A stretch of 64,000 bases of DNA from Eledone cirrhosa (lineage: Eukaryota). The DNA is taken from positions 8,680,001 through 8,744,000 of the forward strand of contig OZ024761.1 in NCBI GenBank assembly GCA_964016885.1. Direction: 5' to 3'. Positions 1 through 64,000 of the stretch are shown here, piece by piece (positions within the stretch are counted from its first letter, which is position 1; every line of letters starts with the position of its first letter). The notes under the pieces were generated by a model. The model did no database searches. It saw only the letters and a program-made list of their open reading frames with translations, and was not told the DNA's origin. Position numbers and translations under genes: made by a program.

Positions 1-1750
1 CGCTGCTGATCCTGGACTCGCAAATAGCCATTACATCCATTCTATGCGACCTGAGATCGTTTAAAAGTTTGCCTTGTTTCCAAGACAGTCCCAGGCCGCG
101 TACATTCAGACACCCAACTCTTATATCAGCCATGTTGGTTAAAAGAGGAAGGACCTACCTGTTCGGCTCCTGAGGAGCAGGTTGCACAATATTCATGGGC
201 GTATTGGAGGGGTTGTTTGGTGGGGTGTTGTTCTGTGGCGGAGTGGGGGTGTTTGGTGAGGTGTGGGTGGGGAAACGTTTCAAGAGGACGCGGTTATAGG
301 GTCGAGTACATGTTTTCCCCACGTCCTCAGGAAAGCTCTCTCTTAGTTTTGCATAGGTGTCCATTGGGAGTCTTATCATTTTTAAATGCGGTTTGTTGGC
401 CGCGCTTGCAAAGAATTGCCCTTCAGTTTCCACCGAAGGGTCTTTGTGTATTGTGTTATTTAAGGGGCCGTGTCTTGTGTTATTTTTCCGTGTTGTTTTT
501 GTTGTTGTTGTGGTGGTGGTGGCGGTGGTGGTGTGTGGGGTGTAGGCAAAAGAGCCTTTTTTTTTGTCAATTGAGGACAGGCAGCCCTTAGATGACCCCT
601 GCTTGAACAGTAGTAACATATGGGCCTCCTACCCTCGGCTGAAATGTATATAAATGTTTCTCCATCGAGGGACACCCTCTGTGGTATTCTAGCTATTCGT
701 TCTGGTCTCATTTGGACCAGAACCTCCACGCTCAAACTGCCAAAAACGTCTGTGGTGACTTCTCCTACTGAGAGGATTCCGTCCTCGTCTTCTAAAAATC
801 CTGTTAGTACCCAGGAAATGCATGCATTTGGCCGGATTCCGGAGACCCTTATTTTCTGTGTTCTTTTCCCTAAATATGTGGGGAAAAAATGTGTGTAGCT
901 TGGAAACAATTGGCGCCACAGAGTATTTCCTGGCCGTCAATTGATCCTTCATTAGCACCGTTATATTCCCATAGAGTGGCCCTTTTTGTATGAACGATAT
1001 ATCACTCCACACACTTTTTAGGACCAGCTCAATTTCTTTTTGGGATAATTGAGCTGGTTTCCTTGTTATGTTGGAAATTGTTCTGAAAGATATCGTTCTT
1101 AGTGTCGTGTCTCTTTTGATTTCTTGTGGGGAGGTGATTGTGAAGTCTCCTCCTTCTTTGAAAGTTACATACTGTTTTGCTTCCTTCATCTTTTCTCTCA
1201 GAGTTGTAATGTCCAGTTGCTTGCAGGTCTGTGTTTACCAGACCGCCTGTGCAAAGGAGGGACCAGTAGTGGGTTCGCTTTGTTTGGTGTTATCGTTATT
1301 TTTTCCTTGGTTGGTGTTGTGACTATTGCTGTTATTGTCGTTGTTGTTTTTGTCTGCGTTTATGTGACTTTCTGGGTTTTCAGCCATTTTTACAAATTTT
1401 TCTTTTAATTCCGTGTTCCATGTTTCTTTTGCAGAAGTGAGGAGGGAAGACTTAGAGCCTTGTGCTTCTAGCTTCTCTGTATCACCTTTCTTAGGGGGCG
1501 TGGCTTTCACGTTAGGATGAGATGTGAAAATTCCGTCCATTTCTATTAGTTTGCCGTAATAAATTTTTAACTGGAAAATTCGCCCCAAAAAGGGGCGAAA
1601 ATAAATAAACTCAAAGTTTGACGACCAAGGCAAGGGGTTAACGTATATTACAGTATAAAAAAATTAATCAAAACTCACTTTTGAGTAAGTAAATCCGACT
1701 CGGTAGCCGAGCTTGTTCACACACGTCAACACACGTCTCTCGTATACGAG
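1..1750 (-). mobile_element. Tx1/L1-clade non-LTR retrotransposon, copy 1 (5' region, disrupted ORF1, start of ORF2; runs off window)
   Basis: Near-identical to 18990-21055. ORF1 split into ORF-track pieces 1235..1633, 689..1189, 460..909, 155..619 by a stop, a 1-bp insertion and a ~331-bp deletion near 460; CCHC knuckle CYYCSSRGHLRAAC; ORF2 ATG at 133. Confidence 0.9.
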
Positions 1751-2773
1751 ATGTTATGTGAGATATTATGTGACGTAAAGCCTTTACTGTGAAAATACAA
1801 TAGTATATATAGAGTAATGTAAATGTTATGTGAGATATTATGTGAGGTAAAGCCTTTACTGTGAAAATACAATAGTATATATAGAGTAATGTAAATGTTA
1901 TGTGAGATGTTATGTGAGGTAAAGCCTTTACCTTGAAAATACAATAGTATATATAGAGTAATGTAAATGTTATGTGAGATATTATGTGACGTAAAGCCTT
2001 TACTGTGAAAATACAATAGTATATATAGAGTAATGTAAATGTTATGTGAGATATTATGTGAGGTAAAGCCTTTACCTTGAAAATACAATAGTATATATAG
2101 AGTAATGTAAATGTTATGTGAGATATTATGTGAGGTAAAGCCTTTACTGTGAAAATACAATAGTATATATAGATTAATGTAAATGTTATGTGAGGTATTA
2201 TGTGAGGTAAAGCCTTTACTGTGAAAATACAATAGTATATATAGAGTAATGTAAATGTTATGTGAGGTATTATGTGAGGTAAAGCCTTTACTGTGAAAAT
2301 ACAATAGTATATATAGAGTAATGTAAATGTTATGTGAGATATTATGTGAGGTAAAGACTTTACTGTGAAAATACAATAGTATATATAGATTAATGTAAAT
2401 GTTATGTGAGATATTATGTGAGGTAAAGCCTTTACTGTGAAAATACAATAGTATATATAGAGTAATGTAAATGTTATGTGAGATATTATGTGAGGTAAAG
2501 CCTTTACTGTGAAAATACAATAGTATATATAGAGTAATGTAAATGTTATGTGAGATATTATGTGAGGTAAAGACTTTACTGTGAAAATACAATAGTATAT
2601 ATAGAGTAATGTAAATGTTATGTGAGATATTATGTGAGGTAAAGCCTTTACCTTGAAAATACAATAGTATATATAGAGTAATGTAAATGTTATGTGAGAT
2701 ATTATGTGAGGTAAAGACTTTACTGTGAAAATACAATAGTATATATAGAGTAATGTAAATGGTAAAGGGTTAA
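1751..2773. repeat. 72-bp tandem array (~14 units) ending in piggyBac-like end (AAAGGG|TTAA)
   Basis: Unit ATGTTATGTGAGATATTATGTGAGGTAAAGCCTTTACTGTGAAAATACAATAGTATATATAGAGTAATGTAA; 24-aa periodicity in ORFs 1668..2783; terminus at 2767-2773. Confidence 0.9.
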
Positions 2774-2789
2774 TCGTCTTCACCTGCTA

Positions 2790-3180
2790 ATTCCTGGGTG
2801 GGTAGAGTCCTCAGACACACTTTTCAGAGGGTCTTCAATTGGTCCGGCTGGATCCTCAACAGTGTCCAGCCAAGCTCATGGATGTTATTCAACCACCTTG
2901 CTCGAAGTCTAACCCTAGGTCTCCAGCCAGTTGGCTTTGCCCATAAAATCTGTCCAGCGGTTCTTTCCTAAGTCATTCTAACCACATGTCTGTAATATCT
3001 AAGGTGTCATCTCTCAATTTGGAGAAGTAGCGTCTCTACCTGGAGTGACTCTCTCATCTCTGAGCTATGCCCTCTATTCAGTAAAGTTACTCCAAAGACC
3101 CTTTTGAAGAACCCCATTTCGGCTACCTGTGTTTGTGATCACATTCTTTCAGTCATTACCCAAGATAAATGACCATGGTA
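2790..3180 (-). mobile_element. Degenerate LINE 3' fragment (RTE-like)
   Basis: Similar to 39090-39450, whose ORF reads LQIERSQLQYYGYVVRM..GKRPRGSPR, a typical LINE ORF C-terminus. Confidence 0.6.
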
Positions 3181-3276
3181 AGAGTGTATAGTATATTATA
3201 GATTCACGGCTTTACTATATCTCATTCTACCCATTTATTACATTTCATTTTTCTTGTTGATAATTATATACTATAT

Positions 3277-3600
3277 AATCATCATCATCATCATCATTTT
3301 ACGTCCGCTTTTCCCTGCTTGCAAGGGTGGGACGGGTCCTATTCAGCACAGCATCTCTCCACTTGTCACGGTCCTTCGTCATCTCCTCGGTGAGTTTCAG
3401 CGATCTGAGGTCTGCTCTCACCACCTCCACCCATGTTTTTCGTGGTCTACCTCTACTGCGTCTTCCCTCCACTGGGATTTCCTGGCACGTCTTCACCCAT
3501 CAGTCATCCTCCATGCGCATCACATGTCCATACCATCTCAGTCTTCTCTCCTCCACACCACAACTTATCCCTCTTATACCCAGTTTCTCTCTCAACATTG
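3277..3600 (-). mobile_element. RTE LINE 3' end fragment with (GAT)n tail
   Basis: ORF 3299..3496 EGRRSRGRPRKTW...DRDKWR matches the C-terminus of the RTE ORF at 10358..13621; tail GGACGTAAAATGATGATG. Confidence 0.75.
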
Positions 3601-3665
3601 ACATTGCACATCCATATAAATTAATTTTCTCTTTCTTAAAATTTATTTTAGTAACTCTCAACTAG

Positions 3666-3826
3666 ACCAAACTGAAGATAATTTGCACAAGAAGAGCTTT
3701 TTGGATTTTTCTAAGGTCCGTTATGGGGGTCGCTTCCACGACTCCTTGGTGAATGATGTGAAGGCTCTCGGAAAAGTCCTTATCTTCTTCCTTGCCCTAA
3801 TACCCTATTGGGTGGTATATTTTCAG
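3666..3826 (+). CDS. SLC15A4: SLC15A4-like (POT/PTR2 peptide-histidine transporter) internal coding exon
   Basis: TAG acceptor at 3663-3665, GT donor at 3827; reads SFLDFSKVRYGGRFHDSLVNDVKALGKVLIFFLALIPYWVVYFQ, the conserved SLC15A4 segment before 'FQMQTT'. Upstream exons lie outside the window. Confidence 0.85.
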
Positions 3827-3864
3827 GTGAGACCTCTTTCTTCTTGTCTTCTCCCCCCACTTAT

Positions 3865-4235
3865 TCTTGGGAGCGTCGTTGGCAGCAGAGTCCTCAGATA
3901 TGGCTTCCAGAAGATCTACCAGTACACTTGGGAGGGTAATAGGGGGCAGAGACATAAGACAGATCTTCCAGAGGACCCCACCAGTATTCTTGGGAGGGAG
4001 AGGGTCATTGGGAGCAGAGTCCTCAGACATGGCTTCCAGAGGATCTACGAGTCCACTTGGCAGGGTCGTTGGAGGAAGAGCCCTAAGACATATCTTCCAG
4101 AGGATCCTACCATTATTCTTGAGAGGGTTGTTGGGGTAGGGTCCTAAGAAAGATCTTCCAGATGATCCCACCAGTAGACTTGGGAAGGTCATTGGGGGAA
4201 GAGTCCGAGGACATGTCTTCCAGAGGACCCTACCA
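3865..4235. repeat. Diverged ~63-bp tandem repeat
   Basis: Recurring GAGTCCTCAGACATGGCTTCCAGAGGATC...CTTGGGAGGGTC motif, about 6 copies. Confidence 0.7.
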
Positions 4236-4567
4236 GCAGCAATCGTCGTCATACAGTTTTCATCTGCCAAATTTCACTCATACGGCGTTGGTGAACCTAA
4301 CCAAAGCTCTAGTAGAAAAAGACACCTGTAAGATTGAAGCTAAAATTCCAAGGTTGAGAGACAAATTATTACTTAACCACAGAGCCGTGCCAAGTGCCGG
4401 ATTGAGGACAAATGAGGCCTTATGCTAGTTAAGTTGAGGTCCCTTACATGGGCCCTGAAGGAGGTAAAACATTTTCTTTTGCAGAAATATGAGCCCAAGG
4501 CCAAGGAAGTTTGGGCTCATGTTTTGTTTATAAGATTTTTGAGAGAATGATAATCATCAATACTTTG

Positions 4568-5052
4568 GTCGTGTTGATGTCACGACAAAAAGCAGCCAGT
4601 CCAAACTGTATTGTGGTCATGTTGGTGACACAACAAAAAGCAGCCAGTCTGAACTGTAATGTGGTCATGTTGATGTCACGACAAAAAGCACCCAGTCCAA
4701 ACTGTATTGTGGTCATGTTGGTGACACAACAAAAAGCAGCCAGTCTGAACTGTAATGTGGTCATGTTGATGTCACGACAAAAAGCACCCAGTCCAAACTG
4801 TATTGTAGTCATGTTAGTGGCACAACAAAAAGCAGCCAGTCTGAACTGTAATGTGGTCATGTTGATGTCACAACAAAAAGCACCCAGTCCAAACTGTATT
4901 GTAGTCATGTTGATGTCACGACAAAAAGCACCCAGTCCAAACTGTATTGTGGTCATGTTGGTGACACGACAAAAAGCAGCCAGTCTGAACTGTAAAGTGG
5001 TTGTGTTAGTGACACGACAAAAAGTGCCCGGCCCACACTGTAAAGTGGTCAT
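4568..5052. repeat. 48-bp minisatellite (96-bp dimer) derived from LINE/SINE 3' tail
   Basis: 16-aa periodic ORFs 4511..5056; same motif as 13770-13860 and, inverted, 54006-57675. Confidence 0.8.
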
Positions 5053-5150
5053 TTAGGTGCCAGTTTTCTTTTTAAATTTGTTTTTGCCATTGTAGATTCT
5101 GACCTTTTTTTGTCTTTTGTTTTCTCCCTCCCCCCACCTTCTGCTTCCAG

Positions 5151-5273
5151 ATGGAAACAACATTTTTACTGCAAGGCCTACACATGAAACTTACTATGCA
5201 CAATGGCAGTGAGAATGTTTTACAGAATAATGAATACAACTGCACAAAAGCATCAGAGGTTAACTACCCCAAG
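5151..5273 (+). CDS. SLC15A4: SLC15A4-like coding exon
   Basis: Polypyrimidine tract + CAG at 5148-5150, AAG|GTGAG donor; 123 nt phase 0-0; METTFLLQGLHMKL matches the SLC15A4 MQTTYVLQSLHL motif. Confidence 0.85.
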
Positions 5274-5424
5274 GTGAGCACCACTTACTTTGTCATTTTG
5301 GTTGGTACGCCCAGTATACTCTGTAAAGTTTGTTGGTGTCATAACAAAATGCATCTCTAATACACCCGGTAATGTGTTAGTTAGTGCTGGGTGCATTTTA
5401 TCCCGGCACCAGCACTAAAAATGT

Positions 5425-5710
5425 GGAGGCAAGTGGCCTAATGGTAAGGGTGTTGGACTTACGATCATAATGTCGTGGGTTCGATTCCTGGGCTGGGTTG
5501 TGTGTTGTGTTCTTGAGCAAAACACTTCATTTCACGTTGCTCCAGTATACTCAGCTGAAAATGGGTACCAGCAATTGCTGGGGGTTTAACCCTGCAATGG
5601 ACTGACGTCCTGTCCAGGAGGAGGTCTTGTACTCTCAGTCGCTTCACGCCCTGAAACCAGGATAAACACTGGTCTAACGAGCCTTCTGGCTTAAGATAGA
5701 CTTTAGACCA
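5425..5710 (+). mobile_element. tRNA-derived SINE
   Basis: A-box TGGCCTAATGG, B-box GGTTCGATTCC, followed by CTTGAGCAAAACACTT central domain. Confidence 0.7.
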
Positions 5711-6599
5711 GCACTAAAAAGGTTTTCATATCCTTGACTAGACTGAAGAGTTCTTTCAAACCTTTTTTTGGCACGGTTTCTATGGCTGGGTGTCCTTCCT
5801 AACACTCACCACTTTACCCACCCTCCTAACACTTTACACTAGAGGTTCTCAAACTTTTTGAGCACCCCCCCCCCCCTCATGGCCATGGAATACCTTCAGC
5901 ATCCCCACCCCTATTTCCAGAGAGACCTGCCTACTTGCAAATTATAATAAATAATAATTATAGTAAATATAGAGAAACATGGCTTAGTGGTTAGAGCATT
6001 GGCCTTGCAATCGAAAGGTTGTGAGTTCAATTCTCAGACCGGGTGATGTGTTGTTTCCTTGAGCAAGACACTTTATTTCACATTGCTCCAGTTTACTCAG
6101 CTGTAGAAATGAGATGATATGGACTGGGGTCCCTATCATTCCACTGCATTTTGTGTATGATTTATTTTTTAGAAAACTGGATGATGGAGCGCGTCTACCT
6201 GAAATGGAAAACAAACCGTTTTGTAAAAAGTGCTATACTTGAGCACGTGCGTAAGCATGTGTGTGTGTCTGTGTGTTATTATACGTTCGTACGAAGCTAA
6301 GAAGAAATGTGTGTGTATATGTAAGTAAAAGAGTGTGTGTGTGTATATGTAAGTAAAAGAGTGTGTGTGCATGTAAGTACGAAGCTATGAGCAAAAGTAT
6401 GTTAATATAAGGGTGTGTATACAGAGCTGTGGAGTGAGCATATATAGTCAGGTCTGTATTAGTCGTAAGAGAAGATGTTAATGATCAAGAGAGAGCGATA
6501 GGAATCTAGGGGTGAATGTACAAGCGTGTGTGATAATGGACGGGGTATTAGAGAAATTGGGGAGGTGAGTTGAGTCCAAGAGGGGAATAGGACCCAAGG

Positions 6600-7120
6600 C
6601 GGTGATTCAGACTTTGTTCAGTCCTGGTACGCGAGGCCTGTGATCCATGATGTAAAAGGACACCCAGGACTGAAACATGTAGGGAAGAATGGCGAGGAGA
6701 ACAGAAATGACGGGCAACAAGAGTATCCGAACCAAGTCTATATTTATGTTCCTCAAATGCTCAGCAAAACGGTCTGCCATATGGCGTCCCGTTTGTCCGA
6801 TGTATAAAGACCCGACCCGCAAAGGGAACACTGGAGAGCATAGACAACGTGGGTGGATGTGCAGCTGAAAGAGAGGTGGATACGGAAAGACTCGTTAGGG
6901 CCTGTAAGAGTGGTGAGGGTGGAAATGAAGGGACAAATGTTGAAGCGGGAACAAGAACAAGGATGAGAGCCGGGTGGAGAAGATGAGAAGGAACTGCGAA
7001 CCAGCAGGTCGCAGAGGTTGTGGGCCCACTTAACAGCAGTAATTGGTGGGTTTGGAAAAAAGCAAGAAGTGACGGGGTCAGAAGAGAGGATGCTGAAGGA
7101 TTCGGAGGATATGTCGCCGG
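6600..7120 (-). mobile_element. Penelope-like element (Neptune-type) GIY-YIG endonuclease remnant
   Basis: Frameshifted ORFs 6753..7160 and 6607..6831: NLCDLLVRS..PGSHPC..FSCTSTHVVYALQCSLCG / LYIGQTGRHMADRFAEHLRNI. Confidence 0.8.
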
Positions 7121-7339
7121 AGTGATGACGGGGTGGTAGGGGAGAGGGAAAGTAACGCATATATATATATATATGGAGAGAGAGAGAATGGAAGTGAGAA
7201 AGAGATATAGAGAAAGAATTAACCCCAGTACTTCACTGGTATGGTACTTTATTTATCGACCTCGAATGGATGAAAGGCAAAGTTGACCTCGGTGGAATTT
7301 GAACTGGGACAGCAGAGAGCTGAAACCAATACTGCCAAG

Positions 7340-8350
7340 TATTAAAATAATAATAATGAAAATATTGTGTACAGTGCTCAGGTGCACTACAACTCATCAA
7401 AAGGTGTATGTATAGTACATAGGGTAATGTACAAACGTCAGGAAAATGAACAGTGTATGAGTCATGATATGCACATGTGTGCATGTGTATGGAAGGGGGA
7501 CATCAGGTGTAGTTTTGGCAAATTTCGGGAAGCATGAGGGTTTTAAAGGATGCAGTGTCGCGGCAGCTAACAACTGATGCAGGCAGTTTGTTTCATGGAG
7601 GCCTTAAAGGATGCAGTGTCTCGACAGCTAACAACTGACGCAGGCAGTTTGTTCCATGGAGGCCTTAAAGGATGCAGTGTCTCGGCAGCCTCAACAGACA
7701 CAGGCAGTTTGTTCCATGGAGGCCTTAAAGGATGCAGTGTCTCGGCAGCTAACAACTGACGCAGGCAGTTTGTTCCATGGAGGCCTTAAAGGATGCAGTG
7801 TCTCGACAGCTAACAACTGACGCAGGCAGTTTGTTCCATGGAGGCCTTAAAGGATGCAGTGTCTCGACAGCTAACAACTGACGCAGGCAGTTTGTTCCAT
7901 GGAGGCCTTAAAGGATGCAGTGTCTCGGCAGCTAACAACTGACGCAGGCAGTTTGTTCCATGGAGGCCTTAAAGGATGCAGTGTCTCGGCAGCCTCAACT
8001 GACGCAGGCAGTTTGTTCCATGGAGGCCTTAAAGGATGCAGTGTCTCGGCAGCTAACAACTGATGCAGGCAGTTTGTTCCATGCTTCAGCAACTCTGAGC
8101 GTGAAAAATTGTTTCCGAAAGTCATGGGAGCTGTGCTGTTTTCTGACTTTGTAGGCATGTCCACGTGTGTTAGACACATGGAGATCAAAAAGGTGCTCAG
8201 GGTTGTTGTTGGCAAGATGGTTAATAACTTTGTGGGTGTTTACCAAGTCCATTGCCAGACGTCAGAACTTCAATGAATCCATGCCCAGGGAAGCAAGGCG
8301 TTCAGAGTATGGTAGGTGTCTGATGGAGGGTATGCGCTTGGTTGCACTTC
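7340..8350 (-). mobile_element. CR1/L2-type LINE 3' fragment with internal 60-bp tandem expansion (7545-8080)
   Basis: YSERLASLGMDSL and TRGHAYKVRKQ..RKQFFTLRVAEAWNKLP are CR1-type ORF2 C-terminal motifs; the WNKLPASVV region is repeated about 9 times. Confidence 0.8.
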
Positions 8351-8660
8351 TAACGACTGGGGTCCCTATCATTCCACTGCAAAGTAGTCGTGGAGGCGCC
8401 GCGGAAAAAAAGCACCCAGCCCTCACTGTAAAGTGGACGTGTAGGCGCCATGGCAAAAAAGCACCCAGCACTCACTGTAAATGAGGTTGGTGTTAGGAGG
8501 GCATCCAGCTGTAGAAATCAAGCCAGAATCAGTTCCCGTCCCACCCTTGCAAGTAGGGAAAAGCGGACGTAAAATGATGATGATGGTGATGATGATCCCC
8601 TTAGTAAAATAAGTTGGATTACATAATTTATCTACTAAATTTCGTGGTTGTTCATGAGAT

Positions 8661-9102
8661 ACTCCTCTCATGTAAACTATACTGCTTCTTCTCTCCCACA
8701 GATTGCTTTAGCATGGCTGTCACTCCTCTCTCATGTAAACTATACTGCTTCTTCTCTCCCACAGATTGCTGTAGCATGGCTGTCACTCCTCTCTCATGTA
8801 AACTATACTGCTTCTTCTCTCCCACAGATTGCTTTAGCATGGCTGTCACTCCTCTCTCATGTAAACTATACTGCTTCTTCTCTCCCACAGATTGCTGTAG
8901 CATGGCTGTCACTCCTCTCTCATGTAAACTATACTGCTTCTTCTCTCCCACAGATTGCTTTAGCATGGCTGTCACTCCTCTCTCATGTAAACTATACTGC
9001 TTCTTCTCTCCCACAGATTGCTGTAGCATGGCTGTCACTCCTCTCTCATGTAAACTATACTGCTTCTTCTCTCCCACAGATTGCTGTAGCGTGGCTGTCA
9101 CT
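8661..9102 (+). repeat. 63-bp tandem array of a 3' splice site plus exon start (7 acceptors)
   Basis: CTTCTTCTCTCCCACAG|ATTGCT repeated with potential exon starts at 8702, 8765, 8828, 8891, 8954, 9017, 9080. Confidence 0.95.
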
Positions 9103-9341
9103 TTGTGATGTATTGTTGATCTTCCTCTTCCTTCCTCTCATGGAGAAGGTCATCTACCCTTGGCTCGACTCTGTCGGCTACTCTGTCTCCTTAACCCAGC
9201 GTATCTCCATTGGAATGGTCTTCGCAGTGTTTGCAATGATCGCAGCTGGTGTAGTTGAGATGTTCCGCCTCAACACCATCTACTATGACCCTGATGACCA
9301 GTGCAACTGTCACATTATTGAGCAGACCATCGGCACTATTG
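9080..9341 (+). CDS. SLC15A4: SLC15A4-like coding exon (minimal form, last acceptor)
   Basis: IAVAWLSLCDVLLIFLFLPLMEKVIYPWL...QRISIGMVFAVFAMIAAGVVE, POT-family TM segments; G|GTAAGT donor at 9342, phase 1. True 5' boundary uncertain. Confidence 0.85.
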
Positions 9342-9344
9342 GTA

Positions 9345-9853
9345 AGTGGGGGGGGGTATTTGTGTGTGGGGGGGATGTGTGTGGGGGGATGTATGGGAGT
9401 GTGGGGGGAGTGTGTGTGTGTGTGTCGGAGTGTATGTGTGTGTGGGTGGGGGGAGTGTGGGGGAAGTGTGTGTGTATGCATGTGTGTGGGAGTGCGTGTG
9501 TGTATGCGTGGGAGTGTATGTATGTGTGTGTGTGGGAGTGTGTATAGGAGTATATGTATGTGTGTAGGAGTGTATGTTTTTGTGTGTGAGAGTGTGGTTG
9601 TAAATGTGTGTGTGTGGGAGTATGGGAGTATATGTGTATGTGGGAGTATATATATATGTGTGTGTGTGGGAGTATATATATATGTGTGTGTGTGGGAGTA
9701 TATATATATATATGTGTGTGTGTGGGAGTATATATATATATATATATGTGTGTGTGTGGGAGTATATATATATATATATATGTGTGTGTGTGGGAGTATA
9801 TATATATGTGTGTGTGTGGGAGTATATATATATATATGTGTGTGTGTGTGGGA

Positions 9854-9896
<43 letters not shown>

Positions 9897-9912
9897 GGAG
9901 TATATATATATA
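9345..9912. repeat. Compound GT/TA microsatellite (GTGTGGGAGTATATA)n, resumes at 14009-14718
   Basis: Same motif on both sides of the RTE LINE. Confidence 0.9.
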
Positions 9913-12900
9913 TTCATGTAACGTAATGTACATATTTTCCTTCATCTCTACCTCCACAATCCTAATTCCTCAATTCCTAATTCTAGCGTATTCATCTCTA
10001 CCTCCACAAACCTCAATTCCTAATTCTAGCGTATTTTCAAAACAATCCATATTTCGTATCAAGTCCAAATAGCCAATCTATCGCTAAAACAATCTACATC
10101 TTTTGTATTTATTAATTGTTAGATACGAAAGTTTTTGGTCGTATTGAACAGAACAAATTTTGTATTTTTGTTAATCGCTTGTTAAATGTGCAAGGACCCC
10201 ATTCAATCATTACCTCCTATCTAGCTACCCAACACCCCTCCCTCCCGCCCCCACGCACCACCACTGCTATTACGTGGACCAATCATAAGCCAGAGCCCCC
10301 ACGCATCACCAGTATTATTACGCGGACCAATCAGAAGCCAGAGGCCTATACTATCGCTTGCCTGGTTGCCTTTCGATATATGATGGATGGATGGACTGCG
10401 GAATCCTGGAGAGTGGAGGAGAGAGAGAAAAATCTGGACGCTCAGCGACAATGCCAAAGATAAAGACAAATTCACCTCTTGGACGAGAATGCGAGCACTC
10501 CTCATTGTTTCGACCGCGGACGGCTAACATAACCCCATCGACCCCCGCCCCCCACCGCCCCCAACCCCCAAACGCAATCCAAAACTTCAGAGTTGGTACC
10601 ATAAATGTAGGCACCCTAAAGGGTCGCGCTAACGAGGTTGTAGAAATGCTTGAACGTAAGGAGGTCGATGTTTGTTGTATTCAAGAGACCAGGTGGAGGG
10701 GTGGGTCTGCTAGGTTCATTGAGGGTAAAAAACGATGTTATAAGCTTTTCTGGGTGGGAAACGACGATGGGCTGGGTGGAGTAGGAATCATGGTAGCAGA
10801 AAAGTGGGCAGATAAGATAATAGACGTAAATAGAGTGAACGACAGAATAATTAAAATACGACTTGTCCTCAATAGAACTACGGTGACAGTAATATCTGCG
10901 TACGCACCCCAATCCGGACTGCCCGGCACTATAAAAGACAGATTCTATGAGACACTGATGCTAACTACCTCCCAAATATCCGACAGTGACTATATAATTA
11001 TTGCAGGTGACCTAAATGGTCACGTTGGACAACATTGTGACGGCTACGACGAAATCCATGGAGGCTATGGGTTTGGTACTAGAAATGAGGAAGGCTCCAG
11101 AATCCTGGAATTCTGTGATGCAAATAACCTAACTATCTGTAACACTAACTTCAAAAAACGTGACAATCACCTGATCACCTATAGATCCGGGGAACACACA
11201 AGCCAGGTAGATTATATCCTTACCAGAAGACGTGACAGAGTGTCTGTTGTAAACACTAAATCCCTCCCCCATGAAGAATGCACCTCCCAACATAGACTGA
11301 TAATTAGCGACCTCATAGTCAGGACGAGACGTACTCGACAGCAGAAGAGGACTATCCTCAGGAGAAAAATATGGAAGCTAAAGGACCCCACAGCCAGGAA
11401 TAAATTTCAAAGCATATTACTTGATGCTTTCGACAGTAAGGAAGAACATTTAGAGTCGGACAATATAGAGGGAGAGTGGGAATTTCTGAAAGCAAACCTG
11501 CTGTTGGCGACAGACGAAGTCTGTGGCTGGAGCAGGCCTGTAGGCAGGAGGAGAGTAACATGGTGGTGGAACAGTAAGGTGGAGGGGTCAATTAAGGCCA
11601 AAAAGCAGGCTTGGAAAGTATGGCGGGATGGGGGAAGTAGAGAAGACTATCAAGTGGCCAGGAGGGAAGCTAGGAGACAAGTGTACTTAGCAAGAAGGGA
11701 AGCTGAGGAAAGAAAGTTCAAGCATGTTCTACAACGCGATGACCAAAAACGTGAGGTGTTCAGGATTGCTAGGCAATGCGTCAAGGAAAACCGTGATATT
11801 GTCGGGGAGAAGTGTGTACTAAACGACGATGGCACACTTGCCATCACCGACGCTGATAAGAAGGTAGCTTGGAAGTGTCACTATGAAAGGCTACTAAATG
11901 AGGAGAATAAATGGGAGAAAGACAGTCTCCCCCATATCGACCCAATAGAGGGACCAGCAGTGTTAGTCGAGGGGAGTATAATAAGTAAGGCAATCAAGGA
12001 TATGAAGACGGGTAAGGCGGCTGGGCCTTCGGAAATAGTTGCTGAGATGCTGAAGGCATCTGGCACGGTGGGACACACCATGGTCACCCGCATAGTTAAC
12101 CAAGTCGTACAGAATGGGGTTGTTCCGAAGGACTGGCATAGCAGCATCATCGTTAACTGTTATAAGGGTAAAGGAGACGCCCTAGATAGGAGTAACTATA
12201 GAGGCATTAAATTAATCGACCAGGTCATGAAGGTCACGGAAAAAGTAATAGCGCAACTAATCAGAGAGAGAATTGACCTAGATGAAATGCAGTTCGGGTT
12301 TGTGTCAGGCAAAAGTACCACAGACGCTCTTTTCATAGTACGACAACTACAGGAGAAGTACCTAGCTAAAGGTAAACCCCTCTACTTAGCTTTTGTCGAC
12401 TTGGAGAAAGCCTTCGACAGAGTCCCCCGCTCCATTATCTGGTGGGCTCTTAGAAAACTAGGCGTTGACGAATGGCTTGTGAGGGCTATACAAGCCATGT
12501 ATAAAGAAACAGTCAGCAAGGTTAGAATTAACAACGAATATAGTGAAGAGTTTAGCGTAAAAGTTGGCGTCCATCAGGGCTCTGTTCTCAGCCCCCTACT
12601 ATTTATTATTGCCCTTCAGGCTATAACAGAGGAGTTCAAGACAGGCTGCCCATGGGAACTCCTATACGCAGACGACCTGACACTCATAGCGGAATCAATG
12701 GCCGAGCTAGAGAAGAAATTCCAAACATGGAAGCACGGCCTAGAGTCAAAAGGACTTAAAATTAACCTGGCTAAGACCAAAGTTCTAGTTTGTAGGAAAG
12801 AAAACAAGGCGGCAGTCCCATCTGGGAAATGGTCGTGCTCGGTGTGTAGGAAAGGCGTAGGTAGAAACTCCATTTTATGTCCTAAATGCAAAGTATGGGT

Positions 12901-14008
12901 GCATAAAAGATGTAGTGGGATCACAGGTAAGCTAACTAAGAACATAGATTTTACATGTGGCCGGTGTTCTGGTGCAATAAGTAGCAGCAAGTGCCCACAA
13001 AATACTAGCTCTTTCAATTGCGCAGAGGGTTCTATAGAAATAGTGGACAGCTTCCGTTACCTGGGCAATAAAATCAGCAGTGGGGGAGGGTGCTCTGAAA
13101 GTACTGTAGCTAGAGTCAGAACTGGTTGGAAAAAGTTCAGAGAGCTTATACCACTATTAGCTGCTAAAGGGTTCTCCCTAAAAATGAAAGGCAGGTTGTA
13201 CGATGCCTGCATACGAACAGCAATGCTGCATGGCAGTGAGACCTGGGCATTGTGTGCAGAGGATATACGCAGACTAGAGAGGAACGAAGCTTGCATGCTC
13301 CGCTGGATGTGTAACAGTAATATACGTGAACGGCAAAGCATAAACGAACTAAGGAAAAAATTAGAGATAAGAGGGATCAGATGTTGTTTACTCGAGAGAA
13401 GGCTACGTTGGTATGGACACGTGATGCGCATGAAAGTCGATAGCTGTATAACAAAGTGCAGGGCAATAAAGATAGACGGTAGTCACGGAATAGGCAGACC
13501 TAGAAAAACCTGGGACGAGCTGATAAACTCCGACATCACACACTTACACCTCTCCAAGACAATGTCACTGGACCGAGACCTTTGGCGGTACTCAGTAACA
13601 GAGAAGACCCGCCTTACCTAAATATATAGTAAAACCTACTCCAGCCAGTAGGCATCTCTAACAAAATACACCCCGTCCCACCACCACCACCCCCACCCCA
13701 TCCACACCACCCCGTTCTATGTAAAGTTATGCTGGTGCCGCGCCATCCAGGCCGAAACAAATGAGATCGTGTAGGTGTCACGACAAAAAAACACACAGTC
13801 CACGCTGTAATGTGGCCGTGTAGGCAACACAGTAAAAACCTCCCAGACCCACACTGTAAATGTGGTTGGTGTTAGGAAGGGCATCCAACTGTAGAAAACC
13901 TGCCAGACAGTCCTATGCGAGCAAGACAATCACTCTTGCCTCAAGTGGGACTACCCCCGTCCAAACCCATGCAAGCGTGGAACACGGACGTTAAACGTTG
14001 ATGATGAT
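9913..14008 (+). mobile_element. Full-length RTE-clade LINE
   Basis: ~480-bp 5' UTR, single long ORF, 3' UTR ending GGACGTTAAACGTTGATGATGAT; inserted in a microsatellite so TSD is ambiguous. Confidence 0.9.
10391..13621 (+). CDS. RTE LINE polyprotein: APE endonuclease, reverse transcriptase, PHD-like zinc finger
   Basis: Uninterrupted ORF (track 10358..13621; first ATG 10391). APE motifs CIQETRW, IAGDLNGH, VDYIL; RT motifs DLEKAFD, GVHQGSVLSP, LYADD; C4HC3 pattern CSVC..CPKCKVWVHKRC..CGRC. Confidence 0.92.
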   Translation: MDCGILESGGEREKSGRSATMPKIKTNSPLGRECEHSSLFRPRTANITPSTPAPHRPQPPNAIQNFRVGTINVGTLKGRANEVVEMLERKEVDVCCIQETRWRGGSARFIEGKKRCYKLFWVGNDDGLGGVGIMVAEKWADKIIDVNRVNDRIIKIRLVLNRTTVTVISAYAPQSGLPGTIKDRFYETLMLTTSQISDSDYIIIAGDLNGHVGQHCDGYDEIHGGYGFGTRNEEGSRILEFCDANNLTICNTNFKKRDNHLITYRSGEHTSQVDYILTRRRDRVSVVNTKSLPHEECTSQHRLIISDLIVRTRRTRQQKRTILRRKIWKLKDPTARNKFQSILLDAFDSKEEHLESDNIEGEWEFLKANLLLATDEVCGWSRPVGRRRVTWWWNSKVEGSIKAKKQAWKVWRDGGSREDYQVARREARRQVYLARREAEERKFKHVLQRDDQKREVFRIARQCVKENRDIVGEKCVLNDDGTLAITDADKKVAWKCHYERLLNEENKWEKDSLPHIDPIEGPAVLVEGSIISKAIKDMKTGKAAGPSEIVAEMLKASGTVGHTMVTRIVNQVVQNGVVPKDWHSSIIVNCYKGKGDALDRSNYRGIKLIDQVMKVTEKVIAQLIRERIDLDEMQFGFVSGKSTTDALFIVRQLQEKYLAKGKPLYLAFVDLEKAFDRVPRSIIWWALRKLGVDEWLVRAIQAMYKETVSKVRINNEYSEEFSVKVGVHQGSVLSPLLFIIALQAITEEFKTGCPWELLYADDLTLIAESMAELEKKFQTWKHGLESKGLKINLAKTKVLVCRKENKAAVPSGKWSCSVCRKGVGRNSILCPKCKVWVHKRCSGITGKLTKNIDFTCGRCSGAISSSKCPQNTSSFNCAEGSIEIVDSFRYLGNKISSGGGCSESTVARVRTGWKKFRELIPLLAAKGFSLKMKGRLYDACIRTAMLHGSETWALCAEDIRRLERNEACMLRWMCNSNIRERQSINELRKKLEIRGIRCCLLERRLRWYGHVMRMKVDSCITKCRAIKIDGSHGIGRPRKTWDELINSDITHLHLSKTMSLDRDLWRYSVTEKTRLT

Positions 14009-14407
14009 ATGTGTGTGTGGGAGTATATATATCTATATGTGTGTGTGTGGGAGTATATATATCTATATATGTGTGTGTGGGAGTATATCTATATATGTGT
14101 GTGTGGGAGTATATATATATGTGTGTGTGTGGGAGTATATATATATATATATATGGGTGTGTGTGGGAGTATATATATATATGTGTGTGTGTGGGAGTAT
14201 ATATATCTATATATGTGTGTGTGGTAGTATATATATATATATGTGTGTGTGGTAGTATATATATATATATATGTGTGTGTGTGGGAGTATATATATATAT
14301 ATGTGTGTGTGTGTGGGAGTATATATATATATGTGTGTGTGTGTGGGAGTATATATATATATATATGTGTGGTAGTATATATATATATATATATGTGTGT
14401 GTGGGAG

Positions 14408-14441
<34 letters not shown>

Positions 14442-14444
14442 GGA

Positions 14445-14499
<55 letters not shown>

Positions 14500-14944
14500 G
14501 GAGTATATATATATATATGTGTGTGTGGTAATATATATATATATGTGTGTGTGGTAGTATATATATATATGTGTGTGTGGGAGTATATATATATATGTGT
14601 GTGTGTGGGAGTATATATATATATATATGTGTGTGTGTGGGAGTATATATATATGTGTGTGTGTGGGAGTATATATATATATGTATGTGTGTGGGAGTAT
14701 ATATATATATGTGTGTGAGAGTACAGTTGTTCCCTGGTATTAGCGGAGGTTATGTTCCTAGAGTACCCGCAAAAAGTGAAAAACTACGAATATTGGACGT
14801 GGTCCATAAAAATGCCTATAAACGTCAAAATATAATAAAAAAGGAGGGCGTCTTATGCGAAGGGGCGTCCAATAGGCCAGCAGATACAGTATATCTAAAG
14901 TATAATAAAGTAAGGAGTGCAAGACTGCATACGGTTTATAATGG

Positions 14945-15102
14945 AGGCACATGGCTTAGTGGTTAGAGCATTGGCCTTGCAATCTAAAGGTTGTGAGTTC
15001 AATTCTCAGACCGGGTGATGTGTTGTTTCCTTGAGCAAGACACTTTATTTCACATTGCTCCAGTTTACTCAGCTGTAGAAATGAGATGATAGGGACTGCA
15101 AA
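14945..15102 (+). mobile_element. 5' part of tRNA-derived SINE (same family as 46235)
   Basis: GGAGGCACATGGCTTAGTGGTTAGAGC head and B-box GAGTTCAATTCTC; another partial copy at ~5978-6148. Confidence 0.8.
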
Positions 15103-15447
15103 GTAAATGTTATGTGAGATATTATGTGAGGTAAAGCCTTTACTGTGAAAATACAATAGTATATATAGAGTAATGTAAATGTTATGTGAGATATTATGTG
15201 AGGTAAAGCCTTTACTGTGAAAATACAATAGTATATATAGAATAATGTAAATGTTATGTGAGATATTATGTGAGGTAAAGCCTTTACTGTGAAAATACAA
15301 TAGTATATATAGAGTAATGTAAATGTTATGTGAGATATTATGTGAGGTAAAGCCTTTACTGTGAAAATACAATAGTATATATAGAGTAATGTAAATGTTA
15401 TGTGAGGTAAAGCCTTTACTGTGAAGATACAATAGTATATATAGAGT
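15103..15447. repeat. 72-bp array, left flank of Tx1 copy 2
   Basis: Same unit as 1751-2773. Confidence 0.9.
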
Positions 15448-15684
15448 GGTTTCTTTACTTGCCACTAGGGCACATAAGGTAGGGACAGATACAAGGGGGG
15501 AAGTTTACATATAATTAACGAGTACAAAAATATAACAATGAAATAACAACAACAAACGAAGTCCTCAATAGGGAGGGGGCATTAACATGGGTCGCACACA
15601 CCCCGGAAAAAATGTGCAACCCTTCTCCTCAGGAGCACAAAGAGTAGGTGCTTCCTTCGTCTCCTCTTTTTCCTCTTCTTTCAC

Positions 15685-18600
15685 CTACAGGCTGATATAG
15701 AGAGAAGACCCATTCACTCTGGCCATTCTCCCTACTTTCACCCACCTTTCATAAAACTTGCTGGGGTAGAGCACCTCTCTCTCCATTCTGATCCTTCTTT
15801 TAAAATGGTATTTGAAAAAGGGGACCAGTTGTTGGCCGGAGAGAAAGGTGTCTGACCTCAGCCTTTTCAGCCTCGTCCACCATACAACTTCTTTAGCCAT
15901 GGCTATCACACAGAGAAAAACCGCCTCTCCTTCGTTTTTGAAAGGGGGAGGCGGTTTGATCGTGACAATGGACTCGGTGGTCAACCGGATTGGTCCCACC
16001 CTCGACAGTAGTCGTTCCACATAGCCCCACAGGTCAGCAATGCCTGGGCAGTGTACGAATGCGTGCGCAACGGTTTCGTCATCATGCACGCATCTCGGAC
16101 AGATCTTATTCAAAGGATCTCTACCCAGGCTCCCATGCCTGTGGAGCTTGTCTCGGACGGGTAGAGCCCCTCGGTAGCACTGCCAAGCCAGGGACTTTTG
16201 GAAGTTGTCCATCGGTCCAGGGCCAAACGTCCTACCGAACAGACTGGCCAGTTCATCTTCCTCCATGCCTAGAGCTTCTCCGAGAGCATCGTCGCACCTG
16301 CTGCGTACCAACCCTCTATAGAATGTCGACGTGGAGTCTCCACTGATTGCCGGGTCCGCTTTCCAGAGGGCCGTGAGCGCCTGGGCACATTCAATGTGCC
16401 AGTCGCCCACTTTTCTCGGTCTTTGCTTGACCCAGGATTGCAGCTCGGTGAGCGAGACGAGTCTGGGAAAGGCTCGCCTCACAAACGGGGCCCACACTGG
16501 TTGACCAGTGAGGAATACCTGGAGGTGCCGTAGCCTTAATGCGTGTTTACGCATCTGTAGCCACGGCATCCCCAGCCCTCCTTTCGAAGGGTGTTGACAG
16601 CAGATGGATCTCCTCACCAAAGGGGTCCGCTTGTTCCAAAGAAATTGGAACAGCGCGCACTCCATTTTGGCGAGTCTTTTCACTGGGCAAGGCACGATGG
16701 TCAAGCGGTAGTAGATGACGGATGCTATATAAGTATTCGCCACCTCCGCTCGACCTTTCAGGGATAGTTTGCACTGGGCCCACTTCTGGGTGAGTGCAAA
16801 CACCCTGGCCGTTACCTCGTTCCAGTTTTTCTCCACCTGGAGGTCTGGTCCGAACCAGACCCCAAGCAGCTTCACCGGGCCCTCCGTCCAGCGTCCGACG
16901 ACGTCGTTGTAGGGCATCGGTTTGCCTCTCCATGTTCCGAGTTGCAAACCGACGGACTTGTCCCGGTTCAGCTTGGCTCCTGTAAACCTTTCATATTCCT
17001 CCAGTAAGGTGCCGATCTCACCGATTTGCGAGGTTTTCGACACCATTACTGTCACGTCATCGGCGTAGGCCGACGCCGCTTTCTGCAATCCCGGTTCCAA
17101 AGGGATGCCCTGCAACCGCTCCAACTTCCGCAGTAGTGGCTCAAGAGCCAGCACATACAGTAGGGAGGAGAGAGGGCATCCCTGTCGGATGGATCGCATG
17201 ATTTAGAACGGCTCCGAGAGGTGGCCGTTCACCTTGACCCTTGAGCAGACATTGCTGCTGTGCATTGCAGCAATCCAACCCCTGAAAACGGGTCCGAAGC
17301 CTGCCGCCGCGAGCACCGCATCCAGGTAACGATGGTCAACCCTATCGAAAGCTTTAGATTGATCCAAGTTGATCAGGGCACCACCAAAGCCGGGTTCATT
17401 CCCTACCCTCTCTATGATGTATCGCATAAGGTGGAGATTGTCGTGAATGGACCTGGACGGGATTGCGCATGTCTGCGCTTCTCCCACCAGGTTTCCAACG
17501 ACAAGTGCCAACCTCTTCGCTAACACCTTGGCCAAAATCTTTAACTCTGTATTTAGCAGAGTTATGGGCCTGAAGTTACTTATGTCATCCCCCTTGTTCT
17601 CATCCTTCCTCACCAGCGTAACTACGCCCTTGGTCACAGAACTGGGAATTCTCCCGTTCTGCTGCCAGTTGCAGTAGACCGCTTCGAGGATATCGGAGAA
17701 CAAGTCCGGCATCGCTACATATAGCTCGTATGGTAGACCATCGAGACCCGGGGATTTGCGTTTGCCGCATTGGCTCAGCGCCGCCCCTATCTCAGCAGCT
17801 GCAATCGTCCTTTCGCAGGACTTCGCCCCCGCGTCCGAGAGGCGCGGCAGACTGTCGAGGTATGGATTGAAATCCATAGTCTCACCCGGCGCGCCGCCCC
17901 TCTCGAACAGTCGTGCAAAGTGCCGCTGAAAGGCCGCACACATCTGCCCAGGTTCAAGGATCACACGCCCATCCTGGTCCTTCAAAGACCGAATCGTGGA
18001 CTTGTTCCCACTTTTTGCCTCTGTCACTCGGGCCCAGCTCACAGCTTTGGCTCCCTCATTACCCAGAGCACGTATTTTACTCCTGACAACGCAGCCTTCA
18101 TGCTTCACCTCAAAGAACGGGTCTAAGGCCATTCTTGATGCCAGCACGCCGGCTACATTGCCACTCCTAATCGCCTCTTCTACTCTATCTACTAATTCCC
18201 TTTCCGTCTTGTTCCTATCCCTTGCTAATTCCTGACTAAAACCTATCGATTCTATTCTAATTGCTCTCTTAAGAGAGCTCCACCACCTGTTGTTGACAAT
18301 TGCCCCTGTCAAACTCTGCTTAACTAACGTGCTAATCCGTTTACTGTAAGCTTTGCTTGTCGGTAAGGACAAGTTCAGCTTCCAGTAACCGGGTCCCTGT
18401 CTATGGGTTCTATCAAGGTTGGCTATGCAGGTCACTAACTTGTGATCCGAATAGTCAACCATGAACATTTTTGGACAGCTAAATGTGTCCCTATCCTTTT
18501 CTCTAACTAGGACCCTATCTAGGTACGACCTAGATGTTCCACTGCGATTGGTCCACGTCCATAGTGGTACAGTCGGAAAATCTAGTCGATATCTATCGGC

Positions 18601-19122
18601 CAGGTCAAATCGGCCAATTAACCTTTTGAGGCTTTTACACCCCCCTCTATTGGCACATGCCCCTACATAGTCCCAACGTGCATCCAGGATACCATTCCAG
18701 TCCCCCACTAAAAGCAAGGAGCAGGACGTTCCCAGAAAAGTTTCCAGACGTTGGAAGTATATTCCGGCCACGCTGCCCAAAAAGGCGTACACAGCTATTA
18801 GTCTAAGAGCTCCACTTTCACTACTGCCGACGTCTAAAACCACCAGTCGACCCTCCGGGTCCAGGTGCACCTTCTGTATGGCGAGGCCCAGGTGTTTTCG
18901 CAGCAGAACGACAACTCCACCCCCACCCCCTGGTTGACAGAGAGATGCGAAGATCTCAAAGTCGTCGAAGAGGGGCGCCAGTTGGTGCTCGCTGCTGATC
19001 CTGGACTCGCAAATAGCCATTACATCCATTCTATGCGACCTGAGATCGTTTAAAAGTTTGCCTTGTTTCCAAGACAGTCCCAGGCCGCGTACATTCAGAC
19101 ACCCAACTCTTATATCAGCCAT
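15685..19122 (-). pseudogene. Tx1 ORF2 (APE-RT-CCHC) with one in-frame stop at 17203-17205
   Basis: ORFs 17203..19122 and 15685..17199 are in the same frame (EPF*IMRSIRQGCPLS); GDWNG, YLDRV, SDH, DQSKAFD, YADD, CPRC..ETVAHAFVHC. Confidence 0.9.
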
Positions 19123-19143
19123 GCTGGTTAAAAGAGGAAGGAC

Positions 19144-20859
19144 CTACCTGTTCGGCCCCTGAGGAGCAGGTTGCACAATATCCATGGGCGTATTGGAGGG
19201 GTTGTTTGGTGGGGTGTTGTTCTGTGGTAGAGTGGGGGTGTTTGGTGAGGTGTGGGTGGGGAAACGTTTCAAGAGGACGCGGTTATAGGGTCGAGTACAT
19301 GTTTTCCCCACGTCCTCAGGAAAGTTCTCTCTTAGTTTTGCATAGGTGTCCATTGGGAGTCTTATCATTTTTAAATGCGGTTTGTTGGCCGCGCTTGCAA
19401 AGAATTGCCCTTCAGTTTCCACCGAAGGGTCTTTGTGTATTGTTTTTACGAGTTCTTTGTTATTTGTGTTAATGTATGTATACTGTTTTATTTGTGTTGT
19501 GTTTGTTTGTTGTTCTTGTGTGTGCTTACGTTTTGTTGTATGTGTTATGTTTTGGGGTGGGGCGGATTTTGTTTGTTCTGTTTGTTTTGTTTTTGTTGGT
19601 GGTTGTGTGTTTGTTTCGTTTATGTTCGAGTGGTGCTTTCTTTTTTTCCTTTTTACAGGTTGGAAGGGTTCCCCCTCTTTGTCACTAGGTGCCGTTTCAG
19701 CTGGGTCCTCGTCCGTGCTGTCGGGTAGTGGTGTATTTTGGGGTTTTGTTGTATTTGTGTGTGTTTTGGGAGTTTTTTTGGGTGGGGCCGTGTCTTGTGT
19801 TATTTTTCCGTGTTGTTTTTGTTGTTGTTGTGGTGGTGGTGGCGGTGGTGGTGTGTGGGGTGTAGGCAAAAGAGCCTTTTTTTTTGTCAATTGAGGACAA
19901 GCAGCCCTTAGATGACCCCTGCTTGAACAGTAGTAACATATGGGCCTCCTACCCTCGGCTGAAATGTATATAAATGTTTCTCCATCGAGGGACACCCTCT
20001 GTGGTATTCTAGCTATTCGTTCTGGTCTCATTTGGACCAGAACCTCTACGCTCAAACCGCCGAAAACGTCTGTGGTGACTTCTCCTACTGAGAGGATTCC
20101 GTCCTCGTCTTCTAAAAATCCTGTTAGTACCCAGGAAATGCATGCATTTGGACGGATTCCGGAGACCCTTATTTTCTGCGTTCTTTTCCCTAAATATGTG
20201 GGGAAAAATGTATGTAGCTTGGAAACAATTGGCGCCACAGAGTATTTCCTGGCCGTCAATTGATCCTTCATTAGGACCGTTATATTCCCATAGAGTGGCC
20301 CTTTTTGTATGAACGATATATCACTCCACACATTTTTTAGGACCAGCTCAATCTCTTTTTGGGATAATTGAGTTGGTTTCCTTGTTATGTTGGAAATTGT
20401 TCTGAAAGATATCGTTCTTAGCGTCGTGTCTCTTTTGATTTCTTGTGGGGAGGTGATTGTGAAGTCTCCTCCTTCTTTGAAAGTTACATACTGTTTCGCT
20501 TCCTTCATCTTTTCTCTCAGAGTTGTAATGTCCAGTTGCTTGCAGGTTTGTGTTTTCCGGACCGCCTGTGCAAAGGAGGCACCAGTAGTGGGTTCGCTTT
20601 GTTTGGTGTTATCGTTATTTTTTCCTTGGTTGGTGTTGTGACTATTGCTGTTATTGTCGTTGTTGTTTTTGTCTGCGTTTATGTGACTTTCTGGGTTTTC
20701 AGCCATTTTTACAAATTTTTCTTTTAATTCCGTGTTCCATGTTTCTTTTGCAGAAGTGAGGAGGGAAGACTTAGAGCCTTGTGCTTCTAGCTTCTCTGTA
20801 TCACCTTTCTTAGGGGGCGTGGCTTTCACGTTAGGATGAGATGTGAAAATTCCGTCCAT
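19144..20859 (-). CDS. Tx1 ORF1, gag-like nucleic-acid-binding protein with CCHC knuckle
   Basis: Open frame 19144..20988; first ATG at 20859 (MDGIF); CYYCSSRGHLRAAC and basic KRKKRK motif. Confidence 0.85.
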   Translation of the reverse strand: MDGIFTSHPNVKATPPKKGDTEKLEAQGSKSSLLTSAKETWNTELKEKFVKMAENPESHINADKNNNDNNSNSHNTNQGKNNDNTKQSEPTTGASFAQAVRKTQTCKQLDITTLREKMKEAKQYVTFKEGGDFTITSPQEIKRDTTLRTISFRTISNITRKPTQLSQKEIELVLKNVWSDISFIQKGPLYGNITVLMKDQLTARKYSVAPIVSKLHTFFPTYLGKRTQKIRVSGIRPNACISWVLTGFLEDEDGILSVGEVTTDVFGGLSVEVLVQMRPERIARIPQRVSLDGETFIYISAEGRRPICYYCSSRGHLRAACPQLTKKKALLPTPHTPPPPPPPQQQQKQHGKITQDTAPPKKTPKTHTNTTKPQNTPLPDSTDEDPAETAPSDKEGEPFQPVKRKKRKHHSNINETNTQPPTKTKQTEQTKSAPPQNITHTTKRKHTQEQQTNTTQIKQYTYINTNNKELVKTIHKDPSVETEGQFFASAANKPHLKMIRLPMDTYAKLRENFPEDVGKTCTRPYNRVLLKRFPTHTSPNTPTLPQNNTPPNNPSNTPMDIVQPAPQGPNR

Positions 20860-21055
20860 TTCTATTAGTTTGCCGTAATAAATTTTTAACTGGAAAATTC
20901 GCCCCAAAAAGGGGCGAAAATAAATAAACTCAAAGTTTGACGACCAAGGCAAGGGGTTAACGTATATTACAGTATAAAAATTAATCAAAACTCACTTTTG
21001 AGTAAGTAAATCCGAGCTTGTTCACACACGTCAACACACGTCTCTCGTATACGAG

Positions 21056-22187
21056 ATGTTATGTGAGATATTATGTGAGGTAAAGTCTTTACTCTATATA
21101 TACTATTGTATTTTCATAGTAAAGGCTTTACCTCACATAATATCTCGCATAACATTTACATTACTCTATATATACTATTGTATTTTCACAGTAAAGGCTT
21201 TACCTCACATAATATCTCACATAACATTTACATTACTCTATATATACTATTGTATTTTCACAGTAAAGGCTTTACCTCACATAATATCTCACATAACATT
21301 TACATTACTCTATATATACTATTGTATTTTCACAGTAATGTAAATGTTATGTGAGATATTATGTGAGGTAAAGCCTTTACTGTGAAAATACAATAGTATA
21401 TATAGAGTAATGTAAATGTTATGTGAGATATTATGTGAGGTAAAGCCTTTACTGTGAAAATACAATAGCATATATAGAGTAATGTAAACGTTATGTGAGG
21501 TAAAGCCTTTACTGTGAAAATACAATAGTATATATAGAGTAATGTAAATGTTATGCGAGATATTATGTGAGGTAAAGCCTTTACTGTGAAAATACAATAG
21601 TATATATAGAGTAATGTAAATGTTATGCGAGATATTATGTGAGGTAAAGCCTTTACTGTGAAAATATAATAGTATATATAGATTAATGTAAATGCTATGT
21701 GAGATATTATGTGAGGTAAAGCCTTTACTGTGACAATACAATAGTATATATAGAGTAATGTAAACGTTATGTGAAGTAAAGCTTTTACTGTGAAAATATA
21801 ATAGTATATATAGATTAATGTAAATGTTATGTGAGATATTATGTGAGGTAAAGCCTTTACTGTGAAAATACAATAGTATATATAGAGTAATGTAAATGTT
21901 ATGCGAGATATTATGTGAGGTAAAGCCTTTACTGTGAAAATATAATAGTATATATAGAGTAATGTAAATGTTATGTGAGATATTATTGTGAAGTAAAGCC
22001 TTTACTGTGAAAATACAATAGTATATATATAATAATGTAAATGTTATGTAAGATATTATGTGAGGTAAAGCCTTTACTGTGACAATACAATAGTATATAT
22101 AGAGTAATGTAAACGTTATGTGAAGTAAAGCTTTTACTGTGAAAATATAATAGTATATATAGAGTAATGTAAATGCTAAAGGGTTAA
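21056..22187. repeat. 72-bp array with internal inversion (~21091-21335), ending in AATGCTAAAGGG|TTAA
   Basis: Orientation switches at 21091 and back at ~21336; piggyBac-like end at 22181-22187. Confidence 0.9.
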
Positions 22188-22233
22188 AACAGAATTTTAC
22201 CTGTGTTACTATATATGGTATTGTATATTCCAG

Positions 22234-22332
22234 GCTCACATGACCAGTTCTATGCTGCAGACATGAGTATATTTTACCAAATTCCACAATATGCCTTTCT
22301 TGGAATTAGTGAAGTCTTTGCAAGTGTCGCAG
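22234..22332 (+). CDS. SLC15A4: SLC15A4-like coding exon
   Basis: CAG acceptor 22231-22233, GT at 22333, 99 nt phase 1-1; [34 protein letters not shown] carries the POT '[13 protein letters not shown]' motif (absent from the ORF track). Confidence 0.92.
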
Positions 22333-22382
22333 GTGGGTCCTGAATTCTTAATATCTCTCCTCCTTTACATTCTGTTCCATTA

Positions 22383-23150
22383 TACACATACATACGCACA
22401 CACAAACATACACACACACATACATACGCACACAAACATACACACACACATACATACACACACATACATACGCACACACAAACATACACACACACATACA
22501 TACGCACACACATACATACACACATACATACATACACAGACCCACATACACACACACAAACATACACACACACACAAACATACGCACACACAAACATACA
22601 CACACAAAAACATACACACACACATACACAAACATACACACACGCACAAACATACACATACATACACACTCACACAAACATACACACTCACACAAACATA
22701 CACACACACATACATACACACATACATACACAGACACACATACACACACAAACATACGCACACAAACATACGCACACACAAACGTACACATACACACATA
22801 CATATACATATACAAACGTACACATACAAACATACACACACAAACATACACACGCATACACATACACAAACATACGCACACACAAATACACACACATACA
22901 TATACATACACAAACATACACACATACAAACATACACACACAAAAACATATACACACACAAACATACGCACACACAAACATACACACAAACATACACATA
23001 CTCACATACATATACATACACAAACGTACATACAGACGCATACACACAAACACACACATACACATACATACACACACAAACATACGCACACAAACACACA
23101 CACACACACACACATACACAAACATACATTCGCACAAACACATACATACA
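22383..23150. repeat. CA-rich compound microsatellite
   Basis: (CA)n/CATA/CAAA mosaic. Confidence 0.9.
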
Positions 23151-23199
23151 CATCATCATCACTGTTTAACTTATTTTTCCATGCTTGCATGGCTTGTAT

Positions 23200-23420
23200 G
23201 TAAAGTCAACCAGCAGCAGGTCACCAGCACGTTCAAGGCAAACCGTTGTGTAAACCAGGAAGAGAAGAGATCCTAGTTGAAAGGCTAGGTCAAGATGGGG
23301 CAAGACAAAGCAAAACAAAGGCATTTCCCTGCGGTCGCTGTGGGCAGATCTGCCAATCTCAGATTGACTAGACCAGACATCAACGCGAATGAACACCGGG
23401 GGGCAAGAGTGAACCCGACC
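23200..23420 (+). mobile_element. Possible RTE-BovB-like 3' fragment with C2H2 finger remnant
   Basis: Reads AFPCGRCGQICQSQID*TRHQRE near 23320-23390. Confidence 0.45.
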
Positions 23421-23681
23421 TTTAATTTAATATATCTTTGTATCAAAGTCATTGCCAAAAAAATTACATTCAGCTGAGTCTTGTGGCTAGACATGTTCTG
23501 TCAATACTCTAATCCAAAATAATTCAGAGCACATTTTCGGGGATCGCTTAGCCTAAATTGAAACCTGTTGGCGGGCCAGACAAAAATCTTTCATGGGTCG
23601 GATGTGGCCCATGGGCCAAGGTTTACCAACCAATACTCTACATGTTACTTGATGATAATAATTGCTTGTTTTTTTTTTTTT

Positions 23682-26600
23682 CAATCTATTTCTTTCTTTG
23701 TTTCAATCTATTTCTTTCTTTGTCTCAATCTTTCTCTGTCTCAATCTGTTTCTTTCTCTGTCTCAATCTATTTCTTTCTCTGTCTCAATCTATTTCTTTC
23801 TCTGTCTCAATCTATTTCTTTCTCTGTCTCAATCTATTTCTTTCTTTGTCTCAATCTATTTCTTTCTCTGTCTCAATCTATTTCTTTCTCTGTCTCAATC
23901 TATTTCTTTCTCTGTCTCAATCTATTTCTTTCTTTGTCTCAATCTATTTCTTTCTCTGTCTCAATCTATTTCTTTCTCTGTCTCAATCTATTTCTTTCTC
24001 TGTCTCAATCTATTTCTTTCTCTGTCTCAATCTATTTCTTTCTCTGTCTCAATCTATTTCTTTCTCTGTCTCAATCTATTTCTTTCTTTGTCTCAATCTA
24101 TTTCTTTCTTTGTCTCAATCTATTTCTTTCTCTGTCTCAATCTATTTCTTTCTCTGTCTCAATCTATTTCTTTCTCTGTCTCAATCTATTTCTTTCTTTG
24201 TCTCAATCTATTTCTTTCTTTGTCTCAATCTATTTCTTTCTTTGTCTCAATATATTTCTTTCTCTGTCTCAATCTATTTCTTTCTTTGTCTCAATCTATT
24301 TCTTTCTCTGTCTCAATCTATTTCTTTCTTTGTCTCAATCTATTTCTTTCTCTGTCTCAATCTATTTCTTTCTCTGTCTCAATCTATTTCTTTCTTTGTC
24401 TCAATCTATTTCTTTCTTTGTCTCAATCTATTTCTTTCTCTGTCTCAATCTATTTCTTTCTCTGTCTCAATCTATTTCTTTCTCTGTCTCAATCTATTTC
24501 TTTCTTTGTCTCAATCTATTTCTTTCTCTGTCTCAATCTATTTCTTTCTCTGTCTCAATCTATTTCTTTCTCTGTCTCAATCTATTTCTTTCTCTGTCTC
24601 AATCTATTTCTTTCTCTGTCTCAATCTATTTCTTTCTTTGTCTCAATCTATTTCTTTCTTTGTCTCAATCTATTTCTTTCTTTGTCTCAATCTATTTCTT
24701 TCTCTGTCTCAATCTATTTCTTTCTTTATCTCAATCTATTTCTTTCTTTGTCTCAATCTATTTCTTTCTCTGTCTCAATCTATTTCTTTCTCTGTCTCAA
24801 TCTATTTCTTTCTCTGTCTCAATCTATTTCTTTCTCTGTCTCAATCTATTTCTTTCTCTGTCTCAATCTATTTCTTTCTTTGTCTCAATCTATTTCTTTC
24901 TCTGTCTCAATCTATTTCTTTCTTTGTCTCAATCTATTTCTTTCTTTGTCTCAATCTATTTCTTTCTCTGTCTCAATCTATTTCTTTCTCTGTCTCAATC
25001 TATTTCTTTCTCTGTCTCAATCTATTTCTTTCTCTGTCTCAATCTATTTCTTTCTCTGTCTCAATCTATTTCTTTCTCTGTCTCAATCTATTTCTTTCTT
25101 TGTCTCAATCTATTTCTTTCTGTCTCAATCTATTTCTTTCTCTGTCTCAATCTATTTCTTTCTTTGTCTCAATCTATTTCTTTCTTTGTCTCAATCTATT
25201 TCTTTCTCTGTCTCAATCTATTTCTTTCTCTGTCTCAATCTATTTCTTTCTCTGTCTCAATCTATTTCTTTCTTTGTCTCAATCTATTTCTTTCTCTGTC
25301 TCAATCTATTTCTTTCTTTGTCTCAATCTATTTCTTTCTCTGTCTCAATCTATTTCTTTCTTTGTCTCAATCTATTTCTTTCTTTGTCTCAATCTATTTC
25401 TTTCTTTGTCTCAATCTATTTCTTTCTCTGTCTCAATCTATTTCTTTCTTTGTCTCAATCTATTTCTTTCTCTGTCTCAATCTATTTCTTTCTTTGTCTC
25501 AATCTATTTCTTTCTCTGTCTCAATCTATTTCTTTCTTTGTCTCAATCTATTTCTTTCTTTGTCTCAATCTATTTCTTTCTCTGTCTCAATCTATTTCTT
25601 TCTCTGTCTCAATCTATTTCTTTCTCTGTCTCAATCTATTTCTTTCTCTGTCTCAATCTATTTCTTTCTCTGTCTCAATCTATTTCTTTCTTTGTCTCAA
25701 TCTATTTCTTTCTCTGTCTCAATCTATTTCTTTCTTTGTCTCAATCTATTTCTTTCTTTGTCTCAATCTATTTCTTTCTCTGTCTCAATCTATTTCTTTC
25801 TTTGTCTCAATCTATTTCTTTCTTTGTCTCAATCTATTTCTTTCTCTGTCTCAATCTATTTCTTTCTCTGTCTCAATCTATTTCTTTCTGTCTCAATCTA
25901 TTTCTTTCTTTGCCTCAATCTATTTCTTTCTCTGTCTCAATCTATTTCTTTCTTTGTCTCAATCTATTTCTTTCTTTGTCTCAATCTATTTCTTTCTGTC
26001 TCAATCTATTTCTTTCTTTGTCTCAATCTATTTCTTTCTTTGTCTCAATCTATTTCTTTCTCTGTCTCAATCTATTTCTTTCTCTGTCTCAATCTATTTC
26101 TTTCTCTGTCTCAATCTATTTCTTTCTTTGTCTCAATCTATTTCTTTCTTTGTCTCAATCTATTTCTTTCTCTGTCTCAATCTATTTCTTTCTTTGTCTC
26201 AATCTATTTCTTTCTTTGTCTCAATCTATTTCTTTCTCTGTCTCAATCTATTTCTTTCTTTGTCTCAATCTATTTCTTTCTCTGTCTCAATCTATTTCTT
26301 TCTTTGTCTCAATCTATTTCTTTCTTTGTCTCAATCTATTTCTTTCTGTCTCAATCTATTTCTTTCTTTGTCTCAATCTATTTCTTTCTTTGTCTCAATC
26401 TATTTCTTTCTCTGTCTCAATCTATTTCTTTCTCTGTCTCAATCTATTTCTTTCTCTGTCTCAATCTATTTCTTTCTTTGTCTCAATCTATTTCTTTCTT
26501 TGTCTCAATCTATTTCTTTCTCTGTCTCAATCTATTTCTTTCTTTGTCTCAATCTATTTCTTTCTTTGTCTCAATCTATTTCTTTCTCTGCCTCAATCTA

Positions 26601-29600
26601 TTTCTTTCTCTGTCTATTTCTTTCTCTGTCTCAATCTATTTCTTTCTCTGTCTCAATCTATTTCTTTCTTTGTCTCAATCTATTTCTTTCTCTCTCTCAA
26701 TCTATTTCTTTCTCTGTCTCAATCTATTTCTTTCTTTGTCTCAATCTATTTCTTTCTTTGTCTCAATCTATTTCTTTCTCAGCCTCAATCTATTTCTTTC
26801 TCTGTCTCAATCTATTTCTTTCTCTGCCTCAATCTATTTCTTTCTCTGTCTATTTCTTTCTCTGTCTCAATCTATTTCTTTCTTTGTCTCAATCTATATC
26901 TTTCTTTGTCTCAATCTATTTCTTTCTCAGCCTCAATCTATTTCTTTCTCTGTCTCAATCTATTTCTTTCTCTGCCTCAATCTATTTCTTTCTCTGTCTA
27001 TTTCTTTCTCTGTCTCAATCTATTTCTTTCTTTGTCTCAATCTATATCTTTCTTTGTCTCAATCTATTTCTTTCTTTGTCTCAATCTATTTCTTTCTCTG
27101 TCTCAATCTATTTCTTTCTCTGTCTCAATCTATTTCTTTCTTTGTCTCAATCTATTTCTTTCTCTGTCTCAATCTATTTCTTTCTTTGTCTCAATCTATT
27201 TCTTTCTCTGTCTCAATCTATTTCTTTCTCTGTCTCAATCTATTTCTTTCTTTGTCTCAATCTATTTCTTTCTCTGTCTCAATCTATTTCTTTCTCTGTC
27301 TCAATCTATTTCTTTCTTTGTCTCAATCTATTTCTTTCTTTGTCTCAATATATTTCTTTCTCTATCTCAATCTATTTCTTTCTTTGTCTCAATCTATTTC
27401 TTTCTTTGTCTCAATCTATTTCTTTCTCTGTCTCAATCTATTTCTTTCTTTGTCTCAATCTATTTCTTTCTCTGTCTCAATCTATTTCTTTCTCTGTCTT
27501 AATCTATTTCTTTCTTTGTCTCAATCTATTTCTTTCTCTGTCTCAATCTATTTCTTTCTCTGTCTCAATCTATTTCTTTCTTTGTCTCAATCTATTTCTT
27601 TCTTTGTCTCAATCTATTTCTTTCTCTGTCTCAATCTATTTCTTTCTCTGTCTCAATCTATTTCTTTCTTTGTCTCAATCTATTTCTTTCTCTGTCTCAA
27701 TCTATTTCTTTCTCTGTCTCAATCTATTTCTTTCTTTGTCTCAATCTATTTCTTTCTCTGTCTCAATCTATTTCTTTCTCTGTCTCAATCTATTTCTTTC
27801 TTTGTCTCAATCTATTTCTTTCTCTGTCTCAATCTATTTCTTTCTTTGTCTCAATCTATTTCTTTCTCTGTCTCAATCTATTTCTTTCTCTGTCTCAATC
27901 TATTTCTTTCTCTGTCTTAATCTATTTCTTTCTTTGTCTCAATCTATTTCTTTCTCTGTCTCAATCTATTTCTTTCTCTGTCTCAATCTATTTCTTTCTT
28001 TGTCTCAATCTATTTCTTTCTTTGTCTCAATCTATTTCTTTCTTTGTCTCAATCTATTTCTTTCTTTGTCTCAATCTATTTCTTTCTCTGTCTTAATCTA
28101 TTTCTTTCTCTGTCTCAATCTATTTCTTTCTCTGTCTCAATCTATTTCTTTCTTTGTCTCAATCTATTTCTTTCTTTGTCTCAATCTATTTCTTTCTTTG
28201 TCTCAATCTATTTCTTTCTCTGTCTTAATCTATTTCTTTCTCTGTCTCAATCTATTTCTTTCTCTGTCTCAATCTATTTCTTTCTTTGTCTCAATCTATT
28301 TCTTTCTTTGTCTCAATCTATTTCTTTCTCTGTCTCAATCTATTTCTTTCTTTGTCTCAATCTATTTCTTTCTTTGTCTCAATCTATTTCTTTCTTTGTT
28401 TCAATCTATTTCTTTCTTTGTCTCAATCTATTTCTTTCTTTGTCTCAATCTATTTCTTTCTCTGTCTCAATCTATTTCTTTCTTTGTTTCAATCTATTTC
28501 TTTCTCTGTCTCAATCTATTTCTTTCTTTGTCTCAATCTATTTCTTTCTCTGTCTCAATCTATTTCTTTCTTTGTCTCAATCTATTTCTTTCTCTGTCTC
28601 AATCTATTTCTTTCTCTGTCTCAATCTATTTCTTTCTCTGTCTCAATCTATTTCTTTCTTTGTCTCAATCTATTTCTTTCTTTGTCTCAATCTATTTCTT
28701 TCTTTGTCTCAATCTATTTCTTTCTCTGTCTCAATCTATTTCTTTCTTTGTCTCAATCTATTTCTTTCTCTGTCTCAATCTATTTCTTTCTCTGTCTCAA
28801 TCTATTTCTTTCTCTGTCTCAATCTATTTCTTTCTTTGTCTCAATCTATTTCTTTCTTTGTCCCAATCTATTTCTTTCTTTGTCTCAATCTATTTCTTTC
28901 TCTGTCTCAATCTATTTCTTTCTTTGTCTCAATCTATTTCTTTCTCTGTCTCAATCTATTTCTTTCTCTGTCTCAATCTATTTCTTTCTCTGTCTCAATC
29001 TATTTCTTTCTCTGTCTCAATCTATTTCTTTCTTTGTCTCAATCTATTTCTTTCTCTGTCTCAATCTATTTCTTTCTTTGTCTCAATCTATTTCTTTCTT
29101 TGTCTCAATCTATTTCTTTCTTTGTCTCAATCTATTTCTTTCTCTGTCTCAATCTATTTCTTTCTTTGTCTCAATCTATTTCTTTCTTTGTCTCAATCTA
29201 TTTCTTTCTCTGTCTCAATCTATTTCTTTCTTTGTCTCAATCTATTTCTTTCTTTGTCTCAATTTATTTCTTTCTTTGTCTCAATCTATTTCTTTCTCTG
29301 TCTCAATCTATTTCTTTCTTTGTCTCAATCTATTTCTTTCTCTGTCTCAATCTATTTCTTTCTCTGTCTCAATCTATTTCTTTCTCTGTCTCAATCTATT
29401 TCTTTCTTTGTCTCAATCTATTTCTTTCTTTGTCCCAATCTATTTCTTTCTTTGTCTCAATCTATTTCTTTCTCTGTCTCAATCTATTTCTTTCTTTGTC
29501 TCAATCTATTTCTTTCTCTGTCTCAATCTATTTCTTTCTCTGTCTCAATCTATTTCTTTCTCTGTCTCAATCTATTTCTTTCTCTGTCTCAATCTATTTC

Positions 29601-29783
29601 TTTCTTTGTCTCAATCTATTTCTTTCTCTGTCTCAATCTATTTCTTTCTCTGTCTCAATCTATTTCTTTCTTTGTCTCAATCTATTTCTTTCTTTGTCTC
29701 AATCTATTTCTTTCTCTGTCTCAATCTATTTCTTTCTTTGTCTCAATCTATTTCTTTCTCTGTCTCAATCTATTTCTTTCTCT
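23682..29783. repeat. 6.1-kb 22-bp satellite TGTCTCAATCTATTTCTTTCT(C/T), roughly 275-280 units
   Basis: Directly visible; explains the spurious 500-2100 aa ORFs; last unit is the pyrimidine tract of the final exon. Confidence 0.97.
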
Positions 29784-29794
29784 CCTTTGGTCAG

Positions 29795-30168
29795 GTCTGG
29801 AATTTGCCTACTCAATGGCGCCAACATCCATGAAAGGTATCATCATGGGACTGTTCCTCTTCTTCTCAGGTGTTGGCAGTCTGATTGGCATCGGTGCCAT
29901 ACAAGTACTGAAAGGGACGCTGTTCTTTGGCGAGGACTTTGGTGACATCAACATCAGGAAATGTGACTCTAAGGGCCGTGTCACCCATGCCAGCCACCTC
30001 GACTACTACTTCTTCTCCATGGCCATCTTCCTTGCCATCTTCACCTTCATCTTCATTATTGTCTCACGCTGCTCCAAGTTTGGAAAATCCTATTCAGTTT
30101 CTACGGCAACAAGGAGGGATTCAAAAAAGATCAGGTGTGAAAACAGTTCAATTAACAGAGTTGAATAA
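29795..30168 (+). CDS. SLC15A4: SLC15A4-like terminal coding exon
   Basis: CAG at 29792-29794, phase 1; GLEFAYSMAPTSMKGIIMGLFLFFSGVGS...HLDYYFF; TAA stop; AATAAA at the stop and downstream. Confidence 0.92.
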
Positions 30169-32182
30169 AAAATAAAATGGCGGCGTCTAAAAAATAATGA
30201 GCAGAGCCCCTCCCCCTTCCCGACAGATAAGATTATTTTGACAATGGTGTTTGGACGTGTGTGTGAATGGGGAAGGGAAAAACCAAGCACTGATGAGAGG
30301 AAATATATGTATAAGGGACTGGGTAGGGGCATGTAAAAAGGCACAGGTTTCAAAGTTGGGGGGGATGACCAAGGTGTGGGGGGATAGTGAAAGGGGCTTT
30401 AAACAAAATAAATCCAGTAGATTCCTTACTAACAAAGGGAGCAAATAGCTCAGATTTTCTTCTTTTTTTTTGTTTCTACAGCAACGACTAAGGGACGTGG
30501 TGGGATCACTCCTTCCCTGCCCCACTCCCCTTTTATACATTGGTTCCCCAACCTGTTCACACGATTAAGGGCTGCCCTACTTATATAAATGGTTTTTCTC
30601 AAGGGCCCCAGGCAGCTTTTCAAAAGCTCTATCTACTCAACAAAACTCATTTTAACACCAGTCTTCCCAGCTTAAACATTTTTAAAGTTTATTTTTACAG
30701 ACAAATACTTCATAAAGCTGGTACAATACTGTAGAAATATATAAAGGTCAATGGATGACAAATAAAACAAAACAAGTAATGTTTTACCCAGTATATTTCA
30801 TCATGATATTTCAGGGCTAATACCCTCTTTTCAAATGTAAAAACAAAAACGGTTCCAAACATAACTAACGATTGATATGATCTTCCCTAGCTTAAACCAG
30901 ATTCTTCTTCTTGTCATGTCCCCAAGAGTGTCAGTTACAAAGCTTGGCTAGATGTGGTTCCACCACAGCTAAACACATTGCTGTCCTTTCTCATTAAACT
31001 CTGTGCAGCAGTCTTCCTGCATTTTCTGTGATTCGATGCCACACTCACACACTATGTCCCCATCCTTTAAATATCCTCATTTTGCAAGATACTTAGACCA
31101 GATAGGAAAGATTGTTGATTTTGTTTTGAACTGGTTTTTTTTTATTTATTTATTTTTATTTTACATTTGAAAAGACGGTATTATCTCTGAAATATGATGC
31201 TGTTCCCCCTCACACCAGTACTATCCAGTTCCACACTGTAAACATGGTTGGTGTTAGGAAGGGCATCCAGCTGTAAAATCCTCAGATCAGAAAAATTTAC
31301 AGTCCTCATCAGAGTCCTCATCTGGCCAGACTTGTCTCTTCACGTGGACAACCCATGCAAACATGGAACAATGGACGCTAAACGGTTATGATGATACCGG
31401 GTCAGAAAAACATTACTTGTTTTATTTGTCATCCTTTATCCTTTATATATAGGCAGCGAATTCGCAGAGTCCATAAAATGCTTTATGGTATCCGTCCCGC
31501 CAGTGTCAACTTTGCTTTCATCCTTTCGAGATTGATAAAAATAAAGTACCAGTCACATACTGGGGTTGATTCTTCCTCTATAGAAACAATCGGCTGTGTT
31601 CAGACCTGGAGAGGGTTGTGCTCCGCCAGGTTTAAAAGTGCCCTAGACACACCATATAACAGTGCCTCTACAACTCCACAAGGAATTATGGGATATTTAT
31701 CCTACCCTTTATATATCTCTACCACATTGTCCCAGCTTTCTGAAATATTTAGTCATTTATTACATATCTCACAATGCTTCATATTTACTATACTACTTTA
31801 TTTTTACCATATTTATCAGCTTTATTGCGAGTAGTGAAGGTGTGTGGCCTTGTGGTTGGGGTGTTAGGCTGATGATTGTAAGATTGCTAGTCCGTGAGTT
31901 TGATTCCTGGATGTTGTAGGGAAAATCCCTGAACACCCCCCATGAACTGAAAGTGGACTAGGCAAAATGTCTATAATTAATAACTGAAATGAACTGTCAG
32001 TTAGACTGTGTAAACGGAGTCTCATTGGAATGATCTCGTTGGTGGTTTGAAATTATGCCTGGTGTATATTTTGGTTGTACCTTCATTCGTACAGATATAC
32101 TAACAGCCCATGATAACACTGGACTTGGGTGGCACATTGTGTCCTTGAACAAGGCACTTCATTTCATCTTGGTTCAATCCAC

Positions 32183-32575
32183 ATCATCATCATCATTATC
32201 ATCATAATTTTATGTCCGCTTTTCCCTGCTAGCAAGGGTTGGACTATTGACCTGTTGTGGGCAGTGTCCAGTTGGCTGACCTTGTCTTGCTCATACGGGA
32301 ACTGATTCTGGCTTGATTTCTACAGCTGGATGCCCTTCCTAACACCAACCTCATTTACAGTGAGTGCTGGGTGCTTTTTTGCCGTGGCACCTCCACGACC
32401 ACTTTGCAGTGGAATGATAGGGACCCCAGTCCCTATCATCTCATTTTTACAGCTGAGTAAAACTGGAGCAATGTGAAATAAAGTGTCTTGCTCAAAGAAA
32501 CAACACATCACCCGGTCTGAGAATTGAACTCACAACCTTTCGATTGCAAGGCCAATGCTCTAACCATTAAGCCAG
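32183..32575 (-). mobile_element. tRNA-derived SINE with RTE-like tail
   Basis: Reverse complement of the 46235/50544 family; another partial copy 35230-35471. Confidence 0.85.
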
Positions 32576-32730
32576 TAGCAGGTGAAAGGGGAGGGGGGTA
32601 ACATTGCAATGGACTAACCAGTACCCATAGCAGATGCATGTGTAAGCTAACAATGCATTGGACTGGCAACTCATCCAGGGAGATGTACTCTCAGTTAGTT
32701 AACATAGTATGTTTGTATGTCTGTGTTTGT

Positions 32731-32953
32731 ATGTTAGCGTTTACATTACTCTATATGTACTGTTATATTTTCATGGTAAAGGCTTTACCTTGCGTAATAA
32801 TCTCATATAATATCGAATCTATTAGATTCTAATATTAATTATTTTGAGAACAATACCTTAACATTAGTATGAGTAGCCAATTACAGAGCTGGTTTGAACA
32901 GAAAGAGGTGAGAGAATTCTGACTGGATATGGCCAGTTTAAATGCTAAAGGCT
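32731..32953. mobile_element. piggyBac-like MITE, single-unit relative of the 72-bp arrays
   Basis: Starts TTAGCGTTTACATTACTCTATAT, ends TTTAAATGCTAAAGG; related pieces at 52497-52681 and 57685-57820. Confidence 0.6.
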
Positions 32954-34014
32954 TATATTAGCCCCCACCCCCCAAAAAACCCCCAGCTCCATGGTGTTGC
33001 AGTACTGCTAGAAAAAGTAGTAGCAGCAGCAGTAGTGGTGGTGGTGGTGGTGAATGATAGTTGTTGCTGTACTTGGCACAAAGTACCCTATGAGCCCCCC
33101 CCCCCCCCCCCTCTCCTACACGCACACCATCCAGATATGACACCTCCCTTCCAAATATGATGCCCCCTTCCAGATATGGTGCTCTTTCCAAATATTAGGG
33201 CACCCTTCTTCCAAATATTCCCCCACCCCCCTCCACTACATTCTCAGTGCCTTTCATTCAAAAATTTTTTTTCTTATTATATGTGTGTATATATGTCTGT
33301 GTCTGTCTATATGTCTGTGTGTGTATATGTCTGTCTGTATGTGTGTGTATATGTCTGTATGTGTGTGTGTGTATATGTCTGTCTGTATGTGTATATATCT
33401 GCATGTGTATTTACATATATATGTATATATATATATACATACATACAGATATATATATACATACATATATATATAAATATATACATACATACATACGTAC
33501 ACATGCAAGCGTGGAAGATGGACGTTAAACGATGATGATGATGATATACATACATACATATATATACATATATATATACATATACACCCGTCTAACCCAT
33601 GCTAGCGTGGAAGAACGGACGTAAAACGGTGATGATGATGATGATGATGATGATATATATATACATATATATATACATACATATATATATACATATACAT
33701 ATATATATATACATATACATATATATATATATATACATATATATACATACATATATATATATATACATATATATACATACATATATATATATATATACAT
33801 ATATAAATATATATATACATATATATACATACATATATATATATATACATATATAAATATATATATATATATATATACATATATAAATATATATATACAT
33901 ATATATACATACATATATATACATATATATATATACATATACATATATATATATATATATATATACATATATATACATACATATATATATATACATATAT
34001 AAATATATATATAC

Positions 34015-34054
<40 letters not shown>

Positions 34055-34403
34055 ACATACGTATATATACATATATATATACATGTATGTATATACATAC
34101 ATATATATATATACATACGTATATATACATAAATATATATATATATACATACGTATATATACATACATATATATATATATACATACGTATATATATATAC
34201 ATACATGTGTATGTATATATATGTGTTTGTAAGTGTGAGTCTATATATGTGTGATGTGTGATGTGAATGCATATGTTTGCATATTTTATTTTAATATATG
34301 AACCCATGCATATTTTTTTTTCCCTTGGTAGGTTGGGGGGAAGGGACATAGCCCTCACAGACCCTCCAAGATATATGTATATGTGTTATTGTGCATATAT
34401 AAA

Positions 34404-34440
<37 letters not shown>

Positions 34441-34444
<4 letters not shown>

Positions 34445-34890
34445 AATTGAGGTTGGTAATGGCACATGGAATATATAAGAGACAGAATACTTTTTTTGTG
34501 AAAAAACATAATTTTATAAGGTAAGGAAATAATAAAGGGTATAAAAAATGACCGGTTTCGATGGGTCTGCAAAAGCCATCTTTTCAAATGTTGATTAATA
34601 TTAAGAAAAATTAATAATACGAAGAGTTAAAATTTGAGACTTGAAAATTCAAGTATAAAATTCATTGTGGGATTTCATAGCAGATTTTCAAGTCTCAAAT
34701 TTTAACTCTTCGTATTATTAATTTTTCTTAATATTAATCAACATTTGAAAAGATGGCTTTTGCAGACCCATCGAAACCGGTCATTTTTTATACCCTTTAT
34801 TATTTCCTTACCTTATAAAATTATGTTTTTTCACAAAAAAGTATTCTGTCTCTTATATATTCCATGTGCCATTACCAACCTCAATTTTCT
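34441..34890. repeat. Long inverted repeat, ~207-bp arms, 35-bp spacer
   Basis: 34441-34648 is the reverse complement of 34684-34890 with about one indel. Confidence 0.95.
34740..34787 (+). ncRNA. Minimal type I hammerhead ribozyme, U3-A8 variant (mirror copy on - strand at ~34545-34592)
   Basis: TTGAAAA-GATGG..CCATC-GAAA-CCG-GTC; palindromic stem III ACCGGT; weak stem I. Confidence 0.6.
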
Positions 34891-34923
34891 CTATAACCTT
34901 CGCTTTGTGTAGAAAATTACACT

Positions 34924-34962
<39 letters not shown>

Positions 34963-34982
34963 TGTGTGTATATATATATATA

Positions 34983-35228
34983 CGAGGGTAATCCCAAAAG
35001 TAAGGTCTCCAAAAACGATGGGGACGCAGAGAAACTGTTCGTATGGCTGTTGGCAACACTGTTGTGATTGGTGCTTCCTTCACTCCCAAACAAGCATGCA
35101 CCCACTTCACTGGGATGCTCAATCTTGGCCTGGCAGCCGTTGAGAATGGAGCTCCCGTTGAACGGTACCGCAGCAAAGTGCGAATTTCGCTCAGTTATTC
35201 GGTTTTTTGAATGCAAAAGGTGTTGAAC
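34983..35228 (+). mobile_element. Mariner 5' fragment truncated by a SINE
   Basis: TA|CGAGGGTAATCCCAAAAGTAAGGTCTCC end; reads AKCEFRSVIRF..NAKG, mariner transposase N-terminal HTH. Confidence 0.7.
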
Positions 35229-35484
35229 CGTCCACTTTACAGAGTGGGCTGGGTGCTTTTTTTTTTTTTTTGCCGTGGCACCTCCACGACCACTTTGCAG
35301 TGGAATCATAGGGACCCCAGTCCCTATCATCTCATTTTTACAGCTGAGTAAAACTGGAGCAATGTGAAATAAAGTGTCTTGCTCAAGGAAACAACACATC
35401 ACCCGGTCTGAGAATTGAACTCACAACCTTTCGTTTGCAAGCCCAATGCTCTAACCACTAAGCCATGCGCCTAACCTTAACATT

Positions 35485-35670
35485 CGGTGGATTGGTAGTA
35501 TCGGTAGAGGGTCGGACGCCATGCTTTCTAGCATAGTTATGTCCCTTTACGACCTGAGTTCAAATCCTGCCGAGGTTGACTTTGCCTTTCATCCTTACGG
35601 GGGTCGATAAAATAAAGTACCAGTAATGCACTGGGTAATTGCTGGCCTTGTGCCTAAAGTAGAAACAATT
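35485..35670 (+). mobile_element. Second SINE family (cephalopod-type)
   Basis: Core GAGTTCAAATCC.GCCGAGGTT.ACTTTGCCTTTCATCC...GTCGATAAAATAAAGTACCAGT; other copies ~7225-7320(-), 31450-31570, 38420-38915, 46916-47098(-), 61960-62075. Confidence 0.75.
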
Positions 35671-36147
35671 ATATATATATATGAATGAGGATGGATTCAG
35701 TTAGAAACTGGTTAGACCATTACTCACTAGAGTACTTGATATATAGGGTAGTAGACTGTGGTTATGTGAATAAGTCAGGACCCCAACGGGTGAGCTCTTG
35801 CTGTTTCAACAGCTAGTTCCACATATATGTTCTTTGTTTGTGGGTTCAATTTCAGCTTTCCTTACTCAAGACCAACCAGCTACTCCCATTTATGTAATTA
35901 TTCATGTGAAAAATATATTTGGGGAGGGGACAGTCGATCGAATCGATCCCAGTACATTACTGGTACTTTATTTTATTGACCCCGTAAGGATGAAAGGTGG
36001 TGTGTTTGTGTGAGAAAGTGAGAGAAAGAGGTTTACTTCACATGTATGTGTCTATCTATATACACACACAGGCATGCATATATATATATATATATATATA
36101 TCCGTATATGTATTATATGTATGTGTCTATCTATATACACACAGGCA

Positions 36148-36212
<65 letters not shown>

Positions 36213-36256
36213 ATATGTATTATATGTATGTGTCTATCTATATACACACAAGCATG

Positions 36257-36318
<62 letters not shown>

Positions 36319-36597
36319 AACAAGTAGGACCCCGACGGCAGAGCTCAAGCCGTTTCGACGGTTAATTCTGGACTGAATTAGCCGTCGAAACGGCTTGAGC
36401 TCAGCCGTCGGGGTCCTACTTGTTCCTATTACCCACTCTACTACCCTAAGTATTGAGTACTTTGGTGCGTTATGGTCCACCTGGTTCCTTACCACATTTC
36501 CTTCGTTATATATATATATATATATATATATAGTTATATATATATATATCCGTATATGTATTATATGTATGTGTCTATCTATATACACACAAGCATG

Positions 36598-36636
<39 letters not shown>

Positions 36637-36680
36637 ATATGTATTATATGTATGTGTCTATCTATATACACACAAGCATG

Positions 36681-36716
<36 letters not shown>

Positions 36717-37049
36717 ATATGTATTATATGTATGTGCGTAATTTCTCAGGGACACTTTTCTCTTCCTAACTCTGTGTGTGGTGTGTTTATGTGAACAAGT
36801 GAGAGAGGGGAAAGACTGAGGGAGAGTTTTGGAGGGTGAGAGAGAGAAAGAGGTTTACTAGATATGTATGTAATATCTATACACACACATACATATCTCT
36901 ATATAAATTTCTGCAATTCTGTCACAACATGTAAAGAGAGAGTAGTAGTTTGACTACCTCATACTACTCCTTTCTCTTTACGTCTGCTGCTTGCTTGAAT
37001 GTGTGTGTGTGTAAAAGGAAGGAAGGGGATAGTGAAAAAACTGCTGTGT

Positions 37050-38010
37050 GTGTGAATGTATGTGTGTGTTTGTGTAAATTTATCTGTGTTTTGTGAATGT
37101 ATGTGTGTGTTTGTGTAAATTTATCTGTGTTTTGTGAATGTATGTGTGTATATGTAAATTTATCTGTGTTTTGTGAATGTATGTGTGTTTGTGTAAATTT
37201 ATCTGTGTTTTGTGAATGTATGTGTGTATATGTAAATTTATCTGTGTTTTGTGAATGTATGTGTGTTTGTGTAAATTTATCTGTGTTTTGTGAATGTATG
37301 TGTGTATATGTAAATTTATCTGTGTTTTGTGAATGTATGTGTGTTTGTGTAAATTTATCTGTGTTTTGTGAATGTATGTGTGTCTTTGTGTAAATTTATC
37401 TGTGTTTTGTGAATGTATGTGTGTGTTTGTGTAAATTTATCTGTGTTTTGTGAATGTATGTGTGTGTTTGTGTAAATTTATCTGTGTTTTGTGAATGTAT
37501 GTGTGTGTTTGTGTAAATTTATCTGTGTTTTGTGAATGTATGTGTGTGTGTTTGTGTAAATTTATCTGCGTTTTGTGAATGTATGTGTGTGTTTGTGTAA
37601 ATTTATCTGTGTTTTGTGAATGTATGTGTGTGTTTGTGTAAATTTATCTGTGTTTTGTGAATGTATGTGTGTGTTTGTGTAAATTTATCTGCGTTTTGTG
37701 AATGTATGTGTGTGTTTGTGTAAATTTATCTGTGTTTTGTGAATGTATGTGTGTGTTTGTGTAAATTTATCTGTTTTGTGAATGTATGTGCGTGTTTGTG
37801 TAAATTTATCTGTGTTTTGTGAATGTATGTGCGTGTTTGTGTAAATTTATCTGTGTTTTGTGAATGTATGTGTGTGTATGTGTAAATTTATCTGTGTTTT
37901 GTGAATGTATGTGTGTGTTTGTGTAAATTTATCTGTGTTTTGTGAATGTATGTGTGTGTTTGTGTAAATTTATCTGTTTTGTGAATGTATGTGTGTGTAT
38001 GTGTGAATGT
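37050..38010. repeat. ~39-43-bp minisatellite
   Basis: Unit GTGTAAATTTATCTGTGTTTTGTGAATGTATGTGTGTGTTT. Confidence 0.9.
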
Positions 38011-40916
38011 ATGTCTGTGAGTGTATATTTTTGTAAGTGTGTCTGTGTTTGCGTGCTTATATTTATATACTCATACATATAAATGTATGCATATACACAT
38101 ACACACATATACACATACACACACATATATACATATACGTCAGCGTATTGGAAAAAATCCTAGTATATATATATGTGTGTGTGTGTAATATAAAGTGGTA
38201 ATTTGACAGAATCACCATTTAGTTTTGTCACTCTACATTCTGGGATCAAAATCAGTAACAGAAATACCAGCTGTATACTGGGGGGTGGGGGGGGTGGGGG
38301 GTTGCGTTAATTACATTCACTGTAACTCTTTCCTATAAATTTCTGTCAATAGTAAATCTATTATAACATTATTAGCATTGTTGTTAATTACTATTATCAA
38401 TTTGTAGCATAGAGTTACGGCCCTTTACGTTCTGATTTCAAATCCCATCAAAGTTAACTTTGCTTACGGGGTCGATAAAATAAAGTACCAGTTATGTACT
38501 AGGATCAATATAATGGACTTTCCTGCTCCTCCTCCTTCCCATAAATCATTATTATTATTGTTGTTGAGGGCAGTGGATTGGAAGCAGAATCGGTAGAGCA
38601 TTGGACAACCTGCTTTGTGGCATAGAGTTACGGCCCTTTACATTCTGAGTTCAAATCCCTCCGAGGTTAACTTTGCCTTTCATCCTTAAGGGGTCGATAA
38701 AATAATGTACCAGTAACGCACTGGTGTCGATTTGATCGACTTTCCTCTCCCCCCAAAATTTCTGGCCTTGTGGCTAAATCAGCAGCCATTATTGTTGTTG
38801 TTGTTGTTAGGGCAGTGGTATGAGTTCTGGCTGTGTATAATCTGAGATTGAGTCTTGCCGAGGTCAACTTCGCCTTTCATCTTTCTGGGAGGAGATGATA
38901 AAATAAAGTACCGCTCAAGTCCTGTGATTCATTTGACTTTGTGTGATCTACCAACGTGAGATTTTTTTAAGCTAAAATCAAACCTAGTTGTTATGTCATT
39001 TTTATAGAGAGACAGAAATATGTCAACGAATAATTGGTTACTTAATTTAAGCTTCCCATTACTTTCTTCTTCCCTACTTATTCCTGAGAGGGTCGTGGGG
39101 GGCAGTCCTCAAACACTCCTTCCTGTCAGAATCAACCGTCTCCAACTGATCCAGCTAGATCCCCCAAGCGCGACCAATCAAGCTCAAGGATGTTATCCAA
39201 CAATCTTGCTCGGGGACTACCCCTGGGTCTCTTGCCAGTTGGTTTTGCCCATAAAATCTGTCCAGTGATTCTTTCCTGAGACATTCTAACCACATACCCA
39301 TAGTATTGGAGCTGTGATCTCTCAATTTGGAGAAGTAGCAGCTTTATCTGGAGTGACACTCTGATCTCCGAGTTATGCACTTTATAGAGTAACATTACTC
39401 CAAAGACCCTTCGAAGGAATCCCATATCAGCTATTTGCATTTGCGATCATATTCCAATTAAAGACACAGCCTATAATTGTCAAATAATTTTCAAAATAAT
39501 CAAGAATTTTGAGGGAATGAGTAATATAGCTAACTTTTTCATTAAGTTGGTGTTTGAAGCATAATTTTACAAAAGCTCTTACAGAAATGTGTGATGGCAA
39601 GCTTTTTAAATAAATACAAACACTTAAAAATAAACAGATTCGTATTCTGGAAGTGGAGGTGGTTTTAGGCAGGTTGTTAAGAAAAGAATTAGGCTGGTGT
39701 TTGGGGCATAAAATTAGGGATAGCAGGGGTTAGTTGGTGTTTGGAACATAACTTAACAAAGGGTCTTACATAAAGGGTAGAATAGACCAGTAGAACTAGT
39801 GGGGCACCAGGTGGTTTGGTATCAAAAAGAGTTAAGATGGTGTCTGGAACATAAGAAATGTTCTTATATAAAAAAAATTATGAATGGAAGGTTTTTAGAT
39901 AGATAAAAACACTTTTTAGAATAATAACACATCTGCCAACCTCTAAAGAACCAAATCAGGAGTACCACGAAATGAGGCAAAATGGGGAGATTTTACATAA
40001 TGAAAGCTATATCCATTTTCACAAGAGAAGACATCTCGCACACACCCCAAAGTGGGTGGGAGATCTCCACGTCAGACGGGGAGAGTGGACAGGTCTGTAA
40101 TAAAAATATTCTAGAAACAAAGTAAAGGATACAACAGTTTGAGGCAGGTTTGTTTGGTATTGTTCTGTTGACTCCATGGATGCTTTCAGAATGGGTTTGT
40201 GATACATACAGTTGCAATCAGTTCTGTACTAAACTTTAGCACGCGAGTAATTTTTATGAGTGGTTGCCCCTTGACACTGCATTATCTATTAAAGGGAGAT
40301 TACTCATATGGTGCATTTTGTCGCCTGCAGCGTGCTGAAGGATAATATAATGGCTCTTTACACAAGGAATGAGGTCATAATATTTTCTATTTTATTACAC
40401 ATCCGATCTTTCTATTGCAAGTGAATATTTTTATTCATGTTTTCCATAACTGATTGTATTTCAAAAGTTTTTCTTATTTCTATGTATTTTTCTAATATCA
40501 TGCTATTAAATATATTTACAATAATTCTCTTTTTTTTTCCAGTTCAATTATATTTGTGTTGGTATATTTATGAATATAACATAATGTATGCCTATATGTA
40601 TATATACATACAAAGATATGTATGCATATATAAATACATACAAATATATATATGTATGAATATAAATATATACATACATATATATATATGTATGAATATA
40701 AATATATACATACATATATATATATGTATGCATATATATATATGCATATATATATATATATATGTATGCATATATATGTATGCATATATATATATGCATA
40801 TATATATATGCATATATATATATATATATATGTATGCATATATATATATGCATATATATATATGCATATATATATATATATATATACTTATGTAATAAAC
40901 AACATAAGATAATTAT

Positions 40917-40974
40917 TTCATTTACCAGTGGTTTCTTGAAAGCAAACAAATCTGCTTTCAGTCGTCAGAATGAA
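40917..40974 (-). ncRNA. Type I hammerhead ribozyme (solo copy of the 46.8-kb family)
   Basis: Minus strand: TTCATT-CTGACGA-CTGAAAGCAGA..TTTGCTTTCAA-GAAA-CCACTG-GTA-AATGAA. Confidence 0.8.
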
Positions 40975-41092
40975 CAAATCCTGGTGTTTTTATTGAATGT
41001 GGATTTGAAAACAAAAATATAAGAAATATGAAAGTGAGGCTCAGGGAAGAAGAAAAAAGATTATAAATATACAAGTATATAAACACACACAC

Positions 41093-41125
<33 letters not shown>

Positions 41126-41769
41126 AACAAACGTTCACATACACAAACACACACACACATATATATATACATATACACACACATAATTATAAAAATAAAC
41201 AAACATATACACACTCGACCATGCGTATATACTAAAATAAGCAGTTACATCAACTGGCCAAGATAAATCAGTAAAAAATAAAAAATTAGCAAGTTGACAA
41301 CGATACGAAAGAAGAAAAAACACAAATAAGAATAAATAAACAAACACACATGGTAAGCAAATGCACAAAATAAAATAAATATATATATATATATACACAC
41401 ACATACATGCAACACATACACATACATAGAAATATACACAGTACAAACATACACAGTTAAGTAAATACATACAAACATACATACACATATATATATATAT
41501 ATATAAACACACATACACACATATACATACTCACATGCATACACACATATGCACGCATATACTCTGAACCACATGTATAGGTACATATACACAAATGTAG
41601 GTGTATATACATATATCAAAAGGTATAAATACATTCACACACATATACATGAGAAAAAATACATTCAACCACATACACACATATATATATAAATAATTAC
41701 TTATATATAAAAATATACACATACGCACATGTACACATACATATGCACGCATATACACACACATATATA

Positions 41770-43033
41770 CAGGGTGTGGACGATATTTGTTCGCAATTTT
41801 CAACTGCTAATTTTATGCACATTTTTTTTACTTCCGTTGTCACTCTTGTCTTCATAAAAACAGTGACTATATTTCCATTATTTATATTATGAATAATTTT
41901 GAACCTCCAAATTTGTGGAAGAGACACAGAGTTATTTTTGGAATCCGCGCCAGGAGGACAAATAAGGAAATTTCAGACTTTCTCAGCGTCAGCAGGAGAA
42001 TGGTGGAAAAGGTCAGAAAGGAATTAGAAGATTCAGGATTCGACTACAAAGCAACATCAGAGAGGAAAACACATGATCGATGATCTGACACCTTAAGAAC
42101 GCTCGAGTTCTTCGCTGAAGTTCAGGATATCATCAACAATGAACCTAGCAAGTCGATGCATGCCATTACAAGGGAGAAAGGCGTGGATGGAAAGCTCATT
42201 AGGCTGGTGGTACATGAAGATATTCGCTACGTTTCATACAAGATGAGGAAAGGACAATTTCTGTCAAAGGCGATGCAAGAAAAGCGATTGATCAACAAGT
42301 TGAAACACCCACTGGAGCCAGACATGCTGTGGTTTTTCTCCGACGAGAAAATCTTCTGCCAAGACCAGAAGATCAACTCCGAGAACAACAGGTGGCTCGC
42401 TGTCTCATCCAAAGACGTGCCCAGAGTCATGCAGACAAAGTTTCCAGCGACAACATTGGTCTTAGGTGTCGTCAGCAGTCAAGGTGACGTAATGCCACCT
42501 CACTTCTTCCCCGAGGGCCTCAAGCTGAACACCGATGGCTACATCCGCGTTCTGAGCGAGGTAGTAAAGCCCTGGATCGACCAGGTAGCTGCAGGTAGGG
42601 CGTACGTGTGGAAGCAAGACTCAGCGCCCTGCCATACCAGCCGAAAGACCCAAGCCTGGCTGTCAGAGAACTTCGTCGACCACACTTCACCTAACATCTG
42701 GCCTCCCAGCTCGTCTGACTGCAACCCCCTCGACTTCATTGTGTTGGGCGCAGTGGAACGAGACACCAACAGATCTAGCTGCAATACGAAAGACGATCTG
42801 AAGGCCAGGATCACAAGTGCCTTTAGGGGCCTAAGTCGGGGGACAGTGACGAAGGCCTGTAGCCAGATCCGAGGCCGTCATCAAAGCCAATGGCGGGTTT
42901 ATCGAGTGAGATCGAAAGAACAAATCATGAAGACAAACTGACCCAAGTATGATAAATATATCTTAAAAAATAAAACTACTGTGTTAATTTTTCCTAGACA
43001 TTAATCTTGCAAACAAATATCCTCCGCACCCTG
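41770..43033 (+). mobile_element. Tc1/mariner superfamily maT (DD37D) transposon, pseudogenised
   Basis: TA|CAGGGTG..GATATTTGT TIRs with TA flanks; ORFs 41889..42083 and 42156..42941 in one frame separated by a TGA; FSDEK, QDSAPCH, NPLD with 37 residues between the last two Asp. Solo TIR at 44112-44148. Confidence 0.9.
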
Positions 43034-43037
43034 TATA

Positions 43038-43937
43038 TCTTTATATATAAAACTGAGGATGTTTGTCTGTGTGTCTGTGAGTTCGAATCCCTAAAACTCG
43101 AGAACCACCGAACCGACTGTTTTCAAACTTTACACATGTAATACTTTTGTTTCAGGGAGTGTTCTGAGCAAAAAAATGTTCAATGCCCTAGGGACCGTAT
43201 TAGGCGATTTAGCGATCACGCTCTATAATTCTTAGTCTTTCTCTTTTTAGATAGATACATACATATAACGTCGCGCCCAAATAATATGTCTGTATGCCTG
43301 GCTGTCTGCATTACGTCACTTCCCTGAGGATGTGTGTGAGTTTGAATCCCTAAAACTCGAGAAGTACCCAACCGATTTTTTTCAAACTTTACATATGTAT
43401 TACTTATGTTTCAGGGAGTGTTATGCACATAAAAATATTCCACTTTTTTTTAATCTCCTAGGGCCCGCATTAGGTGAAAAACTGCGTTGTTTAACATTTT
43501 TAGGGTTTTTTTTAGGCGTTATGTCAGACCGATTTCCTTAAAATTCTAATTATGTATTAGTCAGTCTCTTCTTCATACCGTAAGCAAAGAAAATCCAACT
43601 TTCTTATGGCCTCGGGCCGTCATTAGGTGAAAAACTTCATTTTCAGCTTCTTAGGGCTTTTTGGAGGCGTTACGTCTAGCCGATTTTCCCGAAATTTAAA
43701 GGCATATTATGCACATAAAAAAAATTCATTTTCTTGATCCTCTAGGGCCCGCATTAGGTGAAAACCTGAATTTTTCCTGCTTCATCGAGAAAAATCTTAA
43801 AGATTATCCAGCCATCAGAGTATTCGGTTTATTTTCTTTACATATTGCCCAGGCATGCAGTTTTTCCACGATTAGGTCTGTTGGTGGCCTGCATTCCAAA
43901 ATACCTTATCTCATGCAACGCCGGGTACCACTGCTAG
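43038..43937 (+). mobile_element. Non-autonomous Helitron
   Basis: A|TCTTTATATATAAAA 5' end, 3' GCAACGCCGGGTA..CTGCTAG|T, A-T insertion site, internal direct duplications. Confidence 0.75.
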
Positions 43938-44165
43938 TATATATATAAAAAAGTGGAAGGGGTATTCAATTAGTTGGAAATCCGACAAATATAAAAAAAA
44001 ATATAAATGTTTATAACTGATTTAGAGCACTCAACAAGTTCGTGGAGTAAATATTCAATGATATTAAATATTTAATATCTTTGTGTATATATATACATAC
44101 ATATACATATACAGGGTGAGGACAATATTTGTTCGCAATTTTCAACTGAATTACTTCATTTATAC

Positions 44166-44209
<44 letters not shown>

Positions 44210-44769
44210 ATATATATATATATATATATGCATATATTAATAAATGGAAGCTATCTTTATAAAACCATATTAAAAAAATTCCATCATTAATTATTTATAA
44301 TCTGTTATAGAGTAAAGCGCTCTACTAAGTGTAAGCAATGAGTTATTTAATTTGTTGATTATTCAACAAATTTAATTTATAGCAGATTAGAAGCACTCAA
44401 CAGTAAACTGTTGAATGCTTCTAATCTGTTATAAATTAAATTTATATATATATAGTGAAAGATTGAAGAATAACATGGTCAGCTGTACTACAAAGGGTGT
44501 TATTTCTAGTGTTACCAATTGTTTCATTGATCAGGTGAGTCTAAAGGCTGCTAATCACTTGAACTTGCATCACACGACCTTAAATAGAGTGTTTACCTCT
44601 GATCAAATCATCGGAATACTAAGGAAAATAACCTACCAACATGCACCAAATACAAAACGCAAACACATAAGAACGTCACAGCCACACACACATCCGGGCA
44701 CATCGCAACAAAACATCAATAAGCCTAAATCTCAGCCCATCCCTAACAACATACAAAACTGCAACGGAG

Positions 44770-45220
44770 AACCTGTGCACAGGAAGGCCTCCAACTGTAA
44801 CTGCCACCTGCTGGATAAGTGCCCACTACAAAATAGATGCCTGGAATCAAGTATGGTGTACCTGTGTACTATTAATTCGGCAACTTAGCATGGCACTACA
44901 TAGGTTCTACGGCTGGGGAATTCAAAAACAGATCGTATGTTCACAGACACTCTATGAAGAACCGTAGACTGGAGAACTCTACAACGCTGGCCAATAAAAT
45001 CTGGCAGCTTAAGGACACAAACCAGGAATATGGGATTAGCTGGTCGAAATTATCGGGAGCAAGAGCTTACAACACTGGAATGTCCCACTGCGGACTTTGC
45101 AATATGGTGCTGTTCTATATTTTAAAGTACGATAAGATGCTGCTTAACAGCAAAATAGAACAATCAATTTTCTGTAGGCACAAAGCAGCTACCAAGTTCG
45201 CAAATTTCAAACCAACATGA
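44770..45220 (+). mobile_element. Penelope-like GIY-YIG endonuclease remnant
   Basis: CNC..CPL..CL..SMVY, YIGST in a shifted frame, STTLANKIWQLKD..CGLC..LLNSKIE..CRHK. Confidence 0.75.
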
Positions 45221-45659
45221 TTGGATCTAGCAATCTCAGAATTCAAGCAGAACCACCCGGATTTTAATGTAATGACTGCATACCACCCCACTGTTATTAG
45301 CTGTCATCTGACTGAGACTGGTCACTAAATCAATATCATAAATCTCCTAACCTTTCTTTCACTCTCTCTCCCTAAAGCCACATCACCCCCATTAAGATAA
45401 GACAATCAGCCTGCCAGATATTTACCACATGTATCATTGTGTCGCCACCGCCACTCTCTATCTCCTGTCCTGTATCTCTTCCCCTCTCACTTAATTTTTA
45501 ATTTATTATTTTTTATCTTTTATATATATATAACCTGCCAGATAGTGCTATATGAGCGAGACACGGTCACCCGACCAACCTTGCCTCAAGTGGGACAACT
45601 CCCGTCTAACCCATGCTAGTGTGGAAGATGGACGTTAAACGAGGATGATGATGATGCAT

Positions 45660-46030
45660 ATATATAAAGAGGTATTTTGTTAGAGGTGCCTACTGACTGT
45701 AGTAGGTTTCACTTTGTACTTAGGCAAGGCGGGTCTTCTCTATTACTGTGTAGCGCCAAAGATCTCGGTCCAGTGACATTGTCTTGGAGAGGTGTAAGTG
45801 TGTGAGGTCGGAATTTATCAAGTCGTCCCAGGTTTTTCTGTGTCTGCCTACTCCATGGCTACCGTCTATCTTTATCGCCCTGCACTTTTTTATACAGCTG
45901 TCGTCTTTCAAGCGCATCGCGTGACCGTACCAACGTAGTCTTCTCCCGAGTAAACAACATCTGATCCCTCTTATTCCTAATTTGATCCTTAGTTCGTTTA
46001 TGCTTTGCCGTTCAATATATTACTATTACA
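45660..46030 (-). mobile_element. 5'-truncated copy of the RTE LINE
   Basis: ORF 45720..45917 nearly matches the C-terminus of 10358..13621; older copy at ~61360-61830. Confidence 0.9.
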
Positions 46031-46113
46031 GTCAATGGTAAACATTGAGGACCGAATGAATTAACTGTGGAGATATAAAAAGATACAGATGTGAAAACCA
46101 ACCAAACAAGTAT

Positions 46114-46154
<41 letters not shown>

Positions 46155-46234
46155 TTCAGAAGATCCCATTAAGTGTGAAAGCAGCGATTCTTTGCTTAAA
46201 CTTTAATGTTATTTTAATAAAGATATATATAAGT

Positions 46235-46582
46235 GGAGGCACATGGCTTAGTGGTTAGAGCATTGGCCTTGCAATCGAAAGGTTGTGAGTTCAATTCTCA
46301 GACCGGGTGATGTGTTGTTTCCTTGAGCAAGACACTTTATTTCACATTGCTCCAGTTTATTCAGCTGTAGAAATGAGATGATAGGGACTGGGGTCCCTAT
46401 CATTCCACTGCAAAGTGGTCGTGGAGGTGCCACGGCAAAAAAGCACCCAGCACTCCCTGTAAATGAGGTTGGTGTTAGGAAGGGCATCTAGCTGTAGAAA
46501 TCAAGCCAGAATCAGTTCCCGTCCCACCCTTGCAAGCAGGGAAAAAGCGGACGTAAATGAAATGATGAAAATGATGATGATG
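46235..46582 (+). mobile_element. Full-length tRNA-derived SINE with RTE-derived tail
   Basis: A/B boxes, CTTGAGCAAGACACTT domain, GGTTGGTGTTAGGAAGGGCATC tail, (GAT)n end; close copies 50544-50968(+), 59135-59479(-), 62286-62617(-). Confidence 0.88.
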
Positions 46583-46743
46583 AAACATGGCCGTGTACAC
46601 ATTATTAGTCAGGTTCTAAGGAAAAATTCTGCGAATATCAGCTCTTACATTACTTTCTTTGCCACACACGGATATTTTGTGCTACATATAATTATATATA
46701 TATAAATAAATTAGTTATGTAATAAACAACATAAGATAATTAT

Positions 46744-46804
46744 TTCATTTACCAGTGGTTTCTTGAAAGCAGACGCTAGATCTGTTTTCAGTCGTCAGAA
46801 TGAA
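46744..46804 (-). ncRNA. Type I hammerhead ribozyme, left arm of inverted repeat
   Basis: Reverse complement of 46850-46910 with intact CTGACGA/GAAA/GTA core. Confidence 0.8.
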
Positions 46805-46849
46805 TAAAAAACATGGTGTTTTTATTATTGATTTTTTTAATTTATTTTA

Positions 46850-46910
46850 TTCATTCTGACGACTGAAAACAGATCTAGCATCTGCTTTCAAGAAACCACT
46901 GGTAAATGAA
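46850..46910 (+). ncRNA. Type I hammerhead ribozyme, right arm
   Basis: Stem I TTCATT/AATGAA; CTGACGA 46856-46862; stem II TGAAA.CAGA/TCTG.TTTCA; GAAA; stem III ACC/GGT; predicted cleavage after GTA 46904. Confidence 0.85.
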
Positions 46911-48114
46911 ATAATTGTTTCTACTTTTGGCACAAGGCCAGCGATTACCCAGTGCATTACTGGTACTTTATTTTATCGACCCCGTAAGGACGAAAGGCAA
47001 AGTTAACCTCGGAGGAATTTGAACTCAGAATGGCAAGAGCCGTAACTCTCTGCGTCAAAGCATGGCGTCCGACCCTCTACCAGTACTGCCAATCCACCCA
47101 AGAAACCACTGGTAAATGAAATAATGATCTTATGTTGTTTATTACATAACTAATAAGCTCTGTATCCTACATAGAGCACTCTTTTTTCCTGTACCTTTCT
47201 GACACATATATATAAATAAATATAAAAATATACATATATGCGTATACGCAACTATGCATAATATATATGTACATGTATACAAATCGAACATACTTCACTG
47301 GATATATAACGTGTGAGTAATTTGAACGACGAATCTCGGATAAGTTGAGAGAAAAAATGCTTGGAAGATAAATGCGTGTGTGCAGATATTTGGTTCAAAT
47401 GTAGTCAAGGGGAGATAATAAACAAAAGTCGTATGTCGTCTGTTGAGTTGTATTGAACCAGTTTAAAACTCCTTAAAACTAATAATAACATGCATTTGCA
47501 GCAATAATATGAATTAGAAAAGCTGGAGTGTTAATAGTGGGTGGTTAGAGACGTGATGATTTTACCATTTGCCCTTGGGTTAGAGGAAGAAACCCCCATA
47601 AAACCCACCACTGTCAGTGATTCTGTTCTCTTTTACCCACATCCCTTATAAACCAAACAAATTAATGAAATAAAACTACCAAATAATTATAATTATTTTT
47701 ACCTATGTAAAATTAATTAATGTTACCTACAGTGACAAATATCTACATTCCCCAAATTTACCTGTTTTATAACAGGTCATATTCGATTGTACTGGGAGTA
47801 GCCACACACACACACACAAACATATGGTCTGTTGTTCAACCTCTAAGGAACTGAAAGCATGCTTTCAGTTCCTTAGATGACTAACACCACGCTCTGGATG
47901 TGAACATATCAATGAATTAACAAGGTAAAATCAATTCCAGCATTATGTTTTCCTGTTTCTTCTGTTCAAGTTCTAACTACCCGATGAGGTCATAGCTGTT
48001 AAATAATGGCAATCACTAAAATATATATAGCAGCGAATAGGAATAAACGAAGCTAATTTTTAATCTGTTGACTTACACGTCTTGTTTTTATACATATATA
48101 TGGTCTACCCTGTG

Positions 48115-48368
48115 AATTTTACATAGGCATGCCCGAGTTATTCTCTGGGTCCTCGAAGCCGTCTACTGCAACTGGCAGCAGAACGGGAGAATTCCCAGTT
48201 GTGTGGGTAGGGGCGTAGTAATGCTGATCAGGAAAGACGGGGGGGAAATAAGCAACCTCAGGCCCATAACTCTCCTAAACACAGAGTTAAAGATTTTGGC
48301 CAAGGTGTTAGCAACGAGGCTGGCGCTTGTCGTCGAGAATCTGGTGGGAAAAGCTCAAACGTGTGCAA
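48115..48368 (+). mobile_element. Tx1-family RT fragment
   Basis: RPITLLNTELKILAKVLATRLALVV..AQTCAI closely matches ORF2 at 17203..19122. Confidence 0.85.
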
Positions 48369-50110
48369 TTGGTGATATTACTGTATAACCATTTTTTTCC
48401 ATGTTCAAGTCAGGCCTGGTACACGAAAGTTTGGGAACCACTGCTCTACTACGAAATGGAGGGGAGGTGTTAATATGCAAGCGAATTCAGATGACCGGAT
48501 GGTAACTTTAAATAGAGAGATACTTTCAAGTTTCTACACCGATTCTGCTATATTTTCTAAATTTGCTCCGTAATATTACAGTGATTCCTCGTGTAAATCT
48601 GTTTTATTTCTACTGGATAATTTCATGGTATAGTACAGATAAAACCTATGGAATAAATTGCATTTAATATTTATATTATTGAATTATGGCAACTTTATTC
48701 TTATAAGTTAATTACAACGAGAAATTATGCGTGAAATTAGAAACATGAAACGTTTTTTACGATATACATAGCATATACATTATATATATATATATAGTGT
48801 ATATGCTATTTTTACTCTAATAATTTGTTGAGTGCTTTATATCAGTTATAAAAATATTTGCTTGTTGTATCCCAACAAATTAAATATAACTTCTACATAT
48901 ATATATTAGAATGTTGTTGGAGTGTGTATATATTTTCGGGGGACACCCTATATATATATTAAGAGAGGGAAAATACGGGGAGAAGACATGCTTAAGTTTC
49001 TCTACAATAATTGTTTCTAACGTTGTGTAAGGCTGGGGTTTCCAGAATATAGATATACAGTAATATCACCAAGTTGTATGGTTTGGGGACAGGTAAGTCT
49101 CTTTGTTTCATTATGGAAGAGGCTATGTAGCCGGTCCCAGTAAAATAGACTGCCAGGCTATGTAGCCGGTAAGAGTGTCAGACACCTGAGTTAAGACAAT
49201 TTGAAATCTTTTCCACCATCAATTGTTAAAAAACAAGTTAAAATCATTTAGTCGTCCATTTGTAACGTACGTTACACTTTAGTTACATACACACACATCT
49301 ACAGGTAAATACATTAACAGATACAGACAACAGAAGTGCAAACACACATCTACAGGTAAATATATTAACAGATACAGACAACAGAAGTACAAACCCACAC
49401 ACACATCTACTCATATATATTCATAAACAGACACATTATACAAAATAATTATTACACACACACACTATAGCGATATGTGTTGCATCTCTTTAGTGTTAAC
49501 CAGCTACATATAATAATAATTTCTTTATTAACAACACAGGGCTTACATTAAGAAAACATTAAAGACGGTACAGGACGATACAGTGTGGGTTTATTTCATT
49601 TTCTGTGTAAGATAATATTTATAACATGCACTTAAAAATATATTTATAACAGGCATCTTAAAAATATCAAACAACAAATTCTCCAAAAGTGATGAGACAT
49701 CGATTGTCACAAGTTGAGAAAGCCCATAAAAATCCACTGTCACCCTGTCTGCTAGTGTAAAGTGCCCCCTCCTAGTTGTTCTCCAATCTACAGTCGTATA
49801 CTCAAGGCAGGCCCATTCACACTCACCATCATCATTAATAATACTAGCAGAAAAACCACCCTTCGGGTGGTTTTCTGCTAGCATGTGTAGTGTGTATATT
49901 GATATTATACGCAGGTATATATACATGTAGATATGATGCATCAAATAAAATCGTAATTGACAATATATAATACATAGAAATTGAACGAAGACTGTGTTAC
50001 ACTGTCTTATGTAATCAGTAACATAATCCATGATACATTAAAAAAAGACGATATTATATATAAACTGCATTAGTGACAGAAATATATAAATGTTTATTTA
50101 AGTGATGGCC

Positions 50111-50120
50111 ACCGGAAGTG
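50111..50120 (+). promoter_or_regulatory. ETS-type motif, candidate WDR25 promoter element
   Basis: ACCGGAAGTG consensus 2.65 kb upstream of the first coding exon, which is preceded by an acceptor and so needs an upstream 5' UTR exon. Confidence 0.3.
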
Positions 50121-51399
50121 TTGACATTTGAAAGTTTTAAAGAAGTGAATCTTTAAGTAAACAAAATATATTTAATCAACAGCCACGAAATTTAGTTGAT
50201 AAATTATGTAATATTCATTCAAAGTAATCCTACTTATTTTACTAAGGGGATAAAAAATTAAAAACAGTACGCAGTCCCGCGCTTTTTACTTTATTATAGT
50301 TTAGATCACCGGTTCTCAACCCATTTAGACCAAACGCCCCTTTTGTCCCTCAAAATCACGAAACGCCCTATTTTTCCATTTTTCAATATACTACTGATTT
50401 TGATATCAGTCGATTACTAAAAAATTGATTAACAATATTCCAAAGATACCATTGCAGGCAGCTGAGAGTATAAATACATTCCTTGAAAGGAAATATATAA
50501 ATTTCAAAAAAAAAGGAACATAAATGTTCTTTTTTATGAATAAGGAAGGCGCATGGCTTAGTGGTTAGAGCATTGGGCTTGCAATCGAAAGGTTGTGAGT
50601 TCAATTCTCGGACCGGGTGATGTGTGGTTTCACTTTATTTCACATTGCTCCAGTTTACTCAGCTGTAAAAATGAGATGATAGGACTGGGGTCACTATCAT
50701 TCCACTGCAAAGTGGTCGTGCAGGTGCTACGGCAAAAAAAGCACCCAGCCCACACTGTAAAAGTGGACGTGGAGGCGTCATGGAAAAAAGCACCCAGCAC
50801 TCATTGTAAATGAGGTTGGTGTTAGGAAGGGCATCCAGCTGTAGAAATCAAGCCAGAATCAGTTTCCGTATGAGCAAGACAAGGTCAGCTGCCTGGACAC
50901 TGCCCACAACAGGACAACCCGTCTAACCCATGCTAGCATGGAAGAACGGATGTAAAACGGTGCTGTTGAAGGACCAGTTGAATTTGTTATATTCCCACTA
51001 GGCGATACCAGCTATTTTGAACATTTATACAAGAGCAACTCTATCCAAAGAGTGCTCTTATCTGGAAGAAAGTGGCAATTATATCATTTCAAAGCTTTCC
51101 AATTTTCCTTTTATTGAAACAGACAGAATAAATGTTGATATCTAACTTGATGTCCCCTCCTCTTTGTGAGCTTAGAGACCGTGGAAGGGGGTTTTCATGA
51201 CTATATAAGAGAGTATATTTATTAGTAAATGGTAAAATATACACAACAAATGAGTAAGTGAATTGTAGTCAGACTGCAACTACAAATATAAAAATTGTTA
51301 GTTTGCTTTGTAACAATAGCATATCCAAGTTTTCGGATAAATCAACTTACTTTAACTTTGACCTCATTTCAATGGAATCTTTGAGCTTCATGGAGTCTA

Positions 51400-52190
51400 G
51401 CTAACTCTTTGACATGAGGCTGACTTTTCGTAAGATGTAGCTAGCGATCTCCACGTGTAATTACATTGTAGTGGTTGCACCAAACCTCCTCTTGACTAAG
51501 TATGAGCTTGGAAAAGGCAGAGCAAATCTCTTAGCCTCTGCATGTAGGTGTGGAAATCGATGCTGAATTTCCTCTTGCATCCCAAAAAGGGGTTCACCTA
51601 TTTTGGGAAATCTAATTTTGATCATCTCATCTGCTTGAAGTTCAATGAATTCTTCCTGAAATTTAACGTCCAAATCGTCGACGGTAACTATGAAGGGATC
51701 TGCTATCCACATTGGGATGTCCATCGGCAAAAGGTCAACAAATTGTTCTCTCATGTTGTCTTGTAGCGCACGGAGGTGAGCGGTATAAATTTGGAGTTAG
51801 TCATCGCTTACAATGTTTTGAACATTGGCGACACTAGGAAAATTATAGAATTCCCGTCAACAAAGATTCCTTTCGATGACATTCAATTTGGCCAGGAATG
51901 TTTTAACAGCATTCCTTGTTTTAAGCAAGGTGATCTTCTTCCCCTGCAAAGCCATAATGACGCTATTGCATTTGTCAAAGATGTTAGCGAGGTAGGTGCA
52001 GTCTTGCCTCAGATCGAGGGTTTTCTTGTACAGTTCTGTGTGCGTCCTCGAAGAAACTCAATGATAGAGTCGAACAGTTCAAAGAAGTGAGTAAGGCCCT
52101 TTGAAAACCACTTCAGTTCAGTATGAAGGAGCAACTTGCCAAATTCTTCGTCATTATCTTGACACAGTTTACAGGCAAAAACAGAGACCC
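51400..52190 (-). mobile_element. hAT (Charlie/Buster-like) transposase remnant
   Basis: LLLHTELKWFSKG (cf. LLLHTEVRWLS.G) and PFPSSYLV dimerisation-domain motif; possible terminus CACCGGTTCTCAACC at 50306. Confidence 0.75.
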
Positions 52191-52774
52191 GGGGATAGAC
52201 ACCGAGCAAGATGGTTGGATAACATCCATGAGCCTTCTTGGCAGGTCACGCTTGGGGATCCAGTCTGATCAGTTGGAAATGTTTGCTTCTGACAGGCCCT
52301 GCTGAAGGGTGTGTTTGAGGACTCTGTCCCCACAAGCCTTCCAGGAATAGGTAGGCAAAGAAGGTTTCACTTTCAGAACCAGTTTGTTGAAAGGTGAGTG
52401 AGAGAGGCAAGCATGCCCTGAGTATACGTCTGTAGACTGGAGAGGGCCCTTACTCTAGGGGTCAGAGTGACCATGCTAGCAAAGAAAAGGACATCAACCC
52501 ATTAACACTTACATTACTCTATATATACTATTGTATTTTCACGGTAAATGCTTTACCTCATAACATTTACATTACTCTATATTGTATTTTCACAGTAAAA
52601 AAGTTTGCACCCAAAGGGGGTGCTGGCGTAAAAAAGGTTGGGAAACCCTGATATAGAGTAATGAAAATGCTAAAGGGTTAAATAATGATGCCGATGATGA
52701 TGATGTATGAACATTTTTTCTTGTTCCTAAATTTGAAAATACTTAAAAAAATTTTTTTTTTTCCCCAGCTTCCA

Positions 52775-53795
52775 ATGGAACATCTTTGCCAATATGCCAG
52801 CAGTGGCTCTGCTACAGACTCAGACACTGAAGAAATCATTAATATTAGTCCAAAACGAAAGTATCAGCCAAATTTCTTTGGTTTGAATGATGATGATGAT
52901 GATGATGATGGTGGTGGTGGCAATGATGGTGGTGGTGGTGGTGGTGGTGGAAAGAACAAGCATGACAAAAGTAAGGGAGGAGAAACTGCTTCAGTCGCTG
53001 GTACAACAAATTTCTGGCGTAAAAATCTTCGTCAGACTGCGTCAGAATTTGTCGTAACCCATGATGGAGCCCACATCTCATTACCATCTGTGAGTTTCTG
53101 GGAAGGAATTACTGAAGAAGAAATCTCCAATGCCGAAATGTTGAAAGAACATTTTGTAAAAACTGTCAGTGATTCTATAACTTCAATAAAACCATCACAA
53201 CCACCATCATCACCATTTGAAGAAGATAACGACAATAGAGATGGGGAAGATACTGGTAAACAAGAGACACCTCCAGTGTCTAGTACTAAGACAATCTCTG
53301 ATGTAATGGAAGCATCCAGCATAAAACCTTACACGAACAAACGGCAAAGACTTGAGAAACCAGTGAACCAGAGTTATGGAGAAGAGTCATTAAGTTTACC
53401 TGTACCAGTGATAGATTCAGCTGGAAAGAAACGCAAACTATATTTTGTTCATGGTAAAATTGCTCCATACCAGTCCAGCTGCAGCAATAGTGGTAGTAGT
53501 GGTAGTTTTTCTGGCCAAAACCAGATAGCTAAGAAGAAAGAAAGCACATTACATTCGCATGTAGGATCAATTAACCGTATTAGGTGGTGCGTCCCTCAAT
53601 ACAGTCATCTGCTATTGTCTGTGGCAGATGACTCCCTAGTTAAGATATGGAACATCTGGAGCCAGTTGGATCCCTGTGTCCAGATCCTAAGGCATCATTC
53701 AAGCTGTGTTAAAGATGCAGAATGGAGCACATGTGGCCATCACATACTCACATGTGGTTATGACCGAAAAGCTATCGTGACTGATGTGGAGACAG
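52775..53795 (+). CDS. WDR25: WD repeat-containing protein 25, first coding exon
   Basis: Acceptor at 52767-52768, ATG 52775; low-complexity N-terminus then LHSHVGSINRIRWCVPQYSHLLLSVADDSLVKIWN..WSTCGHHILTCGYD..DVETG; G|GT donor phase 1. Confidence 0.88.
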
Positions 53796-53822
53796 GTGGG
53801 TTCTCAACTATATTTTTACTCA

Positions 53823-56800
53823 TATCATCATCATCATCATTGTTTTACGTCCATTTCTCCATGCTGGCATGGGTTAGACAAGTTATCCTGTTGTGGGCAA
53901 TGTTAGGTCAGATGACCTTGTCTTGCTCATACAGAACTGATTCTGGCTTGATTTCTACAGCTGGATGCCCTTCCTAACACCAACCTCATTTACTGTGAGT
54001 GCTGGGTGCTTTTTTACCGTGGTGCCTACACAACCACTTTACAGTGTGTACTGGGTACTTTTTGTCGTGACACCTACATGACCACTTTACAGTGTGTACT
54101 GGGTACTTTTTGTCGTGACACCTACACAACCACTTTACAGTGTGTACTGGGTACTTTTTGTTGTGACACCTACACAACCACTTTACAGTGTGTACTGGGT
54201 ACTTTTTGTCGTGACGCCTACACAACCACTTTACAGTGTGTACTGGGTACTTTTTGTCGTGACGCCTACACAACCACTTTACAGTGTGTACTGGGTACTT
54301 TTTGTCGTGATACCTACACAACCACTTTACAGTGTGTACTGGGTACTTTTTGTCGTGATACCTACACAACCACTTTACAGTGTGTACTGGGTACTTTTTG
54401 TCGTGATACCTACACAACCACTTTACAGTGTGTACTGGGTACTTTTTGTCGTGACGCCTACACAACCACTTTACAGTGTGTACTGGGTACTTTTTGTCGT
54501 GACGCCTACACAACTACTTTACAGTGTGTACTGGGTACTTTTTGTCGTGACGCCTACACAACCACTTTACAGTGTGTACTGGGTACTTTTTGTCGTGACG
54601 CCTACACAACCACTTTACAGTGTGTACTGGGTACTTTTTGTCGTGACGCCTACACAACCACTTTACAGTGTGTACTGGGTACTTTTTGTCGTGACGCCTA
54701 CACAACTACTTTACAGTGTGTACTGGGTACTTTTTGTCGTGACGCCTACACAACCACTTTACAGTGTGTACTGGGTACTTTTTGTCGTGACGCCTACACA
54801 ACCACTTTACAGTGTGTACTGGGTACTTTTTGTCGTGATACCTACACAACCACTTTACAGTGTGTACTGGGTACTTTTTGTCGTGACACCTACACAACCA
54901 CTTTACAGTGTGTACTGGGTACTTTTTGTCGTGATACCTACACAACCACTTTACAGTGTGTACTGGGTACTTTTTGTCGTGACGCCTACACAACCACTTT
55001 ACAGTGTGTACTGGGTACTTTTTGTCGTGATACCTACACAACCACTTTACAGTGTGTACTGGGTACTTTTTGTCGTGACACCTACACAACCACTTTACAG
55101 TGTGTACTGGGTACTTTTTGTCGTGACGCCTACACAACCACTTTACAGTGTGTACTGGGTACTTTTTGTCGTGACGCCTACACAACCACTTTACAGTGTG
55201 TACTGGGTACTTTTTGTTGTGACACCTACACAACCACTTTACAGTGTGTACTGGGTACTTTTTGTCGTGACGCCTACACAACCACTTTACAGTGTGGACT
55301 GGGTACTTTTTGTCGTGACACCTACATGATCACTTTACAGTGTGGGCTGGGTACTTTTTGTCATGTCACCTACACAACCACTTTACAGTGTGGGCTCGTG
55401 CTTTTGTCATGTCACCTACATGACCACTTTACAGTGTGGGCTGGGTACTTTTTGTTGTGACACCTACATGACCACTTTACAGTGTGGACTGGGTACTTTT
55501 TGTCGTGACACCTACATGATCACTTTACAGTGTGGACTGGGTACTTTTTGTCATGTCACCTACACAACCACTTTACAGTGTGGGCTCGTGCTTTTTGTCA
55601 TGTCACCTACATGACCACTTTACAGTGTGGGCTGGGTACTTTTTGTCATGTCACCTACATGACCACTTTACAGTGTGGGCTGGGTACTTTTTGTTGTGAC
55701 ACCTACATGACCACTTTACAGTGCGGGCTGGGTACTTTTTGTTGTGACACCTACATGACCACTTTACAGTGTGTACTGGGTGCTTTTTGTCGTGACACCT
55801 ACATGATCACTTTACAGTGTGAGCTGGGTACTTTTTGTCATGTCACTTACACAACCACTTTACAGTGTGGGCTGGGTACTTTTTGTCGTGACGCCTACAC
55901 AACCACTTTACAGTGTGTACTGGGTACTTTTTGTCGTGATACCTACACAACCACTTTACAGTGTGTACTGGGTACTTTTTGTCGTGACGCCTACACAACC
56001 ACTTTACAGTGTGTACTGGGTACTTTTTGTTGTGACGCCTACACAACCACTTTACAGTGTGTACTGGGTACTTTTTGTCGTGACGCCTACACAACCACTT
56101 TACAGTGTGTACTGGGTACTTTTTGTCGTGACGCCTACACAACCACTTTACAGTGTGGACTGGGTACTTTTTGTCATGTCACCTACACAACCACTTTACA
56201 GTGTGGGCTCGTGCTTTTTGTCATGTCACCTACATGACCACTTTACAGTGTGGGCTGGGTACTTTTTGTTGTGACACCTACATGACCACTTTACAGTGCG
56301 GGCTGGGTACTTTTTGTTGTGACACCTACATGACCACTTTACAGTGTGTACTGGGTGCTTTTTGTCGTGACACCTACATGATCACTTTACAGTGTGAGCT
56401 GGGTACTTTTTGTCATGTCACCTACACAACCACTTTACAGTGTGGGCTGGGTACTTTTTGTTGTGACACCTACATGACCACTTTACAGTGTGGGCTTTGT
56501 GCTTTTTGTTGTGACACCTACATGACCACTTTACAGTGTGGGCTGGGTACTTTTTGTCATGTCACTTACATGACCACTTTACAGTGTGGGCTGGGTACTT
56601 TTTGTCATGTCACCTACACAACCACTTCACAGTGTGGGCTGGGTACTTTTTGTCGTGACACCTACATGACCACTTTACAGTGTGGGCTGGGTGCTTTTTG
56701 TCGTGACGCCCACCCAACCACTTTACAGTGTGGGCTGGGTACTTTTTGTCGTGATGCCTACACAGCCACTTTATAGTGTGGGCTGGGTACTTTTTGTCGT

Positions 56801-57675
56801 GACACCTACACGACCACTTTACAGTGTGGGCTGGGTACTTTTTGTCGTGACGCCCACCCGACCACTTTACAGTGTGGGCTGGGTACTTTTTGTTGTGACA
56901 CCTACATGACCACTTTACAGTGCGGGCTGGGTACTTTTTGTTGTGACACCTACATGACCACTTTACAGTGTGTACTGGGTGCTTTTTGTCGTGACACCTA
57001 CATGATCACTTTACAGTGTGAGCTGGGTACTTTTTGTCATGTCACCTACACAACCACTTTACAGTGTGGGCTGGGTACTTTTTGTTGTGACACCTACATG
57101 ACCACTTTACAGTGTGGGCTTTGTGCTTTTTGTTGTGACACCTACATGACCACTTTACAGTGTGGGCTGGGTACTTTTTGTCATGTCACCTACACAACCA
57201 CTTCACAGTGTGGGCTGGGTACTTTTTGTCGTGACACCTACATGACCACTTTACAGTGTGGGCTGGGTGCTTTTTGTCGTGACGCCCACCCAACCACTTT
57301 ACAGTGTGGGCTGGGTACTTTTTGTCGTGATGCCTACACAACCACTTTATAGTGTGGGCTGGGTACTTTTTGTCGTGACACCTACACGACCACTTTACAG
57401 TGTGGGCTGGGTACTTTTTGTCGTGACGCCCACCCGACCACTTTACAGTGTGGGCTGGATACTTTTTGTCGTGATGCCTACACAACCACTATAGTGTGGG
57501 CTGGGTACTTTTTGTCGTGACACCTACACTACCACTTTACAGTGTGTACTGGGTACTTTTTGTCGTGACGCCCACCCGACCACTTTACAGTGTGGGCTGG
57601 ATACTTTTTGTCGTGATGCCTACACAACCACTATAGTGTGGGCTGGGTACTTTTTGTCGTGACACCTACACTACC
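53823..57675 (-). repeat. SINE/LINE tail expanded into a 3.7-kb 48-bp tandem array (54006-57675)
   Basis: (CAT)n tail at 53823 leads through the SINE 3' part into unit CTGGGTACTTTTTGTCGTGACRCCTACACAACCACTTTACAGTGTGTA. Confidence 0.92.
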
Positions 57676-57966
57676 ACCACTACATAATATTGAATCTATG
57701 AGATTTTGAAAGTATTTATTTTGAGAACAATACCATAACATCAGTTTGAGCGACCAGTTACAGCCAGTTTCAACAGAAAAAGGTAGAGAATTCTGGCCAG
57801 TTTGAACATTAAAGGGTTAAACCATTTTAATGTCCCGGTCCTCCACCAGACCCCAGACTCTCTTCCGCCACCAACCTCCACCATCCCCTCATCTTCACAA
57901 AAAAACCCCCCAAAATCTTTCTCTTTTCCAGAACCCCTCATAAATCTTCTCTTCTCTCCTATACAG

Positions 57967-58136
57967 GATCTGCCTTACAAATACTCAGCCATCGTGAGGT
58001 GGTACCTTGTGCTCGTTACCACCCGGTCAATACTAACTTAGTGTTGACCGGTACTAGGGATGTTATCTACTCTTGGGACCTGCGGACTTCACAAGAACCT
58101 CTTATGTACTATACATACAAAGATACACTCGGCACC
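57967..58136 (+). CDS. WDR25: WDR25 coding exon
   Basis: CAG acceptor, GTAAGT donor, phase 1-0; GSALQILSHREVVPCARYHPVNTNLVLTGTRDVIYSWDLRT. Confidence 0.88.
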
Positions 58137-58161
58137 GTAAGTTGTTAGTTGTATACAAATG

Positions 58162-58908
58162 CCACTACCACCACTACTACTACCACTACTACTACTACTA
58201 CAACCATTACCACCACAACCACTACCACTATCACTACTACTACAACTACTTCCACCACTACTACCACCATCACCACTACTACTACCACTACTACTACAAC
58301 CATTACCACCACCACCACTATTACTACAACCACTATCACTACTACTACTACAACTACTTCCACCACTACTACCACCATCACCACCACCACTACTATTACC
58401 ACCATCACCACTACCACTACAACTACTACTACTACTACTTCCACCACTACTACTACTACCACCACCACCACCATCACCACTATTACTACAACTATTTGCA
58501 CCACTACTACTACCACTACTACTACAACCATTACCACCACCACCACTACTACTACAACCACTACCACAACCACTATCACTACTACTACTACAACTACTTC
58601 CACCACTACTATTACCACCACCACCACAACTACTACTACTACTACCACAACCACTACTACTACCACTACTACTTCCACCACTACTACCACCACCACCACC
58701 ACTTCCACCACTACTACCACCACCACCACCACTACTACTACTACTACTTCCACCACCACTACTACTACCACCACCACCACCACTACTACTACTACTACTA
58801 CTTCCACCACCACTACTACTACCACTACCACCACCACTACCACCACCACCACAACCACCACTACTACTACCACCACCACCACCACCAGCACTACAACAAC
58901 AATAACTA
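58162..58908. repeat. ACC/ACT trinucleotide mosaic filling most of an intron
   Basis: Source of the poly-T/H/Y/V ORFs. Confidence 0.95.
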
Positions 58909-58945
58909 CACTAAAGACACATAAATATATGTTCTATATTTCCAG

Positions 58946-59083
58946 ATCCAAGACATCCAGTTCTCCCAAGATGGAGAAATATTCTTCAGTTGCTGTGATA
59001 TTGTCAGTCAAGATTCCGCTGACCGCAGTATAATGGCTTGGCACTATAAAACCGGTGTGGTCCTCTCCAACCAGATCTATCAT
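58946..59083 (+). CDS. WDR25: WDR25 coding exon
   Basis: 138 nt phase 0-0; IQDIQFSQDGEIFFSCCDIVSQDSADRSIMAWHYKTGVVLSNQIYH, WDR25 'DSADRTIIAW..SNQIFH' motif. Confidence 0.92.
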
Positions 59084-59494
59084 GTATGTAGTATATTTAG
59101 TTTGCTTCTCATTTACCTTATATATATATATATGTCATCATTCATCATCATTTCATTTTATGTCCACTTTTTCCCTGCTTGCAAGGGTGGGACGTGAACT
59201 GATTCTGGCTTGATTTCTACAGCTGGATGCCCTTCCTAACACCAACCTCATTTACAGTGAGTGCTGGGTGCTTTTTTGTCGTGGCACCTCCACGACCACA
59301 TTGCAGTGGAATGATAGGGACCCTCAGTCCCTATCATCTCATTTCTACAGCTGAGTAAACTGGAGCAATGTGAAATAAAGTGTCTTGCTCAAGGAAACAA
59401 CACGTCACCCGGTCTGAGAATTGAACTCACAACCTTTCGATTGCAAGGCCAATGCTCTAACCACTAAGCCATGTGCCTCTCTCTCTCTCTCTCC

Positions 59495-59525
<31 letters not shown>

Positions 59526-59538
59526 AATATAAGTATAT

Positions 59539-59596
<58 letters not shown>

Positions 59597-59794
59597 AATG
59601 AGAGGTACAGAGATTGTTTTAGCAAGAAGCTAACGGCATTCTATAACATATATGCGACTATAACGTCAAGATGGGAAAAGTAGTTATACATATATATATA
59701 TAAAAAAGTTAAACAAGGTTCAATGAATACATCAAAGAATGAGTTTTACAATAGATTGGAAGCACTCAACAGAAAAGGTTTTCCAGAGTTATTA

Positions 59795-60126
59795 ATATTA
59801 ATTTAAAATATTAACAAAATAGATATTCTTGTGATCAATTATATTTTATTATACATATTTCAGAGGTACTGAATTATGTTCAACAGTACGTCCTCATCAG
59901 ATAAAATAAAATGATGCATGACATATCCTGACATAGTAGATGGTTAAGATTCAGTCATACTACCATGACTGAATCTTAACCACCTACTGTCAGGATATGT
60001 CATGCATCATTTTATTTTATCTGATGAGGACGTACTGTTGAACATAATTCAGTACCTCTGAAATATGTATAATAAAATATAATTGATCACAAGAATATCT
60101 ATTTTGTTAATATTTTAAATTAATAT
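59795..60126. repeat. Long inverted repeat, ~163-bp arms, 6-bp spacer
   Basis: Centre TCAGTCAT-ACTACC-ATGACTGA at 59951-59972. Confidence 0.95.
60013..60079 (+). ncRNA. Minimal type I hammerhead ribozyme (mirror copy on - strand 59842-59908)
   Basis: Stem I TATTTTAT/ATAAAATA; CTGATGA 60021-60027; stem II GGA.GTACTG/CAGTAC.TCT; GAAA; short near-palindromic stem III; predicted cleavage after ATA 60071. Confidence 0.75.
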
Positions 60127-60482
60127 ATATATATATATATATATATATCATCACTGTTTTACGTCTATTCTTCACTCCTCAAGTACTCCTTCCAGTGGGT
60201 CCTGTCAAAAGCAACTGTCTCCAATTAATCTGGCTGGATCCCCTAGCAAGACCAGTCAAACTCATGGGTGTTGCACAACCATCATGTTTGGGGTCTACCT
60301 CCTGGGCCTCCTGCCAGTTGATTTTTGCACATAAAAGCTTTCCCAAGACATTCTAAACAGATGCCCCTAATATCAGAGCTGTGATATCTCTGACCGCAGT
60401 ATAAAACTGGTGTGGTCTTCTCCAACCAGATCTATCATGTATGTGGTATATTTAGCTTGCTTCTCATTTACCTTATATATCT

Positions 60483-60842
60483 CTAGGGCGGGTAAAATTC
60501 CCGAGATCCATGGACGAGTTTTCTCCAGCGGTCTCTGTCCCTCATTATCGCTGCCATGTCCTGCGTCTCCAACAGACCAGTGTCTGTCCTTAGGGCATCA
60601 ACATATGTTAACCTTGGTATTCCTCTTCCAGTGTGTCCATGTAGGGGCTCCCAAAGGAGCACTGAGTGCAATGTCAACTCTGGATATCGGTGAGCATGTC
60701 CAGCTAACCTCAGTCTTCTCTGTGTCACTTTTGAGCTGACTTTTGGGATGCTCCCATACAGCTCTGAGTTTTTCATCCTCAGTGTATACTGATTAATGTT
60801 CAGAGCCACCCTCAACATTCTCGTGTAGCACCCATCCACCAT
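60483..60842 (-). mobile_element. LINE ORF C-terminal fragment (RTEX-like)
   Basis: DGCYTRMLR..RRLRLAGH..LLWEP.HG..GRG.PRLTYVD. Confidence 0.7.
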
Positions 60843-62107
60843 CTGAGTGAGTGTCTTACCTTATTCGAGTGGCGCCGGTAAGGTAAGAAATATGGAGAGT
60901 CGATCTAACAGCACTAGGGTTAGAGCCCCTAATTACACCAAGAAACCTTATATATATATATATATATATCATCATCATCACTGTTTTACGTCTATTCGTC
61001 CACGCTAGCATGGGTTAGACGGGTTGTCCTGTTGTGGGCAATGCTAGGTCAAGTAACCATGTCTTGCTTATACAAAACTGATTCTGGCTTGGATTCTACA
61101 GCTAGATGTCCTTCATAACCCCAACCTCATTTACAGTGAGCTCGAGGTGCTTTTTGTCGTGACACCTACACATCCACTTTACAGTGAGGACTGGGCACTT
61201 GCTTTTGTCATGACATCTACATGACCACTATAGTGAGCTGGGCCCTTTTCTCATGGCTCCAGGGGGCATCACTTTGTAGAGGAGGTTGGAAGGGGTGGGG
61301 CAGATGCTTTGGGAAATTGGGGATGTAGGTGTATGGGAGGTGAGATGGTAGGGAATGGTGTTGCCTACTAGGTATATACCTCAACCAAAAAATAATAGAA
61401 GGTGGGGTCTTCTGTAATACTTCAAAATGCCAGACGTGACAGTCCTGTGTCATCGCCTTAGTGAGGTGTAATTGAGAAAAAGTCAGCTCTTATTACCTCA
61501 TCCAAAGTCGTCCTAGGCCTGCCTACTCCATGGCTACCATCAACTTTTGAGCGCTCTGCACCTTTTTATACAGCTGTCATCCTTCATACGCATCACATGA
61601 CCATACCAAAACAATCCCCTCTGCTGCACACATCTGATCCCTCTTATGCCTAAATTCTCGCTTAGTTCATTTATGCTTTGCTGTTCGCATATATTACTAT
61701 TACACATCCCTTGAAGCATGGAGGTTTCATTTCTTTCCCATCCTCTCAGGTCCTCTGTACACAGAGCCCAGATCTCGCTGCTAAGCAACTTAGTTGTTTT
61801 TATGCATGCATCATACAGTCTGCCTTTATATATATATATATATTTATTAAAATAACAGATTAAAGTTTAAGCAAAGAATCGTTATTTTAATAAATATTTA
61901 TCTTTATCGAGTCCTCTTTGGATTTTAGTCTTCTAATTTATTATTATTACTATATATATTCTGAGTTCAAATCCCGCCGAGGTTAACTTTGCCTTTCATC
62001 CTTACAGGGTCGATAAAATAAAGTACCAGTAATACACTGGGTAATTGCTGGCCTTGTGCCTAACATAGAAACAATTACTATATATATATATATATATATA
62101 TACACAA

Positions 62108-62141
<34 letters not shown>

Positions 62142-62678
62142 CATCTCCAACCAGATCTATCATGAATGTAGTATATATAATTTGCCTCTCATTTACCATA
62201 TATCTATATATATATCACGGGCTGGGTGCTTTTTGTTGTGTCACCTACACGACCACATACTAAATAGGGCTCAACTTTTACACGAGTCATTTCATTTTAC
62301 GTCCGCTTTTCCCTGCTTGCAAGGGTGGGACGGGAACTGATTCTGGCTTGATTTCTACAGCTGGATGCCCTTCCTAACACCAACCTCATTTACAGTGAGT
62401 GCTGGGTGCTTTTTTGCCGTGGCACCTCCACGACCACTTTGCAGTGGAATGATAGGGACTGGGGTCCCTATCATCTCATTTCTACAGCTGAGTAAACTGG
62501 AGCAATGTGAAATAAAGTGTCTTGCTCAAGGAGACAACACATCACCCGGTCTGAGAATTGAACACACAACCTTTCGATTGTAAGGCCAATGCTCTAACCA
62601 CTAAGCCATGTGCCTCCCGAGTATATATGATAATTAATTAGTAATCAATATTTGTATTTGTTCTTCCTCAATTTACAG

Positions 62679-62819
62679 GAGAAATACACTTGTACTCGAC
62701 TTGGTCAACATCCCGCAGAGAATACATTTCTAGCCCAGAGTCAGGGAGGCTACATTGCTTTATTTTCTTCTAAAACACCTTTCAAGATGGAAAAATCTAG
62801 GAGATTTGAGAAACATAAG
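62679..62819 (+). CDS. WDR25: WDR25 coding exon
   Basis: 141 nt phase 0-0; EKYTCTRLGQHPAENTFLAQSQGGYIALFSSKTPFKMEKSRRFEKHK; remaining coding sequence outside the window. Confidence 0.92.
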
Positions 62820-62965
62820 GTCTGTACCCTCTTTGCTGACTTCCAGATTAACACATTTGCTGTGTGTATGTGTAAGTGTAATTCAAAGTGAAGGTACATA
62901 ACTCAGTGGTTAGGGATTGGGGCTCATGATCATAAAGATGTGTCGGATTCCTGGATGGGGAGGGG

Positions 62966-64000
62966 AGTCCACTGTGTCCTTGAGCAAGACACTTTATTTC
63001 ACATTGCTCCAGTCCACTGTGTCCTTCAGCAAGACACTTTATTTCATGTTGCTCCAGTCCACTGTGTCCTTGAGCAAGACACTTTATTTCATGTTCCTCC
63101 AGCCCACTGTGTCCTTGAACAAGACACTTTATTTCACGTTGCTCCAGTCCACTGTGTCCTTGAGCAAGACACTTTATTTCACATTACTCCAGTCCACTGT
63201 GTCCTTGAGCAAGACACTTTATTTCACATTGCTCCAGTCCACTGTGTCCTTCAGCAAGACACTTTATTTCACGTTGCTCCAGTCCACTGTGTCCTTGAAC
63301 AAGACACTTTATTTCACGTTACTCCAGTCCACTGTGTCCTTCAGCAAGACACTTTATTTCACATTGCTCCAGTCCACTGTGTCCTTCAGCAAGTCACTTT
63401 ATTTCACGTTGCTCCAGTCCACTGTGTCCTTGAGCAAGACACTTTATTTCACATTGCTCCAGTCCACTGTGTCCTTCAGCAAGACACTTTATTTCACGTT
63501 GCTCCAGTCCACTGTGTCCTTGAACAAGACACTTTATTTCACATTGCTCCAGTCCACTGTGTCCTTGAGCAAGACACTTTATTTCATGTTGCTCCAGTCC
63601 ATTGTGTCCTTCAGCAAGACACTTTATTTCACGTTGCTCCAGTCCACTGTGTCCTTCAGCAAGACACTTTATTTCACATTACTCCAGTCCACTGTGTCCT
63701 TGAGCAAGACACTTTATTTCATGTTGCTCCAGTCCACTGTGTCCTTCAGCAAGACACTTTATTTCACATTACTCCAGTCCACTGTGTCCTTGAGCAAGAC
63801 ACTTTATTTCACATTGCTCCAGTCCACTGTGTCCTTGAGCAAGACACTTTATTTCACGTTGCTCCAGTCCACTGTGTCCTTCAGCAAGTCACTTTATTTC
63901 ACGTTGCTCCAGTCCACTGTGTCCTTGAGCAAGACACTTTATTTCACATTGCTCCAGTCCACTGTGTCCTTCAGCAAGACACTTTATTTCACATTGCTCC
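62966..64000. repeat. 45-bp tandem array from the SINE central domain (runs off window)
   Basis: Unit AGTCCACTGTGTCCTTGAGCAAGACACTTTATTTCACATTGCTCC, preceded by a SINE head at ~62890-62960. Confidence 0.92.

What the first reader, a model, noticed from the sequence alone, without database searches (positions are those of the whole stretch)
1..22187. Two Tx1-clade LINEs joined to the same base of a 72-bp array that ends in a TTAA|CCC transposon end: a Tx1L/Tx1D-like composite
Seen: both copies end CGTATACGAG|ATGTTATGTGAGATATT (1750/1751 and 21055/21056); copy 2 has the array on both sides; both arrays stop at AAAGGG|TTAA (2773, 22187) and unrelated sequence follows. Known: many Tx1-clade elements are target specific, and Xenopus Tx1L inserts in internal tandem repeats of the TTAA-flanked non-autonomous DNA transposon Tx1D. 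Inference: either a LINE targeting a piggyBac-like MITE or satellite in this lineage, or a LINE-loaded MITE that hopped locally as cargo.
Basis: partly seen in the sequence, partly recalled or inferred. Interest (0 to 1): 0.75.

Follow-up and report, generated by a model that had tools for sequence, protein, structure and literature searches.

The report
Retrotransposon targeting piggyBac MITE repeat arrays
A young copy-and-paste jumping gene with about 300 copies sits at one exact base of a 72-letter repeat inside old copies of a small cut-and-paste transposon, and it likely seals each full-length insertion by pairing a roughly 30-letter copy of the repeat carried on its own RNA with the repeat unit just upstream, which would explain why it fills repeat arrays and mostly skips single-unit hosts.

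Summary
Observation confirmed. The two window copies belong to a family of about 300 L1-group (probably Tx1-clade) LINEs: 279 of 303 exact 3' ends and 290 of about 296 5' ends join one fixed phase of a 72-bp unit. The unit is a tandem duplication inside a ~228-bp TTAA-ended MITE whose ends match an autonomous piggyBac in this genome. Composite hopping is rejected: LINEs are 98.8% alike, their host MITE bodies only 81.7%, as diverged as empty MITEs; truncated copies hit the same base independently. The last ~29 bases before the LINE are nearly invariant (8 of 72 differ, against 605 of 1012 at other unit junctions) and override local array variants, so they likely travel on the LINE RNA. Young copies show no long target duplication, so this head likely pairs with the upstream unit, as R2 does with 28S; only arrays offer that unit. 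An 81%-identical sister family sits in (TATC)n instead. Known parallels: Xenopus Tx1L/Tx1D, crocodilian Tx1-Mar, R2. The scan found this family before on other DNA of this genome (six notes).

The parts
1..1750 (-). LINE copy 1, 5' part (5' UTR, ORF1 with frameshift and 337-bp deletion, start of ORF2); continues to about G000:C22:8676986 left of the window
1751..1779 (-). ~29-nt target-like head of copy 1 (unit positions 36-64; one substitution), likely RNA-borne
1751..2761 (-). 72-bp tandem array, 14 units, 5' side of copy 1
2752..2773 (-). Left terminal inverted repeat of the host MITE plus TTAA (2770-2773)
15103..15447 (-). 72-bp array on the 3' side of copy 2 (about 5 units), cut off by a SINE-like stretch; MITE body not found
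15448..21055 (-). LINE copy 2, full length, 5608 bp, no poly(A) tail; 3' end joined at the fixed target base
15685..19122 (-). ORF2: APE endonuclease (PF03372), RT (PF00078), zf-RVT (PF13966); one in-frame stop at 17203-17205 in this copy
19144..20845 (-). ORF1, open; weak CCHC zinc knuckle (E 0.007 in sister copy L118, below cut-off)
21056..21084 (-). ~29-nt target-like head of copy 2, identical to the reference unit
21089..21334 (+). Inverted block of ~3.5 units inside the 5' array, breaking at the unit's GTAAAG.CTTTAC palindrome next to the head
21335..22175 (-). Rest of the 5' array of copy 2 (12 units, 72- and 60-bp variants)
22166..22187 (-). Left terminal inverted repeat of the host MITE plus TTAA (22184-22187)

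Best explanation
A young L1-group LINE family (about 300 copies) sits at one fixed base of the 72-bp unit of an old piggyBac-type MITE, entered each host copy separately, and likely seals full-length insertions by pairing a ~30-nt target copy at the front of its RNA with the unit just upstream. Steps. Shown: fixed 3' and 5' junctions; old hosts, young LINEs; short, variable duplications in truncated copies; an invariant ~29-nt head that overrides local variants; no long duplication in young copies. Inferred: (1) the APE endonuclease nicks the bottom strand at TTACATT^ACTCTAT and primes reverse transcription (TPRT); (2) the RNA starts ~30-35 nt inside the upstream unit, so the finished cDNA ends in target sequence; (3) this end anneals to the homologous part of the preceding unit and primes the second strand, replacing it and dropping the 7 bp TTACATT, as proposed for R2; (4) a single-unit MITE has the TIR, not a unit, upstream of the nick, so full-length insertion succeeds mostly in arrays; incomplete cDNAs join by chance with 1-16 bp duplications; (5) each insertion leaves an intact target at its 3' side, so copies stack head to tail.
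For: 3' ends: 279 of 303 exact matches continue ACTCTAT; of 17 non-matching places among the first 100 listed that were looked at, 13 are an ~81%-identical sister family followed by (TATC)n, 3 are this family in a mutated unit, 1 is not a LINE. 5' ends: 296 matches, 290 with the array-side 10 nt added (patterns differ by 2 nt at the far end). In 80 fetched loci, 72 are full length, all at the same 5' base (one with a 1-nt change next to it). Host bodies (54 of 80 had one within 2 kb) 81.7% pairwise, free monomers 83.0%, LINE 3' 1.2 kb 98.8%. Eight other/truncated copies all have the exact 3' junction; target bases repeated at the 5' side 1, 2, 2, 6, 9, 10, 16, 45; L132 lies in a diverged single-unit MITE. 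Head: 29 nt before the element differ from the reference unit in 8 of 72, against 605 of 1012 other junctions; common local variants are carried by the abutting unit in 30 of 42 cases at positions 0-29, 3 of 13 at 30-35, 0 of 29 at 36-64, while control units carry about half throughout; at 5 loci where 80-100% of the other units share a variant there, the head is still reference; in truncated copies the upstream unit differs in 5 of 6 (L158 set aside by eye as having no unit), so it is not selection of perfect sites. No long duplication: in the 10 youngest scorable copies all 12 derived alleles of the 3'-abutting unit are missing from the 5'-abutting unit; over 55 loci the 5' unit shares derived alleles only with its upstream neighbour 16 times, only with the 3' unit 4 times. 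Array bias: 58 of 70 sampled MITE left ends have no array, but only 1 of 72 full-length LINEs (L123) is in a clear single-unit host. R2 precedent incl. a uniform 7-bp deletion: PMC3774820, Discussion part 1.
Against: No RNA data: no RNA holder was listed (see Tried and rejected), so the RNA start is inferred. No ribozyme was found at the 5' end, so how the RNA gains the head is open. L123 shows a full-length copy with ~35-40 bp duplicated in a single-unit host, so pairing downstream (or a 2-unit array) can also occur. A weak correlation of host-body and LINE distances exists (Mantel rho 0.20, p 0.04, n 51). Array bias is partly confounded with region: arrays and LINEs are both concentrated near chromosome ends and arrays offer more sites per host. 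Counts are exact-pattern counts, so diverged ends are missed; 80 loci are the non-cluster part of the first 100 listed (contigs C1-C18), not a random draw.
Confidence: 0.75

Rival explanations
1. Composite transposition: one LINE-loaded MITE was spread by piggyBac transposase as cargo (Tx1C-like as first proposed).
For: Identical junctions, 72 of 80 full length, unrelated flanks beyond TTAA; an autonomous piggyBac with matching ends exists; weak Mantel signal.
Against: Host bodies 81.7% alike versus LINEs 98.8%; only 1 of 1431 host pairs above 95%; near-identical LINEs (L118, L161, L162, L139) sit in different array haplotypes; independent truncated insertions at the same base.
Confidence: 0.03
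2. Targeted insertion is right, but the invariant head comes from endonuclease choice of perfect upstream sites or from gene conversion among LINE copies spilling into the flank, with a plain 7-bp deletion and no RNA-borne target copy.
For: No RNA evidence for the head; many site-specific elements read upstream DNA (established for R2; recalled).
Against: Head is reference even where nearly all local units differ; truncated copies use non-reference upstream units in 5 of 6; the 3'-abutting unit is not homogenised; left and right arrays of one locus stay as alike as units within an array (2.86 vs 2.6-2.7 differences; 3.83 across loci).
Confidence: 0.12
3. Targeted insertion with a long (40-65 bp) target-site duplication: the head pairs with the unit downstream of the nick.
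For: L123 (five private variants duplicated), L099, L143, and the 45-base repeat in L172.
Against: 12 of 12 derived alleles of the 3' unit absent from the 5' unit in the 10 youngest copies; no excess similarity of the two abutting units over other neighbours.
Confidence: 0.08
4. The two window copies are one segmental duplication or an assembly artefact.
For: Same strand, 19 kb apart; some other loci do share flanks (L019, L021-L023, L025).
Against: 2-2.5% divergence, private deletions, different TIR variants, unrelated flanks; ~300 copies on many chromosomes.
Confidence: 0.01

Closest known systems
Xenopus laevis Tx1L in Tx1D
   Same: APE-type Tx1 LINE inserted specifically into a non-autonomous piggyBac family (PMC4494074, PMC1950540, PMC6719617: passages); insertion within internal tandem repeats (recalled).
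   Different: Invertebrate host, likely independent origin (closest sister here targets (TATC)n); host is a ~228-bp MITE; no fixed long duplication found, whereas a 23-bp duplication is recalled for Tx1L. The primary papers (PMC85248, PMC362770) were not held, so their junction data were not seen.
Crocodilian Tx1-Mar in Mariner-N4_AMi, Tx1-9_AMi in Harbinger; Kibi/Koshi in microsatellites
   Same: Tx1 families that target old non-autonomous DNA transposons, with relatives in microsatellites (PMC4494074 section 15 and passages).
   Different: Described as preferences without arrays in the passages read; here one base in a tandem unit, about 90% full length, plus a target-copy head.
R2 elements whose RNA keeps 9-36 nt of upstream 28S sequence
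   Same: Uniform 5' junctions explained by cDNA/upstream-target annealing; inherited junction variants, incl. a uniform 7-bp deletion in springtail R2 (PMC3774820 abstract and Discussion part 1).
   Different: R2 uses a restriction-like endonuclease, an HDV-like ribozyme and an rRNA target; this element has an APE domain, no ribozyme hit in Rfam and another transposon's array as target.

Membership tests
L1 group non-LTR retrotransposon | Two ORFs; ORF2 with N-terminal APE, RT and C-terminal zinc domain; closest to L1 ORF2p | tested here: met
   Pfam PF03372, PF00078, PF13966; best PDB match human L1 ORF2p E 3e-53, R2 1e-23
Tx1 clade | RT phylogeny grouping with reference Tx1 elements | not testable with these tools
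   No named Tx1 reference among homologues or cluster members; tree has no reference Tx1
Tx1 clade | ORF1 with RRM/CCHC zinc knuckle (PMC5203782 passage) | tested here: inconclusive
   zf-CCHC at E 0.007 and 0.003, below Pfam's cut-off; no RRM hit
Tx1 clade | Target-sequence specificity (common, not universal) | tested here: met
   279 of 303 3' ends at one base
Non-autonomous piggyBac (host MITE) | TTAA at both ends and CCC...GGG termini with inverted repeats | tested here: met
   Monomers of 197-231 bp; TTAA at the right end in 43 of 54 LINE-bearing hosts
Non-autonomous piggyBac (host MITE) | Ends shared with a transposase-coding piggyBac in the same genome | tested here: met
   ~2.57-kb elements with 561-aa PF13843 ORF match 21 of the MITE's first 22 nt and 68-78% over 70-154 bp of its right end
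Tx1C-like mobile composite | LINE and host move together, so both are equally alike across loci | tested here: not met
   Host 81.7% vs LINE 98.8%
R2-type uniform 5' joining | RNA 5' end includes upstream target sequence | tested here: inconclusive
   Strong genomic footprint; RNA not observed
R2-type uniform 5' joining | HDV-like ribozyme sets the RNA 5' end | tested here: inconclusive
   No ribozyme family near gathering score in 20600-21400; Rfam may miss diverged ones; 5' region folds better than shuffles, z -3.0

The most novel reading that the evidence does not exclude
The LINE depends on, and helps make, its own landing pads: it switched from a (TATC)n microsatellite to a MITE's tandem unit, captured a piece of that unit as its RNA head so that only arrays accept full-length copies, and its machinery also spreads or homogenises the units among thousands of old MITE copies. 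This would explain why units are 6% apart across loci while the same stretch of single-unit MITEs is 14% apart and host bodies 18%, and cases such as L104 and L093, where reference-like units lie 5' of a LINE whose 3' unit is old and diverged.
Probability: 0.2. Interest if true: 0.8.

Novelty: new variant of a known kind. Interest (0 to 1): 0.52.

Why it matters
It gives an invertebrate, likely independent parallel to Tx1L/Tx1D with enough young copies to settle by population data the old question 'targeted insertion or mobile composite' (here: targeted). It also gives a genomic footprint for how an APE-type LINE can complete integration precisely, the least understood step of retrotransposition, by an R2-like annealing trick. 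A sister endonuclease 72% identical with a different target makes the basis of specificity directly testable. 18 of 72 full-length copies keep both ORFs open and two are identical over all compared sites, so the family is probably active. Each ingredient has a precedent, which caps the surprise.

Tried and rejected
No RNA holder listed for window 1000-2000: no evidence either way on expression. Rfam scan of the 5' end: only sub-threshold miRNA-like hits from the inversion hairpins. Long target-site duplication in arrays: tested and not found. Whole upstream unit inherited with the LINE: Mantel of LINE distance vs unit positions 0-39 not significant (rho 0.13, p 0.17). Direction of the target switch: the quick tree shows the MITE-targeting and TATC-targeting families as sister clades, not nested, so direction is not shown; the careful tree did not finish. 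Names for homologues: none informative. The Fisher test printed used wrong hard-coded counts and is replaced (10 of 30 vs 2 of 40, p 0.003); the truncated-copy lines were mis-anchored and are replaced; the loose left/right classification is not used. A DPE-like AGAC motif 12-13 nt into the head of three sister families was considered as a promoter that would start RNA in the target; spacing does not fit exactly and it stays a lead (motif recalled). Literature: searches gave no report of a cephalopod Tx1 element targeting a MITE; in PMC13282606 (passages) L1-Tx1 and piggyBac appear only in a table and 'target' has 0 hits in the main text; its supplements and Repbase/Dfam were not seen and may hold this family.

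Full report
What is in the window. Two copies of one LINE lie on the minus strand. Copy 2 (15448-21055, 5608 bp) has an open ORF1 and an ORF2 with APE endonuclease, RT and zf-RVT domains, broken by one stop. Copy 1 runs from 1750 to about 3 kb left of the window and has two internal deletions. Both 5' ends join the same base of a 72-bp unit, both 3' ends join the same other base, and both 5' arrays end in an inverted-repeat end plus TTAA (2773, 22187) with unrelated sequence beyond. Between the two joints 7 bp of the unit are unaccounted for (a 7-bp loss or a 65-bp duplication; in an array these look alike). The genome is 3.0 Gb; it is likely an octopod's, which I infer from recalled repeat motifs and earlier notes, not from a call.

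A genome-wide family. Exact patterns give 303 LINE 3' ends, 279 followed by the same 7 target bases, and 296 5' ends, 290 with the same 10 array bases in front. Of the 17 non-matching 3' places among the first 100 listed that I read, 13 belong to a sister family about 81% identical that is followed by (TATC)n, 3 are this family in a mutated unit and 1 is not a LINE. Of 80 loci fetched at 10 kb (the non-cluster part of the first 100 listed), 72 are full length with the same 5' joint; 18 of the 72 have both ORFs open; nearest-neighbour distances go down to 0.

The host. The array lies inside a MITE of about 228 bp with TTAA-CCC...GGG-TTAA ends; the unit is a tandem copy of the stretch just inside its left end. 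There are 10,191 exact left ends and 27,009 exact unit junctions. Elements of ~2.57 kb coding a 561-aa piggyBac transposase share 21 of the MITE's first 22 bases and part of its right end, so the host is a non-autonomous piggyBac. Most hosts are single-unit and LINE-free: arrays in 10 of 30 left ends from C1 0-31 Mb (3 with a LINE) and 2 of 40 from 31-53 Mb (none with a LINE).

Targeting, not cargo. Host bodies next to LINEs (54 of 80 found) are 81.7% alike, no more than free monomers (83.0%), while the LINE 3' 1.2 kb is 98.8% alike. Left and right arrays of one locus resemble each other as much as units within an array and more than arrays of other loci. Truncated copies have the exact 3' joint and 1-16 repeated target bases at the 5' side (one case 45), the mark of independent target-primed events; L132 sits in a diverged single-unit MITE. 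Against: a weak correlation of host and LINE distances (rho 0.20, p 0.04), and some loci are later duplicates with shared flanks.

Why the 5' joint is uniform. The 29 bases in front of the element differ from the reference unit in 8 of 72 full-length copies but at 605 of 1012 other junctions of the same arrays. Variants common in the local array are carried by the abutting unit in 30 of 42 cases at unit positions 0-29, 3 of 13 at 30-35 and 0 of 29 at 36-64; control units carry about half throughout (first seen). At five loci where 80-100% of the other units share a change there, including two arrays of 60-bp units, the abutting unit is still reference. In truncated copies the corresponding upstream stretch differs in 5 of 6 (L158 set aside), so the endonuclease does not need a perfect upstream unit. 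The simplest reading is that the element's real front end includes ~30 nt of target, carried on the RNA (inferred).

Where the head pairs. If it paired downstream, the two abutting units would be duplicates. In the 10 youngest scorable copies all 12 derived alleles of the 3' unit are absent from the 5' unit, and over 55 loci the 5' unit shares derived alleles only with its upstream neighbour 16 times against 4 with the 3' unit. So the 5' unit is the old upstream unit with its last ~30 bases replaced and 7 bp dropped. This needs a unit upstream of the nick, which single-unit MITEs lack, and fits that only 1 of 72 full-length copies (L123) is in a clear single-unit host although 58 of 70 sampled hosts have no array. 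L123 itself shows a ~35-40 bp duplication, so downstream pairing may occur now and then. The array bias is partly confounded by region.

Comparison with what is known. Xenopus Tx1L targets the non-autonomous piggyBac Tx1D, and crocodilian Tx1 families target Mariner and Harbinger elements or microsatellites (PMC4494074: passages and section 15; PMC1950540 and PMC6719617: passages). The two primary Xenopus papers were not held; their details are recalled only. Uniform 5' joints through cDNA/upstream-target pairing, with an inherited 7-bp deletion in one lineage, are described for R2 (PMC3774820: abstract and first part of the Discussion). The element is L1-group; Tx1-clade membership is likely from ORF1 and targeting but was not tested against references. 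No ribozyme was found. Eight literature searches showed no report of this system in cephalopods; repeat databases and supplements were not seen.

Sister family and open points. The (TATC)n family is a sister clade in the quick tree with a 72% identical endonuclease domain; the two targets share TCTAT next to the joint. A switch from microsatellite to MITE is plausible but its direction is not shown. Unexplained: array units are more alike across loci (6%) than the same stretch of monomers (14%), although half of the variants of the last, body-side unit recur in the locus's own inner units (57 of 116), so arrays mostly grow locally but may also be homogenised or seeded from outside.

Earlier notes. 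I consulted them, after searches had given targeting, the head and the TATC sister. Five notes on other DNA of this genome agree, one (most copies elsewhere) is contradicted. They are not independent support.

Verdict. Real, well supported, a new variant of a known kind: a Tx1L/Tx1D-like targeting system with an R2-like 5' joining footprint. Interest 0.52.

Noticed in passing
G000:C1:4.22-4.26 Mb (L064-L069); C10:40.72-40.75 Mb (L252); C10:41.38-41.43 Mb (L247): Head-to-tail stacks of up to six copies of this LINE, separated by 1-20 units, sometimes by exactly 65 bp.
   Followed up: partly
L233-L248: Sister L1/Tx1-like families (81% identical) in (TATC)n microsatellites, often clustered; their first bases can fold back on the upstream TCTATC.
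   Followed up: partly
window 20895-20915 and the 5' UTRs in L246, L234: A G/C-rich hairpin in the 5' UTR is kept in three families with changes on both sides; an AGAC motif lies 12-13 nt from the 5' joint in all three.
   Followed up: no
window 21089-21334; L134 3' array: Inversions/fold-backs inside arrays break at the unit's 13-bp imperfect palindrome (positions 28-40), which is also where the LINE head begins.
   Followed up: partly
L258-L266, L268, L269, L273: A young autonomous piggyBac family (~2.57 kb, 561-aa transposase open in several copies) shares its ends with the MITE.
   Followed up: partly
C1: LINE copies and arrays cluster in the terminal ~30 Mb of the large chromosomes; no exact LINE 5' end on C1 between 31 and 423 Mb, though single-unit MITEs are dense there.
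   Followed up: partly
L019, L021-L023 (C20), L025 (C16): Five LINE-bearing loci share the same flank beyond the TIR, so a larger segment was duplicated after insertion.
   Followed up: no
window 10289-13621 (+): Open 1110-aa ORF of another LINE (APE, RT, PHD finger; RTE-like by recall); the same family interrupts the array in L032.
   Followed up: no
window 23681-29783; 54025-57677; 37044-38012; 62966-64000: Long satellites of 22, 48, 41 and 45 bp; the 45- and 48-bp units resemble pieces of dispersed repeats in the window.
   Followed up: no
window 42084-42941 (+); 52682-53977 (+): A 285-aa frame that looks like a Tc1/mariner transposase (recalled; no Pfam hit at 1e-3) and an exon of a WD40 protein gene.
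   Followed up: no
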